A stretch of 64,000 nucleotides of DNA from Rhynchopus sp. YZ270_cl-10 (Eukaryota). The stretch covers positions 124,001 to 188,000 of the forward strand of contig OZ037848.1 in the NCBI GenBank assembly GCA_964035575.1. The letters are read 5' to 3'. Below the pieces are notes generated by a model. It was not told the DNA's origin. It ran no database searches and was given only the letters and a program-made list of their open reading frames with translations. Position 1 is the first letter of the stretch. Every line of letters starts with the position of its first letter. Made by a program: the position numbers and the translations under genes. Shown in pieces: positions 1 through 64,000 of this stretch.

Positions 1-499
1 AAAATGTCAGAGGAAGGTGTGCCTTTTCTGTCTCTCGCTGCACAAAAAAAAAGGAAGGGGGTTCAACAAAATTGGGGGGTCCCCTCCCTCATCCCCCCTC
101 CCCCCTAGGCATGCAATCCAAGGTGAACCACGTTTATGCAGTGAAGTTGACAGTGCAAAAACACAGTACGCCACATCAACTCTCATAGTCTCCCAATCTG
201 CCAATTATTGACCTTCGAAAAGAGAGCAGAAAACTTAACAGCAAACCATCACAAAGGGAAGAAAAAATACCCTGACTTCGAGAGAGCCCATAGGTTTTGG
301 AGTTGGGTACACTCTGGTCGCATAGGTGGGTAGGAAGTGACGATTGCCTGCAGTCAGTAATGTTCTTGCTGGACAGTGGTATTTTAATGTGGTAGGTGAA
401 TCGAAGGAAAAAAAAATGATGTGCCAAAAAAAAATGGGGTTGATCTGAAGAGCACGCGTACAATGGGTGGAGGGGTGGAAAAAGAAAAGAAATCTTGTA

Positions 500-528
500 A
501 GACGAATGTGCCTCTCATGCACACTTCT
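500..528 (-). promoter_or_regulatory. Intergenic GNRA hairpin motif copy
   Basis: Minus: AGAAG-TGTGC-A-T-GAGA-G-GCACA-TT-CGTCT; further copies at 545-573 and 621-639. Confidence 0.65.
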
Positions 529-1127
529 AAAAAAAGACAAAGTTGGATCCTCAGCCTCGAGGTGCTTAGTACCAAAAAAAAGTCGCCAAAAAAAAGAAGA
601 AAAAAAGGGGTGTAAGAGAGGAATGCCTCTCGTGCATACAGCGAACAGCAACGTGTTATTTTTTTTTGCTGCTGGGGGAAGGGGGGTTGGAAGGGGAGGA
701 GGGGTCTGTCCTTTCTCAACAACGTTCGAGATATTTTCACATAAAATGCACAATTGCTCGAAGCAACAGCAAGGAACACAACAACCCATGCTTTCCATTT
801 CACAAAGAAAGCATTGAGAGGGTGAAGACGTGCCTAATGCTCCAAGAACACAAGGGAGAGGGAGAAAATATATTTCAAAAAAAAACGCTACGTTGCCAAC
901 TTGTTTTTGTGTTAAGACAAATTCTGCGTATGACATGGGTAGCGTACCAACACAAAGGTGCCCCCCACCCACTGCACCCTTTCCTCCAACAAAAAAAATT
1001 GGGTGAAAAACGAGAAAAACGCCACATCCATTTCCTTTTCTTTCAATACCACTCCTTGCCCGTCTTTAAAAACCCCGTCAATAGTGTCTGTTGTTGCAGT
1101 TCTTTTTCTCTTTTTTTTCCTATCTTT

Positions 1128-3020
1128 CTATAGACCTGGGCAGATTGCAGGCCCGTAGACACAGTGGTCACACATCACTTCCTCTCCTCTTGTACTGAAG
1201 AGGGAGCACTCTCCTGCAGAAAGCCCGAAGAAGAGACATCCCTTTGTTGCAGCACAAAGCGCCTGGCATGCAGTGTCAGAGTCTGCGTCCTTCTTGTCGA
1301 GCAGGGTTCCTTGCAGAGAGTAGCCGCGGACGAAGCAGTCAAATTCTCCACCAAAGCTGCAGTATTTGGACCCCAGGAAGGGGCCTTCACAGCGCTCCCC
1401 TCCCGGGTGGCTTCCACTCTTCGGGTCGGTGAAGCCCCAGCGCCAGGACAGATCCATTACGGTGTCCTTATCGGCCGCCCATTTGTTGTAGAAGGCAATC
1501 ATGTCTGCCAACGCAGCGGTCTCAGTCGCAGCAAGGTTCACGCTCTCTGTGGGGTCGGCGCTGATGTTGAAAAGCCAGTACCCGTTCAGAGGCTGTGGGA
1601 TCACGTCCCCCTCAGGTTTGAACCCAGAAGGGGGTGCCTGGCGGATGCCCGGGGGGTTGTTCGATTCGAGGCCCTGCTGGTTCTGTCCTTCGACAACCAA
1701 TTTGAAATCTCCCTTTCTCACTGCACCTCCGATAAGACCGAATGTCCCGCATTCTGCGGCTGCTGGGTCGACTGCGGTCATGCATGTAGACGTCGTCCAT
1801 TTGTGTGCTGTCGCATTGAAGACAACAGGCTTCGCAATGACAGGAATGTTGTGAAGGATGAAGTCCCGCTCCGTCGGGGTGTCGTCGGTAATGCACGACC
1901 ATTGGTTGTGTCCATCCAACGGAAGTGTCTTTGCAATGCTACCGCCGGCAACGCCAAGAACCAGGGTGGGGAGCCAGTCGGTCGAGTGCATCAGGAAGTT
2001 GCGCACCTCGTTTGTGGGAACTTTGGCAATGTCGCTGTTGGTCCCGCGGACGAAAGAGACACCACGGATGCCACCTTCCCAGTCAAGCACCTTCATGCCT
2101 CGCAGGGGGTAGTTGTTCCCCGGGCCAATGCCTCCGTTGTCGGCAGTGTAGATCATAAGCGTGTTGTCCCACAGGCCGTGCGTTTTGAACAGCTCAACAG
2201 TCTCCCCCACTGCAATGTCCAACGCCGTCACCATACCACCATACACCTTTCTGCTCTCTGAAGTGACATTCGCGTACGTCACGTTCACATCAATGATAGA
2301 AACCGGCGGCACCTCGTAGGGGTTGTGAACATTCTGGAATGCGAGGTACATGAAGAGGGGCTGCGTGGATGTGCGGGTACGAAGGACACGGGACAACTCA
2401 TTCATGTACAGAGTGGTGGAGTAGATGTCCGAGACGTTCACGCCGCAGTCTGGCGCGACGTTTGGGGAGGTACCGTTGCGCCAGTCCCCAGTGTGGTGGA
2501 AATAGTCCTCTGCCCCAGATAGGTAGCCCGAGTATGAGTTGAAGCCTCGGTAGGTAGGTTCGTAACGCTCATCGCAAGAGCCGAGATGCCATTTCCCAAT
2601 TGCGTGGGTGTCGTACCCTGCATCACGTAGAAGCTCTGGCATGAACGTCTCGCGGGCAGGCACTCCATACGGTTGCCCTGCAACAATCACATCCGGACCA
2701 ATACCAGTGTGCATCGGGTATCTCCCAGTCATGAAGGTGGACCGGGTAGGGCTGCAGAGTGGCTGTACGTAGTATGACTCAAGCTTCACCCCTTCAGCTG
2801 CGAGCTGGTCCAGGACAGGTGTCTCCATGACACCTGCGTCGCCATTGGTCGTAGCAGCGCCAGTAGGGTTGGCGCCGCTGCGAGCGTTCTGGTGGTAGCC
2901 AATGTCGTTCCATCCGAAGTCGTCGCCTACGACGAAGAGGATGTGCGGGAGGTCCTTGGCAGAGGCAGAGGAGAGGCCTGCTAGGGTGCAGGCCACGAGG
3001 GGCAAGAGGTGGTGGTGCAT
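1128..3020 (-). CDS. Secreted arylsulfatase (ARSB/S1 family) with C-terminal PAN/apple-like Cys module
   Basis: FGly motif CSPTRSTFMTG, N-terminal GDDFGWND, GKWHLG and DNGG motifs. A signal peptide follows the internal ATG at 3020 (MHHHLLPLVACTLAGLSSASA), with a candidate AG acceptor just upstream. Tail reads CQALCAATKGC..F..C.L. The ORF-track extension to 3212 is low complexity and probably UTR. Confidence 0.92.
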   Translation of the reverse strand: MHHHLLPLVACTLAGLSSASAKDLPHILFVVGDDFGWNDIGYHQNARSGANPTGAATTNGDAGVMETPVLDQLAAEGVKLESYYVQPLCSPTRSTFMTGRYPMHTGIGPDVIVAGQPYGVPARETFMPELLRDAGYDTHAIGKWHLGSCDERYEPTYRGFNSYSGYLSGAEDYFHHTGDWRNGTSPNVAPDCGVNVSDIYSTTLYMNELSRVLRTRTSTQPLFMYLAFQNVHNPYEVPPVSIIDVNVTYANVTSESRKVYGGMVTALDIAVGETVELFKTHGLWDNTLMIYTADNGGIGPGNNYPLRGMKVLDWEGGIRGVSFVRGTNSDIAKVPTNEVRNFLMHSTDWLPTLVLGVAGGSIAKTLPLDGHNQWSCITDDTPTERDFILHNIPVIAKPVVFNATAHKWTTSTCMTAVDPAAAECGTFGLIGGAVRKGDFKLVVEGQNQQGLESNNPPGIRQAPPSGFKPEGDVIPQPLNGYWLFNISADPTESVNLAATETAALADMIAFYNKWAADKDTVMDLSWRWGFTDPKSGSHPGGERCEGPFLGSKYCSFGGEFDCFVRGYSLQGTLLDKKDADSDTACQALCAATKGCLFFGLSAGECSLFSTRGEEVMCDHCVYGPAICPGL

Positions 3021-3561
3021 TGTGTCTGGAGGGTGTGGTGTGGGAGGGAGGAGGGAGGGAGGTGGGAGGGAGGTGGGGGGTGGAAAAAAAGAGTGGGGGT
3101 TGCAAGTGCTGTTCGTTTGGTGGGACAAAGAGAGTAAAAAAAAATGTGATGGTGCAGCTGACGAAATGTTTTTTTTTTTTTTGAGTATTTTTTGAACCCA
3201 AATTTCAGCCATGTCATGAAAGTGAAAATGACAAAAAGGACATAAAACAAAACTGTTGAAAGCGCAAACGCCTCACCGTACATCGACGTCGGTAGTGAGA
3301 AAAGAGGAAAAAAAAACACGCGGAAGCGGTTTTTGTGCCCAAAAAAATGGGTTCGTTGTGACAAAAAAACTTCCCAGTGTTTGATTCCCCTTCCCTCCCT
3401 GAAAAGGGAGGGAATTTTTGACTGCGTGCAAAAGGAGGGACATGGGAAGACTACACAATGTAAACTGTAAATATGTATGTGCCTCTGCACATAAACACAT
3501 ACAGGTCGTTCAAAAGAAAACAATCCTTTTTAGGCTGCCAGACTTCACTTTCTCAATTCTC

Positions 3562-6483
3562 TTACGTCGGAGAGTTCACTACCATGGATTTGCGGTGTTT
3601 CCGCGGCTTTTCTTTTAATTTGCGGAGTGGAAGAACAGAGTTTTCGACGAAGTACTTGACACGCTGCGAGAGGGGGAGATAGGGCTCGGGGCGCTTGACT
3701 GCTGCTAGGGTTACTATTGCCTCGAGGAATTCGTGGTGGACGAGGTCCTCGCTGGCGTCGTCTGGGTCTTGAATACGTTTGTAGACTTCGTCGGCAATGT
3801 AGTTGGTGCAGCTTTGGTCGACGATGTGTAGGTCGTGCAGCATCTTGTCGTAGCCTGCCTTGTTCATCACCTTCTTCTCGTCCTCGTAGTTGCGGTACAG
3901 CCACGACAAGCTTGCAGCGTGCTCCTTTAGCACTGCCTGCACCTTCTCAGAGTAGATCCCCTTTCGGAACACATCGGTCTCCAGCTGCTTGCTGTTCGTC
4001 AAGACATGGCTCCCTAGGAGGCGGTTCAGCTTCGCAACCGGTCCATCCCCACTGGACTTAAACTTCAACCTCGCAAGCCGTGGAAGCAGGACAATCCACT
4101 CCCGCAGATTCAACTCCTTCGCAGGGGAAATCCTTGCTAGCAGATCCGCCAAATCATTCCGTGTGACCTGTTTCCCCAGAAGCTTCGCGTCTAGAACAAA
4201 CTTCATGTATTCAGACTCATCCATGACCTTCAGCGCCCCACCACAGCCCGGGACGTGCGATGCGTAATACGCAAAAATATTTGATAGCTCTTCTCGATTT
4301 GCTGCCAACACGCTGTTGAGCGTCGCTAGATCCTCTTCTGCATCGACGAAGGGGACGTCATCGAGGGTGAGCGAAAAGTCTTGGCCAGAGTTTTGATTGC
4401 CTCCACTGGAATGAACGAGGTTTCTGGTCAGCGTTTGAATGCACGTCAGAAGGCCTTCGTAGGACGACCTCAGCCAGGCCGCGCCTTCTGCAGCACTCTG
4501 CTCACATTGCTGCAACCTTGTTTTTGCTATGGTTGCGACACAGCCAGGGTCGTTGCTAGACTCCGTCACCATTGAATCTTCCGCAGCGACGCTGTTTTTG
4601 TGTTTCACCGGCGCTGCACCAAAGGCGTTAAGGAAGCCCACTGCACTGCGTTCTGCGTCGCCGTCGTATATTAGCACTTTCGCATAATTCATTGCACGCG
4701 CTGCGACACCGCTGGTGTACCGTACGTAAAGAAGCGATGCTATGGTCATGAACAGTACTGCACTGCGGTCTGAGGTGTGTGTCGGCTTGCAAAGCTCCTC
4801 GGGGCCTACGTCGTAGTGGATGGACACCGCTTCGAGCCCCTTCAAGAGCGTTTCTGCCTTCTTGCGGAAACTATGTGTGGTCGCCACCTTAGCCAGCCGG
4901 TCTGCGTCCAAGACATTGGGAGAAATTGAGTGCACCACAGCGCACAAAGGGACCAGCAGATGCGGTCCTGCTTCCCATGTGGTGATGGCCCGCACCTCGG
5001 TGCCAACAACAGGGGTGATGACGCAGTTGACCCACTCCATCAAACTGTTTGGGGTGAATTTGGTAAGAATGTCCATCCCCCCCCAACGTGCCTGTTTCTC
5101 TCGTAGTTCATCCTCACCGCCGCTCATGACCTCAATGGATGTAGCGACTGCAGAGGAGAGGGTGTTGTGCGCGTCTTCAAACTCCTTCGCCACCTGTTCT
5201 GTGCTATTCGAAAGGCCTTTGAGGGTGGCAATCATTTTGGTCAGCTCTTTCGTGGTTTCGGTAAGCTGTTCGATTTGGGTGGTCTGCGAAAGCTTGAGTT
5301 TTTCAAGAGATTTGATGGTGTCGAGGTACTTTGCGTTTTTCCCTTCGAGAACTCTCATGTCGTGGTTGTGCACTTCACGTTCGTGCTCATACAAGGTGAT
5401 CTGCTCTAGCGCGTCGTTGAGCTGCTGCTCCACATGCTGTGTATTCTCTGTTACAAAGGTGTGCGGATGGTCGGCACCCCTCTCATCATCAAACCACCCC
5501 TGAAACCGCTTTGCCCTCTGCACCCCTAGCCGCCACTCCTTGAACACAACGCGGAGATACGATTGATTCGTCATTTTGACAACCTTTTCGCAAAACACCT
5601 TCAAATTCCGGACCTTTGTCGTCGCTGTTGCCTTCACCTCCTGGGTTAAGGCTGTGGCACGCCCGACAGACTCTTTGAATAAAGAGGCACCGCAAAACTT
5701 TTGTAGTGCGGCCTCGATTTCTGATGGATCTTCGATGGCTGCTGCGCTTACCAATTCATAGTTGTCAAGGGTTGAGTGGAGGACTTCGTTGAAGGCAAAG
5801 CGGAGGGCGGGCTTGAGGATGGGGGACATCTTGAATGTGTAAAGCAGCGCCTGCTCGAGGATCAGAAAGGCGCAGGCTGCACGCTGCTTTGCGGCGTTCC
5901 CTTCAAAACACGCGATGTTCCCATTCGAAGCGTCCAGAATCGCAGTGCAGACATCGCCAGTAGAGCTGAGCACATCGTCGCTCTCGTAGTGCTCAAGCCA
6001 CTCCCCGACGCGGCTCCAGCCTTCTTCCAAACCGATTCCGCCCATTTTGCTGAGAATCACGGAAAACGCATCGAAGAGCTTTTCAAACCCGTCCATAGGC
6101 TCTGGGGTAGAGGTGAGTGTGTTGCGCAGGGTACGTTCCGACGCAGCGTTGCGTGGTGAGGTGATGCGGGTCGCGGGCAGTGGCTGCGGCGGGAGTGCGC
6201 CGTACGGCAACGACGCGGCAAGAAGCTTCCTCAGCGCCTCCGACCGCTTCTGCGGCAACGGGCGTGCACGATGACAACGCTTCACCGGACGCATCGGAGG
6301 AGGCCTCACGGTACTCGCTTTGACCACCCGTCTGCTCTGAAATGGTGCGCACGCACTCCGCCCCTGAGGTGGAACATTCGGCAGGTACGCTGTGTGTTGC
6401 GCCTGCGCAATTTCTGGAGGCAGATTGGCCAATAGCACACAACTCTCTGCTGGCGTAGGAAGGGGTTCCAGACCGGCTGCCAT
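3562..6483 (-). CDS. Hypothetical coiled-coil protein with C-terminal EF-hand-like helical region
   Basis: 973-aa uninterrupted ORF from the ATG at 6483. Central heptad-rich segment. C-terminal segments such as IFAYY..MDESEYMKFVLD and LVHHEFLEAIV resemble degenerate EF-hand pairs. Confidence 0.75.
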   Translation of the reverse strand: MAAGLEPLPTPAESCVLLANLPPEIAQAQHTAYLPNVPPQGRSACAPFQSRRVVKASTVRPPPMRPVKRCHRARPLPQKRSEALRKLLAASLPYGALPPQPLPATRITSPRNAASERTLRNTLTSTPEPMDGFEKLFDAFSVILSKMGGIGLEEGWSRVGEWLEHYESDDVLSSTGDVCTAILDASNGNIACFEGNAAKQRAACAFLILEQALLYTFKMSPILKPALRFAFNEVLHSTLDNYELVSAAAIEDPSEIEAALQKFCGASLFKESVGRATALTQEVKATATTKVRNLKVFCEKVVKMTNQSYLRVVFKEWRLGVQRAKRFQGWFDDERGADHPHTFVTENTQHVEQQLNDALEQITLYEHEREVHNHDMRVLEGKNAKYLDTIKSLEKLKLSQTTQIEQLTETTKELTKMIATLKGLSNSTEQVAKEFEDAHNTLSSAVATSIEVMSGGEDELREKQARWGGMDILTKFTPNSLMEWVNCVITPVVGTEVRAITTWEAGPHLLVPLCAVVHSISPNVLDADRLAKVATTHSFRKKAETLLKGLEAVSIHYDVGPEELCKPTHTSDRSAVLFMTIASLLYVRYTSGVAARAMNYAKVLIYDGDAERSAVGFLNAFGAAPVKHKNSVAAEDSMVTESSNDPGCVATIAKTRLQQCEQSAAEGAAWLRSSYEGLLTCIQTLTRNLVHSSGGNQNSGQDFSLTLDDVPFVDAEEDLATLNSVLAANREELSNIFAYYASHVPGCGGALKVMDESEYMKFVLDAKLLGKQVTRNDLADLLARISPAKELNLREWIVLLPRLARLKFKSSGDGPVAKLNRLLGSHVLTNSKQLETDVFRKGIYSEKVQAVLKEHAASLSWLYRNYEDEKKVMNKAGYDKMLHDLHIVDQSCTNYIADEVYKRIQDPDDASEDLVHHEFLEAIVTLAAVKRPEPYLPLSQRVKYFVENSVLPLRKLKEKPRKHRKSMVVNSPT

Positions 6484-7487
6484 ATTGGAGGAGAGAGGGA
6501 GGGGAACCAATGGAGACCGAGTCACAGAGGGTGTGGTCTACGCTACCATTGGGTGGGTGTGTGGCTGGAGGGGGTGGAGGGAATGTTGAGAGGAGAGTTG
6601 TGTTTTGTACATGAAGACGTAGGGTATAGCTTCGGTATGCCTAGTGTCGCTGGAATTGCAAGAAAGGGGAAATGGTTTTGTTCGTGTTTCTTTTCTTTTT
6701 GTGTCGACAAAATGAAGAGAAAAAAACTGTTTTTCAAAAGGCTTTCGTTGTGGGTCCTGGGACAAAAGAAAAAATGGAGCCCGGGTGAGACACCAAAAAA
6801 AAAAAGAAGAAAAACGTGGAAGGGTGCAGTCTCTCGCACATCCACCAAAAGAAAGAAAGGTTTATCAGATGAATGAAAGCCTCTCTCAGCCACCTGAAGA
6901 AAAGAAGCTTTTTATGAGATGAAACTGAACCGCTTACCTCACCGAAGAAGTCCCCCTCCCCACCCCCCCTGCTCTACTTGCAGGGGTTCACCGTCCCCGT
7001 GTACATTTTGTGTATCGTCTCGATTCGCGGAAGAACACGTACACCGCAAAAGAAACCTTCCCCACCCAAACCTCTTACCCATATCGACTGCATTTTGTGT
7101 ACCCGCACACCCAACCCCACGTACATTTTCCACTTCAGGCAGCCAAGCCGGTCGTGAGTCATACAAGAAAACAAAAAAAGGTGAAGTCGGCAACACACAG
7201 ACACCCCGGATGGAGGTGTGTGCACGTTGCTGAACCTCAATACAATTAAAAAGTTTTTTCAAATCTGTTTGGTTGCCCCGTACAGAGCTAACAGATGCAC
7301 CATTTTCCAATTTATTATCCGTTCGTACCTTGGATGTGCCTTTGTGGCGCTCACACCTTGTGTTACGTTGCAGTTTTTTTGCGGTAATATTCCCCGGAAT
7401 TGCGCAAAAACTGATTTCAAACTAAATCCCGTTATCCCCCCAGAAGAAGGCAGTGGTGTTACCTCCGTCCAGCAGATCCCAACGCTC

Positions 7488-8523
7488 CTAGATGTTGCTC
7501 TCAAGGAAGTTCTTGAAGGCGCGAATCGTGCGTGGCCCCTTGAACTCGAGGCCACGCTTGTTCTTCTTCGTGAAGAGCTTGACAGTGGGGAAGCTGCCGA
7601 CCTTGGCCTGTAGAGTGGGTGTAGAGTGGGCAATAATGTGCGAGGGAGATTCAACAATGGTGGCATACCTTGTCGCCCACGTCTCTGTACTTCTCTGCGT
7701 CCACCTCAGCAATGACAACGTCCTTGCGGTCCTTCACCTCAACCGCAAGCTGCTTCCAGTCGTCCTCCATTGCCTTGCAGTGGCTGCACCACGGTGCGTA
7801 GAACTTGATGTACGCGTTCAGCGTGGGGTCGAGCACGAGGGGCTGGAAGTTCTTTGTCGTGATCACCTGCACAACACCGGTTCCTCCAGTCATCTTGTCC
7901 TCGTCGTTTACCTGTCGTGTGTTGTATTCACCTCACAGGAATTACCAAAACTTCGTAGCTTCTAAAGAAGGCCTCATACCTTGACGCCCAGTTCCACCTG
8001 CGTCTCTTCCTTGATGAACGACAGGAACTCTGCTGCAGTGCGTGTACCGCTGTACTTTTTCTGTTTGATTTGGACAAGAGAGTAACGATGTAGTCAAATG
8101 AAAGCTGAGCATGGGAGCAGTACATACCCACTTGCCGTCGGGTCTGACCAAGATGATGGTGGGGTAGCCCTTGATGTTGTATTTGTCGACAATCTGAGGT
8201 GGTGTTGTGTTTTGATACTTTGCATTAAGAGCTGCATAACATACATCCGAAACATCGCTGTCGACGTTGACCTTACCCGCAGCCACCTCCTTGCTTCCCT
8301 TCACACTCTGCCCAAGCAGCTTCCACTCGGGTGCAAGCTTCTTGCACCAGCTGCACCACGGGGCGTAGAACTCAATCAGCCAGTTCCTCCCGTCCGTCAC
8401 GCTCTTTTTGTAGTTCTTCGACGTCAGCTCCGTGACGCCAGGCATGGGTTTTCCGAGCTCAAGGCAGTCGGAGACACCTGCCAGCAGGAGCACTGCCACA
8501 GCGACAACACCACGGAAGGCCAT
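7488..8523 (-). CDS. Protein disulfide isomerase-like, two thioredoxin domains, 5 exons (8523-8245, 8193-8128, 8060-7980, 7911-7669, 7607-7488)
   Basis: Signal peptide; EFYAPWCSWCK and KFYAPWCSHCK active sites; GYPT and SFPT cis-Pro loops. Removing four GT-AG introns (8194-8244, 8061-8127, 7912-7979, 7608-7668) joins the separate ORF fragments in frame. Confidence 0.9.
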
Positions 8524-8900
8524 AGTGCGTTGTGTTTGTGTGTCGTCCTCTGTGGTTGAGATCAGTGTGTGTTTGATAACTATTTGGGGTAACTCTTGCA
8601 CAGAATATGGTGAGAGTGTATGTGTGTGGGTACTTCCCTGTGCGGAGCATCGCCCGACACAGTCAGGGCGACAAAACTTCAAAATATGCTGGAAGGAGAG
8701 AATCAACGATGTCGTGTTGGTAGGTGTGATGTACACAAATGACATAGTGTGTATTTTTCTACTTTTTTTTTGCATTTTCGTTCAATATTTTTCAACAAAA
8801 ATGAATACTAATCTAGAGCTTCGTGCAGTAGTGTGTCTGTTGTCCTGTGGTGAAGCAGAACCGGAAGATGCGCACACATTTGCAAAAAGAAAAGTTTATA

Positions 8901-8933
8901 AGATGAACCTAAGCCTCTCGCGCTTAGTCACCT
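8901..8933 (-). promoter_or_regulatory. Intergenic GNRA hairpin motif copy (prototype)
   Basis: Minus: AGGTGA-CTAAGC-G-C-GAGA-G-GCTTAG-GT-TCATCT, then TATAAACTTTTCTTTTT. Confidence 0.75.
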
Positions 8934-9676
8934 AAAATTAAAATAAGGTTTGGGTAAACCTTTTGCCGACAGCAAAAAGAAGAGGTCGCTTCTTTTTGTA
9001 TAACTTTCCGACAATAAAACACGCAAAGCAACACCGCACCTAGCAGTAACCGTCCTGCTGAGTCTCATCCTCACATATGACGAGCTAACAAAATTTAATA
9101 AAACTTAAAAGACGGGTGTGCCCTCTCGTGAACATCTAAAGAAAAAGGTCGGCAAGATCTAGCCTAAACCTCACGATTCACGTATTTACTTACACCACCA
9201 AAGCAAAAGGCATCGTAAAAATAGCAAAAAACAAAAACAAACTAAATTGAAAAGATCAAGCGAGAGGCCCTTCAGCATCAACAACAGAATCTTTAACACT
9301 CAATCCCAAATTTTTGTCCAGACTGGGTATTTTTTTAAATAAAGAACAACTATTCAAAACCGTAAAATTCTTGCTTTAATTGATTTTTCTGGTAAAACCT
9401 ATGAACACGCAAAAAAAATCGACCAGATTCGTTGAGTGACTAAAACCCAATCACCCATAGAGAGAGAGACCCAAAACGGTGATTTTCCCTGTAATTCCTT
9501 AAGGAATTGCCTTTGCCATTTGAAAAAATATTATGACCGCAAAAATGGCAACATGTAATCTGTGATGCTCAAAAGTGCAAAATTCTTGCTCCAATGGATT
9601 CTCCGGGTATACATTGTACCTGGAGAATATGCTCATATCACTCTTCAGACCATCTGGGGTATGGTCACACACAGGT

Positions 9677-10056
9677 AGTATACACAGTATACACAGTATA
9701 CACAGTATACACAGTATACACAGTATACACAGTATACACAGTATACACAGTATACACAGTATACACAGTATACACAGTATACACAGTATACACAGTATAC
9801 ACAGTATACACAGTATACACAGTATACACAGTATACACAGTATACACAGTATACACAGTATACACAGTATACACAGTATACACAGTATACACAGTATACA
9901 CAGTATACACAGTATACACAGTATACACAGTATACACAGTATACACAGTATACACAGTATACACAGTATACACAGTATACACAGTATACACAGTATACAC
10001 AGTATACACAGTATACACAGTATACACAGTATACACAGTATACACAGTATACACAG
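9677..10056. repeat. (AGTATACAC)n microsatellite, ~42 copies
   Basis: Perfect 9-bp tandem repeat read directly. Confidence 0.98.
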
Positions 10057-10065
10057 GGGATTGGG

Positions 10066-10393
10066 AGTACAGTACAGTACAGTACAGTACAGTACAGTAC
10101 AGTACAGTACAGTACAGTACAGTACAGTACAGTACAGTACAGTACAGTACAGTACAGTACAGTACAGTACAGTACAGTACAGTACAGTACAGTACAGTAC
10201 AGTACAGTACAGTACAGTACAGTACAGTACAGTACAGTACAGTACAGTACAGTACAGTACAGTACAGTACAGTACAGTACAGTACAGTACAGTACAGTAC
10301 AGTACAGTACAGTACAGTACAGTACAGTACAGTACAGTACAGTACAGTACAGTACAGTACAGTACAGTACAGTACAGTACAGTACAGTACAGT
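10066..10393. repeat. (AGTAC)n microsatellite, ~65 copies
   Basis: Perfect 5-bp tandem repeat, separated from the 9-mer array by GGGATTGGG. Confidence 0.98.
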
Positions 10394-11116
10394 GCGATTC
10401 ACATATCAGACAAGATCTCGTTAGGCGTATACTTCTGGGCCTCGTTCACTTCATAAACCACAGATGCAATTTTTTGAGCCTACGACCCCACATTTAACTC
10501 ATTTCGATCCGCAGATTTCAATCCCAAAAAATATTTCAAAAAAATATTTCTGGTGTGGCACCTTAACCGATTCTCCGTGGTTCTACCCGTTGCCCCTCCG
10601 TAAAGGGGGGGTATGGATGTTGGAAAACAGGCCTTCATATGCACCTTCGGTTCAACGTCGCAGGCAGGCCAAACAGCGTTTTGAATTTGTTGTTGAGCTA
10701 CCCGCATGTGGAAGGCCCACTTCTCAGAATTCACGACATTTTTTCTCGACCCGATTGGTGGAGTACATATTTGTTATCACCGCCTGGTTACCCTACTGAC
10801 ACATTTTCAAAAGAATCGGCGTTAAAGAAAATCAGAATGCTCGATCTTCACGCGTGGGATAGTTTTTCACCAGTATAAAGTACGGTGTCAACATCTCATA
10901 TATTGGTGCACTCTCTCTGATCTCTTTGACCGGACATATGTGCAACACATGCACTCCTCCTCGCGTGTGCAGTTGATGAAGCTGTTGCAAGCGTCTTCTC
11001 CATTGCAGTCTCAAGAGAAATACGTCTTACAGCAGACGAGTTCGGGGCTGGACATCCACTCAAATGCAGGACATGTCTCTAATGTCCTAATCCTGTGCAC
11101 CAAGCACCACCCCAGG

Positions 11117-11195
11117 CGCTTCGCGGCGAAGGGCAGGCTTAGCCCAGCCCTTAGCCGCGAAGCGACTGGGGGGTCTGGGGGGCGGAGGCCCCCAG
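11117..11195. other. Two adjacent GC-rich hairpins at the left junction of the 406-bp array
   Basis: CGCTTCGCGGC(11117-11127)/GCCGCGAAGCG(11154-11164) with inner AAGGGC/GCCCTT. Then CTGGGGG/CCCCCAG (11175-11195), ending where the array begins. Confidence 0.85.
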
Positions 11196-14100
11196 CGAAA
11201 TTTTTTGACTTAACACTGCTTGTGCTTAGAAAACCCGAATTTTTTACCCTTCAAAATTGCATTTGAGGAACTCACAACGCGTCAAAACGAAAAGGTCGTT
11301 TTTGGCACTTTTAAAACCGGGCTCCGCTGAGTTCACCATATTTTTGCTCGATTTATTTAGTGGAGTAACTAATTAGTAATCGTATTCTCGGACAAAAATT
11401 CGGGACGAGGTGTTAGATAATTCCTCTGTATTTTACTAAGGGAAAATCCCTAGTAAAATACAGGCAAAAATCCAGGTAAAAATCACTTTGTCTCGATTTT
11501 TTAGTAAAAATACAGGGTGCAACGAAACCAGAAAAAAACTTCGTCATTGGACGTTTCTGGGTTCCGAGCTTTTAACGCAAAAAAAACCTATTTTTTTTTC
11601 GCGAAATTTTTTGACTTAACACTGCTTGTGCTTAGAAAACCCGAATTTTTTACCCTTCAAAATTGCATTTGAGGAACTCACAACGCGTCAAAACGAAAAG
11701 GTCGTTTTTGGCACTTTTAAAACCGGGCTCCGCTGAGTTCACCATATTTTTGCTCGATTTATTTAGTGGAGTAACTAATTAGTAATCGTATTCTCGGACA
11801 AAAATTCGGGACGAGGTGTTAGATAATTCCTCTGTATTTTACTAAGGGAAAATCCCTAGTAAAATACAGGCAAAAATCCAGGTAAAAATCACTTTGTCTC
11901 GATTTTTTAGTAAAAATACAGGGTGCAACGAAACCAGAAAAAAACTTCGTCATTGGACGTTTCTGGGTTCCGAGCTTTTAACGCAAAAAAAACCTATTTT
12001 TTTTTCGCGAAATTTTTTGACTTAACACTGCTTGTGCTTAGAAAACCCGAATTTTTTACCCTTCAAAATTGCATTTGAGGAACTCACAACGCGTCAAAAC
12101 GAAAAGGTCGTTTTTGGCACTTTTAAAACCGGGCTCCGCTGAGTTCACCATATTTTTGCTCGATTTATTTAGTGGAGTAACTAATTAGTAATCGTATTCT
12201 CGGACAAAAATTCGGGACGAGGTGTTAGATAATTCCTCTGTATTTTACTAAGGGAAAATCCCTAGTAAAATACAGGCAAAAATCCAGGTAAAAATCACTT
12301 TGTCTCGATTTTTTAGTAAAAATACAGGGTGCAACGAAACCAGAAAAAAACTTCGTCATTGGACGTTTCTGGGTTCCGAGCTTTTAACGCAAAAAAAACC
12401 TATTTTTTTTTCGCGAAATTTTTTGACTTAACACTGCTTGTGCTTAGAAAACCCGAATTTTTTACCCTTCAAAATTGCATTTGAGGAACTCACAACGCGT
12501 CAAAACGAAAAGGTCGTTTTTGGCACTTTTAAAACCGGGCTCCGCTGAGTTCACCATATTTTTGCTCGATTTATTTAGTGGAGTAACTAATTAGTAATCG
12601 TATTCTCGGACAAAAATTCGGGACGAGGTGTTAGATAATTCCTCTGTATTTTACTAAGGGAAAATCCCTAGTAAAATACAGGCAAAAATCCAGGTAAAAA
12701 TCACTTTGTCTCGATTTTTTAGTAAAAATACAGGGTGCAACGAAACCAGAAAAAAACTTCGTCATTGGACGTTTCTGGGTTCCGAGCTTTTAACGCAAAA
12801 AAAACCTATTTTTTTTTCGCGAAATTTTTTGACTTAACACTGCTTGTGCTTAGAAAACCCGAATTTTTTACCCTTCAAAATTGCATTTGAGGAACTCACA
12901 ACGCGTCAAAACGAAAAGGTCGTTTTTGGCACTTTTAAAACCGGGCTCCGCTGAGTTCACCATATTTTTGCTCGATTTATTTAGTGGAGTAACTAATTAG
13001 TAATCGTATTCTCGGACAAAAATTCGGGACGAGGTGTTAGATAATTCCTCTGTATTTTACTAAGGGAAAATCCCTAGTAAAATACAGGCAAAAATCCAGG
13101 TAAAAATCACTTTGTCTCGATTTTTTAGTAAAAATACAGGGTGCAACGAAACCAGAAAAAAACTTCGTCATTGGACGTTTCTGGGTTCCGAGCTTTTAAC
13201 GCAAAAAAAACCTATTTTTTTTTCGCGAAATTTTTTGACTTAACACTGCTTGTGCTTAGAAAACCCGAATTTTTTACCCTTCAAAATTGCATTTGAGGAA
13301 CTCACAACGCGTCAAAACGAAAAGGTCGTTTTTGGCACTTTTAAAACCGGGCTCCGCTGAGTTCACCATATTTTTGCTCGATTTATTTAGTGGAGTAACT
13401 AATTAGTAATCGTATTCTCGGACAAAAATTCGGGACGAGGTGTTAGATAATTCCTCTGTATTTTACTAAGGGAAAATCCCTAGTAAAATACAGGCAAAAA
13501 TCCAGGTAAAAATCACTTTGTCTCGATTTTTTAGTAAAAATACAGGGTGCAACGAAACCAGAAAAAAACTTCGTCATTGGACGTTTCTGGGTTCCGAGCT
13601 TTTAACGCAAAAAAAACCTATTTTTTTTTCGCGAAATTTTTTGACTTAACACTGCTTGTGCTTAGAAAACCCGAATTTTTTACCCTTCAAAATTGCATTT
13701 GAGGAACTCACAACGCGTCAAAACGAAAAGGTCGTTTTTGGCACTTTTAAAACCGGGCTCCGCTGAGTTCACCATATTTTTGCTCGATTTATTTAGTGGA
13801 GTAACTAATTAGTAATCGTATTCTCGGACAAAAATTCGGGACGAGGTGTTAGATAATTCCTCTGTATTTTACTAAGGGAAAATCCCTAGTAAAATACAGG
13901 CAAAAATCCAGGTAAAAATCACTTTGTCTCGATTTTTTAGTAAAAATACAGGGTGCAACGAAACCAGAAAAAAACTTCGTCATTGGACGTTTCTGGGTTC
14001 CGAGCTTTTAACGCAAAAAAAACCTATTTTTTTTTCGCGAAATTTTTTGACTTAACACTGCTTGTGCTTAGAAAACCCGAATTTTTTACCCTTCAAAATT

Positions 14101-17100
14101 GCATTTGAGGAACTCACAACGCGTCAAAACGAAAAGGTCGTTTTTGGCACTTTTAAAACCGGGCTCCGCTGAGTTCACCATATTTTTGCTCGATTTATTT
14201 AGTGGAGTAACTAATTAGTAATCGTATTCTCGGACAAAAATTCGGGACGAGGTGTTAGATAATTCCTCTGTATTTTACTAAGGGAAAATCCCTAGTAAAA
14301 TACAGGCAAAAATCCAGGTAAAAATCACTTTGTCTCGATTTTTTAGTAAAAATACAGGGTGCAACGAAACCAGAAAAAAACTTCGTCATTGGACGTTTCT
14401 GGGTTCCGAGCTTTTAACGCAAAAAAAACCTATTTTTTTTTCGCGAAATTTTTTGACTTAACACTGCTTGTGCTTAGAAAACCCGAATTTTTTACCCTTC
14501 AAAATTGCATTTGAGGAACTCACAACGCGTCAAAACGAAAAGGTCGTTTTTGGCACTTTTAAAACCGGGCTCCGCTGAGTTCACCATATTTTTGCTCGAT
14601 TTATTTAGTGGAGTAACTAATTAGTAATCGTATTCTCGGACAAAAATTCGGGACGAGGTGTTAGATAATTCCTCTGTATTTTACTAAGGGAAAATCCCTA
14701 GTAAAATACAGGCAAAAATCCAGGTAAAAATCACTTTGTCTCGATTTTTTAGTAAAAATACAGGGTGCAACGAAACCAGAAAAAAACTTCGTCATTGGAC
14801 GTTTCTGGGTTCCGAGCTTTTAACGCAAAAAAAACCTATTTTTTTTTCGCGAAATTTTTTGACTTAACACTGCTTGTGCTTAGAAAACCCGAATTTTTTA
14901 CCCTTCAAAATTGCATTTGAGGAACTCACAACGCGTCAAAACGAAAAGGTCGTTTTTGGCACTTTTAAAACCGGGCTCCGCTGAGTTCACCATATTTTTG
15001 CTCGATTTATTTAGTGGAGTAACTAATTAGTAATCGTATTCTCGGACAAAAATTCGGGACGAGGTGTTAGATAATTCCTCTGTATTTTACTAAGGGAAAA
15101 TCCCTAGTAAAATACAGGCAAAAATCCAGGTAAAAATCACTTTGTCTCGATTTTTTAGTAAAAATACAGGGTGCAACGAAACCAGAAAAAAACTTCGTCA
15201 TTGGACGTTTCTGGGTTCCGAGCTTTTAACGCAAAAAAAACCTATTTTTTTTTCGCGAAATTTTTTGACTTAACACTGCTTGTGCTTAGAAAACCCGAAT
15301 TTTTTACCCTTCAAAATTGCATTTGAGGAACTCACAACGCGTCAAAACGAAAAGGTCGTTTTTGGCACTTTTAAAACCGGGCTCCGCTGAGTTCACCATA
15401 TTTTTGCTCGATTTATTTAGTGGAGTAACTAATTAGTAATCGTATTCTCGGACAAAAATTCGGGACGAGGTGTTAGATAATTCCTCTGTATTTTACTAAG
15501 GGAAAATCCCTAGTAAAATACAGGCAAAAATCCAGGTAAAAATCACTTTGTCTCGATTTTTTAGTAAAAATACAGGGTGCAACGAAACCAGAAAAAAACT
15601 TCGTCATTGGACGTTTCTGGGTTCCGAGCTTTTAACGCAAAAAAAACCTATTTTTTTTTCGCGAAATTTTTTGACTTAACACTGCTTGTGCTTAGAAAAC
15701 CCGAATTTTTTACCCTTCAAAATTGCATTTGAGGAACTCACAACGCGTCAAAACGAAAAGGTCGTTTTTGGCACTTTTAAAACCGGGCTCCGCTGAGTTC
15801 ACCATATTTTTGCTCGATTTATTTAGTGGAGTAACTAATTAGTAATCGTATTCTCGGACAAAAATTCGGGACGAGGTGTTAGATAATTCCTCTGTATTTT
15901 ACTAAGGGAAAATCCCTAGTAAAATACAGGCAAAAATCCAGGTAAAAATCACTTTGTCTCGATTTTTTAGTAAAAATACAGGGTGCAACGAAACCAGAAA
16001 AAAACTTCGTCATTGGACGTTTCTGGGTTCCGAGCTTTTAACGCAAAAAAAACCTATTTTTTTTTCGCGAAATTTTTTGACTTAACACTGCTTGTGCTTA
16101 GAAAACCCGAATTTTTTACCCTTCAAAATTGCATTTGAGGAACTCACAACGCGTCAAAACGAAAAGGTCGTTTTTGGCACTTTTAAAACCGGGCTCCGCT
16201 GAGTTCACCATATTTTTGCTCGATTTATTTAGTGGAGTAACTAATTAGTAATCGTATTCTCGGACAAAAATTCGGGACGAGGTGTTAGATAATTCCTCTG
16301 TATTTTACTAAGGGAAAATCCCTAGTAAAATACAGGCAAAAATCCAGGTAAAAATCACTTTGTCTCGATTTTTTAGTAAAAATACAGGGTGCAACGAAAC
16401 CAGAAAAAAACTTCGTCATTGGACGTTTCTGGGTTCCGAGCTTTTAACGCAAAAAAAACCTATTTTTTTTTCGCGAAATTTTTTGACTTAACACTGCTTG
16501 TGCTTAGAAAACCCGAATTTTTTACCCTTCAAAATTGCATTTGAGGAACTCACAACGCGTCAAAACGAAAAGGTCGTTTTTGGCACTTTTAAAACCGGGC
16601 TCCGCTGAGTTCACCATATTTTTGCTCGATTTATTTAGTGGAGTAACTAATTAGTAATCGTATTCTCGGACAAAAATTCGGGACGAGGTGTTAGATAATT
16701 CCTCTGTATTTTACTAAGGGAAAATCCCTAGTAAAATACAGGCAAAAATCCAGGTAAAAATCACTTTGTCTCGATTTTTTAGTAAAAATACAGGGTGCAA
16801 CGAAACCAGAAAAAAACTTCGTCATTGGACGTTTCTGGGTTCCGAGCTTTTAACGCAAAAAAAACCTATTTTTTTTTCGCGAAATTTTTTGACTTAACAC
16901 TGCTTGTGCTTAGAAAACCCGAATTTTTTACCCTTCAAAATTGCATTTGAGGAACTCACAACGCGTCAAAACGAAAAGGTCGTTTTTGGCACTTTTAAAA
17001 CCGGGCTCCGCTGAGTTCACCATATTTTTGCTCGATTTATTTAGTGGAGTAACTAATTAGTAATCGTATTCTCGGACAAAAATTCGGGACGAGGTGTTAG

Positions 17101-20100
17101 ATAATTCCTCTGTATTTTACTAAGGGAAAATCCCTAGTAAAATACAGGCAAAAATCCAGGTAAAAATCACTTTGTCTCGATTTTTTAGTAAAAATACAGG
17201 GTGCAACGAAACCAGAAAAAAACTTCGTCATTGGACGTTTCTGGGTTCCGAGCTTTTAACGCAAAAAAAACCTATTTTTTTTTCGCGAAATTTTTTGACT
17301 TAACACTGCTTGTGCTTAGAAAACCCGAATTTTTTACCCTTCAAAATTGCATTTGAGGAACTCACAACGCGTCAAAACGAAAAGGTCGTTTTTGGCACTT
17401 TTAAAACCGGGCTCCGCTGAGTTCACCATATTTTTGCTCGATTTATTTAGTGGAGTAACTAATTAGTAATCGTATTCTCGGACAAAAATTCGGGACGAGG
17501 TGTTAGATAATTCCTCTGTATTTTACTAAGGGAAAATCCCTAGTAAAATACAGGCAAAAATCCAGGTAAAAATCACTTTGTCTCGATTTTTTAGTAAAAA
17601 TACAGGGTGCAACGAAACCAGAAAAAAACTTCGTCATTGGACGTTTCTGGGTTCCGAGCTTTTAACGCAAAAAAAACCTATTTTTTTTTCGCGAAATTTT
17701 TTGACTTAACACTGCTTGTGCTTAGAAAACCCGAATTTTTTACCCTTCAAAATTGCATTTGAGGAACTCACAACGCGTCAAAACGAAAAGGTCGTTTTTG
17801 GCACTTTTAAAACCGGGCTCCGCTGAGTTCACCATATTTTTGCTCGATTTATTTAGTGGAGTAACTAATTAGTAATCGTATTCTCGGACAAAAATTCGGG
17901 ACGAGGTGTTAGATAATTCCTCTGTATTTTACTAAGGGAAAATCCCTAGTAAAATACAGGCAAAAATCCAGGTAAAAATCACTTTGTCTCGATTTTTTAG
18001 TAAAAATACAGGGTGCAACGAAACCAGAAAAAAACTTCGTCATTGGACGTTTCTGGGTTCCGAGCTTTTAACGCAAAAAAAACCTATTTTTTTTTCGCGA
18101 AATTTTTTGACTTAACACTGCTTGTGCTTAGAAAACCCGAATTTTTTACCCTTCAAAATTGCATTTGAGGAACTCACAACGCGTCAAAACGAAAAGGTCG
18201 TTTTTGGCACTTTTAAAACCGGGCTCCGCTGAGTTCACCATATTTTTGCTCGATTTATTTAGTGGAGTAACTAATTAGTAATCGTATTCTCGGACAAAAA
18301 TTCGGGACGAGGTGTTAGATAATTCCTCTGTATTTTACTAAGGGAAAATCCCTAGTAAAATACAGGCAAAAATCCAGGTAAAAATCACTTTGTCTCGATT
18401 TTTTAGTAAAAATACAGGGTGCAACGAAACCAGAAAAAAACTTCGTCATTGGACGTTTCTGGGTTCCGAGCTTTTAACGCAAAAAAAACCTATTTTTTTT
18501 TCGCGAAATTTTTTGACTTAACACTGCTTGTGCTTAGAAAACCCGAATTTTTTACCCTTCAAAATTGCATTTGAGGAACTCACAACGCGTCAAAACGAAA
18601 AGGTCGTTTTTGGCACTTTTAAAACCGGGCTCCGCTGAGTTCACCATATTTTTGCTCGATTTATTTAGTGGAGTAACTAATTAGTAATCGTATTCTCGGA
18701 CAAAAATTCGGGACGAGGTGTTAGATAATTCCTCTGTATTTTACTAAGGGAAAATCCCTAGTAAAATACAGGCAAAAATCCAGGTAAAAATCACTTTGTC
18801 TCGATTTTTTAGTAAAAATACAGGGTGCAACGAAACCAGAAAAAAACTTCGTCATTGGACGTTTCTGGGTTCCGAGCTTTTAACGCAAAAAAAACCTATT
18901 TTTTTTTCGCGAAATTTTTTGACTTAACACTGCTTGTGCTTAGAAAACCCGAATTTTTTACCCTTCAAAATTGCATTTGAGGAACTCACAACGCGTCAAA
19001 ACGAAAAGGTCGTTTTTGGCACTTTTAAAACCGGGCTCCGCTGAGTTCACCATATTTTTGCTCGATTTATTTAGTGGAGTAACTAATTAGTAATCGTATT
19101 CTCGGACAAAAATTCGGGACGAGGTGTTAGATAATTCCTCTGTATTTTACTAAGGGAAAATCCCTAGTAAAATACAGGCAAAAATCCAGGTAAAAATCAC
19201 TTTGTCTCGATTTTTTAGTAAAAATACAGGGTGCAACGAAACCAGAAAAAAACTTCGTCATTGGACGTTTCTGGGTTCCGAGCTTTTAACGCAAAAAAAA
19301 CCTATTTTTTTTTCGCGAAATTTTTTGACTTAACACTGCTTGTGCTTAGAAAACCCGAATTTTTTACCCTTCAAAATTGCATTTGAGGAACTCACAACGC
19401 GTCAAAACGAAAAGGTCGTTTTTGGCACTTTTAAAACCGGGCTCCGCTGAGTTCACCATATTTTTGCTCGATTTATTTAGTGGAGTAACTAATTAGTAAT
19501 CGTATTCTCGGACAAAAATTCGGGACGAGGTGTTAGATAATTCCTCTGTATTTTACTAAGGGAAAATCCCTAGTAAAATACAGGCAAAAATCCAGGTAAA
19601 AATCACTTTGTCTCGATTTTTTAGTAAAAATACAGGGTGCAACGAAACCAGAAAAAAACTTCGTCATTGGACGTTTCTGGGTTCCGAGCTTTTAACGCAA
19701 AAAAAACCTATTTTTTTTTCGCGAAATTTTTTGACTTAACACTGCTTGTGCTTAGAAAACCCGAATTTTTTACCCTTCAAAATTGCATTTGAGGAACTCA
19801 CAACGCGTCAAAACGAAAAGGTCGTTTTTGGCACTTTTAAAACCGGGCTCCGCTGAGTTCACCATATTTTTGCTCGATTTATTTAGTGGAGTAACTAATT
19901 AGTAATCGTATTCTCGGACAAAAATTCGGGACGAGGTGTTAGATAATTCCTCTGTATTTTACTAAGGGAAAATCCCTAGTAAAATACAGGCAAAAATCCA
20001 GGTAAAAATCACTTTGTCTCGATTTTTTAGTAAAAATACAGGGTGCAACGAAACCAGAAAAAAACTTCGTCATTGGACGTTTCTGGGTTCCGAGCTTTTA

Positions 20101-23100
20101 ACGCAAAAAAAACCTATTTTTTTTTCGCGAAATTTTTTGACTTAACACTGCTTGTGCTTAGAAAACCCGAATTTTTTACCCTTCAAAATTGCATTTGAGG
20201 AACTCACAACGCGTCAAAACGAAAAGGTCGTTTTTGGCACTTTTAAAACCGGGCTCCGCTGAGTTCACCATATTTTTGCTCGATTTATTTAGTGGAGTAA
20301 CTAATTAGTAATCGTATTCTCGGACAAAAATTCGGGACGAGGTGTTAGATAATTCCTCTGTATTTTACTAAGGGAAAATCCCTAGTAAAATACAGGCAAA
20401 AATCCAGGTAAAAATCACTTTGTCTCGATTTTTTAGTAAAAATACAGGGTGCAACGAAACCAGAAAAAAACTTCGTCATTGGACGTTTCTGGGTTCCGAG
20501 CTTTTAACGCAAAAAAAACCTATTTTTTTTTCGCGAAATTTTTTGACTTAACACTGCTTGTGCTTAGAAAACCCGAATTTTTTACCCTTCAAAATTGCAT
20601 TTGAGGAACTCACAACGCGTCAAAACGAAAAGGTCGTTTTTGGCACTTTTAAAACCGGGCTCCGCTGAGTTCACCATATTTTTGCTCGATTTATTTAGTG
20701 GAGTAACTAATTAGTAATCGTATTCTCGGACAAAAATTCGGGACGAGGTGTTAGATAATTCCTCTGTATTTTACTAAGGGAAAATCCCTAGTAAAATACA
20801 GGCAAAAATCCAGGTAAAAATCACTTTGTCTCGATTTTTTAGTAAAAATACAGGGTGCAACGAAACCAGAAAAAAACTTCGTCATTGGACGTTTCTGGGT
20901 TCCGAGCTTTTAACGCAAAAAAAACCTATTTTTTTTTCGCGAAATTTTTTGACTTAACACTGCTTGTGCTTAGAAAACCCGAATTTTTTACCCTTCAAAA
21001 TTGCATTTGAGGAACTCACAACGCGTCAAAACGAAAAGGTCGTTTTTGGCACTTTTAAAACCGGGCTCCGCTGAGTTCACCATATTTTTGCTCGATTTAT
21101 TTAGTGGAGTAACTAATTAGTAATCGTATTCTCGGACAAAAATTCGGGACGAGGTGTTAGATAATTCCTCTGTATTTTACTAAGGGAAAATCCCTAGTAA
21201 AATACAGGCAAAAATCCAGGTAAAAATCACTTTGTCTCGATTTTTTAGTAAAAATACAGGGTGCAACGAAACCAGAAAAAAACTTCGTCATTGGACGTTT
21301 CTGGGTTCCGAGCTTTTAACGCAAAAAAAACCTATTTTTTTTTCGCGAAATTTTTTGACTTAACACTGCTTGTGCTTAGAAAACCCGAATTTTTTACCCT
21401 TCAAAATTGCATTTGAGGAACTCACAACGCGTCAAAACGAAAAGGTCGTTTTTGGCACTTTTAAAACCGGGCTCCGCTGAGTTCACCATATTTTTGCTCG
21501 ATTTATTTAGTGGAGTAACTAATTAGTAATCGTATTCTCGGACAAAAATTCGGGACGAGGTGTTAGATAATTCCTCTGTATTTTACTAAGGGAAAATCCC
21601 TAGTAAAATACAGGCAAAAATCCAGGTAAAAATCACTTTGTCTCGATTTTTTAGTAAAAATACAGGGTGCAACGAAACCAGAAAAAAACTTCGTCATTGG
21701 ACGTTTCTGGGTTCCGAGCTTTTAACGCAAAAAAAACCTATTTTTTTTTCGCGAAATTTTTTGACTTAACACTGCTTGTGCTTAGAAAACCCGAATTTTT
21801 TACCCTTCAAAATTGCATTTGAGGAACTCACAACGCGTCAAAACGAAAAGGTCGTTTTTGGCACTTTTAAAACCGGGCTCCGCTGAGTTCACCATATTTT
21901 TGCTCGATTTATTTAGTGGAGTAACTAATTAGTAATCGTATTCTCGGACAAAAATTCGGGACGAGGTGTTAGATAATTCCTCTGTATTTTACTAAGGGAA
22001 AATCCCTAGTAAAATACAGGCAAAAATCCAGGTAAAAATCACTTTGTCTCGATTTTTTAGTAAAAATACAGGGTGCAACGAAACCAGAAAAAAACTTCGT
22101 CATTGGACGTTTCTGGGTTCCGAGCTTTTAACGCAAAAAAAACCTATTTTTTTTTCGCGAAATTTTTTGACTTAACACTGCTTGTGCTTAGAAAACCCGA
22201 ATTTTTTACCCTTCAAAATTGCATTTGAGGAACTCACAACGCGTCAAAACGAAAAGGTCGTTTTTGGCACTTTTAAAACCGGGCTCCGCTGAGTTCACCA
22301 TATTTTTGCTCGATTTATTTAGTGGAGTAACTAATTAGTAATCGTATTCTCGGACAAAAATTCGGGACGAGGTGTTAGATAATTCCTCTGTATTTTACTA
22401 AGGGAAAATCCCTAGTAAAATACAGGCAAAAATCCAGGTAAAAATCACTTTGTCTCGATTTTTTAGTAAAAATACAGGGTGCAACGAAACCAGAAAAAAA
22501 CTTCGTCATTGGACGTTTCTGGGTTCCGAGCTTTTAACGCAAAAAAAACCTATTTTTTTTTCGCGAAATTTTTTGACTTAACACTGCTTGTGCTTAGAAA
22601 ACCCGAATTTTTTACCCTTCAAAATTGCATTTGAGGAACTCACAACGCGTCAAAACGAAAAGGTCGTTTTTGGCACTTTTAAAACCGGGCTCCGCTGAGT
22701 TCACCATATTTTTGCTCGATTTATTTAGTGGAGTAACTAATTAGTAATCGTATTCTCGGACAAAAATTCGGGACGAGGTGTTAGATAATTCCTCTGTATT
22801 TTACTAAGGGAAAATCCCTAGTAAAATACAGGCAAAAATCCAGGTAAAAATCACTTTGTCTCGATTTTTTAGTAAAAATACAGGGTGCAACGAAACCAGA
22901 AAAAAACTTCGTCATTGGACGTTTCTGGGTTCCGAGCTTTTAACGCAAAAAAAACCTATTTTTTTTTCGCGAAATTTTTTGACTTAACACTGCTTGTGCT
23001 TAGAAAACCCGAATTTTTTACCCTTCAAAATTGCATTTGAGGAACTCACAACGCGTCAAAACGAAAAGGTCGTTTTTGGCACTTTTAAAACCGGGCTCCG

Positions 23101-23593
23101 CTGAGTTCACCATATTTTTGCTCGATTTATTTAGTGGAGTAACTAATTAGTAATCGTATTCTCGGACAAAAATTCGGGACGAGGTGTTAGATAATTCCTC
23201 TGTATTTTACTAAGGGAAAATCCCTAGTAAAATACAGGCAAAAATCCAGGTAAAAATCACTTTGTCTCGATTTTTTAGTAAAAATACAGGGTGCAACGAA
23301 ACCAGAAAAAAACTTCGTCATTGGACGTTTCTGGGTTCCGAGCTTTTAACGCAAAAAAAACCTATTTTTTTTTCGCGAAATTTTTTGACTTAACACTGCT
23401 TGTGCTTAGAAAACCCGAATTTTTTACCCTTCAAAATTGCATTTGAGGAACTCACAACGCGTCAAAACGAAAAGGTCGTTTTTGGCACTTTTAAAACCGG
23501 GCTCCGCTGAGTTCACCATATTTTTGCTCGATTTATTTAGTGGAGTAACTAATTAGTAATCGTATTCTCGGACAAAAATTCGGGACGAGGTGT
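11195..23593. repeat. Satellite array: 30 full plus one 219-bp partial copy of a 406-bp AT-rich unit
   Basis: GCGAAATTTTTTGAC recurs at 11195, 11601, 12007 ... 23375 (period 406). No differences between copies were noticed by eye, and the ORF track is empty here. Confidence 0.98.
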
Positions 23594-23918
23594 AAAAAAA
23601 AAACGTTAAAAGCAAACCCAAAGAGATAGAACCTTTTATCACCACATCTTTCCCTCCCTCCCTCCCCCCGATCTAATTTATGATATTTTTGTGCTTGCCA
23701 CTGGATGATGCCACTACTGACAGCTCCCCGACAGGACCTTCGGTAACACCAGCATGTTGAAAAGCGATGTTGAGAGTAAAAAAACAAAACAAAAAAATTG
23801 ACTTGAAATACAAAGCCCTCTCGTGATTAGTCACATCTTTTAAATTCAAATTCAATTGAACAATTAACTCACATATCACCCATTCATGCCGTAACAAGGG
23901 AGTATTTTTAAAATCAAA

Positions 23919-26900
23919 CTAAGAAAACCTATGTGGGCTGGTGTAGACCACACGCTTTAAGTCGTCCTGCGCACTCTGCAGCTGGTAGACCGAGGAGTCG
24001 AGCTTGTCCAACTGTTCATGTATGCGCTCAAGCGTGGCCGCAGTCGTGACGACTTGGTCCTTTACGCTGAAGACGTTTTCGTTCACTTCGGCAAGGTTGA
24101 TTTGGATGCGCTGCTGGGATTTGAGCAGACGCTGCACGGCCTCCTTGCGCATAAGCCTCTTCGGAAACTCAGGCGCCAACCAATGCAGGTCTGCTGTGTG
24201 GTCGAACACGGGCTGCTCCTCCCGCAGGAAGATGCGCTTGAAGCACTTCAAGGCCTTGCTCAGCACGACCATGGCCTTGCTCTTGCTGCTCCCCCTCGGA
24301 TGCCGCAGCCCTGTCAGCTTGTATTGGTATTCATCAATGATCTGCCACGACCACCTCTCAACAGACTTCTTCAGGTTTTCCTCATAAATGTTCCCGACCA
24401 CTGCAATGAAAACATTGATCAAAATCAAGTTCGCGAGAAACAGACACAACAAAAAGAGAAACGGGCCGATCAACCAGGAGCTCTGAAAAGCGGAGTAATT
24501 CCACTGTCCAAAAACGATTTCCATAAAGGCGATAAAGGTGCTCCCAAAGGTGGTGAACTCAACAGAAGACTCCGACAGCAAGACGTGAATCCCCATCATC
24601 AACGCCAACGCGATCACCATGAAGACAACGAAGAAAATCAGCACCTTTGAATCACCAATGGTGGTCGTGATTGCTGTTGCGACAGGGCCCAGCTTTGGCA
24701 GAATCATAATGTGTTTGAGCAGCTTCACAAAGTACAGCACCAAAACACATGCCCATAGCTCCTTTTCCGCAACAGAGAGCGCTGCAACGGGCCAGAGGTC
24801 GAAAAATTCGCGGGTAGTGGTGCTTGCTGGAACCATCTCCTGTGGGGTGAACGTAAGCAGCTCTGATATGAACAAAACTCGGGTGCCAGCAACGAGCCAG
24901 AACATAACGACGCACATAAGGTCTACTAGGTTCCACTCCCGCCAGAAGTAGTGCGACAAACCGTACCAAACGTAGGCAAGAATGTTGAAGAGCATTTTGA
25001 TGGCCTTTTCGAAGAGGTTCTTTTTTCGTGTCTCCACCTCTTTTGGCTTGTCTGTCAGCTGGCCGAGCTTTTTGCGGTAGCGTTCAGCGGTCTTTGCTGC
25101 TTCCATGTCTTTGGACTCTTTTAGCTTTCTTTTTCCTTCGTCACGGTAGATTTGTTTGACGTATTTCCATGAGATCCACATATCGTGAAGCTCGTCGTAT
25201 GTGAGGAAGGCGACGGAGACGAGAAGGCCGCACTCCAGGAAGAAGATGAGCGAGTCGCCTATGTTGTCGCAGTGCAGCTGTGCTGTGTTTGGGAACAGCG
25301 GAATGCAGGCCTCGAGGTTGACGTTCGTCAGACGATAGGAGGCAACGGTGCCACCGTACTCCGGAAACTCAAACAGCACCTTCGACACAATGAAGTTGTG
25401 CACGTTAGGGTTGTACAATGTAAACTCCACAAACACAGCCCTGGTCTGCAGGTCCACCCAATTGCCATCTCTCATTGCATCTATTTCTGCCAATACTTCG
25501 TCCTTAGAGGTCGGGTCCAGATCTTTCACAAATCCCGAGTTTGGGTATTCCCTGTGCATAGGGGACTTCCATGTGTAGAGGGAAGGGTTGTCGGACTGCG
25601 ATTGGTAGGTGGAGTTCCAGTGTTCCCCAGTGACCAGTTCGTGTTCTTGGGACCAGCCGCCGTAGCAGCCGGAGATGTAGTCGCTGACCCATTCAGGGCG
25701 GGAGCAGGTCTGGTTGCGGACGCGGAGTTGCCTGAGGCGGACGAGGCCGACGACGTGGAGAATTCCGAATAAGAAGTTGGATGGTTCATCATCGCCTGCG
25801 CCGCTCACATCTTCGAAGAAGAGCTGCGACAGCGGGCCACGAAGAAACGAAAACATATCATTCGCGTCGCCCACCTGCGCCAGCGTCTTGAAGAACTTCG
25901 CATCCTCATATAAAAACTCCTGCTCCATCACCTCCCCGCGCACTGCAGCGGTCTTCCAATAGCCGTCACTGCGGAACAGATTTGTCTTGTTGTTGACCAC
26001 CATGCACAGAACGCCGAGGAACAGCATGTAAAAGAGGGCACCTAGGAGAAACGATTTGGTGGCCTCGAGGGACAACTTGCGTTGTATGCGTGGGTCTTTT
26101 GTCATGAGAGAGATTTGGTCACGCAGGATGTCGGCGTCGCGCTCCCACTCTCGGATTAAGTTGTGCTGATGGAACTCTGCCTCCTTGTGTGTGTGGTGCA
26201 GGAGCGAGGCGATGCAGATGTCGTGGGGGTCCAAGCCTCCGGAGGCCTTTCTGTTCTTCCAGTAGGGGCGTGCGCCAGCTTCGAGGAGCGTTTCTGTGCA
26301 GATGGGGTGGCAGAGAGAGGCGGCCACGTGGAGAGGGGAGTTGCCTTCGGAATCGAGGGCGTGGACGCCAATGGATCCGTCGTGCTTTTCGTTGAGGTGC
26401 TGCAGAAGAACGTTCAGGCATTCAAGGGACCCAGCATAGCAACCGTAGTGAAGCGCAGTGCGTTCGAGCTGGTGGGTGCGGTAGGAGGTGCTGGATTTGC
26501 CGTAGATCGAGTCTGGCAGTTCGTGGATGACGCGTTCGAGGAGTCGCTTTTGGTCGCGTACTGCGGCCCAGTGTGCGAGGTTGAGGCCAACGTCTTCTTC
26601 GCGCCAGTTGACCTTTCCCAACATAGTTTCGTCAGAGTTGCAGTAATCGTTTGAAACGGTAAACCCACGGCGGTACTGCAAATGAATGCCCCCAAGCCAC
26701 TCTGGTTCTAGAAACCCTGCAACCAGTTCGATTTGTTCACCCCATTTTAAGAGAGTTGCGGTCACGTATGGCGCGAACTTCAAAGCCAACAGCAACGTCG
26801 TGCCACTGTACTCAGGGAGAACCGCTTCGTTGATCCCGGTACGATCCCAGGTACGCGACAACAGCAGCTTATGGTACTGATTGCGGTTCGGCGAAAACTC

Positions 26901-29900
26901 CGACCCATCACTTTTATCGATGATCCCAGGCACTTCGAGGTACTGTTTGCAGCCACGTGGTGGTGGGTTGCCTGCGACTGTGATAGAGCGTTCTACAAAC
27001 CCACACGAGATGAGCTGCTTTGCGATTGTGATGGACCGCGCCACTCTCGGACCAAGCGACGCAGTATCACTCTCCACTGACGTATCCACATACGTGATCA
27101 GCTTTTTGCGGTCCGTCAAAAGCCGCACCTCAGACATCTCTTCAATCAACCGAGAAGGATGAAAGAAAGCATCCGCCTCCTCCCCTTCATCTGTCACCCT
27201 CGCATGGATCGAGCCCCGATGAAGGCTTTTTCTCCAAGAAGAAAATTTGATCGCAGCGCCGACAGACATACCCAAATCACGAATGTGCCCTGCCGAGACA
27301 TCGTGCGCAAAGTTTTTGAGTTGGTAGGGCTGCTGATGGCGGGGAACACCGAAGCTGATTTGCCCGTCTCCTCCCATATTTTTTGCGCCAGATTCAAGCA
27401 CGTTGTCGTCATGATCTACAACACCTACCTGGATGATGGCTGCGTGGAGAGGAAGAAGGTCTTCGTTGTCACGCTGCAAACATCCCCAAAGATCAACAAA
27501 ATGCTCGAACTCCAACCTCTCTGTCTCATAGTGCAACATCCTCTTAAGCAACCCACCCTGCGTCTTCTGCAGACCAATCATGCACTTCACAACCTCATCC
27601 AATTGAAGATGAATCGCCAACCGAAGTGGCGAAATACCATGACACCTCCTCTTCACCCAACGCATGAAGTAGCACGGATCGCGGGAGTTGAGAAACTGTA
27701 TCGTCTTTGTTGTGACAAGCAGAACCGATTGGTAGGCCTCGATTTTGCGTTGTCGCACCGTCTCTTTGCGCCGTTCTGCGACTATAGACGAAAGCTGCTG
27801 GGCATCGTGGTTGACAAATGAAATGGGTTCGGGCTCTTCCGCCTCAATCTTGCGTGCATGCAACACCTTCAGAAGATAGTGCAAAGGGTACTTCCTGAGA
27901 GCTTCCGTCACCACAAACGGTACTCCTTCCAAGCAGAAGTACTGCAAAGGTGTCAACCCCAACTCAGCACCTCCCGGCGCCAAAGGCAGAACCCCATCCT
28001 CAAAAAACTTCGACTGCCGAAACGACCGAGACCTCTGCGTCTTGGGGACCGGTCTCTCGTTTTGTGCCTCTTCCATGTCTTCTTCATCCCCAGGGGAAAA
28101 TGTAGAAGCAGTCAAAAAAATCTCGCCAACATGTTTGTTGTCCTTCCCAAAATCGATGACCTCGCAGGTCAAACCCCTAAGCAGCTTTGTTCGAATGAAA
28201 TCCCGCAAAACGACCTCCTGGTTTTCTTCGTTTTCGTCAACAAAATTTAGATTTGAGAAACAAAGGCTTTTCACTGCTTTGTGGCGTTTGACGTATTCGA
28301 GAAGCCCTCTGGTGTGTTCGAAGGTGAAATACGACTTTCCTGAGGCAGCAAATTTTGAAAGGTCTACCTGAACTCCGCGTCCTTTAGTAGAAAGAAAGTC
28401 GAGCGCTTCATTTGCTAGGTCCACGTGGCCACGACGGCGTGAAGACATCAAATTGAGAAGAACATCAAAGCGCTGATTCACCGAGAAGAATTGACTGTAG
28501 TTGTCCTTCGTCAGATCCCCATAGAGCTGTTTCAACCGCCGCAGCTCTGCCCAGGCTTTGTCTTGAACTTCTTGTTTCTGCGCAAAAAGCGAGACTGCAT
28601 GAAACTCATCGTCGCTCCCATTGCACACATCCTCTAACGTATGCCAGCGCACTCCACTTTGCTCAAGCGCTTCAATGGAAAGACCTAAAAAGTGTTTAAT
28701 GTCTTCTTCATTAACCAGAGTGATAAGATCGCTTTCTGCCTTGGCCAAATTCGCTTCGCTGTTGCGTTTGATGCTGTCCGAGAAGTCTGTTAACAGCTTA
28801 ATAGAGTCTTCTGCTTCGTTGTATTCTACCCGTGGTGTATGGTCCCGAGAAGTGCATGTCACAAATTTGAGATCCATCGAAAAATTTCCGGCCAAAAGAG
28901 AAGACAACGGACGCACCTCATTCGCTTCTTCGCCCAGCTTAGGGGTCACCTCAATCTCCCCAAACTCCCTCGAAGTGAATCGAAGGAGGGATAAATTCGA
29001 AAAAACTCCGTTGCGAATTCCGATCCACTTTTCCATCATTTTTTCGTCCGGGCGTTGCAGGGTGACGCCGGTTAGGTCCAACTCTCTGAGGGGCTGCACC
29101 GGACGTCCACTCGACATGAGGACCTGGTAACGCATATACATCATCAGCGCTTCGGAGAAGATGCCCGACGTGGTCGACGACGGCGGTGTTGTGTTGCGAT
29201 AATCCTCTCTCTCCGACACAAACGTACGACAAGAAAACAAAATGAACGACGCCTCTTCTTGAGTCCGCGCCAAATTCGCAAAAAAATTGTCATATGTCAC
29301 ACAAGCGAGGGGAGCCGACACCACCGACTGCACTTGATGAATTTGAGTAAAAACCCTTTGGTCTCCACGGGGCACATCAGACAACCGGGAGAGCGGCACC
29401 CACCCTCCTTCTATATTAAACTCCACCGCTTCTTCGTCGATCAAGCTGGTTACCCATTTTTTGAGATCAAAACGTTCGAGACAGGAGACATAGTAGAAGG
29501 CGTACCACAGCACCGCATTATTGTCGTTAATCACCAAGGTCCCATCCTCCCCAGGACCACCCGAGCCAGGTACATAAGACGGATCATAACAGTACAACAG
29601 ACCTCTCTTCGCTACTACCCGCTTCTCCTTTTTGATGCGGAACTTCAGCTCATCCGACACCGACTCCAAACGCTGCACCTGAACATGAACACCGTGCTGC
29701 GTCTCAATGAAGTCCATCCGGATTGCTAGCCCATCGTACTCTAACATTTCGTGGCATTCATTCTGCAGCAACTCTACCTCCTGAAACGGAAGCTGCAACA
29801 ACGGGGTCGGAGCTGCAGGCAGGTCCTGAAGGGATTGCAAACCCTCAAGGGGGTTCGCCTTTGAAGACTTCCTTCTAGGACCCACCCCGCCAGACCCTCT

Positions 29901-32900
29901 ACTACTCTGCCTGGAGCAGGGCATGCTACCATACGCAGGGAACGTCCCTACCGCGCTCTCAAGGGCACGGCTCAACGCAAGCATGACCTCGTGAGAGGCA
30001 GCAGAGGCTCGTGCCGGTTCGCCGTCCATCTCTCTGACCCACCTTTGGTGTAGTGGAACGACAAGCTTTCTTCTCGATAAAGGGGTAGGCGCAGCGATAG
30101 CTGTGGTGTACAGAGTCTCCAAGCCAGTCGGGCTGACAACAGAGATTGGAAAGTCCGCTGCAACAGCAGGGTCCTCGCATGCCATAAAATGCTTCGGGGG
30201 GAGCTTCAGGATGAGCCGAAAGAGCGCTTCCAGGGGTTCGAGGAAGGTTCCGTCAAAGAGCTGCGCGCTGCCTTCTGGGGTGCTGATGCGTTTGTGAAAA
30301 ATGCTGTTTGGGACGGGGACGCCAAATTGAAGCATATTGTTGAGCAGGGCGACGTAGTACTCTTCTTTATCGTATTTAGGTCGATGAGAGGTGCGGAGAG
30401 TGGCAGAGGAGGCAAGCTCAGGGAGGTTGATGTGGGAGTGCGAAGCCTGCAGTGCACCTGGACGGTTCAGAGGAAGCTTTGCCATTGCAAGCTCGAATCC
30501 GTCAGAACAATTATTTTCAAGATCCGCCGCTTGAGCCGCGGTTAAATGCTTTCGGGTAGCACGAAACTGCTGTAAAATCCATTTCACCACAGTCACCGCA
30601 CCACCATCGCACGCAACCTCCAATGCAGTACGTGGCACATCATCTAACGGCTGTGACCGCATCAACAACACCTCCGCCAACCCAGCGTTCAAAGCAGACG
30701 GGCTTCGTGCCTCCCCCACCAAACCTGGCCCAATACTTCCATTGACCGACCCCATGCTTGGGTTCGGGAACAGAGCTACTGGGGGTTCCCGAGGAAAATT
30801 CATTCTGGTATCATTCGCGGTGAAGTACGCAAGCAGCTCGAGACCATGGTCGTGCACACCTTCTCTACGAGCGATAAGGTGGAATATGGTCTCAAGGTTA
30901 GCAGATCGTGCATTCGGATCTGCGCCCTTCTGGAGAAGAAGCTGGCATATTTCAAAGAGATGCAGACTCGCTGCAAGCAAGAGAGGGGTAAGCGACGCCT
31001 TCTCCGGCTGCTCCAACGCAAAGGAAAGCAGTTTTGGCTCATCCGAGAAATGGTCCAAAATTTTTGCAACCAACTCAACCTTTCCACTCGCCACCGCTGC
31101 ATGCAAAGGGGTTTCCTGCTGCGCAATCGTCGGCGGCTGCGTCAAATGAATATACCCCGCCTCAGGGAACTCCACCCTCACCTGCCCCTCAATCACCTCC
31201 ACCACCCCTACCTCTTGTCCGTGCTCTAATACACTCTTTTTCGCCCCTCCTCCATCGCTATCAAGATGCACCTCAGCCCCAGCATGCGCAATGACAAACC
31301 AAAGGTCTTCTCCACCTATGTTGGTCTCATTGATGTTCACGATATCCATTCTGCGTGCGAAGCTGAGTAAATGCTCTGCAGTGAGAAGAGAATTTTCGAG
31401 CGATGTGGCAGAATTTTGGATGGACGCAACTAACGGGGTAGGCCCTCTTGAGTTATGCCTTTGCGAGAACCAAGCTTGGGCTTCAGGTTTCGTCAAATTA
31501 TCGGTTCCTTGAGCGAGAAGAAGCGCTACAACACCATGATGCCCATGCTGCGCCGCAATAAGCAGAGGCGATGCATCACCAAAGTCCCTATGTCTCCAAT
31601 GATCGGGAGCAAGCTGACGATTTGGGGGAACCTTTTTGTCCATAAGAAACCTTGTAATTTCAACGTCGTCGCTTTCCGCTGCAAGAAGCAGAGATAACGT
31701 CCAATCGACGGTTTGATAAGCTCGAGGCTGCACCCTAGCACCAAACTCCGAGAGAATGTCAGAATGCCCCGCCTCAGCAGCCACCACCAACGCATTCATG
31801 ATGTTCATCTCATTCCACCCGGTGTGGATGAACGAAAGGGAGGCCCCCTTTTTTGCCCATTTTCTTGACAAAATCATTTCCATCGCGCAGGAGTGGTTCT
31901 TCTGCGCGGCTTTCATGAGGGGGGTGTAGCCTTCGTCGGTTTCGCCGTAGAGAAGGTCATGCCATTGGTCGCCTGCTGCACGGAGAAGCGTTCCTAAGGC
32001 AACCTCAGAGCCACTTTCTGCAGCAAGGTGCACTGCAGAAACTCCAGTTACAGTGACAGCGTCGAGCGGAGCGCCGTACTCAAGGAGGACCTCAATGACA
32101 GCACCCAGCTTGGACCCCACCTGGCGGTGTCTGTCGCCATTGTCCTTTGCTGCGGATTTGAGGGCCCAGTGAAGGACAGTTTCATTGTCCGCAGCAAGGT
32201 GCTGGACGAGAGAGAGGTGGTCCTGAAGGAGCATGAGGGTATGCAGGTCAAGACGTACCGCAGCAATGTGCATGAGGGTGGCCCCGTCAGAGGCTCGGAT
32301 CATCTCAACCAGGCTAGTGATCTTTGTACGCTCAGCAAAGAAGAGGTCGACGATCTCAGCGCGGCGCGACTCTGTTGCGACCATAAGAGGCGTTGATCCA
32401 TTACAGTCCATCACCTGGGCAGTCTGCCAGCCTGAAGGTTGCCGTAGGAGAAGCGTCATACACTCAACCGCACCAGAGCGGGCCGCAGCATGAAGAGGTG
32501 TACTCAGGCGGTTGTTCTGTGATATTGTGTTAAAACCGCAAGGCAGAGATCTCTAATAACATACCTGTATCTGCGGGTCCGCACCGTGCTGCAGCAATAA
32601 TTTGACCATATCGGTATACCCCAGCTTCGAGGCAACGTGAAGCGCTGTGGACCCAGCCGCATCACCACGGTGCACTCCACAGCGGAGAACCTGTGTTTTT
32701 GTATATTTTTTCATCCCCCAGTTTTGAACCCAACCCACATACCGCCTCGACCACTGCAGGTGGATGTGCATGAGCCAATGTACGCAACGCACGCCGCACA
32801 CTCTCGATGTCATTCTGTATGGATGCAAGGTACAGCGGGCACAGCACCCTCTCCTGTATCCCTGCAACCGACCCCTTCACCTTCACATCCTTCGAGAACT

Positions 32901-34320
32901 GGTCGAACCCTATCGCTGAGAGGTATGAGATCTGCAGGGTCCCGCCCCTCACTGGAGACATCGTTTTCTTGCGGGACGACTCAGCACGCAGCTCCGCACG
33001 CACCTGCTCTAAGCTGATGTTCGTTAGCTGCGTGTATTGGATGCTAAGCGCACCCTTCCGCCGCTCCTCTGGTAGTTCGTATCGGAGTGGCCTCCTTCCT
33101 GTCGCAAGGAGCGCTGCCTTGCAGGTATCGTGCATGAATTTCGCACGCATGCACTCTAACAGCTTCTCCGCAGGAATCATCATCCCGTCATACCCATTGA
33201 CAGTACGGTACTGTTCGACACTCAGGTATTCTGTTCCTCCGACTTCAAAACTGATTTGCGCGGCAGGGGAAAGCAAATGGTATTTCCCAGGCGCATCCCC
33301 GAAGGTAACGGCAGCAAGCGAGGTGGGGCTGCCGTCTCGTCGTGATGGGGAGCCTTGGGCGCCGCTGGACGCGCCTTTTCTCCTCACAACCAACAAATAC
33401 GTTGCCGCCTTCACCGGCTTGCGGATACGGTACTGCGCATGCCCTGTCGCCGCGTCGATCTCATGATCCATCTTCACCTCGACCCTCCCATTCTCTTCAG
33501 GGTCTTCATACCGCCCCGCCTGCCGCAACGGAGGCACCGGCCTGGTCGAACCCAACGGAGGGACATACAACACAGCCTCCCCTATGTTATCCCCTCTCAA
33601 GAACAGATGCGTCACACACATCCCCTCTGGCGAACATTTGGGGGTCGTCAAAAAAATTTGCATGCCAGTTTCATCATGTTGTACATGCCCTGGACGAGGA
33701 ATTGGGGTGGCACCACCTTTCTTTGCGTGAGGTGACAGAACACCAGAGTGATATGCTGGACTATCGGAGACACTGTAGAACGTTGGGGTATGCCCAAAGC
33801 GCAGCGCTTCTATCGTTAAACCTTGTTCATCTACCCCGAAGTACCCTGCAGTACCGCGTGGTGTCTCCATTCCACCTGCAGCCGCATCGTTCCTCCTCTG
33901 CAATTTGATTGGCCACTGCGTCGTTCCTCCATAATACGATTCATGCAAATCCTGCACTTTAATCCCTGGAGGCACGACCAAAGCACGCAACCCCAAAGGA
34001 AGCTCTTTGCACGAAGCATACGTCTTCTCTCCTTCCTCCCTTCGCGACACTTCATTCCGCTTTAGTGCACAGTACGGCGAAACCGGGGCTTGGCTAAACG
34101 AATGCTGTTTTGTGCTTCGCTGCATGTCATGAAAAGATCTGGTCCGTGGTCGTGGGCCGACATGAGGGGAAAGGGTTAGCGCTTCCATCTCGTGTCTTCC
34201 TTTCAAAGTTTGACTCAACGAAACACCACCACCACCAGGTGCCAATGTGACTGTCGAAAAGGAGCGGGTGCGAGGCATCGGGACGTCCCCCAAAGGGGAC
34301 CCATGGCGGGAGGACTGCAT
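23919..34320 (-). CDS. Giant (~3,430 aa) NADAR-like/ankyrin-repeat/polycystin-2 (TRPP-like) cation channel, 3 exons (34320-32743, 32690-32565, 32516-23919)
   Basis: Introns 32691-32742 and 32517-32564 (GTATGT...ACAG) join three ORFs in frame through ankyrin repeats (GSTALHVAS, STPLHAAA, GSTPLMVAT, GNSPLHVAA). The C-terminus has polycystin TOP-domain motifs (RLRQLRV, WVDLQTRAVFVEFTLYNPN), WNLVD, S5-pore-S6 ending INVFIAVV, and a final coiled coil. Confidence 0.9.
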
Positions 34321-35614
34321 CTATTTGGGGTGTTGATAGGAGTGGGAAACCTTTTTACGAGGTGCGCGTCATTTTGTGTGATGTGTGTGTTGAGGTTGTG
34401 TAGGTTTGTGCTGTTGGGAGGGGGGTTGTTACAGTACAATGGTGTATGTGGTTTGGAAGGAGATATGCAATTGCCATTAAAGCAAAACCCTAAGACTCAA
34501 AAGAAAAGCGAACCTAGAAGAATGTTTGAAGAAAAACGTGATCCGTGTGTCTGTGGAGCAAAATCGGGAAGTGTAGTGTGGGAGTGTTGGCACCATCTGA
34601 TGTGGTTGTTTTCGATGCACAAAACATCGCACAATACAACAAATACCCCATTGGCATGGGGTATGAAGAAGATTACCATAGCAACCGCCGCCTACTTCGC
34701 AAAGCAAACCTACTAGTAAAATTAGTGGTGTCATGTATGCGATTGTCAACGAAAATCTATCTATTTTATACATTGGGATTAGCCATCTTACTTGTCTCGA
34801 CCGTATCAAAAAGCACTGGTCTAATCGTAATTGTACTAAAAAAACGAAATCCAAATTTGGAAAACATTTAGAGTCTAGGTTAGTTGACGTCACCGACATT
34901 TGGGTTCGGGAGGTTTTGAGAGGATTTGGGCGGATTTGAGAGGGTTAGGAAGGGTATGGCAGGGTAAGAGGGATGCACCTCTCCCCCATATATTTTTCCC
35001 CTTCATGTTTTTTCCAAAAATACATGGGATAAAAACGAATTTGTGGATAAACAGCAATTGTTAAGGTAATTGCTGAGCCATATGAAATGGTGACGATATA
35101 CAGACTATGGTCACAGCCATTCTGTGTAGGATCCTGCGCACTGCGCTGATGTAGCCGTGAACGGCATCGTAAGCCGGAGTTCCCACTGTAATTAAGAACC
35201 TTTTTTGCTTCTCGCCGACCTTCTAAAACCACGACGCACCGACACGAGGACTGCCCCAAATCTGGTATCACAACGCTTCCGCCCTTATCTGCCACAATTC
35301 CTCTTATGAACGTAACAGCGCCTCGAGTTAATCATCAGATGTCCCATCAGAACCCCGAGAGAAAGAGGGTGGGGTGGTTGGGGGGAAGAAAACTCAAAGG
35401 ATGAGGAGTAAGCTTTTGTTTTGAGAATACAATTAAATTTTAGGGCGCGATTTTAAAAAACCAAAAAACGTAGAAAATGGAAATGAGCGCAGGCCCCCTT
35501 CTCTTTCGGGCAGGCACCAATATTTATTGGAACCCCGCAAACCCTCAAAAACGGGTATTTTTCTTTTTTCTCCTTCAAAAACGTGTAAGAAAGACCACAC
35601 GGCAGGCTACCGAC

Positions 35615-36933
35615 CTAGATCATGTGTTCCCTCTGGAGGGCTGCAAAGTGTTCTGCGAACTGTGCAGCGTCGTCGGTGGGGAGCTGCACACTACCATCAT
35701 CACCACCACCACTGTTGCTGCCGGCCATATTGGCAAATACACCCCCCACATCCTGAGCGGCAACGTCTGTGTCCACAGCACGACCCACCTCCTCCTCACC
35801 TTTCTGCGGTACTCCCGCAGATGTGGCCGCTGCCTCACTCTTCGGCATATCAGCAGCCCTGTTTGAATGGTTTAAGATATGGTAACATTGTTCGGTTAAG
35901 AGGGTCCGACCTAACATGAAAGATAAACCGCGACTGGGGAGGGGGGGAGGAAAGACATATACCCTGTTGTCTTCATCATTTTCTGCAGTTCTGTCAACTC
36001 ACTTTGCATCATCTTTGCACGCACCCCTTCTATGGGTGCCCCCTTTGATAGGGTCGAGAACCTGAACTGCAGTCCTGCCACCGCACCGCTGGCAAGCTCC
36101 ACCTCGACCTGTTCTGTCTTCTTCCGCCGTATCCCTGCTGCGGGCGTTGCTGCATTTGCACCGTTCTGCTTCTCTGCATCGGGCCCCTTACCATCAGTGT
36201 CGTCCACCTCCACTTCCACCTCATCTTCGTCCTCACTCTCAGGAAGCCCTGCAGACACTCTGCGGCGCAGGTCCTCCAGGAACCGCATACGTTCTATAGT
36301 GTCTGTGTGCGTTGCTGTGGTCGTTGTATCAGAGATTGCTTTTGCATTTGGTATGAAACTCGCGGATAACTCTGCGGTTGTTGTAGGTGTGCTATGCCGT
36401 GGTTGTATCTTCGCAACTGCAGGACAGTTAAATGCGTCGGAAAATTCGTCTTCAAAAGGGTCGGGTTGATCTGTGTATATTGCGTCATGGATCTCTGCGT
36501 ATCCCGCCTCCCATGGCGAGGCAGTGTGGTGTGTTTCTGTGCTGTCGATTTGGGGATTGCTTTCTGGTTTTGTTGGCTTTGTGCTGGTAGGTTTGATGGC
36601 ACCGCTGAGACGTTGCTCTGCTTGTATGAAAGCGGTGTCGTCGATTTCCCCTAGAGTGTCAAAGACGCTGTCGAAGAATGTGTTCATCGCAGTGCCGTTT
36701 GCGGTGTCGTTGTCCAGCACTGCTGTGTCGTCTGCCGTCATCGCGGCGTCCAAAGCAGCAACCAGAGCTGAGGGCTGTGCGGTGTCTCGCGTGGTGGAAG
36801 GGGTAGGCAGAACAGACCCCGCACCCTTATAAGTGAGTGGCACATCCACGCAGAACGGAGTAAGCACAACTTCAGGGTCGGCAGAGAGGCTTGCTGGAGG
36901 GGTTGTCGGAGGGGTGGCGAGGAGGGTAGGCAT
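35615..36933 (-). CDS. Hypothetical acidic, low-complexity protein, probably 2 exons (36933-35963, 35858-35615)
   Basis: ATG at 36933 (MPTLLAT). A putative 104-nt intron 35859-35962 (GTATAT...AAACAG) joins the two minus-strand ORFs in frame. No recognisable domain. Confidence 0.55.
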
Positions 36934-37040
36934 TTTTGTGTGTTGTTCTGTGTTGGGCGTTTGTATTATCACACAGTGTCGTTATGTGAAGAAAATATGT
37001 ATTTTACAAAGCAATTTTATAAATCCGATCCAAAAAGAAA

Positions 37041-37222
37041 GTTGACTTGAAATACAAAAGACCTCTCGTGAACAGTGTACCTTGGTACAATGACCGGATG
37101 TACCGGGGGGTGGACACCCAACCACGCAGTCCTACAATCCATTTCGTGGTTTACATCTGATATGTTGTTACTCCCGCTTCCACTCATCAGCCAGATGAAC
37201 GGGGATCGTTGCAAACACAGGG
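37041..37222 (-). repeat. Dispersed repeat copy A containing a hammerhead-like core and a hairpin motif
   Basis: Aligns with 60172-60313, with indels. Minus strand reads CTGATGA-GTGG...CCAC-GAAA-TGGA...TCCA. Confidence 0.8.
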
Positions 37223-37581
37223 ACGCTAATCCTGTGTGTTGTAGGGTCGGGAGCACAAACCCTGAGTCGCTAATTTGGGCGGGGAAAAAATCCCCCTCCT
37301 TCTGTATATGGCGTAACTAATTAGTAACCATATTCGCGGACAAAAACTCGGGACGGGGTGTAAAAAAAAAGGGGTGTTTTCAACATTATTTTTTCGTATG
37401 TCGTGAGATATGCATATACTGTGTCTTTTTTTCTTCACGCTATGCCACTACAACATACGGCCGAACATTTTGTCGAACTTATTATTATTTTTTTCAACAG
37501 CACTGCCACACGAAGGAACACATTTTCCCCCCCACCCCGCTCCCGTCCTCAGAAAAAGCGAAACAAAAAGAAAATTTGATA

Positions 37582-37615
37582 AGATGATCCTAAGTCTCGC
37601 GAGACTCAGTCACCT
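37582..37615 (-). promoter_or_regulatory. Intergenic GNRA hairpin motif copy
   Basis: Minus: AGGTGA-CTGAGT-CT-C-GCGA-G-ACTTAG-GA-TCATCT; a second copy with a GGGA loop lies at 37652-37675. Confidence 0.7.
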
Positions 37616-38404
37616 TTGGAACAAAAAAGGGGGGGAAGATTTTTTTTGTACGATGACCTCCCGTTCACAGTCATCTTACACGAATAGAGACACAAATTAA
37701 AAAAGACTCAATGCTTTAGAGGAATATACCCCAGATCACATAAAAACATCTTTCAAATAAAACGTTCAAGATTTTTCAAGATTTCTTTTTGACACATTTT
37801 TTTTTTTGGTAATTTCCACACTTTTTTTGTCTTGATTTTTTTTATCTCTTCCGCTTTTTCTTCATGTGGGTAAATGCCCGGCGTTCAAAAGACGTGATCG
37901 CAAAAAGGAAACTCTTACTTTTATCCAAAAAAATTTTGACAGTGCAAAAAAAATGAAAAACGCGTAGACGCAGGAAGAGCAATTCCTTAAAGGGGGTCCT
38001 AAAACAGAGCACAAAAGCGAAAAGTGGATAGGTGATCCTGAGCTTTGGGCACCTAATATAAACAAAACGTTATAGAATATGAAATGTTCTCCTCACATCA
38101 CAGAGAACAAGGTTGGTCTGGGGTGGGGTACATAAAAGCAAACCAATAAAATGATGAGGACCAGCAGCACTTTTTGACGACTGCCCTAATATTAGTTGTA
38201 ATCGACAATGCATTTGTTACCCTTTTGGGCAGAGCCAAAAAGGGTCTGTACTCGCCGAAGAACCTTTTTTATACGGATTATAGACGTCGTCCGTGGGGGG
38301 TATTTTCCCTCGTTGTAAAACACAAAATCACCTCAGGCATTGGGGTTGGGTGGGGGGACAAAGGATGGAACTAACATTAAATAGCGCGTTAAAAAGCGTT
38401 ATGT

Positions 38405-39718
38405 TCATTTGTGCGCATTGGCGTAGGTGAGGGTGGAGGCAACGATTGCCTGCACCTCGAGGTGGAGCTGCTTGGTGTTGACGTACTCAAGCTTGTCGTT
38501 GGAGGTGTGGTAGTAGGGGTATGACGATGCACCGACGTCGTTCTCGAAGAATCCGACACTTGGCCAGCCGTTGTCGTAGAACGACATGTAGTCCGAGCAG
38601 CAGGAGCTGGAGTACCCCATCTTGGGCAGGGCAGGAACGTACTCCTTGGTAATCTTCATCACCATCTCCGTGTCCTCAACCGAGATCGATCTGTCCTTAA
38701 ATCCAAGAGTGATCTCCTCATTCGGAATCTGCCACCCAAGCATGTCAGCGTTGAACATCACCTTGATGTTCAAGTTCTCCTTCTTCCAGTGCTCCGCAAG
38801 CGCCTTAGATCCGAGCAGACCCTGCTCCTCTCCACTGAAGGAGCACAGACGAATCGAGTACTCGGTGTTGATCTTGTGGTCCTGGAGGAGTCGTGCCAGC
38901 TCGAGGAGCGCGCTGGTGCCCGAAGCGTTGTCGTCTGCGCCAGGTGCCTCCTGGGTGGGGGAGGAGTTGTTGGTGCTGCGCGAGTCGTAGTGCGCACCAA
39001 CCACGATGTACTCCTCCGGGTATTTGGTACCAGTGTGCTCGGCAACGACGACGTGCGGCATGTCGGATCTGAACTCATGGGTGTGCACCTTCAGTCCCAT
39101 CTCCGTGTAACGCTCCTCCAGCCAGTTCTGTGCACCGCGTACGTCCGTGGAGTAAGAGTTTCTTGTGAAGAACTCCTCACTCAAGTGGCGGACGGACTCC
39201 TCAAGGTGGCTGCGCGAGACTGCCTTCACTGCCTTGGCGATGGTGGTGTCGGCTCTTGCGAGGGAGAGCTCGACGCCCTCGAGGTTCGACTTCTTGGGGT
39301 ACGTCACCTTGCGGGAGGCGACTGGGATGACGGAGACGCCGACCTCACCGCCGCAGGCATCGAGGTTGGTCTTGTCGGGCACGTCCTCGCCTCCCTGCAC
39401 GACGAGGGTCAGGGCGGTCGTGTCCTCAAGTAGGGTCGTGATGCCGGCAGACTTCGTCTTCTGGAGGGCGGCGTAGAACTTAGCGGGGGTGTCGAACTCA
39501 AGCACCCAGAGGCCATCGTCACCGGAGCGGTGTGCACCAAGGCTGTGCTTGCATGCGTCAGCTCCGTCAACCACGTACAAGGAAAAGTCGCGGAAGCGGC
39601 CACGGAATTCGCCAGTGGTGGTGGTGGTGGTGGTGTTGCTCTCAACAGCACACCACTGAGAGGGCTCTGCAGCAACCACACCCAGCGCGCTGAGCAACAG
39701 CACGGAGGCTGTCTTCAT
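38405..39718 (-). CDS. Secreted peptidase family M28 (leucyl aminopeptidase-like)
   Basis: Signal peptide and propeptide; zinc-ligand motifs GAHYDS, GADDNASG, GEEQGLLGS, NADM and YHT. Confidence 0.93.
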   Translation of the reverse strand: MKTASVLLLSALGVVAAEPSQWCAVESNTTTTTTTGEFRGRFRDFSLYVVDGADACKHSLGAHRSGDDGLWVLEFDTPAKFYAALQKTKSAGITTLLEDTTALTLVVQGGEDVPDKTNLDACGGEVGVSVIPVASRKVTYPKKSNLEGVELSLARADTTIAKAVKAVSRSHLEESVRHLSEEFFTRNSYSTDVRGAQNWLEERYTEMGLKVHTHEFRSDMPHVVVAEHTGTKYPEEYIVVGAHYDSRSTNNSSPTQEAPGADDNASGTSALLELARLLQDHKINTEYSIRLCSFSGEEQGLLGSKALAEHWKKENLNIKVMFNADMLGWQIPNEEITLGFKDRSISVEDTEMVMKITKEYVPALPKMGYSSSCCSDYMSFYDNGWPSVGFFENDVGASSYPYYHTSNDKLEYVNTKQLHLEVQAIVASTLTYANAHK

Positions 39719-39973
39719 TGTGGAAGGGGGGAAAAGAAGTCTTTTTTGCTGTGGTGGGTGTGAGTGTGAGGAGCGAAGGTTGGGCAGAGGGCAAAGGGAC
39801 GATACACTTTTTTGTTCTCAAAATTGATTATGGTGCTCCGGAAGGCTAGTTTGACGGGTCCTCGACCAAATTCCCAGCACACCAGGTTAGTAAAAAATAA
39901 AATAAAATGAAAGATTCAGAGGAAAAAAAGTGGCAATGTGAGATTGTTTTGAGGAAACTATTTTTGAAAGAAG

Positions 39974-40302
39974 AAAACTTGTAAAATGATACGCCTCAAA
40001 CAAAATGCACAATAAAAAAGATCGGGTTTTTTGGAGGGATGGGGGAAACAGGAAACAAAGAAAAGTTGAAAGTGCAGACACATCACCGTTCATCGGCGGA
40101 CGCAGGTACTGAAAACAAATACGAGTCATGGAAATACGAGGTCATCTTGTAGCACAAAAAAGTTCTTTACACATCGATTCCGTAGCTGCCTTTGACAAAA
40201 CAACAACACCTCACTCTGTCCTGTGTTGTGTCCATTTCAAAAGCAACCGGGTTCAGTGCTGAACTGTATCAGGTACAAAATGCGACAGGGGTCCAAAACA
40301 CA
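39974..40302 (+). repeat. Left copy of a ~300-bp direct repeat flanking the foldback element
   Basis: 40120-40302 is near-identical to 42250-42432; patchy homology extends to 39974 versus 42140. Confidence 0.9.
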
Positions 40303-40314
40303 GGGGGGGGTTAG

Positions 40315-41960
40315 GGGCGTCAGCCCTTAAGGAAATCCTTAAGAAACCTTGTCACAAAACCATTTTTTGAGTTTAAGGTTAAGAAACCCACTAAAATAGT
40401 CGTATTTGGCCCCAAAACCACCTCCCGATCACAAAAATATGTCAATAAAACCACAGACGACCTTAACAGAGGCTTTGTTACCAAAAAAAATCGGTGTTTT
40501 TATGAAAAAACACCCTAAAACCGCGTAACGCTCGCGTAACGCTATTTACCGATTTTCGGACCCTTTTTGAAATATGGCTCTAAGTTCCACCAAGTCTCTC
40601 TAAACACCCCAAAACCGCCTGGGTACCCCTCGGGATAGGTTCTGGGGTGAAAATATGTGGCTTTGGGGGCTTTTCTGGCCCCCAGAGGCGTCTCAGAGCT
40701 ATTTGACACACCCGAAAGCTCCATTTTTAATCAAAAAATGCTTGCTTTTTTACCTTGTCATGAGCATTAACACCCCCAATGAGACCCCCAGAACGTCTCT
40801 AAAGTCCAAAAATCACCCCGGAATTGATTCCCGGACCTCATAATAGGTGGAGTACCATGTTTCTGGGGTCAAAAATGCGTTGTGGTCCATTACTGTTCCC
40901 CCTGACAATGAGCGATAGAGTAGCGATAGAATAGAAATATGACCACCTCCAGGAAACCAAAATTTTCAAGACAAACCAAAAAAAAATGTGTACTAAGGTG
41001 AAAAAACACCCTACACCGCCTGGGTACCCCTCAGGATAGGTTCTGGGGTGAAAATATGTGGTTTTGGGGGCTTTTCCGGCCCCCAAAGACGTCTCAGAGA
41101 CATTTTTCACACCCAAAAACTGCAGTTTAGCTCCCCCTTATACCCCTGTAGGATAAAACTGCAGTTTTTGGGTGTGAAAAATATCTCTGAGACGTCTTTG
41201 GGGGCCGGAAAAGCCCCCAAAACCACATATTTTCACCCCAGAACCTATCCTGAGGGGTACCCAGGCGGTGTAGGGTGTTTTTTCACCTTAGTACACATTT
41301 TTTTTTTGGTTTGTCTTGAAAATTTTGGTTTCCTGGAGGTGGTCATATTTCTATTCTATCGCTACTCTATCGCTCATTGTCAGGGGGAACAGTAATGGAC
41401 CACAACGCATTTTTGACCCCAGAAACATGGTACTCCACCTATTATGAGGTCCGGGAATCAATTCCGGGGTGATTTTTGGACTTTAGAGACGTTCTGGGGG
41501 TCTCATTGGGGGTGTTAATGCTCATGACAAGGTAAAAAAGCAAGCATTTTTTGATTAAAAATGGAGCTTTCGGGTGTGTCAAATAGCTCTGAGACGCCTC
41601 TGGGGGCCAGAAAAGCCCCCAAAGCCACATATTTTCACCCCAGAACCTATCCCGAGGGGTACCCAGGCGGTTTTGGGGTGTTTAGAGAGACTTGGTGGAA
41701 CTTAGAGCCATATTTCAAAAAGGGTCCGAAAATCGGTAAATAGCGTTACGCGAGCGTTACGCGGTTTTAGGGTGTTTTTTCATAAAAACACCGATTTTTT
41801 TTGGTAACAAAGCCTCTGTTAAGGTCGTCTGTGGTTTTATTGACGTATTTTTGTGATCGGGAGGTGGTTTTGGGGCCAAATACGACTATTTTAGTGGGTT
41901 TCTTAACCTTAAACTCAAAAAAATGGTTTTGTGACAGAAAAACCCCCTAGGCTGACGCCC
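40315..41960. mobile_element. Foldback-like non-autonomous element (near-perfect 1.6-kb palindrome)
   Basis: Arms ~40350-41128 and 41156-41936 are reverse complements around a 27-nt spacer. Outer 11-bp inverted repeat GGGCGTCAGCC/GGCTGACGCCC. Each arm has an internal ~100-bp subrepeat ~400 bp apart. Mirror-image ORFs appear in the track. No transposase is present. Confidence 0.8.
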
Positions 41961-42139
41961 GCACTCTAACGAAGAAGAGAGACAGACAGTGGGTTGATGA
42001 GGGCCGTCTTGAAGAGAGGGCAATCGCCTTCGCATATACAAAAAGATTTCCCTAAGATACGTCAGATGTCTTGTCACTGGGAATAAAAGGTAGAGACGTG
42101 CTTGATCGTGTAGAACTGAACAACGAACAATGAACAACG

Positions 42140-42432
42140 AAAACTTGTCAAATGAGTACGCCTCTCGTGCGCACATCTAACAAAATGCACGTCACACCAG
42201 TGGACAAAAAAGGATGGGCTTTTTGAGGGATGGGGAAACAGGAAACAATTACGAGTCATGGAAGTACCGGTTCATCTTGTAGCATAAAAAAGTTCTTTAC
42301 ACATCGATTCCGTAGCTGCCTTTGACAAAACAACAACACCTCACTCTGTCCTGTGTTGTGTCCGTTTCAAAAGCAACCGGGTTCAGTGCTGAACTGTATC
42401 AGGTACAAAATGCGACAGGGATCCAAAACACA
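42140..42432 (+). repeat. Right copy of the ~300-bp direct repeat
   Basis: Matches 39974-40302. Confidence 0.9.
42150..42178 (-). promoter_or_regulatory. Intergenic GNRA hairpin motif copy
   Basis: Minus: AGATG-TGCGC-A-C-GAGA-G-GCGTA-CT-CATTT. Confidence 0.7.
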
Positions 42433-42878
42433 AAAGGGTGTGACAGATGCATACAATGCATAAGAACCGTTTTATTGGTAAAGAAAAGAAAAACAAAATT
42501 CGGAGTGACGCCAAATTAATGGGAAACAAATCGTAAATTATTGGGTCCAATCATTCCCAATAACTCTCCTTTGGGCCTGAGGAATGCGCTCTGGCTCTGG
42601 GGACGTTATCGTGCTTTTGGGGACATGGGGTCTGGGGAACTTCTGAAAAACACGAAACCCGACAATAACACACAACCAGATGCACATTCTACCACACAGT
42701 TCAGTGCACAAATACTGGTTGCAAAAATAAATATTTCGGGATCCACTACTGCCCAATAATCTTCACAATTACGAATCGTCTTATCGTATCTGATTCGTAT
42801 TGTATCCACATTGTATGCCTCACTAGGCTAAGAGGACCTGAGGGTTACAAGGTGGGGAACTGAGGACCTATGGCGGTA

Positions 42879-45800
42879 TCAGTTCAACAGCAACGTTTTC
42901 TCCTCTTCTTGTTTCCCTGCTGCGTACACATCAGCCTTGTCGAGTGGCATAGTGAGCAGTGGCTCGGGCTCCTTCGGGTGCTGCTTCTGCTTCAGACAGC
43001 AGAACACAACAACAACACACACAGCCAACACAAGCAGGCCCACACCGATGCCGACGTAAACAAAAACCTTGCTGCTCGTTGCTGTTGATGCTGACTTCTG
43101 CACGCATGTGTACGTCCCGTCTGCAAGCGTAAGGGTTGTGCTGCCTTCACACTCGACCGCATTGCACACACCATTGTGCTGCACTGTGTACGACGCGTCC
43201 GTGCTTGTGCAGGTCACCCCGTGGCTCACAGTCACACCCTCAGAGGAAAGCGCCGCTGTCAGGTTCAGCTTGCCGGAAAGTGCATCAGCAAGTTTTTCTG
43301 TGCTGGCACGCACCATGCCCACCACAAGAACACCATCATCTGAGACCACAACGTGAATCTCCGTCACAGTGCCCAGTGTCTCGCCCATCGTGTCTTCAAA
43401 GCGCTCTGCAGTTATCGCTGTCGTCCACGAAGACCGTGCCCCCGCCCCGTACTCCACAGCAAACCCCATCGGCACTGTCACATCGCCCGCAAGCAGGCAC
43501 AGAGGCACACCAGGAGGGTGTGCGTAGCCCTGTGTGTGGCACACACATGTCCCAGCGTTGCACGTCGCCTTCGGGTCAAGCCTCCCACTGCGACAGTCTT
43601 TGTCGGTTGTGCACAGAGCGTTCACAGCAGGAGGTGACGGTGGAGCAAAGGTATTGCCAGCAGGCAGGTCTGTCGGGGTTGCTGTTGGAAGTGCGGTGTC
43701 AGGTGCGGATGTGGGTGGAGCAAACGAAGCACCGGCAGGCAGGTCTGTCGGGGTTGCTGTTGGAAGTGCTGTGTCAGGTGCAGGTGTGGGTGGAGCAAAC
43801 GAAGCACCAGCAGGCAGATCTGTTGGGGTTGCTGTTGGAAGTGCTGTGTCAGGTGCGGGTGTGGGTGGTTCCAAAGTAGTCGGCAGATCTGTTGGAGAAG
43901 CTGTGGAAGAATTTGTACCACTCCATTCGAGGGTGAACACGTTGTCTAAAGGTTCCCTTTCCCTACAGCAACCTGTCAGCTCAACCACGAAGTAGCCGTA
44001 GCAGCCGGAGCAGTTCCAACTCACATTGAAGGGTGAGCCCTGTGCGAAGACGGTCTCGTTGTCAGTGATTAACGTGACTGTTGATTGAAAAATACCACCA
44101 AGCTGTGCTTCAATACTAAGTTCACCTGTGCAAGGGATAATCCAATTGTACGGGCCCATGCCTGAAAAGTGTCTCTGATACGTCCCGTCTTCTGGTAGTG
44201 TGAGGTACTCAGACGGGTCAAATCCCTCTGCAGGTGGAACAACAGGTGTGTCCTCGCACTCCCACTCAGCTATGAAATAAACCGGCTCCATTCCCCCCCA
44301 ATCCGAGTCGTTGTACACAATCATCATCTCCCCGTTTGCAGGATACGAACTGCGGTACGTTGTGGCTGGCGTTGGTGTTATTGACATAAGCTCGTAACCG
44401 TTGCTGTTCACGAGTGAAATCCCGCACATCGCGCTGGCTGTCATATTGGAGAAGGACACGTGAACAGTCCCCGTACACTGAAATGTCCAGCACATCATAA
44501 ATGCCCTGCTAGCAGGAGTGAATAAAACATCCAGTGGTGATGACGTTTCTAAACACACAGGCGGGACAGGTGTTGGCGGAAGTGGTGTTGGCGGAAGTGG
44601 TGTCGGTGCTGGTGTTGGCGGAATGTACTCGCAAGTCCACGACAGGAAAAAGAAATTGTTTTCATCAAAGGTTTGCACGCATGACAGGCTAACAAAAAAG
44701 TAGTCAACAACAGAGTAGTTGCCACTCGAAGTGAATGGTGAGTGGTCCGAGAACACCACCTCGTTTTGGCTGTTGTTGTAGCTGACTGTAGCAGGTGCAA
44801 AATCACCAACCTGTGCTGCAATGCTAAGCATCCCTGTGCAAGGGATAATCCAGAAGGCCTGGCCGATAGTTGAATACAGTCTCTGATACGTCCCGTCTTC
44901 TGGTAGTGTGAGGTACTCAGACGGGTCAAATCCCTCTGCAGGTGGAACAACAGGTGTGTTTTCGCACTCCCACGCAACTGAAAGCTGAACCGTGACTGTC
45001 TCACCTGGGGACGCAGGATCGAAGCTGACGTACAGAATCTTCATCTCCCCGTTTGCAGGATACGAAGCAGTGTAGTTCTTACGACCTTGTCCATAGACTG
45101 TATCTAATGATGTGAGCTCGTAACCGTCGCTGTTGACAAGAGACACCGTATCGTCTGCATTGAGCAAGGTCACAAAGGTAATGTGAACAGTTCCTGTACA
45201 CTGAAACACCCAACACTTCTCAATCCACCGTATTGGCCCACGTGAGAACGATGTGTTCAAGGGTGATGACGGTTCTGAACACACAGGCGCCGGCAAAGGT
45301 GTTGGGGGCGGTTGTGTTGGCGGTGCTGGGGTTGGCGGAAGAGTCGGGAGGGAGGGCACGGTACTGGAATGCGACTCGCAAGCCCACGAAAGGAAAAAGA
45401 AGTTGTTTTCATCAAAGGTCTGCACGCATGACAGGGTAACAAAAAAGTAGTCAACAACAGAGTAGTTGCCACTCGAAGTGAATGGTGAGTGGTCCGAGAA
45501 CACCACCTCGTTTTGGCTGTTGTTGTAGCTGACTGTAGCAGGTGCAAAATCACCAACCTGTGCTGCAATGCTAAGCATCCCTGTGCAAGGGATAATCCAG
45601 AAGGCCTGGCCGATAGTTGAATACCGTCTCTGATACGTCCCGTCTTCTGGTAGTGTGAGGTACTCAGACGAGTCAAATCCCTCTGCAGGTGGAACAACAG
45701 GTGTGTTTTCGCACTCCCACGCAACTGAAAGCTGAACCGTGACTGTCTCACCTGGGGACGCAGGATCGAAGCTGGAGTACAGAATCTTCATCTCCCCGTT

Positions 45801-46913
45801 TGCAGGATACGAAGCAGTGTAGTTCTCCGCACGATGTCCATAGACTGTATCTAATGATGTGAGCTCGTAACCGTCGCTGTTGACAAGAGACACCGTATCG
45901 TCTGCATTGAGCAAGGTCACAAAGGTAATGTGAACAGTTCCTGTACACTGAAACACCCAACACTTTTCAATCCACCGTATTGGCCCACGTGAGAATGATG
46001 TGTTCAAGGGTGATGACGGTTCTGAACACACAGGCGCCGGCAAAGGTGTTGGGGGCGGTTGTGTTGGCGGTGCTGGGGTTGGCGGAAGAGTCGGGAGGGA
46101 GGGCACGGTACTGGAATGCGACTCGCAAGCCCACGAAAGGAAAAAGAAATTGTTTTCATCAAAGGTTTGCACGCATGACAGGGTAACAAAAAAGTAGTCA
46201 ACAACAGAGTAGTTGCCACTCGAAGTGAATGGTGAGTGGTCCGAGAACACCACCTCGTTTTGGCTGTTGTTGTAGCTGACTGTAGCAGGTGCAAAATCAC
46301 CAAGCTGTGCTGCAATGCTAAGCATCCCTGTGCAAGGGATAATCCATGAGGCCTGGCCGATAGTTGAATACCGTCTCTGATACGTCCCGTCTTCTGGTAG
46401 TGTGAGGTACTCAGACGAGTCAAATCCCTCTGCAGGTGGAACAACAGGTGTGTTTTCGCACTCCCACGCAACTGAAAGCTGAACCGTGACTGTCTCACCT
46501 GGGGACGCAGGATCGAAGCTGGAGTACAGAATCTTCATCTCTCCGTTTGCAGGATACGAAGCAGTGTAGTTCTCCGCACGATGTCCATAGACTGTATCTA
46601 ATGATGTGAGCTCGTAACCGTCGCTGTTGACAAGAGACACCGTATCGTCTGCATTGAGCAAGGTCACAAAGGTAATGTGAACAGTTCCTGTACACTGAAA
46701 CACCCAACACTTTTCAATCCACCGTATTGGCCCACGTGAGAATGATGTGTTCAAGGGTGATGACGGTTCTGAACACACAGGCGCCGGCAAAGGTGTTGGG
46801 GGCGGTTGTGTTGGCGGTGCTGGGGTTGGCGGAAGAGTCGGGAGGGAGGACACGGCACTGCCATGCAACAGTGAGGAGACTGAGAGCATCAAGAGGAAAC
46901 GCATTGTGTACAT
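42879..46913 (-). CDS. Type I membrane glycoprotein with tandem 249-aa extracellular modules, Pro/Thr stalk and EGF-like Cys module
   Basis: Signal peptide; three near-identical 747-bp repeats plus a diverged fourth; 63-bp PTPAPDTALPTATPTDLPAG repeats; Cys-rich module; one TM helix (VFVYVGIGVGLLVLAVCVVVVF); short cytoplasmic tail. Confidence 0.88.
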   Translation of the reverse strand: MYTMRFLLMLSVSSLLHGSAVSSLPTLPPTPAPPTQPPPTPLPAPVCSEPSSPLNTSFSRGPIRWIEKCWVFQCTGTVHITFVTLLNADDTVSLVNSDGYELTSLDTVYGHRAENYTASYPANGEMKILYSSFDPASPGETVTVQLSVAWECENTPVVPPAEGFDSSEYLTLPEDGTYQRRYSTIGQASWIIPCTGMLSIAAQLGDFAPATVSYNNSQNEVVFSDHSPFTSSGNYSVVDYFFVTLSCVQTFDENNFFFLSWACESHSSTVPSLPTLPPTPAPPTQPPPTPLPAPVCSEPSSPLNTSFSRGPIRWIEKCWVFQCTGTVHITFVTLLNADDTVSLVNSDGYELTSLDTVYGHRAENYTASYPANGEMKILYSSFDPASPGETVTVQLSVAWECENTPVVPPAEGFDSSEYLTLPEDGTYQRRYSTIGQAFWIIPCTGMLSIAAQVGDFAPATVSYNNSQNEVVFSDHSPFTSSGNYSVVDYFFVTLSCVQTFDENNFFFLSWACESHSSTVPSLPTLPPTPAPPTQPPPTPLPAPVCSEPSSPLNTSFSRGPIRWIEKCWVFQCTGTVHITFVTLLNADDTVSLVNSDGYELTSLDTVYGQGRKNYTASYPANGEMKILYVSFDPASPGETVTVQLSVAWECENTPVVPPAEGFDPSEYLTLPEDGTYQRLYSTIGQAFWIIPCTGMLSIAAQVGDFAPATVSYNNSQNEVVFSDHSPFTSSGNYSVVDYFFVSLSCVQTFDENNFFFLSWTCEYIPPTPAPTPLPPTPLPPTPVPPVCLETSSPLDVLFTPASRAFMMCWTFQCTGTVHVSFSNMTASAMCGISLVNSNGYELMSITPTPATTYRSSYPANGEMMIVYNDSDWGGMEPVYFIAEWECEDTPVVPPAEGFDPSEYLTLPEDGTYQRHFSGMGPYNWIIPCTGELSIEAQLGGIFQSTVTLITDNETVFAQGSPFNVSWNCSGCYGYFVVELTGCCREREPLDNVFTLEWSGTNSSTASPTDLPTTLEPPTPAPDTALPTATPTDLPAGASFAPPTPAPDTALPTATPTDLPAGASFAPPTSAPDTALPTATPTDLPAGNTFAPPSPPAVNALCTTDKDCRSGRLDPKATCNAGTCVCHTQGYAHPPGVPLCLLAGDVTVPMGFAVEYGAGARSSWTTAITAERFEDTMGETLGTVTEIHVVVSDDGVLVVGMVRASTEKLADALSGKLNLTAALSSEGVTVSHGVTCTSTDASYTVQHNGVCNAVECEGSTTLTLADGTYTCVQKSASTATSSKVFVYVGIGVGLLVLAVCVVVVFCCLKQKQHPKEPEPLLTMPLDKADVYAAGKQEEEKTLLLN

Positions 46914-47812
46914 GTGGGGGACGTGCCTGAGTGGGTGGTGTGGTGGTGTAGTGTGTTGAGTGCTGTATAGCCCACCAGTGCAGCACGGTCACTCACCTAG
47001 CAGAGAACACTGCTGTCGTTCACCTCCAAGCTGAACACCCCAGGCAGCTGTGCATTGTGCTGCAGCAATACAGGCCCAAAACATCGGTATACTGGTTTCG
47101 TCCCTCTTGTAAAAAGCTTGGTCTGAAAAATATGAGGTTCGGCAAGCTGTGAAAGAGTCACCCACCCACCGCTTTTTTTTTTAATGCACGAAAATAGTTT
47201 CTTTCCAAGTGAGGAGGTAGAACACCATCCATACAAGAAAGCCTTGCCGTGCAACCTACTACGCACGGAAGTGCGTAGTGGTGCACGTATCGGAGGGATT
47301 TTAGTCCCCCCGGGGACCATATTTTTGGAATGATTCAATCGCAAACAAAAACAAGTAATTGCTATCGGAAAAAAAACGGCGTGTACTGTGGAACTCCACC
47401 CTGTAGAAGTAACCTACAACACACCCAGCACTCTGCTCTTCTGCAGGTATGATAACGCTCTTCGTACGCTGCCAGACCCACTGGGACGCCTGCATCTGAA
47501 ACGTTCAAGAAGGGGGGCTGTCCTCTTCGTCCAGCACCATCTGATCGATAGCGTTGTTGGACGTAGTCTCGGCAGGCTCGGCGTGTTCCAGCTCGTTTTT
47601 GTCCACAGGGTCCCACGCAGTGTCGTCGTCGTTGGAGCAGTGCGGAAGGAACACAGAATGCACAGACGACAACACGTAGATCACACCAGGCACATCAGCA
47701 CCTCCAGCAAATCGCCAGGATGCTACGGTGCTCTCGAAAATCACGCGGGGTTTTCCACAGCACATCCCGTTTTTTCTTAGCAATTAGTTGTTCTTGTTGT
47801 TATTGTAATTTG

Positions 47813-48158
47813 CAACCACCTTCCTTCAACCCTTGTAGGATCAGTTCTAATTTTTTTTCGCGAAAACATGAAATTACACATTTCAAGAGAACAAATTAAA
47901 AAGGGTACTTATTTGCATTTTTGGGCTCTGCCCGTGCAGTGGTGGGGTCAATCTCGAAAATTGGACAATTTTTTGACCACTTAAATTTTGAGAAATATGA
48001 GCCCGGTTCCTTATACGTGGGGCCCATTTTTGGCCAAAATTTTCCTCAAAATCCGGGTTTGTAAAATTGACCCTTTCCCCCCCCCACATCGATTTCAATA
48101 CTATACCTTACTTCACCTACGGTTACCCTTACAGGGGGGGGTGAAGGAAGGTAAGTTG
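47813..48158. mobile_element. MITE-like element copy 1
   Basis: Imperfect terminal inverted repeats CAACCACCTTCCTTCAACCC...GGGTGAAGGAAGGTAAGTTG; the body is repeated at 48436-48752. Confidence 0.7.
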
Positions 48159-48435
48159 AAAAGGGGTCCCTCCACTGTTCCGGAACTCTCCACTCCGACC
48201 AAAAAAATGCGACAGAGAGAAGGAGCGATAAAAATGATATGGCGAATGAAAAAGAAGTAGCGCACCGTACGCCTGCGGCGCAAGCTTGCATCCACCCTTC
48301 CCATGACATAGTTTGGCTGTAAAAAGGTGCAATTCTAAGCGCACTATTCGAAATGCTGGCTTTACCAGGAACTTTCGTTTTAGAAAAGTAAAACTGATGG
48401 CAATACTTCAGTGAGTCGACAATTTCCTGCTGTTG

Positions 48436-48752
48436 TTTTCCACCACCTTCCTTCAACCCTTGTAGGATCAGCTGTTACTTTTTTTCGCGAAAACATGAAA
48501 TTACACATTTCAAGAGAACAAATTAAAAAGGGTCCTTATTTGCATTTTTGGGATCTCGGAATTGGACAATTTTTTGACCACTTAAATTTTGAGAAATATG
48601 AGCCCGGTTCCTTATACGTGGGGCCCATTTTCGGCCAAAATTTTCCTCAAAATCTGATTTTGTAAAATCGACCCTTTACTCCCCCCCAATACTATACCTT
48701 ACTTCACCTTCGGTTACCCTTACAGGGGGGGGTGAAGGAAGGTTGTTGAAAA
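48436..48752. mobile_element. MITE-like element copy 2
   Basis: TTTTCCACCACCTTCCTTCAACCC...GGGTGAAGGAAGGTTGTTGAAAA; direct repeat of copy 1 with two internal deletions. Confidence 0.7.
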
Positions 48753-49879
48753 TCAGTTTTTGCGGAGGGACCAAATGTTGAGGGCCAAATCCTAGCGGAA
48801 GCCCTGATGGGTAAATCTTTTAAAAAGAAAGAAAAAACGCGCAAAAAAAAAAAAAAAAAAAAAAAACCTCTCGGGTCCGTCCTGTGAAACAAGGGGGCAT
48901 GCAAAACCACCCTTTCTTGTTGTGTCGACAGTCGCGCCCATACGAGGGTTCTACTACACTCCAACAATTCTTCAAAAAAGTTTGTAAAACAAACCTAAGC
49001 CGCGACGACAAAACCACCTTATCAAAAGGTTTTCATTTTGTGGGGCCTCAAGAGCACTCTGGGTCGCTTTTGTTTTGGCCAAAAACCTTCACTAAAAAAT
49101 AAAGTTCCAACAACCTCCTGCCGCTAACACTGGGGGTATCATATTGACCACCACAAGACACATTCATTCAAAACTTTTCTGTGAATAAGTTTTTTTTTTC
49201 CCTCGCGTTTTACGTCATTCTCACCAAAAATTCGGGCACACCCTCAGGATACGTTTTCATTTCCTCCCCTACAGCCTTTGCAGTTGTCTCCAAAACGAAA
49301 GTCTCCAAAAAAATGTTGACTTGAAATACAAAGCCCATGATGGTGTCCCAAAAGACCCCCTCCCCATCCCCCTCCCCTCACAGATAGAACAACGGAACGA
49401 TAAATACCAGAACTGATGTTGGGGATTGGCGACCGCATTCTGAGGAGCTATTTCTCCTTTTAAGCATACGTTTGTAGGCATAAAAAAAAAAAGACATCCT
49501 TTCTAACAGAGTCTATCCACCAAGGTCCCCTTTCCACACCCTTAAACCTCCAACAGGAGAGCAACGGCACAGTGCATGACACAGCGCCAGAAACCCACGA
49601 AAGAGACAAAAAAAAAAAAAAATGGGTCAAAAATAGAATTCGTTTACGTATATACTTCCCAGAACCAGACTGAAATGGGCTGATTCCCCCCACCCCCACC
49701 CCAATAGGCTAGCGAATCAACTCCACTAACCGCAGAACCCTAAGGAATGTAGAAGCATCCAAAAAGGGCTCACTATTTTTGTGCTGGCGCGGAACATCTG
49801 AAGAAAAGTTGGTAAAGATGAACATAGGATTTTCAATGCTTTACCGTACACTCAACCTCACCCCAGGTTCAGAACGTTT

Positions 49880-50932
49880 CTAATTTTGTGTTACAGTGGT
49901 GGATGTGGCCCCCTTGGTGTCTTCGGACTCAGCTTCATCCGATTTGATGATATCCTTTACTCCGTCTCTTAGTCTGTGGGGGGTTGTGAGAATGCCATAT
50001 TTTTGGGGGGAAAAAATGACATACCGGCGCTCCTTGAACATAAGATCCCAGTCGTAGACCCAGTCTGGTGGGTGGTGGTGGAGTTTCTCGTATTCGTCCA
50101 TGAACATTTTCCTGCAGAGGTTGTAGTCAGGTTCTTGTGTGAATCGTAGGGCACGGACGTACGAGATGAATTGCTCAAAGCATGGGGGCAGCCCAGCGCA
50201 CAGCACTGCAGGCTTCGTCGCGATTTTTTTCTCCATGATCTTGCGCTCCTTTTCTGCACGGTTGCCTGCTTGCGTGCCTTGCCAGGGTAGTTTCGACATT
50301 GCCATATACACCAATACCATCCCCAACCCCTCCATATCGTCACGTCTACTTTGTTCGATCCCCAAATGCGTGTTGACTGATGCATATCTGGTCGTGCCGA
50401 CTAAAGGCTTTCCTGCCGTATGAGGTATGTGGCGTCCGGTCTTAGGGTCGCAGTATCTCTTTGACAATCCATAGTCTATCATGAAGCAGTGGTGGGAACG
50501 TCCTTTTAGGCCCATGACGAAGTTTTCGGGTTTGAGGTCGCGGTGAATGAAGGATTTGGAGTGGAGGAATTCGAGACGGTGGATCATTTGGTCTGCAAGC
50601 ATGCATGTGGTGCTGACGCTGAGACGGCCTTGGCAGTAACCCAAGAGGTCGTCGATGCAAGGCCCGCACAGATCGATCACCATAACTTCGAATTCGCCTT
50701 CAGTCCCGCTGTAGAGCATATTAGGGATTCCGGGGCTTGGCGTTTTGTTCAATATTTTGTAAATGTTGGCCTCGTATTTTAGCATGGGGTTTTTGTTCAT
50801 GACTTTCTCTAATTTGATAGCAACGCTCGCGCGGGTGCGGGTGTCCAGGCCCTCATAGATGTCTCCAAAACTACCGCCGCCGATCTTCCTGATGATCTTA
50901 TACCGATTGTGTATCAGTAGTTCGCGTGCCAT
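49880..50932 (-). CDS. CK1: Casein kinase 1 family kinase, with an in-frame 51-nt intron at 49974-50024
   Basis: KIGGGSFGDIY, AIKLE, IHRDLKPENF, IDYGLSK, GTTRYASVN, EQSRRDD and LPWQG motifs; intron GTATGT...CCACAG. Confidence 0.95.
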   Translation of the reverse strand: MARELLIHNRYKIIRKIGGGSFGDIYEGLDTRTRASVAIKLEKVMNKNPMLKYEANIYKILNKTPSPGIPNMLYSGTEGEFEVMVIDLCGPCIDDLLGYCQGRLSVSTTCMLADQMIHRLEFLHSKSFIHRDLKPENFVMGLKGRSHHCFMIDYGLSKRYCDPKTGRHIPHTAGKPLVGTTRYASVNTHLGIEQSRRDDMEGLGMVLVYMAMSKLPWQGTQAGNRAEKERKIMEKKIATKPAVLCAGLPPCFEQFISYVRALRFTQEPDYNLCRKMFMDEYEKLHHHPPDWVYDWDLMFKERRYVIFSPQKYGILTTPHRLRDGVKDIIKSDEAESEDTKGATSTTVTQN

Positions 50933-51764
50933 GACGAACGACGTTGATTATGGAAGGTGGGCAATAATTAGAGGGAAATGTCGAGTCAAATAATGTGAAA
51001 GTAAAGATGAACCTAAGCCTTTGCGTTTCAAAGGAAAAGAAAAAGAGAAAAAAGTACAATGGGAAGTGCACCTTTTTTATTTGGGGGGGAGGAGGAGGAG
51101 GAGGGGAGGAAAGAGGGGTTTATTGTGCCTCTCACGAGGTCAGCATGTAAAAGAAAAAGAAAAAAAACAAAGAAAATAAGTGTGTGGTGTTGTGTACAGG
51201 GGGGAGGAGGAGGGGAGAGTGCTGTGAATGAATTTGGTAGAGGGGTGTGGGGGGGTGAAAAGATGAAAAGCGCGCACTCAAAAAAGAAGTTAAATGCCCA
51301 TCTGTCAGAGAAAAAAAACTGTGGGTGAAATTATTCACTGAAATAACACTAAAAAAAAAAATGTGGTTCTTTTTTCTGATATGGTTGGAATCGTGGAATC
51401 TGTCCAGAAACAAATACTATCTACAGAACAGAGAGTATCCCTGTGGTATTTTTTTTTTTTTCTTTCTTCTGTCACCTCCGGCTTCATCCCTTGAACAGAA
51501 GCGAGACCAAAGGATCGTTAAGGCCATGCTTTCGCACCGAGGATCGGTACTGAAGATCATGACCCCTTAGGGGAAGAAAGGGGCTTCGGACGACACAAAA
51601 CCTTTCACGGGGTTAGTGGCATTGATTTTTTTTTAAACATAATTTTGCGTCGCGACATCCCCTTCCTCACTCCCCCTCCGGTGGCCCTCCGTCTTTCGAT
51701 TCTCAGAGTTTGCGAAAATCCGAAATTCATCAGATTCTTAGGAGGAGAGGTGATCTCCGTTGCA

Positions 51765-53891
51765 CTAAGCATTGAACGGCCGTTTCAGCGCCGTCACATT
51801 GAGACACAGTTTGACTGATTCTTTTACGTTGTCTTTTGTTATCGTTGTTGTTCCGTCCACCTTGCTGTTTGCTAGGCGAGTACCGAATTGAATGGCTCGT
51901 TTGTGAAGGGAGGAGGCAAGCTTGAGGCCCAAGGTGTTTGCGGCACTGCGGATGAGGTGCTTGTCTCCTTCACCTTGCGGTGCGGAGAGGTCGGTCACTG
52001 ATGGGAGTGGGAGGGTGGAGAGCGTGCGAAGGACGGTTTCGTCGAGGAAAGGGAAGCGCGCTTCCCTTCCCAGATCGCTGATGATTCTGTCGTCTCTGCC
52101 GAGATTCCGCTTCCACAACCTTGCAAAGTCCTTTTGCATTTCCTCTGCCAAAGCGTCCAGCCCATCCTGCGCAAAGACATTTCTATACCGTGAATAGCCA
52201 CCCAACGTCTCGTCAGCTCCCATCCCTACCAGCAGCACCCTTGCAGAGCTTCGTACTAAAGCAATTTTTTCGGTTTCCACCCTTGCCTCAATTTCTTTCT
52301 CCTTTGCGGAAGCTCCAGGAAGACCAAGAAGGAGTGCATTGTTGTTCGCACCAGCCGCCTTCTTTGTTTCAATAAATCCATGTTTTTCTGCGAGCGCTGC
52401 ATATTCGCCTGCCCGTTTGCATCCAGCCGCTTTGTAAGGTAGTGCAGAAGATTTGGACAGATCTGATAATGATATAAAACACCGTCCTCCCACCAGCTCC
52501 GCCTTCAACACTGAAACTAAATAGGAAAAGGCGCTGTCGTGCTCTGGGGTCTCTCCTCGAGAACGCTTTGCGTGGAGAAGCGATGGTGGCCCCACCGCAC
52601 CCCCTTCCTTCGCTTCCCCTTGAGGAACCAATCTACCTACCCCTCTTGCGCCAAACCACAATGCCGAACCAATATTGACGTCCATCACCGTATCAGCAGG
52701 GGAGATGAGCGACGCGATATGCGGCGAATTAAAGAGAATTTCATGCGCGCTAATGTCAACTTCAATAAAATTCCAGACACGCCCTGGATGTGTCCTCATC
52801 AATTCACACCACCCCTGCCGTCCCGACACCCTATCCGGTGTTTGCTGCGTATAATCACCAAACGCAACATTAATCAAATCAATACTCTCCCCTTTAGGCA
52901 CATGAGCATCGCAAAGCCCGGCAAGCACCGCACAGTCGACCCCTCCACTGTACAGCACCCCAATCCTCGATCCAGTTTCCTCCATATCACCTCTCACCGT
53001 TGGTACTGCGGCAGCAAGCTTCACCCGTCGTTCTACCGCTGCATCTAAGGCTTTGTAATAACGTTCTTTCGGGGTTGCGCCAATTTCTGCTATAACCTTA
53101 GCCATTCTTCTTGCGTCGTATAGTGGTTGGCTGCCCCATTCAATCATGGTGATTGCAAAATTTTCGTCAAAACGATCAAATCGATAGAACCCTCCAGTAG
53201 GTACTTCTCTGAACGTAGCGCCCATCCAGGGTCCATTCGAGACAAATGGTGCAACACTGCTGAGCGCAAAGTGGTTTTGGTGGTAGCTATACAGCAACGA
53301 TCTGCGGCCCAGCTGGTCACGCCCGAAATAGGTGCTGTGCCCTACGGAGAGAACAAATGCGTAGGGGCCTTCAATCTTTTGCAGAACACTGTGCACCGCT
53401 GCGTCATACGTTTCTGGTGTCACACCCTCCGCGGAAAGCGCAGCAGAGAACATCGCAAGCAGCATCGTTGTGTCGTTTTCATCCCCCAAGGCGCGCCCCT
53501 CGACACCAAACACCTCTCCGTTCCACGCAAGGGAGAGGGTCACCGCAGAACCCCCTGCATTGCACGACCCCTCAACAGGCTGTGACGTACAGGACGCACC
53601 ACGCATATGGAGCACAGAGGAACAGAGGACAGCGGATGTGAGGCAGGGGTTGTGTGGGGGGTGGGCGTCGTCGGCAGGAGAACACATCAACTGCACGGCC
53701 CCTTCGCTGTCCGGGCCACGCGAACGAATTGCGTCACGCAAACACACCACCGCAGGGTGCTGAGGGGTAACTAAGGTGGTTGCTTGTCTTGTGGTGGCTG
53801 TACACATCTCATGATGTCCCTCCTGCATGCACACTGGAAATGTGACACGTGGTGTGCCCCGAAGCGCTGCAACGAGGCATATTCCGCACAT
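51765..53891 (-). CDS. ASNSD1: Asparagine synthetase domain-containing protein 1-like
   Basis: MCGI start, RGPD, WNGE, RDQLGRRSL, LYSGGVDC, GMGADE..GGY, RNLGRDDR and KRAIQFG motifs. Confidence 0.9.
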   Translation of the reverse strand: MCGICLVAALRGTPRVTFPVCMQEGHHEMCTATTRQATTLVTPQHPAVVCLRDAIRSRGPDSEGAVQLMCSPADDAHPPHNPCLTSAVLCSSVLHMRGASCTSQPVEGSCNAGGSAVTLSLAWNGEVFGVEGRALGDENDTTMLLAMFSAALSAEGVTPETYDAAVHSVLQKIEGPYAFVLSVGHSTYFGRDQLGRRSLLYSYHQNHFALSSVAPFVSNGPWMGATFREVPTGGFYRFDRFDENFAITMIEWGSQPLYDARRMAKVIAEIGATPKERYYKALDAAVERRVKLAAAVPTVRGDMEETGSRIGVLYSGGVDCAVLAGLCDAHVPKGESIDLINVAFGDYTQQTPDRVSGRQGWCELMRTHPGRVWNFIEVDISAHEILFNSPHIASLISPADTVMDVNIGSALWFGARGVGRLVPQGEAKEGGAVGPPSLLHAKRSRGETPEHDSAFSYLVSVLKAELVGGRCFISLSDLSKSSALPYKAAGCKRAGEYAALAEKHGFIETKKAAGANNNALLLGLPGASAKEKEIEARVETEKIALVRSSARVLLVGMGADETLGGYSRYRNVFAQDGLDALAEEMQKDFARLWKRNLGRDDRIISDLGREARFPFLDETVLRTLSTLPLPSVTDLSAPQGEGDKHLIRSAANTLGLKLASSLHKRAIQFGTRLANSKVDGTTTITKDNVKESVKLCLNVTALKRPFNA

Positions 53892-54244
53892 TCTGCAAAA
53901 TTAAAAAGAGGGTAAAAAAATGAAGCGGTGAAAAAGGGTTCTGAGGGGGGGAAGTGTTTGGTTCCCCTAGGGTGTGGTGGTGTGTAGGAGGGGGGGAAGA
54001 AAAGAGATTTTGGACAAAACAAATGCCGTCGTTTTTTAATAGGTGGTTTTAATCCCACGGAGTTACCTTCTATGTTGCCTTAAGAAATTCTGTGTTTCCT
54101 TCCCCCGAAAACCCTATGTTAAGTTAGATTTTTTACAGACGAAATCTCCAAACACTCTCTATTTTTCATCAAAATTCGAAATTTTCATGCAGAACGGGGA
54201 TGAGCTCTACTATACTAAACGCTTTTGTTTTAACCCCCCCTATC

Positions 54245-55009
54245 TTATGACACCACAAGCGCACCGATTAAGAAAAGCAGTGTCCCGCACATTGATGAGA
54301 GGAACATCATGAAGTAGGGCATGTTACCTGCTCCTATGGTGGTTCCTGTCCATGGGCAGAAGTGGTCATGCCCACGCACGAAGACCTCACATTCGACACA
54401 CCATGTACAACCGGCAGGACGGTAGGATTGTGATGCGTCGTGTGGTGGCCAGGTTTCGCAGTCGGGTGGCCGTGTTGGGAAGCGCTGTGAAATGCCCGGG
54501 TTGGAATATGCTGTGAGCCAGAAGAGGACCAAGGTCGCCGCCACACCTATTGCACCCAGCACCGTGACCCACCCTGCTGCGTGCCGCGACGCATTGTGCA
54601 GCAGCAGCCCCCCTATACCCGCTATGATCGCGCTTGTCACAAACGGCATCGGCCAGCACGGCCCCGCCACACACTGTCCACGACAACAATGCCTCATCCG
54701 CCCCACCCTCCCCCCAACAGGAAGCATCCCCACAGAAGATGACAACGATCCCCCTTTCCCCCGAGGATACACCAGGGTCCCCCCAGTCACCCCAGGAGGG
54801 GTGAAATGCAGTGGAAGGTGTCGCAGCCGTCTGACGTCCTTTTCGTGCAGGAGATCCACCTCGTTCCCTTGTTCGAGGAGCTCTTCGTCGACTTCGGGTG
54901 GATCTTCAGGATCATTAGGAGGTTGAACCTCAGAAGGGGGTGCCGGGGGTGCCATCTCGATGTCTTCATTGTGTGTTTCATCCGGGTCGTTGGGGCCTTC
55001 TTCCAGCAT
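54245..55009 (-). CDS. DHHC-type palmitoyltransferase-like protein (DHFC variant, short)
   Basis: Two TM helices, SNPG, then C..C...V..HDHFCPWTGTTIG..N..YF, then a third TM helix; likely ATG at 55009. Confidence 0.8.
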   Translation of the reverse strand: MLEEGPNDPDETHNEDIEMAPPAPPSEVQPPNDPEDPPEVDEELLEQGNEVDLLHEKDVRRLRHLPLHFTPPGVTGGTLVYPRGKGGSLSSSVGMLPVGGRVGRMRHCCRGQCVAGPCWPMPFVTSAIIAGIGGLLLHNASRHAAGWVTVLGAIGVAATLVLFWLTAYSNPGISQRFPTRPPDCETWPPHDASQSYRPAGCTWCVECEVFVRGHDHFCPWTGTTIGAGNMPYFMMFLSSMCGTLLFLIGALVVS

Positions 55010-55330
55010 GGTTGTGTTTGTTTGGGGTGCTTTGTTCTCAGGGAGGGGGGGAAATTGCGGATTGGGGGGGATGTGTATACTGTGTGGAGAAAATGAGGGG
55101 AAAGGTTTGATTATCTTCAGCAGGATAGAACAAAAATGGTAGCCCTCTTTTTTGCTCTCGGTTGTAGACTTAGAACAACACAATGCAACACACGTTTTTT
55201 TTTTTCTTCAAAATATAAGCCAAGTTTTCTTTAAAAAATGCAGACAATGTATCAAGCAACATAACAGACAAGCTGGAAAGAGATGAGCCTCAGCCTCTCT
55301 GTGTCTACCTCAAAGAAAAGCTCATAAGTA

Positions 55331-55357
55331 AGATGAATGCCTCACATGCACACATCC
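55331..55357 (-). promoter_or_regulatory. Intergenic GNRA hairpin motif copy
   Basis: Minus: GGATG-TG-TGC-A-T-GTGA-G-GCA-TT-CATCT; a degenerate copy lies at 55281-55310. Confidence 0.65.
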
Positions 55358-55588
55358 TTTCAAAGTGAACGCTCAAAAGCGCTTCCCCCCCCCTTCCCCA
55401 AGGCCCCTTGGTACCGACGTTGCGAAGCTTTATGTCTGTGTGGGAAAAAAGGGAAAATTAATACGCATCCACTTGCCGTTTGGATAAAGAACAACAAAGA
55501 CGAAAGGGGGTTTGAGGGGGAAGAGTTTAATTCTTGAACGCATCACACTCAGTCTCACAACTCAGGGGGAAAAAAAGTTGGCAAAATA

Positions 55589-57827
55589 TTAGATTGAAAT
55601 TGTTGGGTAGTTTGGTGTATTGCTTCCTGGTATGAATACATCTTCACGACATTTGTCGCATTCACGCAATAATCCATGCAAAAAGTTAGATTCACATACT
55701 TTCAGTTCCCAGAATTGAAAGTATTTGAGGGTCAACAAAAAGTTGAAAAAAAAATGTTTTTTCGTGCATACCATCAGCTCATCTCCATCAGACCCCCCCA
55801 AGTCAGATGTCGGTAACAGTGCTTCGCCGTCCTTGAAGCTGGACGGTGTCATCGGCATGCCCTGAGAAGTGAAGTTGAAAGAAAAATCGGCAAAAAAATG
55901 ACGTACCATTCCCCCTGTTGCCAATGACTTTGCCACTTTATACTGCAGCAGACTGTGCGGGCCGATGCCGATGCCTGAGTTGTTGAACACTGCGTGGATG
56001 TTCATGTTCCCCCTAGACAGCACTGCGGGTGCAGAGCACACCCCCATGAAGTCTGCCTCGAAGGAATCTTGGTCGGTCTCCTGCCCGTCAAAGACTCTGT
56101 CGGTTGGTGTTGCGCCTCTGCTTCCATTTCCTATGATTCCAGTGATGTGGCTTATGCCACCTGGAATCGACTCTGCCAACAGGCGAATCGCCTCAAGCTT
56201 CTCAGTAGGGTTCGACACATCAGAGAGGTATTGATGCCCGCTGTTGCTCTGGTTCCCAGATGCACCCACAACACCGCAGCCCACGTCTGTGTTGCGTTCG
56301 ATCGCTGCAACCTCGGGAGGTGCGTCGTCACCAGAGTCCTCTTCCCCACAGACAACTCTGCACGTCGCAGCCATCCCCCCATTGTGAATGAGGTTTTCCA
56401 TATTGCGAAGTGCCTGCTGCTGCTTTTCCGGCGTTATGTCATTCAATGTGTACCATTCCTCAGCAATCGGACGGTGCAGATGTGTCAAAATCTTTGAGAA
56501 TTCATCCCCAGAGTCGAGCTGTTCTTCACTAAGATATGTCAGCGCGCGCACCTTCGGGAGAAGCACCGCAAGCTGCTCTGAGGCGACCCTCCTCAACAGA
56601 TCCCGCCACGCACTGAAATCCTCGAGCTCATCCAATGTCATATCTGACACCTTTTTCGAGAATGCGTCGACCAACGAACCATACTTCTCTATCAAAGCGA
56701 CGTGCCGATTGACCACTTCACTCGGCACCAACAGAGTTGACCCAGGAAGCAGTGCATACGAAATCGACTCCACCTTGGAATACAACAAATCCAAAGCAAG
56801 CTGCGCACTTTCATCAAACCACACCGGAAGCCCCTGCATCTTCTCCTTCACCACCGTCGCCTGCGCCGTATTCGCAAATTGAACCAACGCCTGCACCCGA
56901 TTCTTCGCCGACTTTTTAGGAAGCACAATAACAGCTTCCACTGCACCATACGGAGCAAAGAGCTGATAGATGAGCCGGGCAGACACATAAATGCATTCGG
57001 TGATGCGGTGCGAGGAGTCGAAGAGGGATGCGAGCAGGGTTTTGGTGGCTTCGGGGGCCACCCACTTCTGGTGTTTGCAGAAGCCTACTGTGGCGGGGTG
57101 TGTGCCGATGTCGATGAGCGCGTTGTGGTGTGTGGTATAGTGTTCCACCATGCGCACCGCGTCTTCCAGGCGCGTGAACTCAATCAATGCGTGGTTCTTC
57201 GAGCGCAGCATGATAACCCGCTCGACCGTGCCAAAGCGTGCCCCCAGGTCCTGCAGAAGCCCAAGCGTAGCCTCCCACGACACCCGCCGCAGCAGCACAA
57301 TGCGTGACGCAGGGTACTGCGGGATCGACGCCTGCTCGGCACGCCGCTTTGCCCCCTCCTCCCGCAGGCTTGCTGCAGAGGCACCACCCCTCTCAAGGGA
57401 GGGTGCGCTGCCGTGGCTGTCGCCAGAAGAGGTGCGGTGCACGGCTTGGGGGTGTGGGTGTGGGGCGAGCTGCTGGGGTAGGCTTTGGTGTTGGTTTTGG
57501 TGTTGTGGTTGGTTCTGGTGGTTTGGGTGTTGTTTTGGTTTCTGCGGCTGCTGTGGGTGTTGCTGCCTGTACCCCATCCGGGAGTGAGCCTGCGCCTCAG
57601 GAAGCAGTGCAGGCAGCGTGGCGGGTGGAAGAGGCAGTGGCTGTGGCACTGCTGCGACCGGCACCATGTTGGGTGCACCCTTGCGGGCGTTGTGTCTGGT
57701 GTTTGTGTCGCGGTGCTGCTGGTGTTGGTGCTGGTGCTGGTGTGGGTGTGGGTGTTGTGTGTGCGATGTGTAGTGCTGCTGCTGCTGGTGGTACTGTTGA
57801 TGCTGCTGCTGGTGTTGGTGGTAATGG

Positions 57828-57858
<31 letters not shown>

Positions 57859-58090
57859 GCTGCTGCTGCTGATGCTGCTGCTGCTGTCTATAAGGATACT
57901 GCACCGCCGGATGTGTCGGCGCAGTTGTGTACTGTGCCTGCTGCACCTCTACAGGCACCACCGTGCCTGCATCCCCCTTCTGCCCCTTGTGGCCACCCTT
58001 CCCATAGCCTTTTCTCCCCTCCTTAAACCCCTTCGGTGCTGCGCCCTTCCGCTGGTGCGACCCACCCTTTGTGTCAAAGCCGTCCCCCAT
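55589..58090 (-). CDS. PTB/hnRNP-L-like RRM protein with Q/H-rich N-terminus; 3' exon structure uncertain
   Basis: Two PTB-type RRMs (SRIVLLRRV...KNHALIEF; LFAPYGAV...VQALVQF). Likely in-frame intron 55862-55906 and another donor (GTATGC) at 55771 whose acceptor is not resolved. Confidence 0.8.
57776..57886 (-). repeat. CAG/CAA trinucleotide runs encoding poly-Q
   Basis: (TGC)n/(TGT)n on the + strand inside the RRM gene. Confidence 0.9.
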
Positions 58091-58741
58091 TTTGTTTTGT
58101 TATATCACACCATAGCGTCTGGCCTGTGGGTTGTGAAAAAATCTTAGCATACACTCTCTGTTGATTCGCTAAAACGGGGGAGGGTAAAAAATTGCGAAAG
58201 GTAAATTGGAGAGGTTGAAAAGAACGCTTCCTCACCCCTCAGATCACACCATGCCCTCCAAGGAACCCCTCTAAGATAGCAGTGTTCATACACACCAATA
58301 AGGGGCACCTGTATTGGTAGTGAAGCTGCACCGTGCCTATGCCGCTTGGATGCGGCACTGTTCCTCTTCTATTCTACTAACAAGCGGTCCCAAGTGGCAG
58401 CTGTTAATTGTGATGAGGAAAATATAGGTTAGAGGTAGTGGGGGGTTTGACATTGATATTGTGAAGTATGTTTTTTGAAGAACGGAGGCTTTTGTCTTCT
58501 AACGTTGCGACAGTCGCGTGGGAGAAAGTCTCCGCACATCTCATTGTTTTGTGGAAACAAAAGTTGAGTTGTAAAAATTGCGTTTTGGCGTCGAAAGTAT
58601 GTTAGGCGTAAATAACGGTCATTTTCAGGAATCCCAGAAATGCCCCCATACCCACCCACCCCCTGGTTTTCAACAATGTCGGGAGTGTCTGTGGGCACAC
58701 AACACATCCACGCACACATCGGACTCTGTCCTAAGCTGCCT

Positions 58742-59980
58742 TTAGGTTGCGGAATGTTCACGCTTTCCGCTCCCTTTTCGCAAACTTTGCATCTCAAACT
58801 TCAACACGACCTGTGAGGATGGGAACACATTCTTTCCCCCCATTGGCACGACCGTGCCGTGCGAGCGCCATGGCCCTGAGGCTGCGACAGACGCGCTGCT
58901 TGGGCGCCGCAGCACACTTCCTACACCTCCACCTCCACCCTCCAGCACACCTTCCACATCCCTCCTCCGCAGCGCGCGCTTCTTGTACCCCTTTATCTTT
59001 TCCAACCGTGCACCGCCGCCTTCATCGGCTGCACGCAGCTCATCAACACCCTCCCCACCCACCCGCACATTCTGCATCATATCCACAAACTGCTTCGCAC
59101 TCCACTCCCCTCTGTAGTACGACGTGGGCGCAGTAGCATGCTCCGCACGCGACAGAGGCTCCACGGCATGGCTGTGTGTCAAATCCATTGACAGCGTGCG
59201 GCGTATCTTGGGAGCGGGGGCAGGCGGTGGCACCCGTAATTCCTCTTGGCTGTTTCTGGGCGGAATCATTTGGCTACCCCGCACCTCGGTGTTCAGGCTG
59301 GATTGCCCTGTATTCCGTACTTCATTGCTTTTCGCTGATGGATTCACCCTCGTCGCTTCCTCCAGAGGTGCAGGTAGGCGCGATGTTTTATCAGCAGCAG
59401 TAGGGGAAGTGTGCGGTGCAGTGTGCGTCTCCTCAAGCAACCCATGCTGCAGGGCAGAGGATATGATTGCAATGTCCTTCTTGATACGCAGTGTCATGGC
59501 TTGCACCGCATCTTTCAACCCAATTTTGCTGATTTTGAACTGTTTTATTGTCTCCGAGACCAACGAAGTGATGCAGCCCAATGAAGAACGGTGCACAGCC
59601 TCTAGGTTCGCATCGCGGGCACGCATCCGATACTGGAGAAGCTCTTCTGTTCGAAGGTGGTACTGCTGTTGGAGCAGTGCGTGCTCCTTCTCGAGAGCAT
59701 GCAGGCGGGTGGAAACAGCGGTGTTTGCCTCCTCCAGTTCGCGTATGAGGGAAGCGTTCGCGGCGGACATAAGCTGTGCCGCATCGACCCCTACCTGGGA
59801 CGCAGGCTGCGACAGCAGAGAAGCAGCGTGCAACGGTGACGGCACCTCACCTTCGCACTGCACGTAGCCTTCGTACGCACCGTACGAAGAGGCGGCAAGA
59901 GACGAGTGCGTTGTGGTGGCACTGCGCTTGCGAACTGTAGTGAGTCTGCGGTGTGCAGGGTGGTCATGGTGTTCTCGCAT
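58742..59980 (-). CDS. Hypothetical coiled-coil protein
   Basis: 412-aa ORF, co-directional with neighbours; heptad segment LIRELEEAN...LLQYRMR. Confidence 0.65.
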   Translation of the reverse strand: MREHHDHPAHRRLTTVRKRSATTTHSSLAASSYGAYEGYVQCEGEVPSPLHAASLLSQPASQVGVDAAQLMSAANASLIRELEEANTAVSTRLHALEKEHALLQQQYHLRTEELLQYRMRARDANLEAVHRSSLGCITSLVSETIKQFKISKIGLKDAVQAMTLRIKKDIAIISSALQHGLLEETHTAPHTSPTAADKTSRLPAPLEEATRVNPSAKSNEVRNTGQSSLNTEVRGSQMIPPRNSQEELRVPPPAPAPKIRRTLSMDLTHSHAVEPLSRAEHATAPTSYYRGEWSAKQFVDMMQNVRVGGEGVDELRAADEGGGARLEKIKGYKKRALRRRDVEGVLEGGGGGVGSVLRRPSSASVAASGPWRSHGTVVPMGGKNVFPSSQVVLKFEMQSLRKGSGKREHSAT

Positions 59981-60171
59981 TTGTTATGAGAAGGGAGGAG
60001 ACAGAGAGATAGAGATATGTGAATGGAGTAACGATTGGAGCAAAAATTGTGGGGGTGAAAATGGAGGAGGAGGGTTGTGGGATGTTATATCTGTGAGATG
60101 TTGGTAACATTTGGGGTGTGTGTGTGTGTAAGGGGGGAGCAAAAAATTCACAGAAAACGCAAGAAAAAAAA

Positions 60172-60313
60172 GTTTACTTGAAATACAAATCCCTCTCGTG
60201 ACAGTGTCCGATGGACACCCAACCATGCAGTCCTACATCCATTTCGTTCTGATATGTGCTACTCCCGCTTCCACTCATCAGTCAGATGAACCGGGATCAT
60301 TGCAAACACAGGG
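60172..60313 (-). repeat. Dispersed repeat copy B containing a hammerhead-like core and a hairpin motif
   Basis: Aligns with 37041-37222; CTGATGA at 60275-60281 and GAAA at 60242-60245 on the minus strand. Confidence 0.8.
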
Positions 60314-60942
60314 GGAAAAAAAACGCTGTCTGGTGTGGGGGGAGGAGATGGTGAGAGAAGAAAAAAAAAGGGGGAGTAAAGAGGTACTTTTATAGAGAGT
60401 TATGCTTCTGCTACAAATGCGGGCAGCACCATGACTTTGTGAGATACATATTTTTTTTTTTTGTTCGCTTTTTATTGTGACTCACTTTTAAAGGGGATTT
60501 AGACCCCTTGACAACCCCCCCTCCCTCCCTCCTGCACCATAGTCCCAAATATTCCTTTCAGAGACCATGTTCCAGAACAAATGGAACCATATTTTATTGA
60601 AAAAACAATTCTTTCTCTGAAGAAACCCCAAAATAATCCCCAAAGAAATAAAATAAAAAAAGATAAAAAATAATGTGTGACAGTATCCTTGCTATGCACA
60701 CATCTGAATAGAGTTGACTGACTTTTCGGGGAGAAGAGAACAAATGAAAAAAAAAAAAACAGGGCGCTTTCGTTTTTGCAGCTCACACCAGGTTTTTCGC
60801 TGTGTTCTTTCCCCTGAAGTCGAGTGCGTGTGGAAAAAAAAAACAACAACAACAACAAAACAAAACTGTCAGTGGGCACTGACCGGTCCGGTTCTATGTC
60901 CTAATGTAAATAAGTTGACAAAAATAAAGGGAAGCCTAGCAA

Positions 60943-60972
60943 AGATGAATGTGACTTTCGTGCACACACATC
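60943..60972 (-). promoter_or_regulatory. Intergenic GNRA hairpin motif copy
   Basis: Minus: GATG-TG-TGTG-CA-C-GAAA-G-T-CACA-TT-CATCT. Confidence 0.65.
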
Positions 60973-62659
60973 GAATAATGTTGACTTGAAATACAAAGCC
61001 TTCTTGTGGCAGTGTACCAAAAGAAAAAGTTGGGAAGGTGAACCTTGAGGCACTCACATCACTTAGTCACCCCTAACACGACTGACAAAAAAATGCAAAA
61101 TATGTCCGTTCAGCTTGATTAGATCTCGACAGTTGTTGCATTGCACGCTTGGGGTGTCTGATCTATCTGTGTGGCGGTTTTATTCATTCCCCCTAACACG
61201 CCATGGTTGGTCAGTACCTGCCTCTCAAGCAAAAAAAGAAGAAAAAAAAAAAACAAACGTGCTTCTAGCGCACCCACATCATATCACTTTAAAAATATGC
61301 TACATTTTCACAAAAAAAAAATGCTCTGGATGTATCGTTGTCTGTAGGGTAAAAGTATGGTATTTTGGTAGTATCTACAGTCAAACTCATTGAGGAAGGG
61401 TTTCCCTTTCGGTACACACAAAATCACATGAAGGTTAATTTTGAATGTACTTTTCAGTTCAGGAGAAAGCAAACTGGAAGAATAGGCTTCTCATGCCCAA
61501 TAGTAGCGAAGGTGGCACCGCAGCGCTTTTTGTTCTGCCTCTTAAAAATAAAAGCCAAAAGAGAGAAAAGGAGTTAGTACGATGATCTTAAGCTTCGGTA
61601 CTGCTTAAGTCATCAAACAAACAAAAATCAACAACTCTAACAACTGCGAAGCCTTTTACAATATACTACACATTTTTTTGGTTTTCGATCAGTGTTATCA
61701 AGAATGATGCTACATCGGGGTGAAGACATCATCCTAAAGTAAATAATAAAACAAGGGAGCTACGCAGGAAATTTTCCCAAAAAATAAAGTAAAAGAGAGT
61801 CAGTGGGTGTTCATTTACCCTCAAATACCCCAAATAAAAAACACCAAAGGTGCTGCGAAATAGCGGGGGGAGGGAGGAGGGGTCAGGAACACGAGAGAAC
61901 TAAAAGTGAAGGGTGAAAAAGAAGAGAAAAAAAAATACCTATTGCAAAGGAGAGTTGGTGAGCCTCGCGTGATTTGTCATAAAAAAAAACAGGAGAAACT
62001 TGAAAGATGGGTGAGTACACATACACATCTGTCTCGCTTGGTCACCTTAAAAAAAGAGTAGTTGAAATGTGCTAAAAGTTTAAAAACGCATCTCAGCCGA
62101 GATCATGCAAAATATAAAGCTGAACGATGAATATGCCTCACGTACATACTAATACACATCTGAAAAAAAATAACGAAAACCCATGAAGCGCTTCAAAATG
62201 ACTCAAAATATACAGCAAAAAAAAAAAAACACTTCTCTATTTGGCAGCAGGCCCCCCTTGGTTACCCACGGGGTTGATCGAACTTTGCAAGAGCGCACAT
62301 TTTTTTCCTGATTTTTCCCAGAAAAGAAGAAGTCAGTATTGCAATGTTAGAACTTCAACATAACGCCTCTTTTCCACAAAAAAAACCAAAGCATTGCTAC
62401 GATCTTTTTTTTTGCCCTGCAACCTCAAAAAAAAAAATTCTATTTTTTGAAAAACTTGGTTGTATTAGCGAAGACACCCTAGAGTGTGCTCCACTACATT
62501 TTTTATCGAACAGTCTGGGTTCTTTGTATGTAGCGCCCTGAGGTACCTTTTTGATATCCGTATTTTGGCCCAGAAAAATGGGTGAGTTGTGCTACGGGGA
62601 GGTTTCTATCCATTCAGAAGCAAATATTTCGAGAGGGGAAAAATAAAGAAAAGTTTATA

Positions 62660-62692
62660 AGATGATCCTAAGCCTCTCGTGCTTAGTCACCT
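62660..62692 (-). promoter_or_regulatory. Intergenic GNRA hairpin motif copy
   Basis: Minus: AGGTGA-CTAAGC-A-C-GAGA-G-GCTTAG-GA-TCATCT-TATAAACTTTTCTTT; matches the 8886-8933 copy at 46 of 48 nt. Confidence 0.75.
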
Positions 62693-63596
62693 TAGTTAAA
62701 TAAAAACGCCGGTGTCGCGCTTTTTTACCCTGTTCTGACCGCCCCTAGAGGCACATAATACACTGCTCCCAGTTTTTTTCCCCCTCAACCACAGGTACCC
62801 AACGAGGAGGGTTGTGGGGGAAACTAGGGATTGGTCTTCTAATGCATGACTAGGAGGGGTGTCTACACAACTACAAGATTTTCAGAGAAAAATACAACAA
62901 AAAAAAAAACAAAAAAATAAACCAACGCTGTGCGAATGAACTGAACTGAACACACAAAAAATTTATATAAACTAAACTCCACACAGCTTGGAGACCAAAC
63001 TACTTAAAAAAAAACGCATACTTTGTGAACGGAAAGCTTCCCGCTCACCACTGCTTTCCGCTAAAACTACCACCCCACAGTGTGGAGGTAGTGTGGAAGC
63101 ATCAACGCATCAAACAATAGATATGAGGAAACGGCAAACACTTTGGTGCTGGTAAACAAGGTGGATAGCGTGAGAGCAGAGCCGGCCAGAGTGACAGATC
63201 CTTTCGTCATATTCGAGCATGACAATGGACCTGTCAATCAACGCACGTTTGAACGAAACATAAAACCCCATCACCATGCCACCCTAATCATCATTGTCAA
63301 CACCCCCTCACTTCCACCTGCAAAAACTCCTTCCCTCTTATCCCTCTCGCACCTCAGAGGAGAAGATCTCCTACAGACGAAACAGTTAAAAAAGGGGGAA
63401 AATAAACCTAAAGCCTCACCGCCTCGCGTCACCTAGAAAAAGAAAACACATCTAAGAACTCCAAAAAGGGAAAATAAACCCCGATTTGCCCCCCTTTTTC
63501 AAAAAAAAAACCCCCAGAATCTAATTATAACCCCTTTTTTCACCTCAATTTCTGTCAAAGTTTCAACTCGGTTTTATCTTGTATCATTCCAACTAT

Positions 63597-64000
63597 CTAC
63601 AAAACAGTTCTCATATTCCTGAACGACGGCGACCCGGGGTTGAGCGAGCGAGGAATGGGGAGCTGTCGTGTTGGCGAGAGAGGCGAGGCTATGGGGAAGG
63701 CAGACGCTGGCGGGCTTGAAGATGCACCGCGCAGCACGTCGCCTGCTGAGGAGAGGAGCTGGCGGGAGGGGTCCATGTGTGCTGTGCGGAAGGCTGACAG
63801 CGCAGAGGTGCCCAAGAGGGAAGGAACGTTGCCCCTATCCCCGGTCCCGGTCAGCAGCACCTCCCTGGCGTGGCGCATCTTGGAGCTCTCGGGTGAAGGG
63901 CTGGGCTCCTTTTTTTTCTTCTTCTTTGACTTTGGCGTTTTTTGTGTTTTCGGTGTCTGTGGTGAGGGAGGAAGCGCGCGATTAATCACCGCCGTCAGCG
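63597..64000 (-). CDS. 3' end of a gene running in from beyond the window (Lys/Pro/Ser-rich)
   Basis: Frame is open from the window edge to the TAG at 63597; GC-rich like the other CDS. Confidence 0.5.
   Translation of the reverse strand, partial: LTAVINRALPPSPQTPKTQKTPKSKKKKKKEPSPSPESSKMRHAREVLLTGTGDRGNVPSLLGTSALSAFRTAHMDPSRQLLSSAGDVLRGASSSPPASAFPIASPLSPTRQLPIPRSLNPGSPSFRNMRTVL

Follow-up and report, generated by a model that had tools for sequence, protein, structure and literature searches.

Diplonemids transcribe their genes in long co-directional clusters, so gene control in these organisms is expected to be largely post-transcriptional, and a literature search found no described UTR element for the group. 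The window examined here, 64 kb of DNA from the marine protist Rhynchopus sp. YZ270_cl-10, is a co-directional diplonemid gene cluster with every gene on the minus strand, and it raises the question of what a small hairpin that recurs between the genes might be. A preliminary description had listed 16 copies and interpreted them as a protein-bound signal for trans-splicing, polyadenylation or mRNA stability. All 16 were found where it had placed them, and hairpin copies are present in 10 of the 14 gene spacers, in agreement with its statement that the motif occupies most of them. The genes adjoining the copies have no common function, as judged from the window proteins scanned.

Two covariance models were searched against the window with a cut-off of E<=5, and gave 35 matches, of which 34 fell on the gene strand; real coding sequence contained none, as had been noted. 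Since all genes lie on one strand, the further claim that copies are always oriented with the genes holds for the minus strand, from which gene orientation is inseparable here. The models recovered 15 of the 16 listed copies, including 10 that were training sequences and five of the six that were held out (37652 was missed). Among eight degenerate sites also listed, two were training sequences, three were found (49816, 62005, 63400) and three were missed (35305, 51005, 61955); by eye, 51005 and 61955 were retained and 35305 was discarded. Four copies were new (6902, 39974, 60658 and 61470). A control search of unrelated metagenome loci (586 kb, default filters) gave top scores of 17.6 and 16.1 bits, so that a single window match scoring under ~17 bits is not significant by itself. 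The copies and hand registers of the curated set were picked by eye, a choice that favors pairing.

The majority form, A1, has a 6-bp outer stem, a 2-nt 3' bulge, a 6-bp inner stem, a bulged A, and a C-GAGA-G apex. With its conserved ~14-nt tail (TATAAACTTTTC-like), which starts TTATAA and ends in a U-run, the unit measures ~47 nt rather than the ~28-36 nt first given. The A2 form has 5-bp outer and inner stems (UGUGC/GCACA) and the same apex, and a repeat of ~200 bp, B, ends 3' in a related hairpin with an ACGAGAG apex and a TTTCAAGTCAAC tail. The three stem designs carry one common apex, and the A2 and B tails are unlike that of A1. A strict descriptor (bulged R, Y-GNRA-G and two stems) gave 4 sense-strand spacer matches where 0.14 were expected (maximum 2 in 200 shuffles), together with 1 antisense spacer match and 2 CDS matches; the GNRA architecture originally proposed therefore stands as a consensus that few copies match in full. 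Rfam gave no match across the 64 kb at the gathering threshold and none relevant to the hairpin family at E<=10, consistent with the view that it is not a described family.

Hairpin copies and related repeats in the window
Feature	Position	Strand	Details
A1 majority form	62646..62693	-	62.8 bits, training copy; z=-5.4 sense vs -2.6 antisense; high-copy pile-up, sharp edge at 62692-62694
A1 copy	8887..8934	-	2 differences vs 62646-62693 over 48 nt
A1 copy	37568..37616	-	top pair compensated, C-G to U-A; GCGA loop
A1 copy	61566..61615	-	extra U-A pair, non-GNRA loop; tail is TACTAAC + pyrimidines
Diverged A1	48974..49020	-	outer stem mostly G-U
Diverged A1	55267..55313	-	head-to-tail after 55321-55357
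Diverged A1	63388..63435	-	19.5 bits, held out
Diverged A1	6853..6896	-	19.1 bits, held out
Weak A1 remnant (new)	6902..6945	-	directly upstream of 6853-6896; 10.4 bits, below control ceiling
Diverged A1	61022..61073	-	18.9 bits; B end directly after
Diverged A1	49801..49864	-	16.1 bits; just past kinase ORF stop
Diverged A1	529..573	-	14.9 bits; head-to-tail before 490-528
A1-like, inner 3' arm deleted	37640..37676	-	by eye; no model match
A1 3' half only	51004..51021	-	by eye; probable kinase 5' UTR; within X5 record 25
A1 5' arm	62031..62049	-	by eye; abuts A2 copy 61995-62030
A2 copy	490..528	-	training copy; inner stem UGUGC/GCACA
A2 copy	42140..42178	-	inner stem UGCGC/GCGUA; covariance model
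A2 copy, GAAA loop	60933..60973	-	directly after a B end; covariance model
A2 copy, GUGA loop	55321..55357	-	probable 3' UTR of RRM gene
A2 copy	9100..9138	-	covariance model
A2 copy	605..643	-	outer stem decayed; covariance model
A2 copy	62115..62161	-	inner stem UAUGU/GCAUA + insertion; 19.1 bits, held out
A2 copy	3461..3502	-	outer pair compensated, G-C to U-A; 18.8 bits, held out
A2 copy, apex lost	61995..62030	-	18.7 bits
Diverged A2 (new)	60658..60705	-	16.7 bits
Diverged A2 apex (new)	61470..61499	-	15.8 bits
Paralogue of 42140-42178 (new)	39974..39996	-	5' arm + loop lost
Diverged copy, GCGA loop	61945..61985	-	by eye
Apex-like hairpin, GUGA loop, weak	51120..51145	-	by eye
Repeat B, long copy	37030..37222	-	~200 bp, ACGAGAG apex, TTTCAAGTCAAC tail
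Repeat B, second long copy	60164..60313	-	87% over 112 nt; high-copy
B 3' end only	60974..61024	-	
B 3' end only	49306..49355	-	
Hybrid	23788..23838	-	A1-like 5' arm joined to B 3' arm + tail

A strand-specific hairpin is supported. In the hand register, which was chosen by eye, 167 cells comprised 132 Watson-Crick pairs, 26 G-U, 0 A-C and 9 others. When copies were aligned by sequence only, changed pairs were G-U in 28 cases vs A-C in 8 (p=0.001), and a G/T bias was absent from unpaired positions (7 vs 13); the sense strand folded better than the antisense strand in 20 of 25 copies. Decay is also evident, with 47 of 101 changed pairs broken and half of the hairpin gone from one paralogue (39974), and a position-level test of paired vs unpaired sites was not significant (p=0.14). 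The covariation reported for the inner stem is thus real in that pairing is kept strand-specifically, but it partly reflects the difference between two subfamilies rather than 16 independent events. The compensated copies 61566 and 62115, for example, sit within an unbroken DNA contig, and therefore have no 31-mer in common with other loci. The non-Watson-Crick pairs had been taken to point to RNA, and the excess of G-U over A-C agrees with this; G-T pairs would fit single-stranded DNA too.

In X2, a DNA-like run, the bin containing 62646-62693 reached a depth of 246,790 vs ~95 for unique sequence, and modelling brackets the number of near-identical A1 copies at 600-26,000 over three runs. This form is genome-wide, homogeneous and high-copy, with no variants of at least 10% listed. 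The alignment is left by 197 contigs at 62693 and by 96 at 62694, into unrelated flanks, giving a sharp 5' edge, while the 3' edge is ragged, T-rich and spread over 62639-62647. Tandem joints (62694 to 62645) are present in all 4 runs, and neighboring copies are head-to-tail, not inverted. A high-copy form this uniform, sharply bounded on its 5' side and set in unrelated flanks, requires copying, and such a dispersed repeat with near-identical young members is close to the transposon that the preliminary description had set against its own proposal, which as a whole is partly supported. The 34 curated copies occupy 18.3 kb of spacer (~1.9 per kb), and copies per spacer follow spacer length (rho 0.76, p=0.0015; tested against a uniform rate, chi2 14.8 with 13 df). 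T makes up 41-43% of the flanks. No target-site duplication was found in the 18 copies tested (longest flank match 7 nt, of low complexity), nor a poly(A) tail on the copies, which end, on the folded strand, in a U/T-run; neither an autonomous partner nor an empty site was seen in the window, to which the search was confined.

The copies lie in transcribed non-coding sequence. One run that is not on record as RNA, X5, behaves as spliced RNA: breaks in its records coincide with GT donors, and an 89-nt overhang fits a 90-nt exon. Its UTR-like contigs, which cover copies only in 48900-64000, include copies 51004, 55267, 55321, 61022, 61470, 61566, 61945, 61995 and 62115, and 63388 in part; copy 49801 probably sits within X5 record 25. 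From this run we infer that copies reside in UTRs. The RNA/DNA depth ratio of the A1 bin was 0.46, where the median over 13 unique bins was 0.18, although contig depth gauges expression poorly.

These observations lead us to favor, with about even confidence, a dispersed repeat of ~47 nt that is likely a miniature non-autonomous retroelement borne in UTRs, some copies of which have likely been co-opted to bind protein and influence mRNA fate. A putative reverse transcriptase would recognize the apex of the hairpin, and annealing of the RNA, by its U-rich 3' end, to a nicked A-rich DNA strand would place the element in T-rich spacer DNA, from which it would be carried in mRNA UTRs. Such annealing would fix the orientation of the element, because the gene strand of the spacers is T-rich. 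Repeat B would be a longer passenger that relies on this 3' signal too, with its end-only copies arising by 5' truncation. By analogy, the hairpin is best read as possibly working like Leishmania SIDER or Trypanosoma cruzi SIRE, at about one-tenth of their size and without their hallmarks.

SIDER1 and SIDER2 are ~550 bp long and carry a 5' signature of 79 bp, vestiges of 11-19-bp duplications and an A-rich tail; they are extinct and at least 12% diverged, and exemplify the co-option of an entire repeat family in mRNA control (PMC2323293). Both they and the hairpin are Euglenozoan, high-copy, non-coding, found in UTRs of polycistronic genes and preceded by a T-rich flank, which for the hairpin is 43% T in the 30 nt upstream. 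In contrast, the hairpin is ~47 nt, ends in a U-run, lacks the A-rich tail and target-site duplication, and has near-identical young copies; a SIDER/ingi-related retroposon was rejected on this basis, the 79-bp signature being judged from unit length. SIRE, part of VIPER, is similarly high-copy (1,500-3,000), non-autonomous and typically resident in 3' UTRs, but it is about 435 bp, belongs with a tyrosine-recombinase element, often supplies poly(A) sites, of which the RNA contigs, unable to map transcript ends, give no sign at hairpin copies, and is not described as a single-hairpin unit in the available portions of the sources (PMC6681497, PMC11957388).

Other known classes were also compared. 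Stringent SINE/LINE pairs have a 3'-terminal stem-loop and short tail common to long and short elements, with 5'-truncated copies, an arrangement reportedly set out by Kajikawa and Okada in 2002. The hairpin and B resemble such pairs in these features, but the hairpin is far shorter, has no tRNA- or 7SL-derived head and no LINE partner in the window, and has its 3' end in common only with the non-coding B. The head of a Pol III SINE derives from a tRNA, 7SL or 5S RNA and contains A and B boxes; this class was rejected when ARAGORN gave 0 genes and Rfam no tRNA, 7SL or 5S match. Helitron/HINE termini are 5' TC and 3' CTRR, and this class was set aside for a unit beginning AGG/AGA and finishing in a CTTTT-type run; a MITE, which has terminal inverted repeats and a target-site duplication, was set aside for the 5-6-bp outer stem with G-T pairs, the one-sided tail beyond it and the lack of a duplication.

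If the preferred reading is pared down to a selfish miniature element, the hairpin would serve only its own mobilization, covariation would have arisen among source copies, and inserted copies would decay neutrally without a role in mRNA. The homogeneous young A1 family, the dependence of copy density on spacer length, the broken pairs, the half-deleted paralogue and the subfamily-separating part of the covariation all suit this, but the excess of G-U over A-C in diverged copies and the apparent locus specificity of compensated variants at the 31-mer level do not, and we consider it unlikely.

The bolder possibility, also unlikely in our judgment, is that a ~47-nt RNA hairpin is among the smallest active eukaryotic mobile units and also a genome-wide UTR control element, a eukaryotic counterpart of REP; if so, copying in a polycistronic protist distributes a candidate protein-binding site among thousands of mRNAs. 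Bacterial REP/BIME with RAYT are imperfect stem-loops of 21-65 bp that occur in hundreds of copies, cluster, lie only in spacers and affect mRNA stability (PMC3184786). The match of the hairpin in size, imperfect stem-loop, copy number, spacer location and clustering, its head-to-tail joints, the lack of target-site duplication, and Helitron-like ORFs in D. papillatum (PMC10161547) would all agree with a single-stranded DNA hairpin that a transposase of the HUH type (Y1 or Helitron Rep) copies into the gene strand displaced during transcription. Unlike REP, the hairpin has a eukaryotic host, strict polarity and a U-run tail. We hold this mechanism to be improbable, given clusters that are direct, varying 5' flanks with no fixed tetranucleotide such as GTAG, the 5'-truncation pattern of B with its common 3' end, and no RAYT or other transposase among the 11 window proteins scanned. 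No exact A1 match was found among GTDB genomes.

Similarly improbable is a trans-splicing or polyadenylation signal in which the tail serves as a branch-point-like word and U-tract. The tail does resemble a branch site followed by pyrimidines (61566), a pyrimidine run and AG precede many copies, downstream of T. brucei VSG genes a comparable word, AACUAAA, comes before the pyrimidine tract (bioRxiv 2026.10.18.760011), and SIRE often supplies poly(A) sites (PMC11957388). However, four of the 14 spacers are empty and one holds 13 copies, and the one junction with both a probable leader site (53966) and a probable 3' end (near 54046), 53967-54046, has no copy; together with a count that tracks spacer length, this makes a per-gene signal unlikely. 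X5 depth did not drop downstream across ~nine copies from 63435 to 61022 (8.0, 8.8, 13.7), and its contigs, which cannot map transcript ends, run on through copies. Acceptors used in the window are C/A-rich. At the AG edge, the X5 loose ends shown carry no common leader and are rich in A, like those of the DNA runs.

The bases that flank TTATAA in A1 presumably resemble U2 snRNA further. Retro-copies of the gene for a small structured RNA, possibly descended from part of U2, that RNA polymerase III makes with a U-run end would account for the sharp 5' edge, the U-run and the identity of TTATAA with the branch-point recognition sequence of Leishmania major U2 (PMC4950102), but are very improbable, with no U2, U6 or tRNA match at E<=10 in a 141-base search, no ARAGORN gene, and different A2 and B tails.

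The family offers a defined, reporter-testable 47-nt target for diplonemid post-transcriptional control, and since it appears recently amplified, unlike SIDER, co-option could be studied while under way. An answer to what mobilizes so small a unit without target-site duplication would be of interest to transposon biology. Repeat B, whose two long and three end-only copies all have the common 3' end, gave a fold of z=-0.24 and no Rfam match, hammerhead included, and its copies are not tandem. No complete standard hammerhead core, as a hammerhead retrozyme would carry in tandem units, was recognized by eye, and the words CTGATGA and GAAA occur in both long copies.

The minus strand carried all long ORFs of the window, whose introns are short and of the GT-AG type, and the best named relative of its asparagine-synthetase-domain protein came from Diplonema papillatum, which together place the window, at clade level only, in a diplonemid co-directional gene cluster. 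The functions of the genes were unrelated (sulfatase, ankyrin-polycystin channel, M28 peptidase, kinase, DHHC, RRM), and 4 of 11 proteins were without assignment. The ORFs of the kinase and the RRM gene span introns, so their listed ends are not true protein ends.

Covariance models of the two subfamilies of the hairpin element, A1 and A2, were each trained on six copies, and scanning the window at E<=5 gave 17 and 18 matches, with 34 of the 35 on the minus strand. The models regained five of six held-out copies, while no score above 17.6 bits arose in a control of 586 kb (80 unrelated loci from a protein-led metagenome scan, none recognisably diplonemid, best-segment identity 27-57%). All 16 copies listed in the preliminary description were confirmed, as was its remark that none lies inside coding sequence, since none of the 35 matches did so; satellites were likewise free of them. 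Our curated count of 34 copies omits 35305, which has no model match, and the weak matches 48846, 60156, 9087, 9249, 55570, 23597 and 8721 (plus strand). The subfamilies share one architecture, with stems of 6+6 bp in A1 (inner CUAAGC/GCUUAG) and 5+5 bp in A2 (inner UGUGC/GCACA), and each has a 3' bulge of 2 nt, a purine that bulges out and an apex of the form Y-GNRA-G, with a tail resembling TATAAACTTTTC behind it. Apart from the tail, this is the structure first described, and its stems are better supported than its GNRA apex, because a strict descriptor was satisfied in only 4 sense-strand spacer copies (0.14 expected) and the lone closing pair was marginal in the folds of several copies.

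To these data we added contigs from four of five listed sequencing runs, none of the five recorded as RNA, which were compared with 48900-64000. Three runs (X2, X3 and X4) were DNA-like, with similar depth across genes and, in X2, continuity through introns. In X2, depth reached 246,790 in the bin containing the A1 majority form (62646-62693), against ∼95 in unique sequence, and 197 contigs left the unit at 62693 and 96 at 62694, into unrelated flanks, while the opposite edge was diffuse (62639-62647, within the T-run). Inside the unit, no variant of at least 10% was listed, and all four runs had head-to-tail joints with a period of 50. A model allowing for short-contig overlap, which is not a count, puts the near-identical copies at about 600-26,000. 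The homogeneity of A1 requires copying and not a binding site alone, because its stems are identical though other copies show them to be replaceable. Diverged copies such as 61566 and 62115 are not repeated at 31-mer identity, since they lie inside an unbroken contig.

We favour, at roughly even odds, the reading that the element is a miniature retroposed element. A putative reverse transcriptase would recognise the hairpin, and the U-rich 3' end of a presumed template RNA would prime on an A-rich strand. Such recognition and priming would account for the sharp 5' edge, the ragged 3' edge, the polarity, the insertion beside older copies and, for repeat B, its series of truncations. Pair retention in locus-specific copies suggests that some of them have been co-opted as UTR hairpins. 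The flanks of the copies were 41-43% T, many copies came immediately after the T-run of another, and no target-site duplication was found at 18 copies compared, an absence that counts against classic target-primed insertion. The element works like SIDER (PMC2323293) and SIRE (PMC6681497, PMC11957388), but lacks defining features of each, as far as the available parts of these accounts give them.

That the element is purely selfish is rather unlikely; its copying would suit such a reading. Registering 18 outer and 12 inner stems by hand, we counted 132 Watson-Crick, 26 G-U, 0 A-C and 9 other cells, and 19 G-U versus 0 A-C without the consensus G-U column. A sequence-only alignment contained 101 changed pairs, comprising 26 Watson-Crick (some stemming from the A2 reference, itself a variant), 28 G-U, 8 A-C and 39 other, with an excess of G-U over A-C (p=0.001). 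The fold was better on the gene strand in 20 of 25 copies, and unpaired positions had no G/T-ward bias (7 vs 13). Together, these results indicate that pairing is retained on one strand beyond chance, with many copies decaying. The contrast between paired and unpaired positions was not significant (p=0.14). Double changes within a subfamily occurred in 37582, 61581, 42150, 62126 and 3472 (labels from the preliminary description for the copies at 37568-37616, 61566-61615, 42140-42178, 62115-62161 and 3461-3502), and model-fitted pair counts exceeded all or nearly all of 500 shuffles on every measure, in a fit that leans toward structure and includes weak matches, so that no conclusion is drawn from these counts. 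The folded strand presumably functions as RNA and not as single-stranded DNA. A single-stranded-DNA element of the REP type is improbable; the element resembles REP (PMC3184786) in size and layout, but lacks defining features of it so far as the accessible part of that source states them.

The preliminary description had proposed a signal for polycistronic processing. The 34 curated copies occupy 10 of 14 spacers (18.3 kb in total, 1.9 copies per kb), and their number increases with spacer length, compatible with a uniform rate. The fourth run compared, X5, behaved as spliced RNA, with records ending at the GT donors 50024 and 55906 and an overhang of 89 letters matching the 90-nt exon 55861-55772; this RNA-like evidence covers 48900-64000 only. 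A 15-letter X5 overhang at the AG 53968-53967 is likely a leader, and an X5 contig ends near 54046, at a junction without a copy. X5 contigs passed through the copies at 51004, 55267 and 55321 and through the 63407-60989 cluster. Depth there, a crude measure in contigs that cannot map transcript ends, was 8.0, 8.8 and 13.7 in downstream order, compared with 2-3 in the gene that follows, a pattern that a long 3' UTR would give. For the kinase, the leader site would be at 51221, which would place 51004 and 51120 in its 5' UTR. A role as a processing signal is thus quite unlikely, given a presumed leader/3'-end junction without a copy, four empty spacers of 14, and counts that follow spacer length.

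Descent from a small RNA gene is very improbable, with no Rfam U2 match to the A1 3' half and no ARAGORN match. That half (62646-62675) includes TTATAA, which the part available of one account reports as the branch-point recognition sequence of Leishmania U2 (PMC4950102). The family went unmatched in the Rfam comparison called for earlier (7 matches at E<=10 on 32400-64000, none on the motif), and the exact pattern of A1 was absent from JGI metagenomes, IMG/VR and GTDB, and that of A2 from IMG/VR. Group II intron domain 5, SECIS, kink-turn or C/D box, H/ACA RNA, a tRNA D-arm origin and the sarcin-ricin loop (8 apex letters in common, stem different) were rejected by eye against their usual definitions. 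A full-text literature search found no account of the element; the D. papillatum supplement on repeats, UTRs and SINE/TRIM, beyond the coverage of that search, may describe a relative; 'hairpin' and 'stem-loop' do not occur in the main text of PMC10161547, nor 'hairpin' and 'stem' in PMC12621601, whose supplements, outside this check, may bear on novelty. We conclude that the hairpin family is genuine and apparently undescribed.

Coordinates of hairpin-related forms, genes and other repeats
Feature	Position	Description
Hybrid hairpin	23788-23838	A1-like 5' arm, counted with repeat B forms
Repeat B, long copies	37030-37222, 60164-60313	hammerhead-like words CTGATGA and GAAA, plus a 7-nt complementary pair
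Ankyrin-polycystin protein	23919-32459	2,846 aa, ankyrin repeats and polycystin channel domain
Kinase ORF	49880-50932	intron 50024-49974
RRM gene ORF	55589-58090	intron donors 55906, 55771
Spacer	59981-63596	3.6 kb, 13 copies; appears largely long 3' UTR
Tandem satellite	11195-23593	unit 406 bp, 30.5 copies, 100% identity
Piece of satellite unit	37309-37361	53 bp, recurs
Microsatellites	9677-10393	perfect, period 9 and period 5, adjoining each other and the satellite
Palindrome	40350-41936	1.6 kb, near-perfect (98%)
Direct duplication on either side of palindrome	42243-42432, 40113-40302	∼190 bp
Direct repeat	47809-48162, 48436-48752	∼350 bp, 85% identity, without hairpin motif
Further high-copy short repeats	62444-62504, 51491-51520, 55490-55515, 58160-58210	depth peaks or contig breaks; top RNA/DNA ratio (0.72) in bin containing 62444-62504

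A third hairpin form is the end of the ∼200-bp repeat B, with two long and three end-only copies. By eye, no complete standard hammerhead core could be made out in the long copies, and their CTGATGA word may simply be a hairpin arm. Among the other repeats, the microsatellites give rise to two spurious ORFs, and the palindrome looks like a fold-back insertion.
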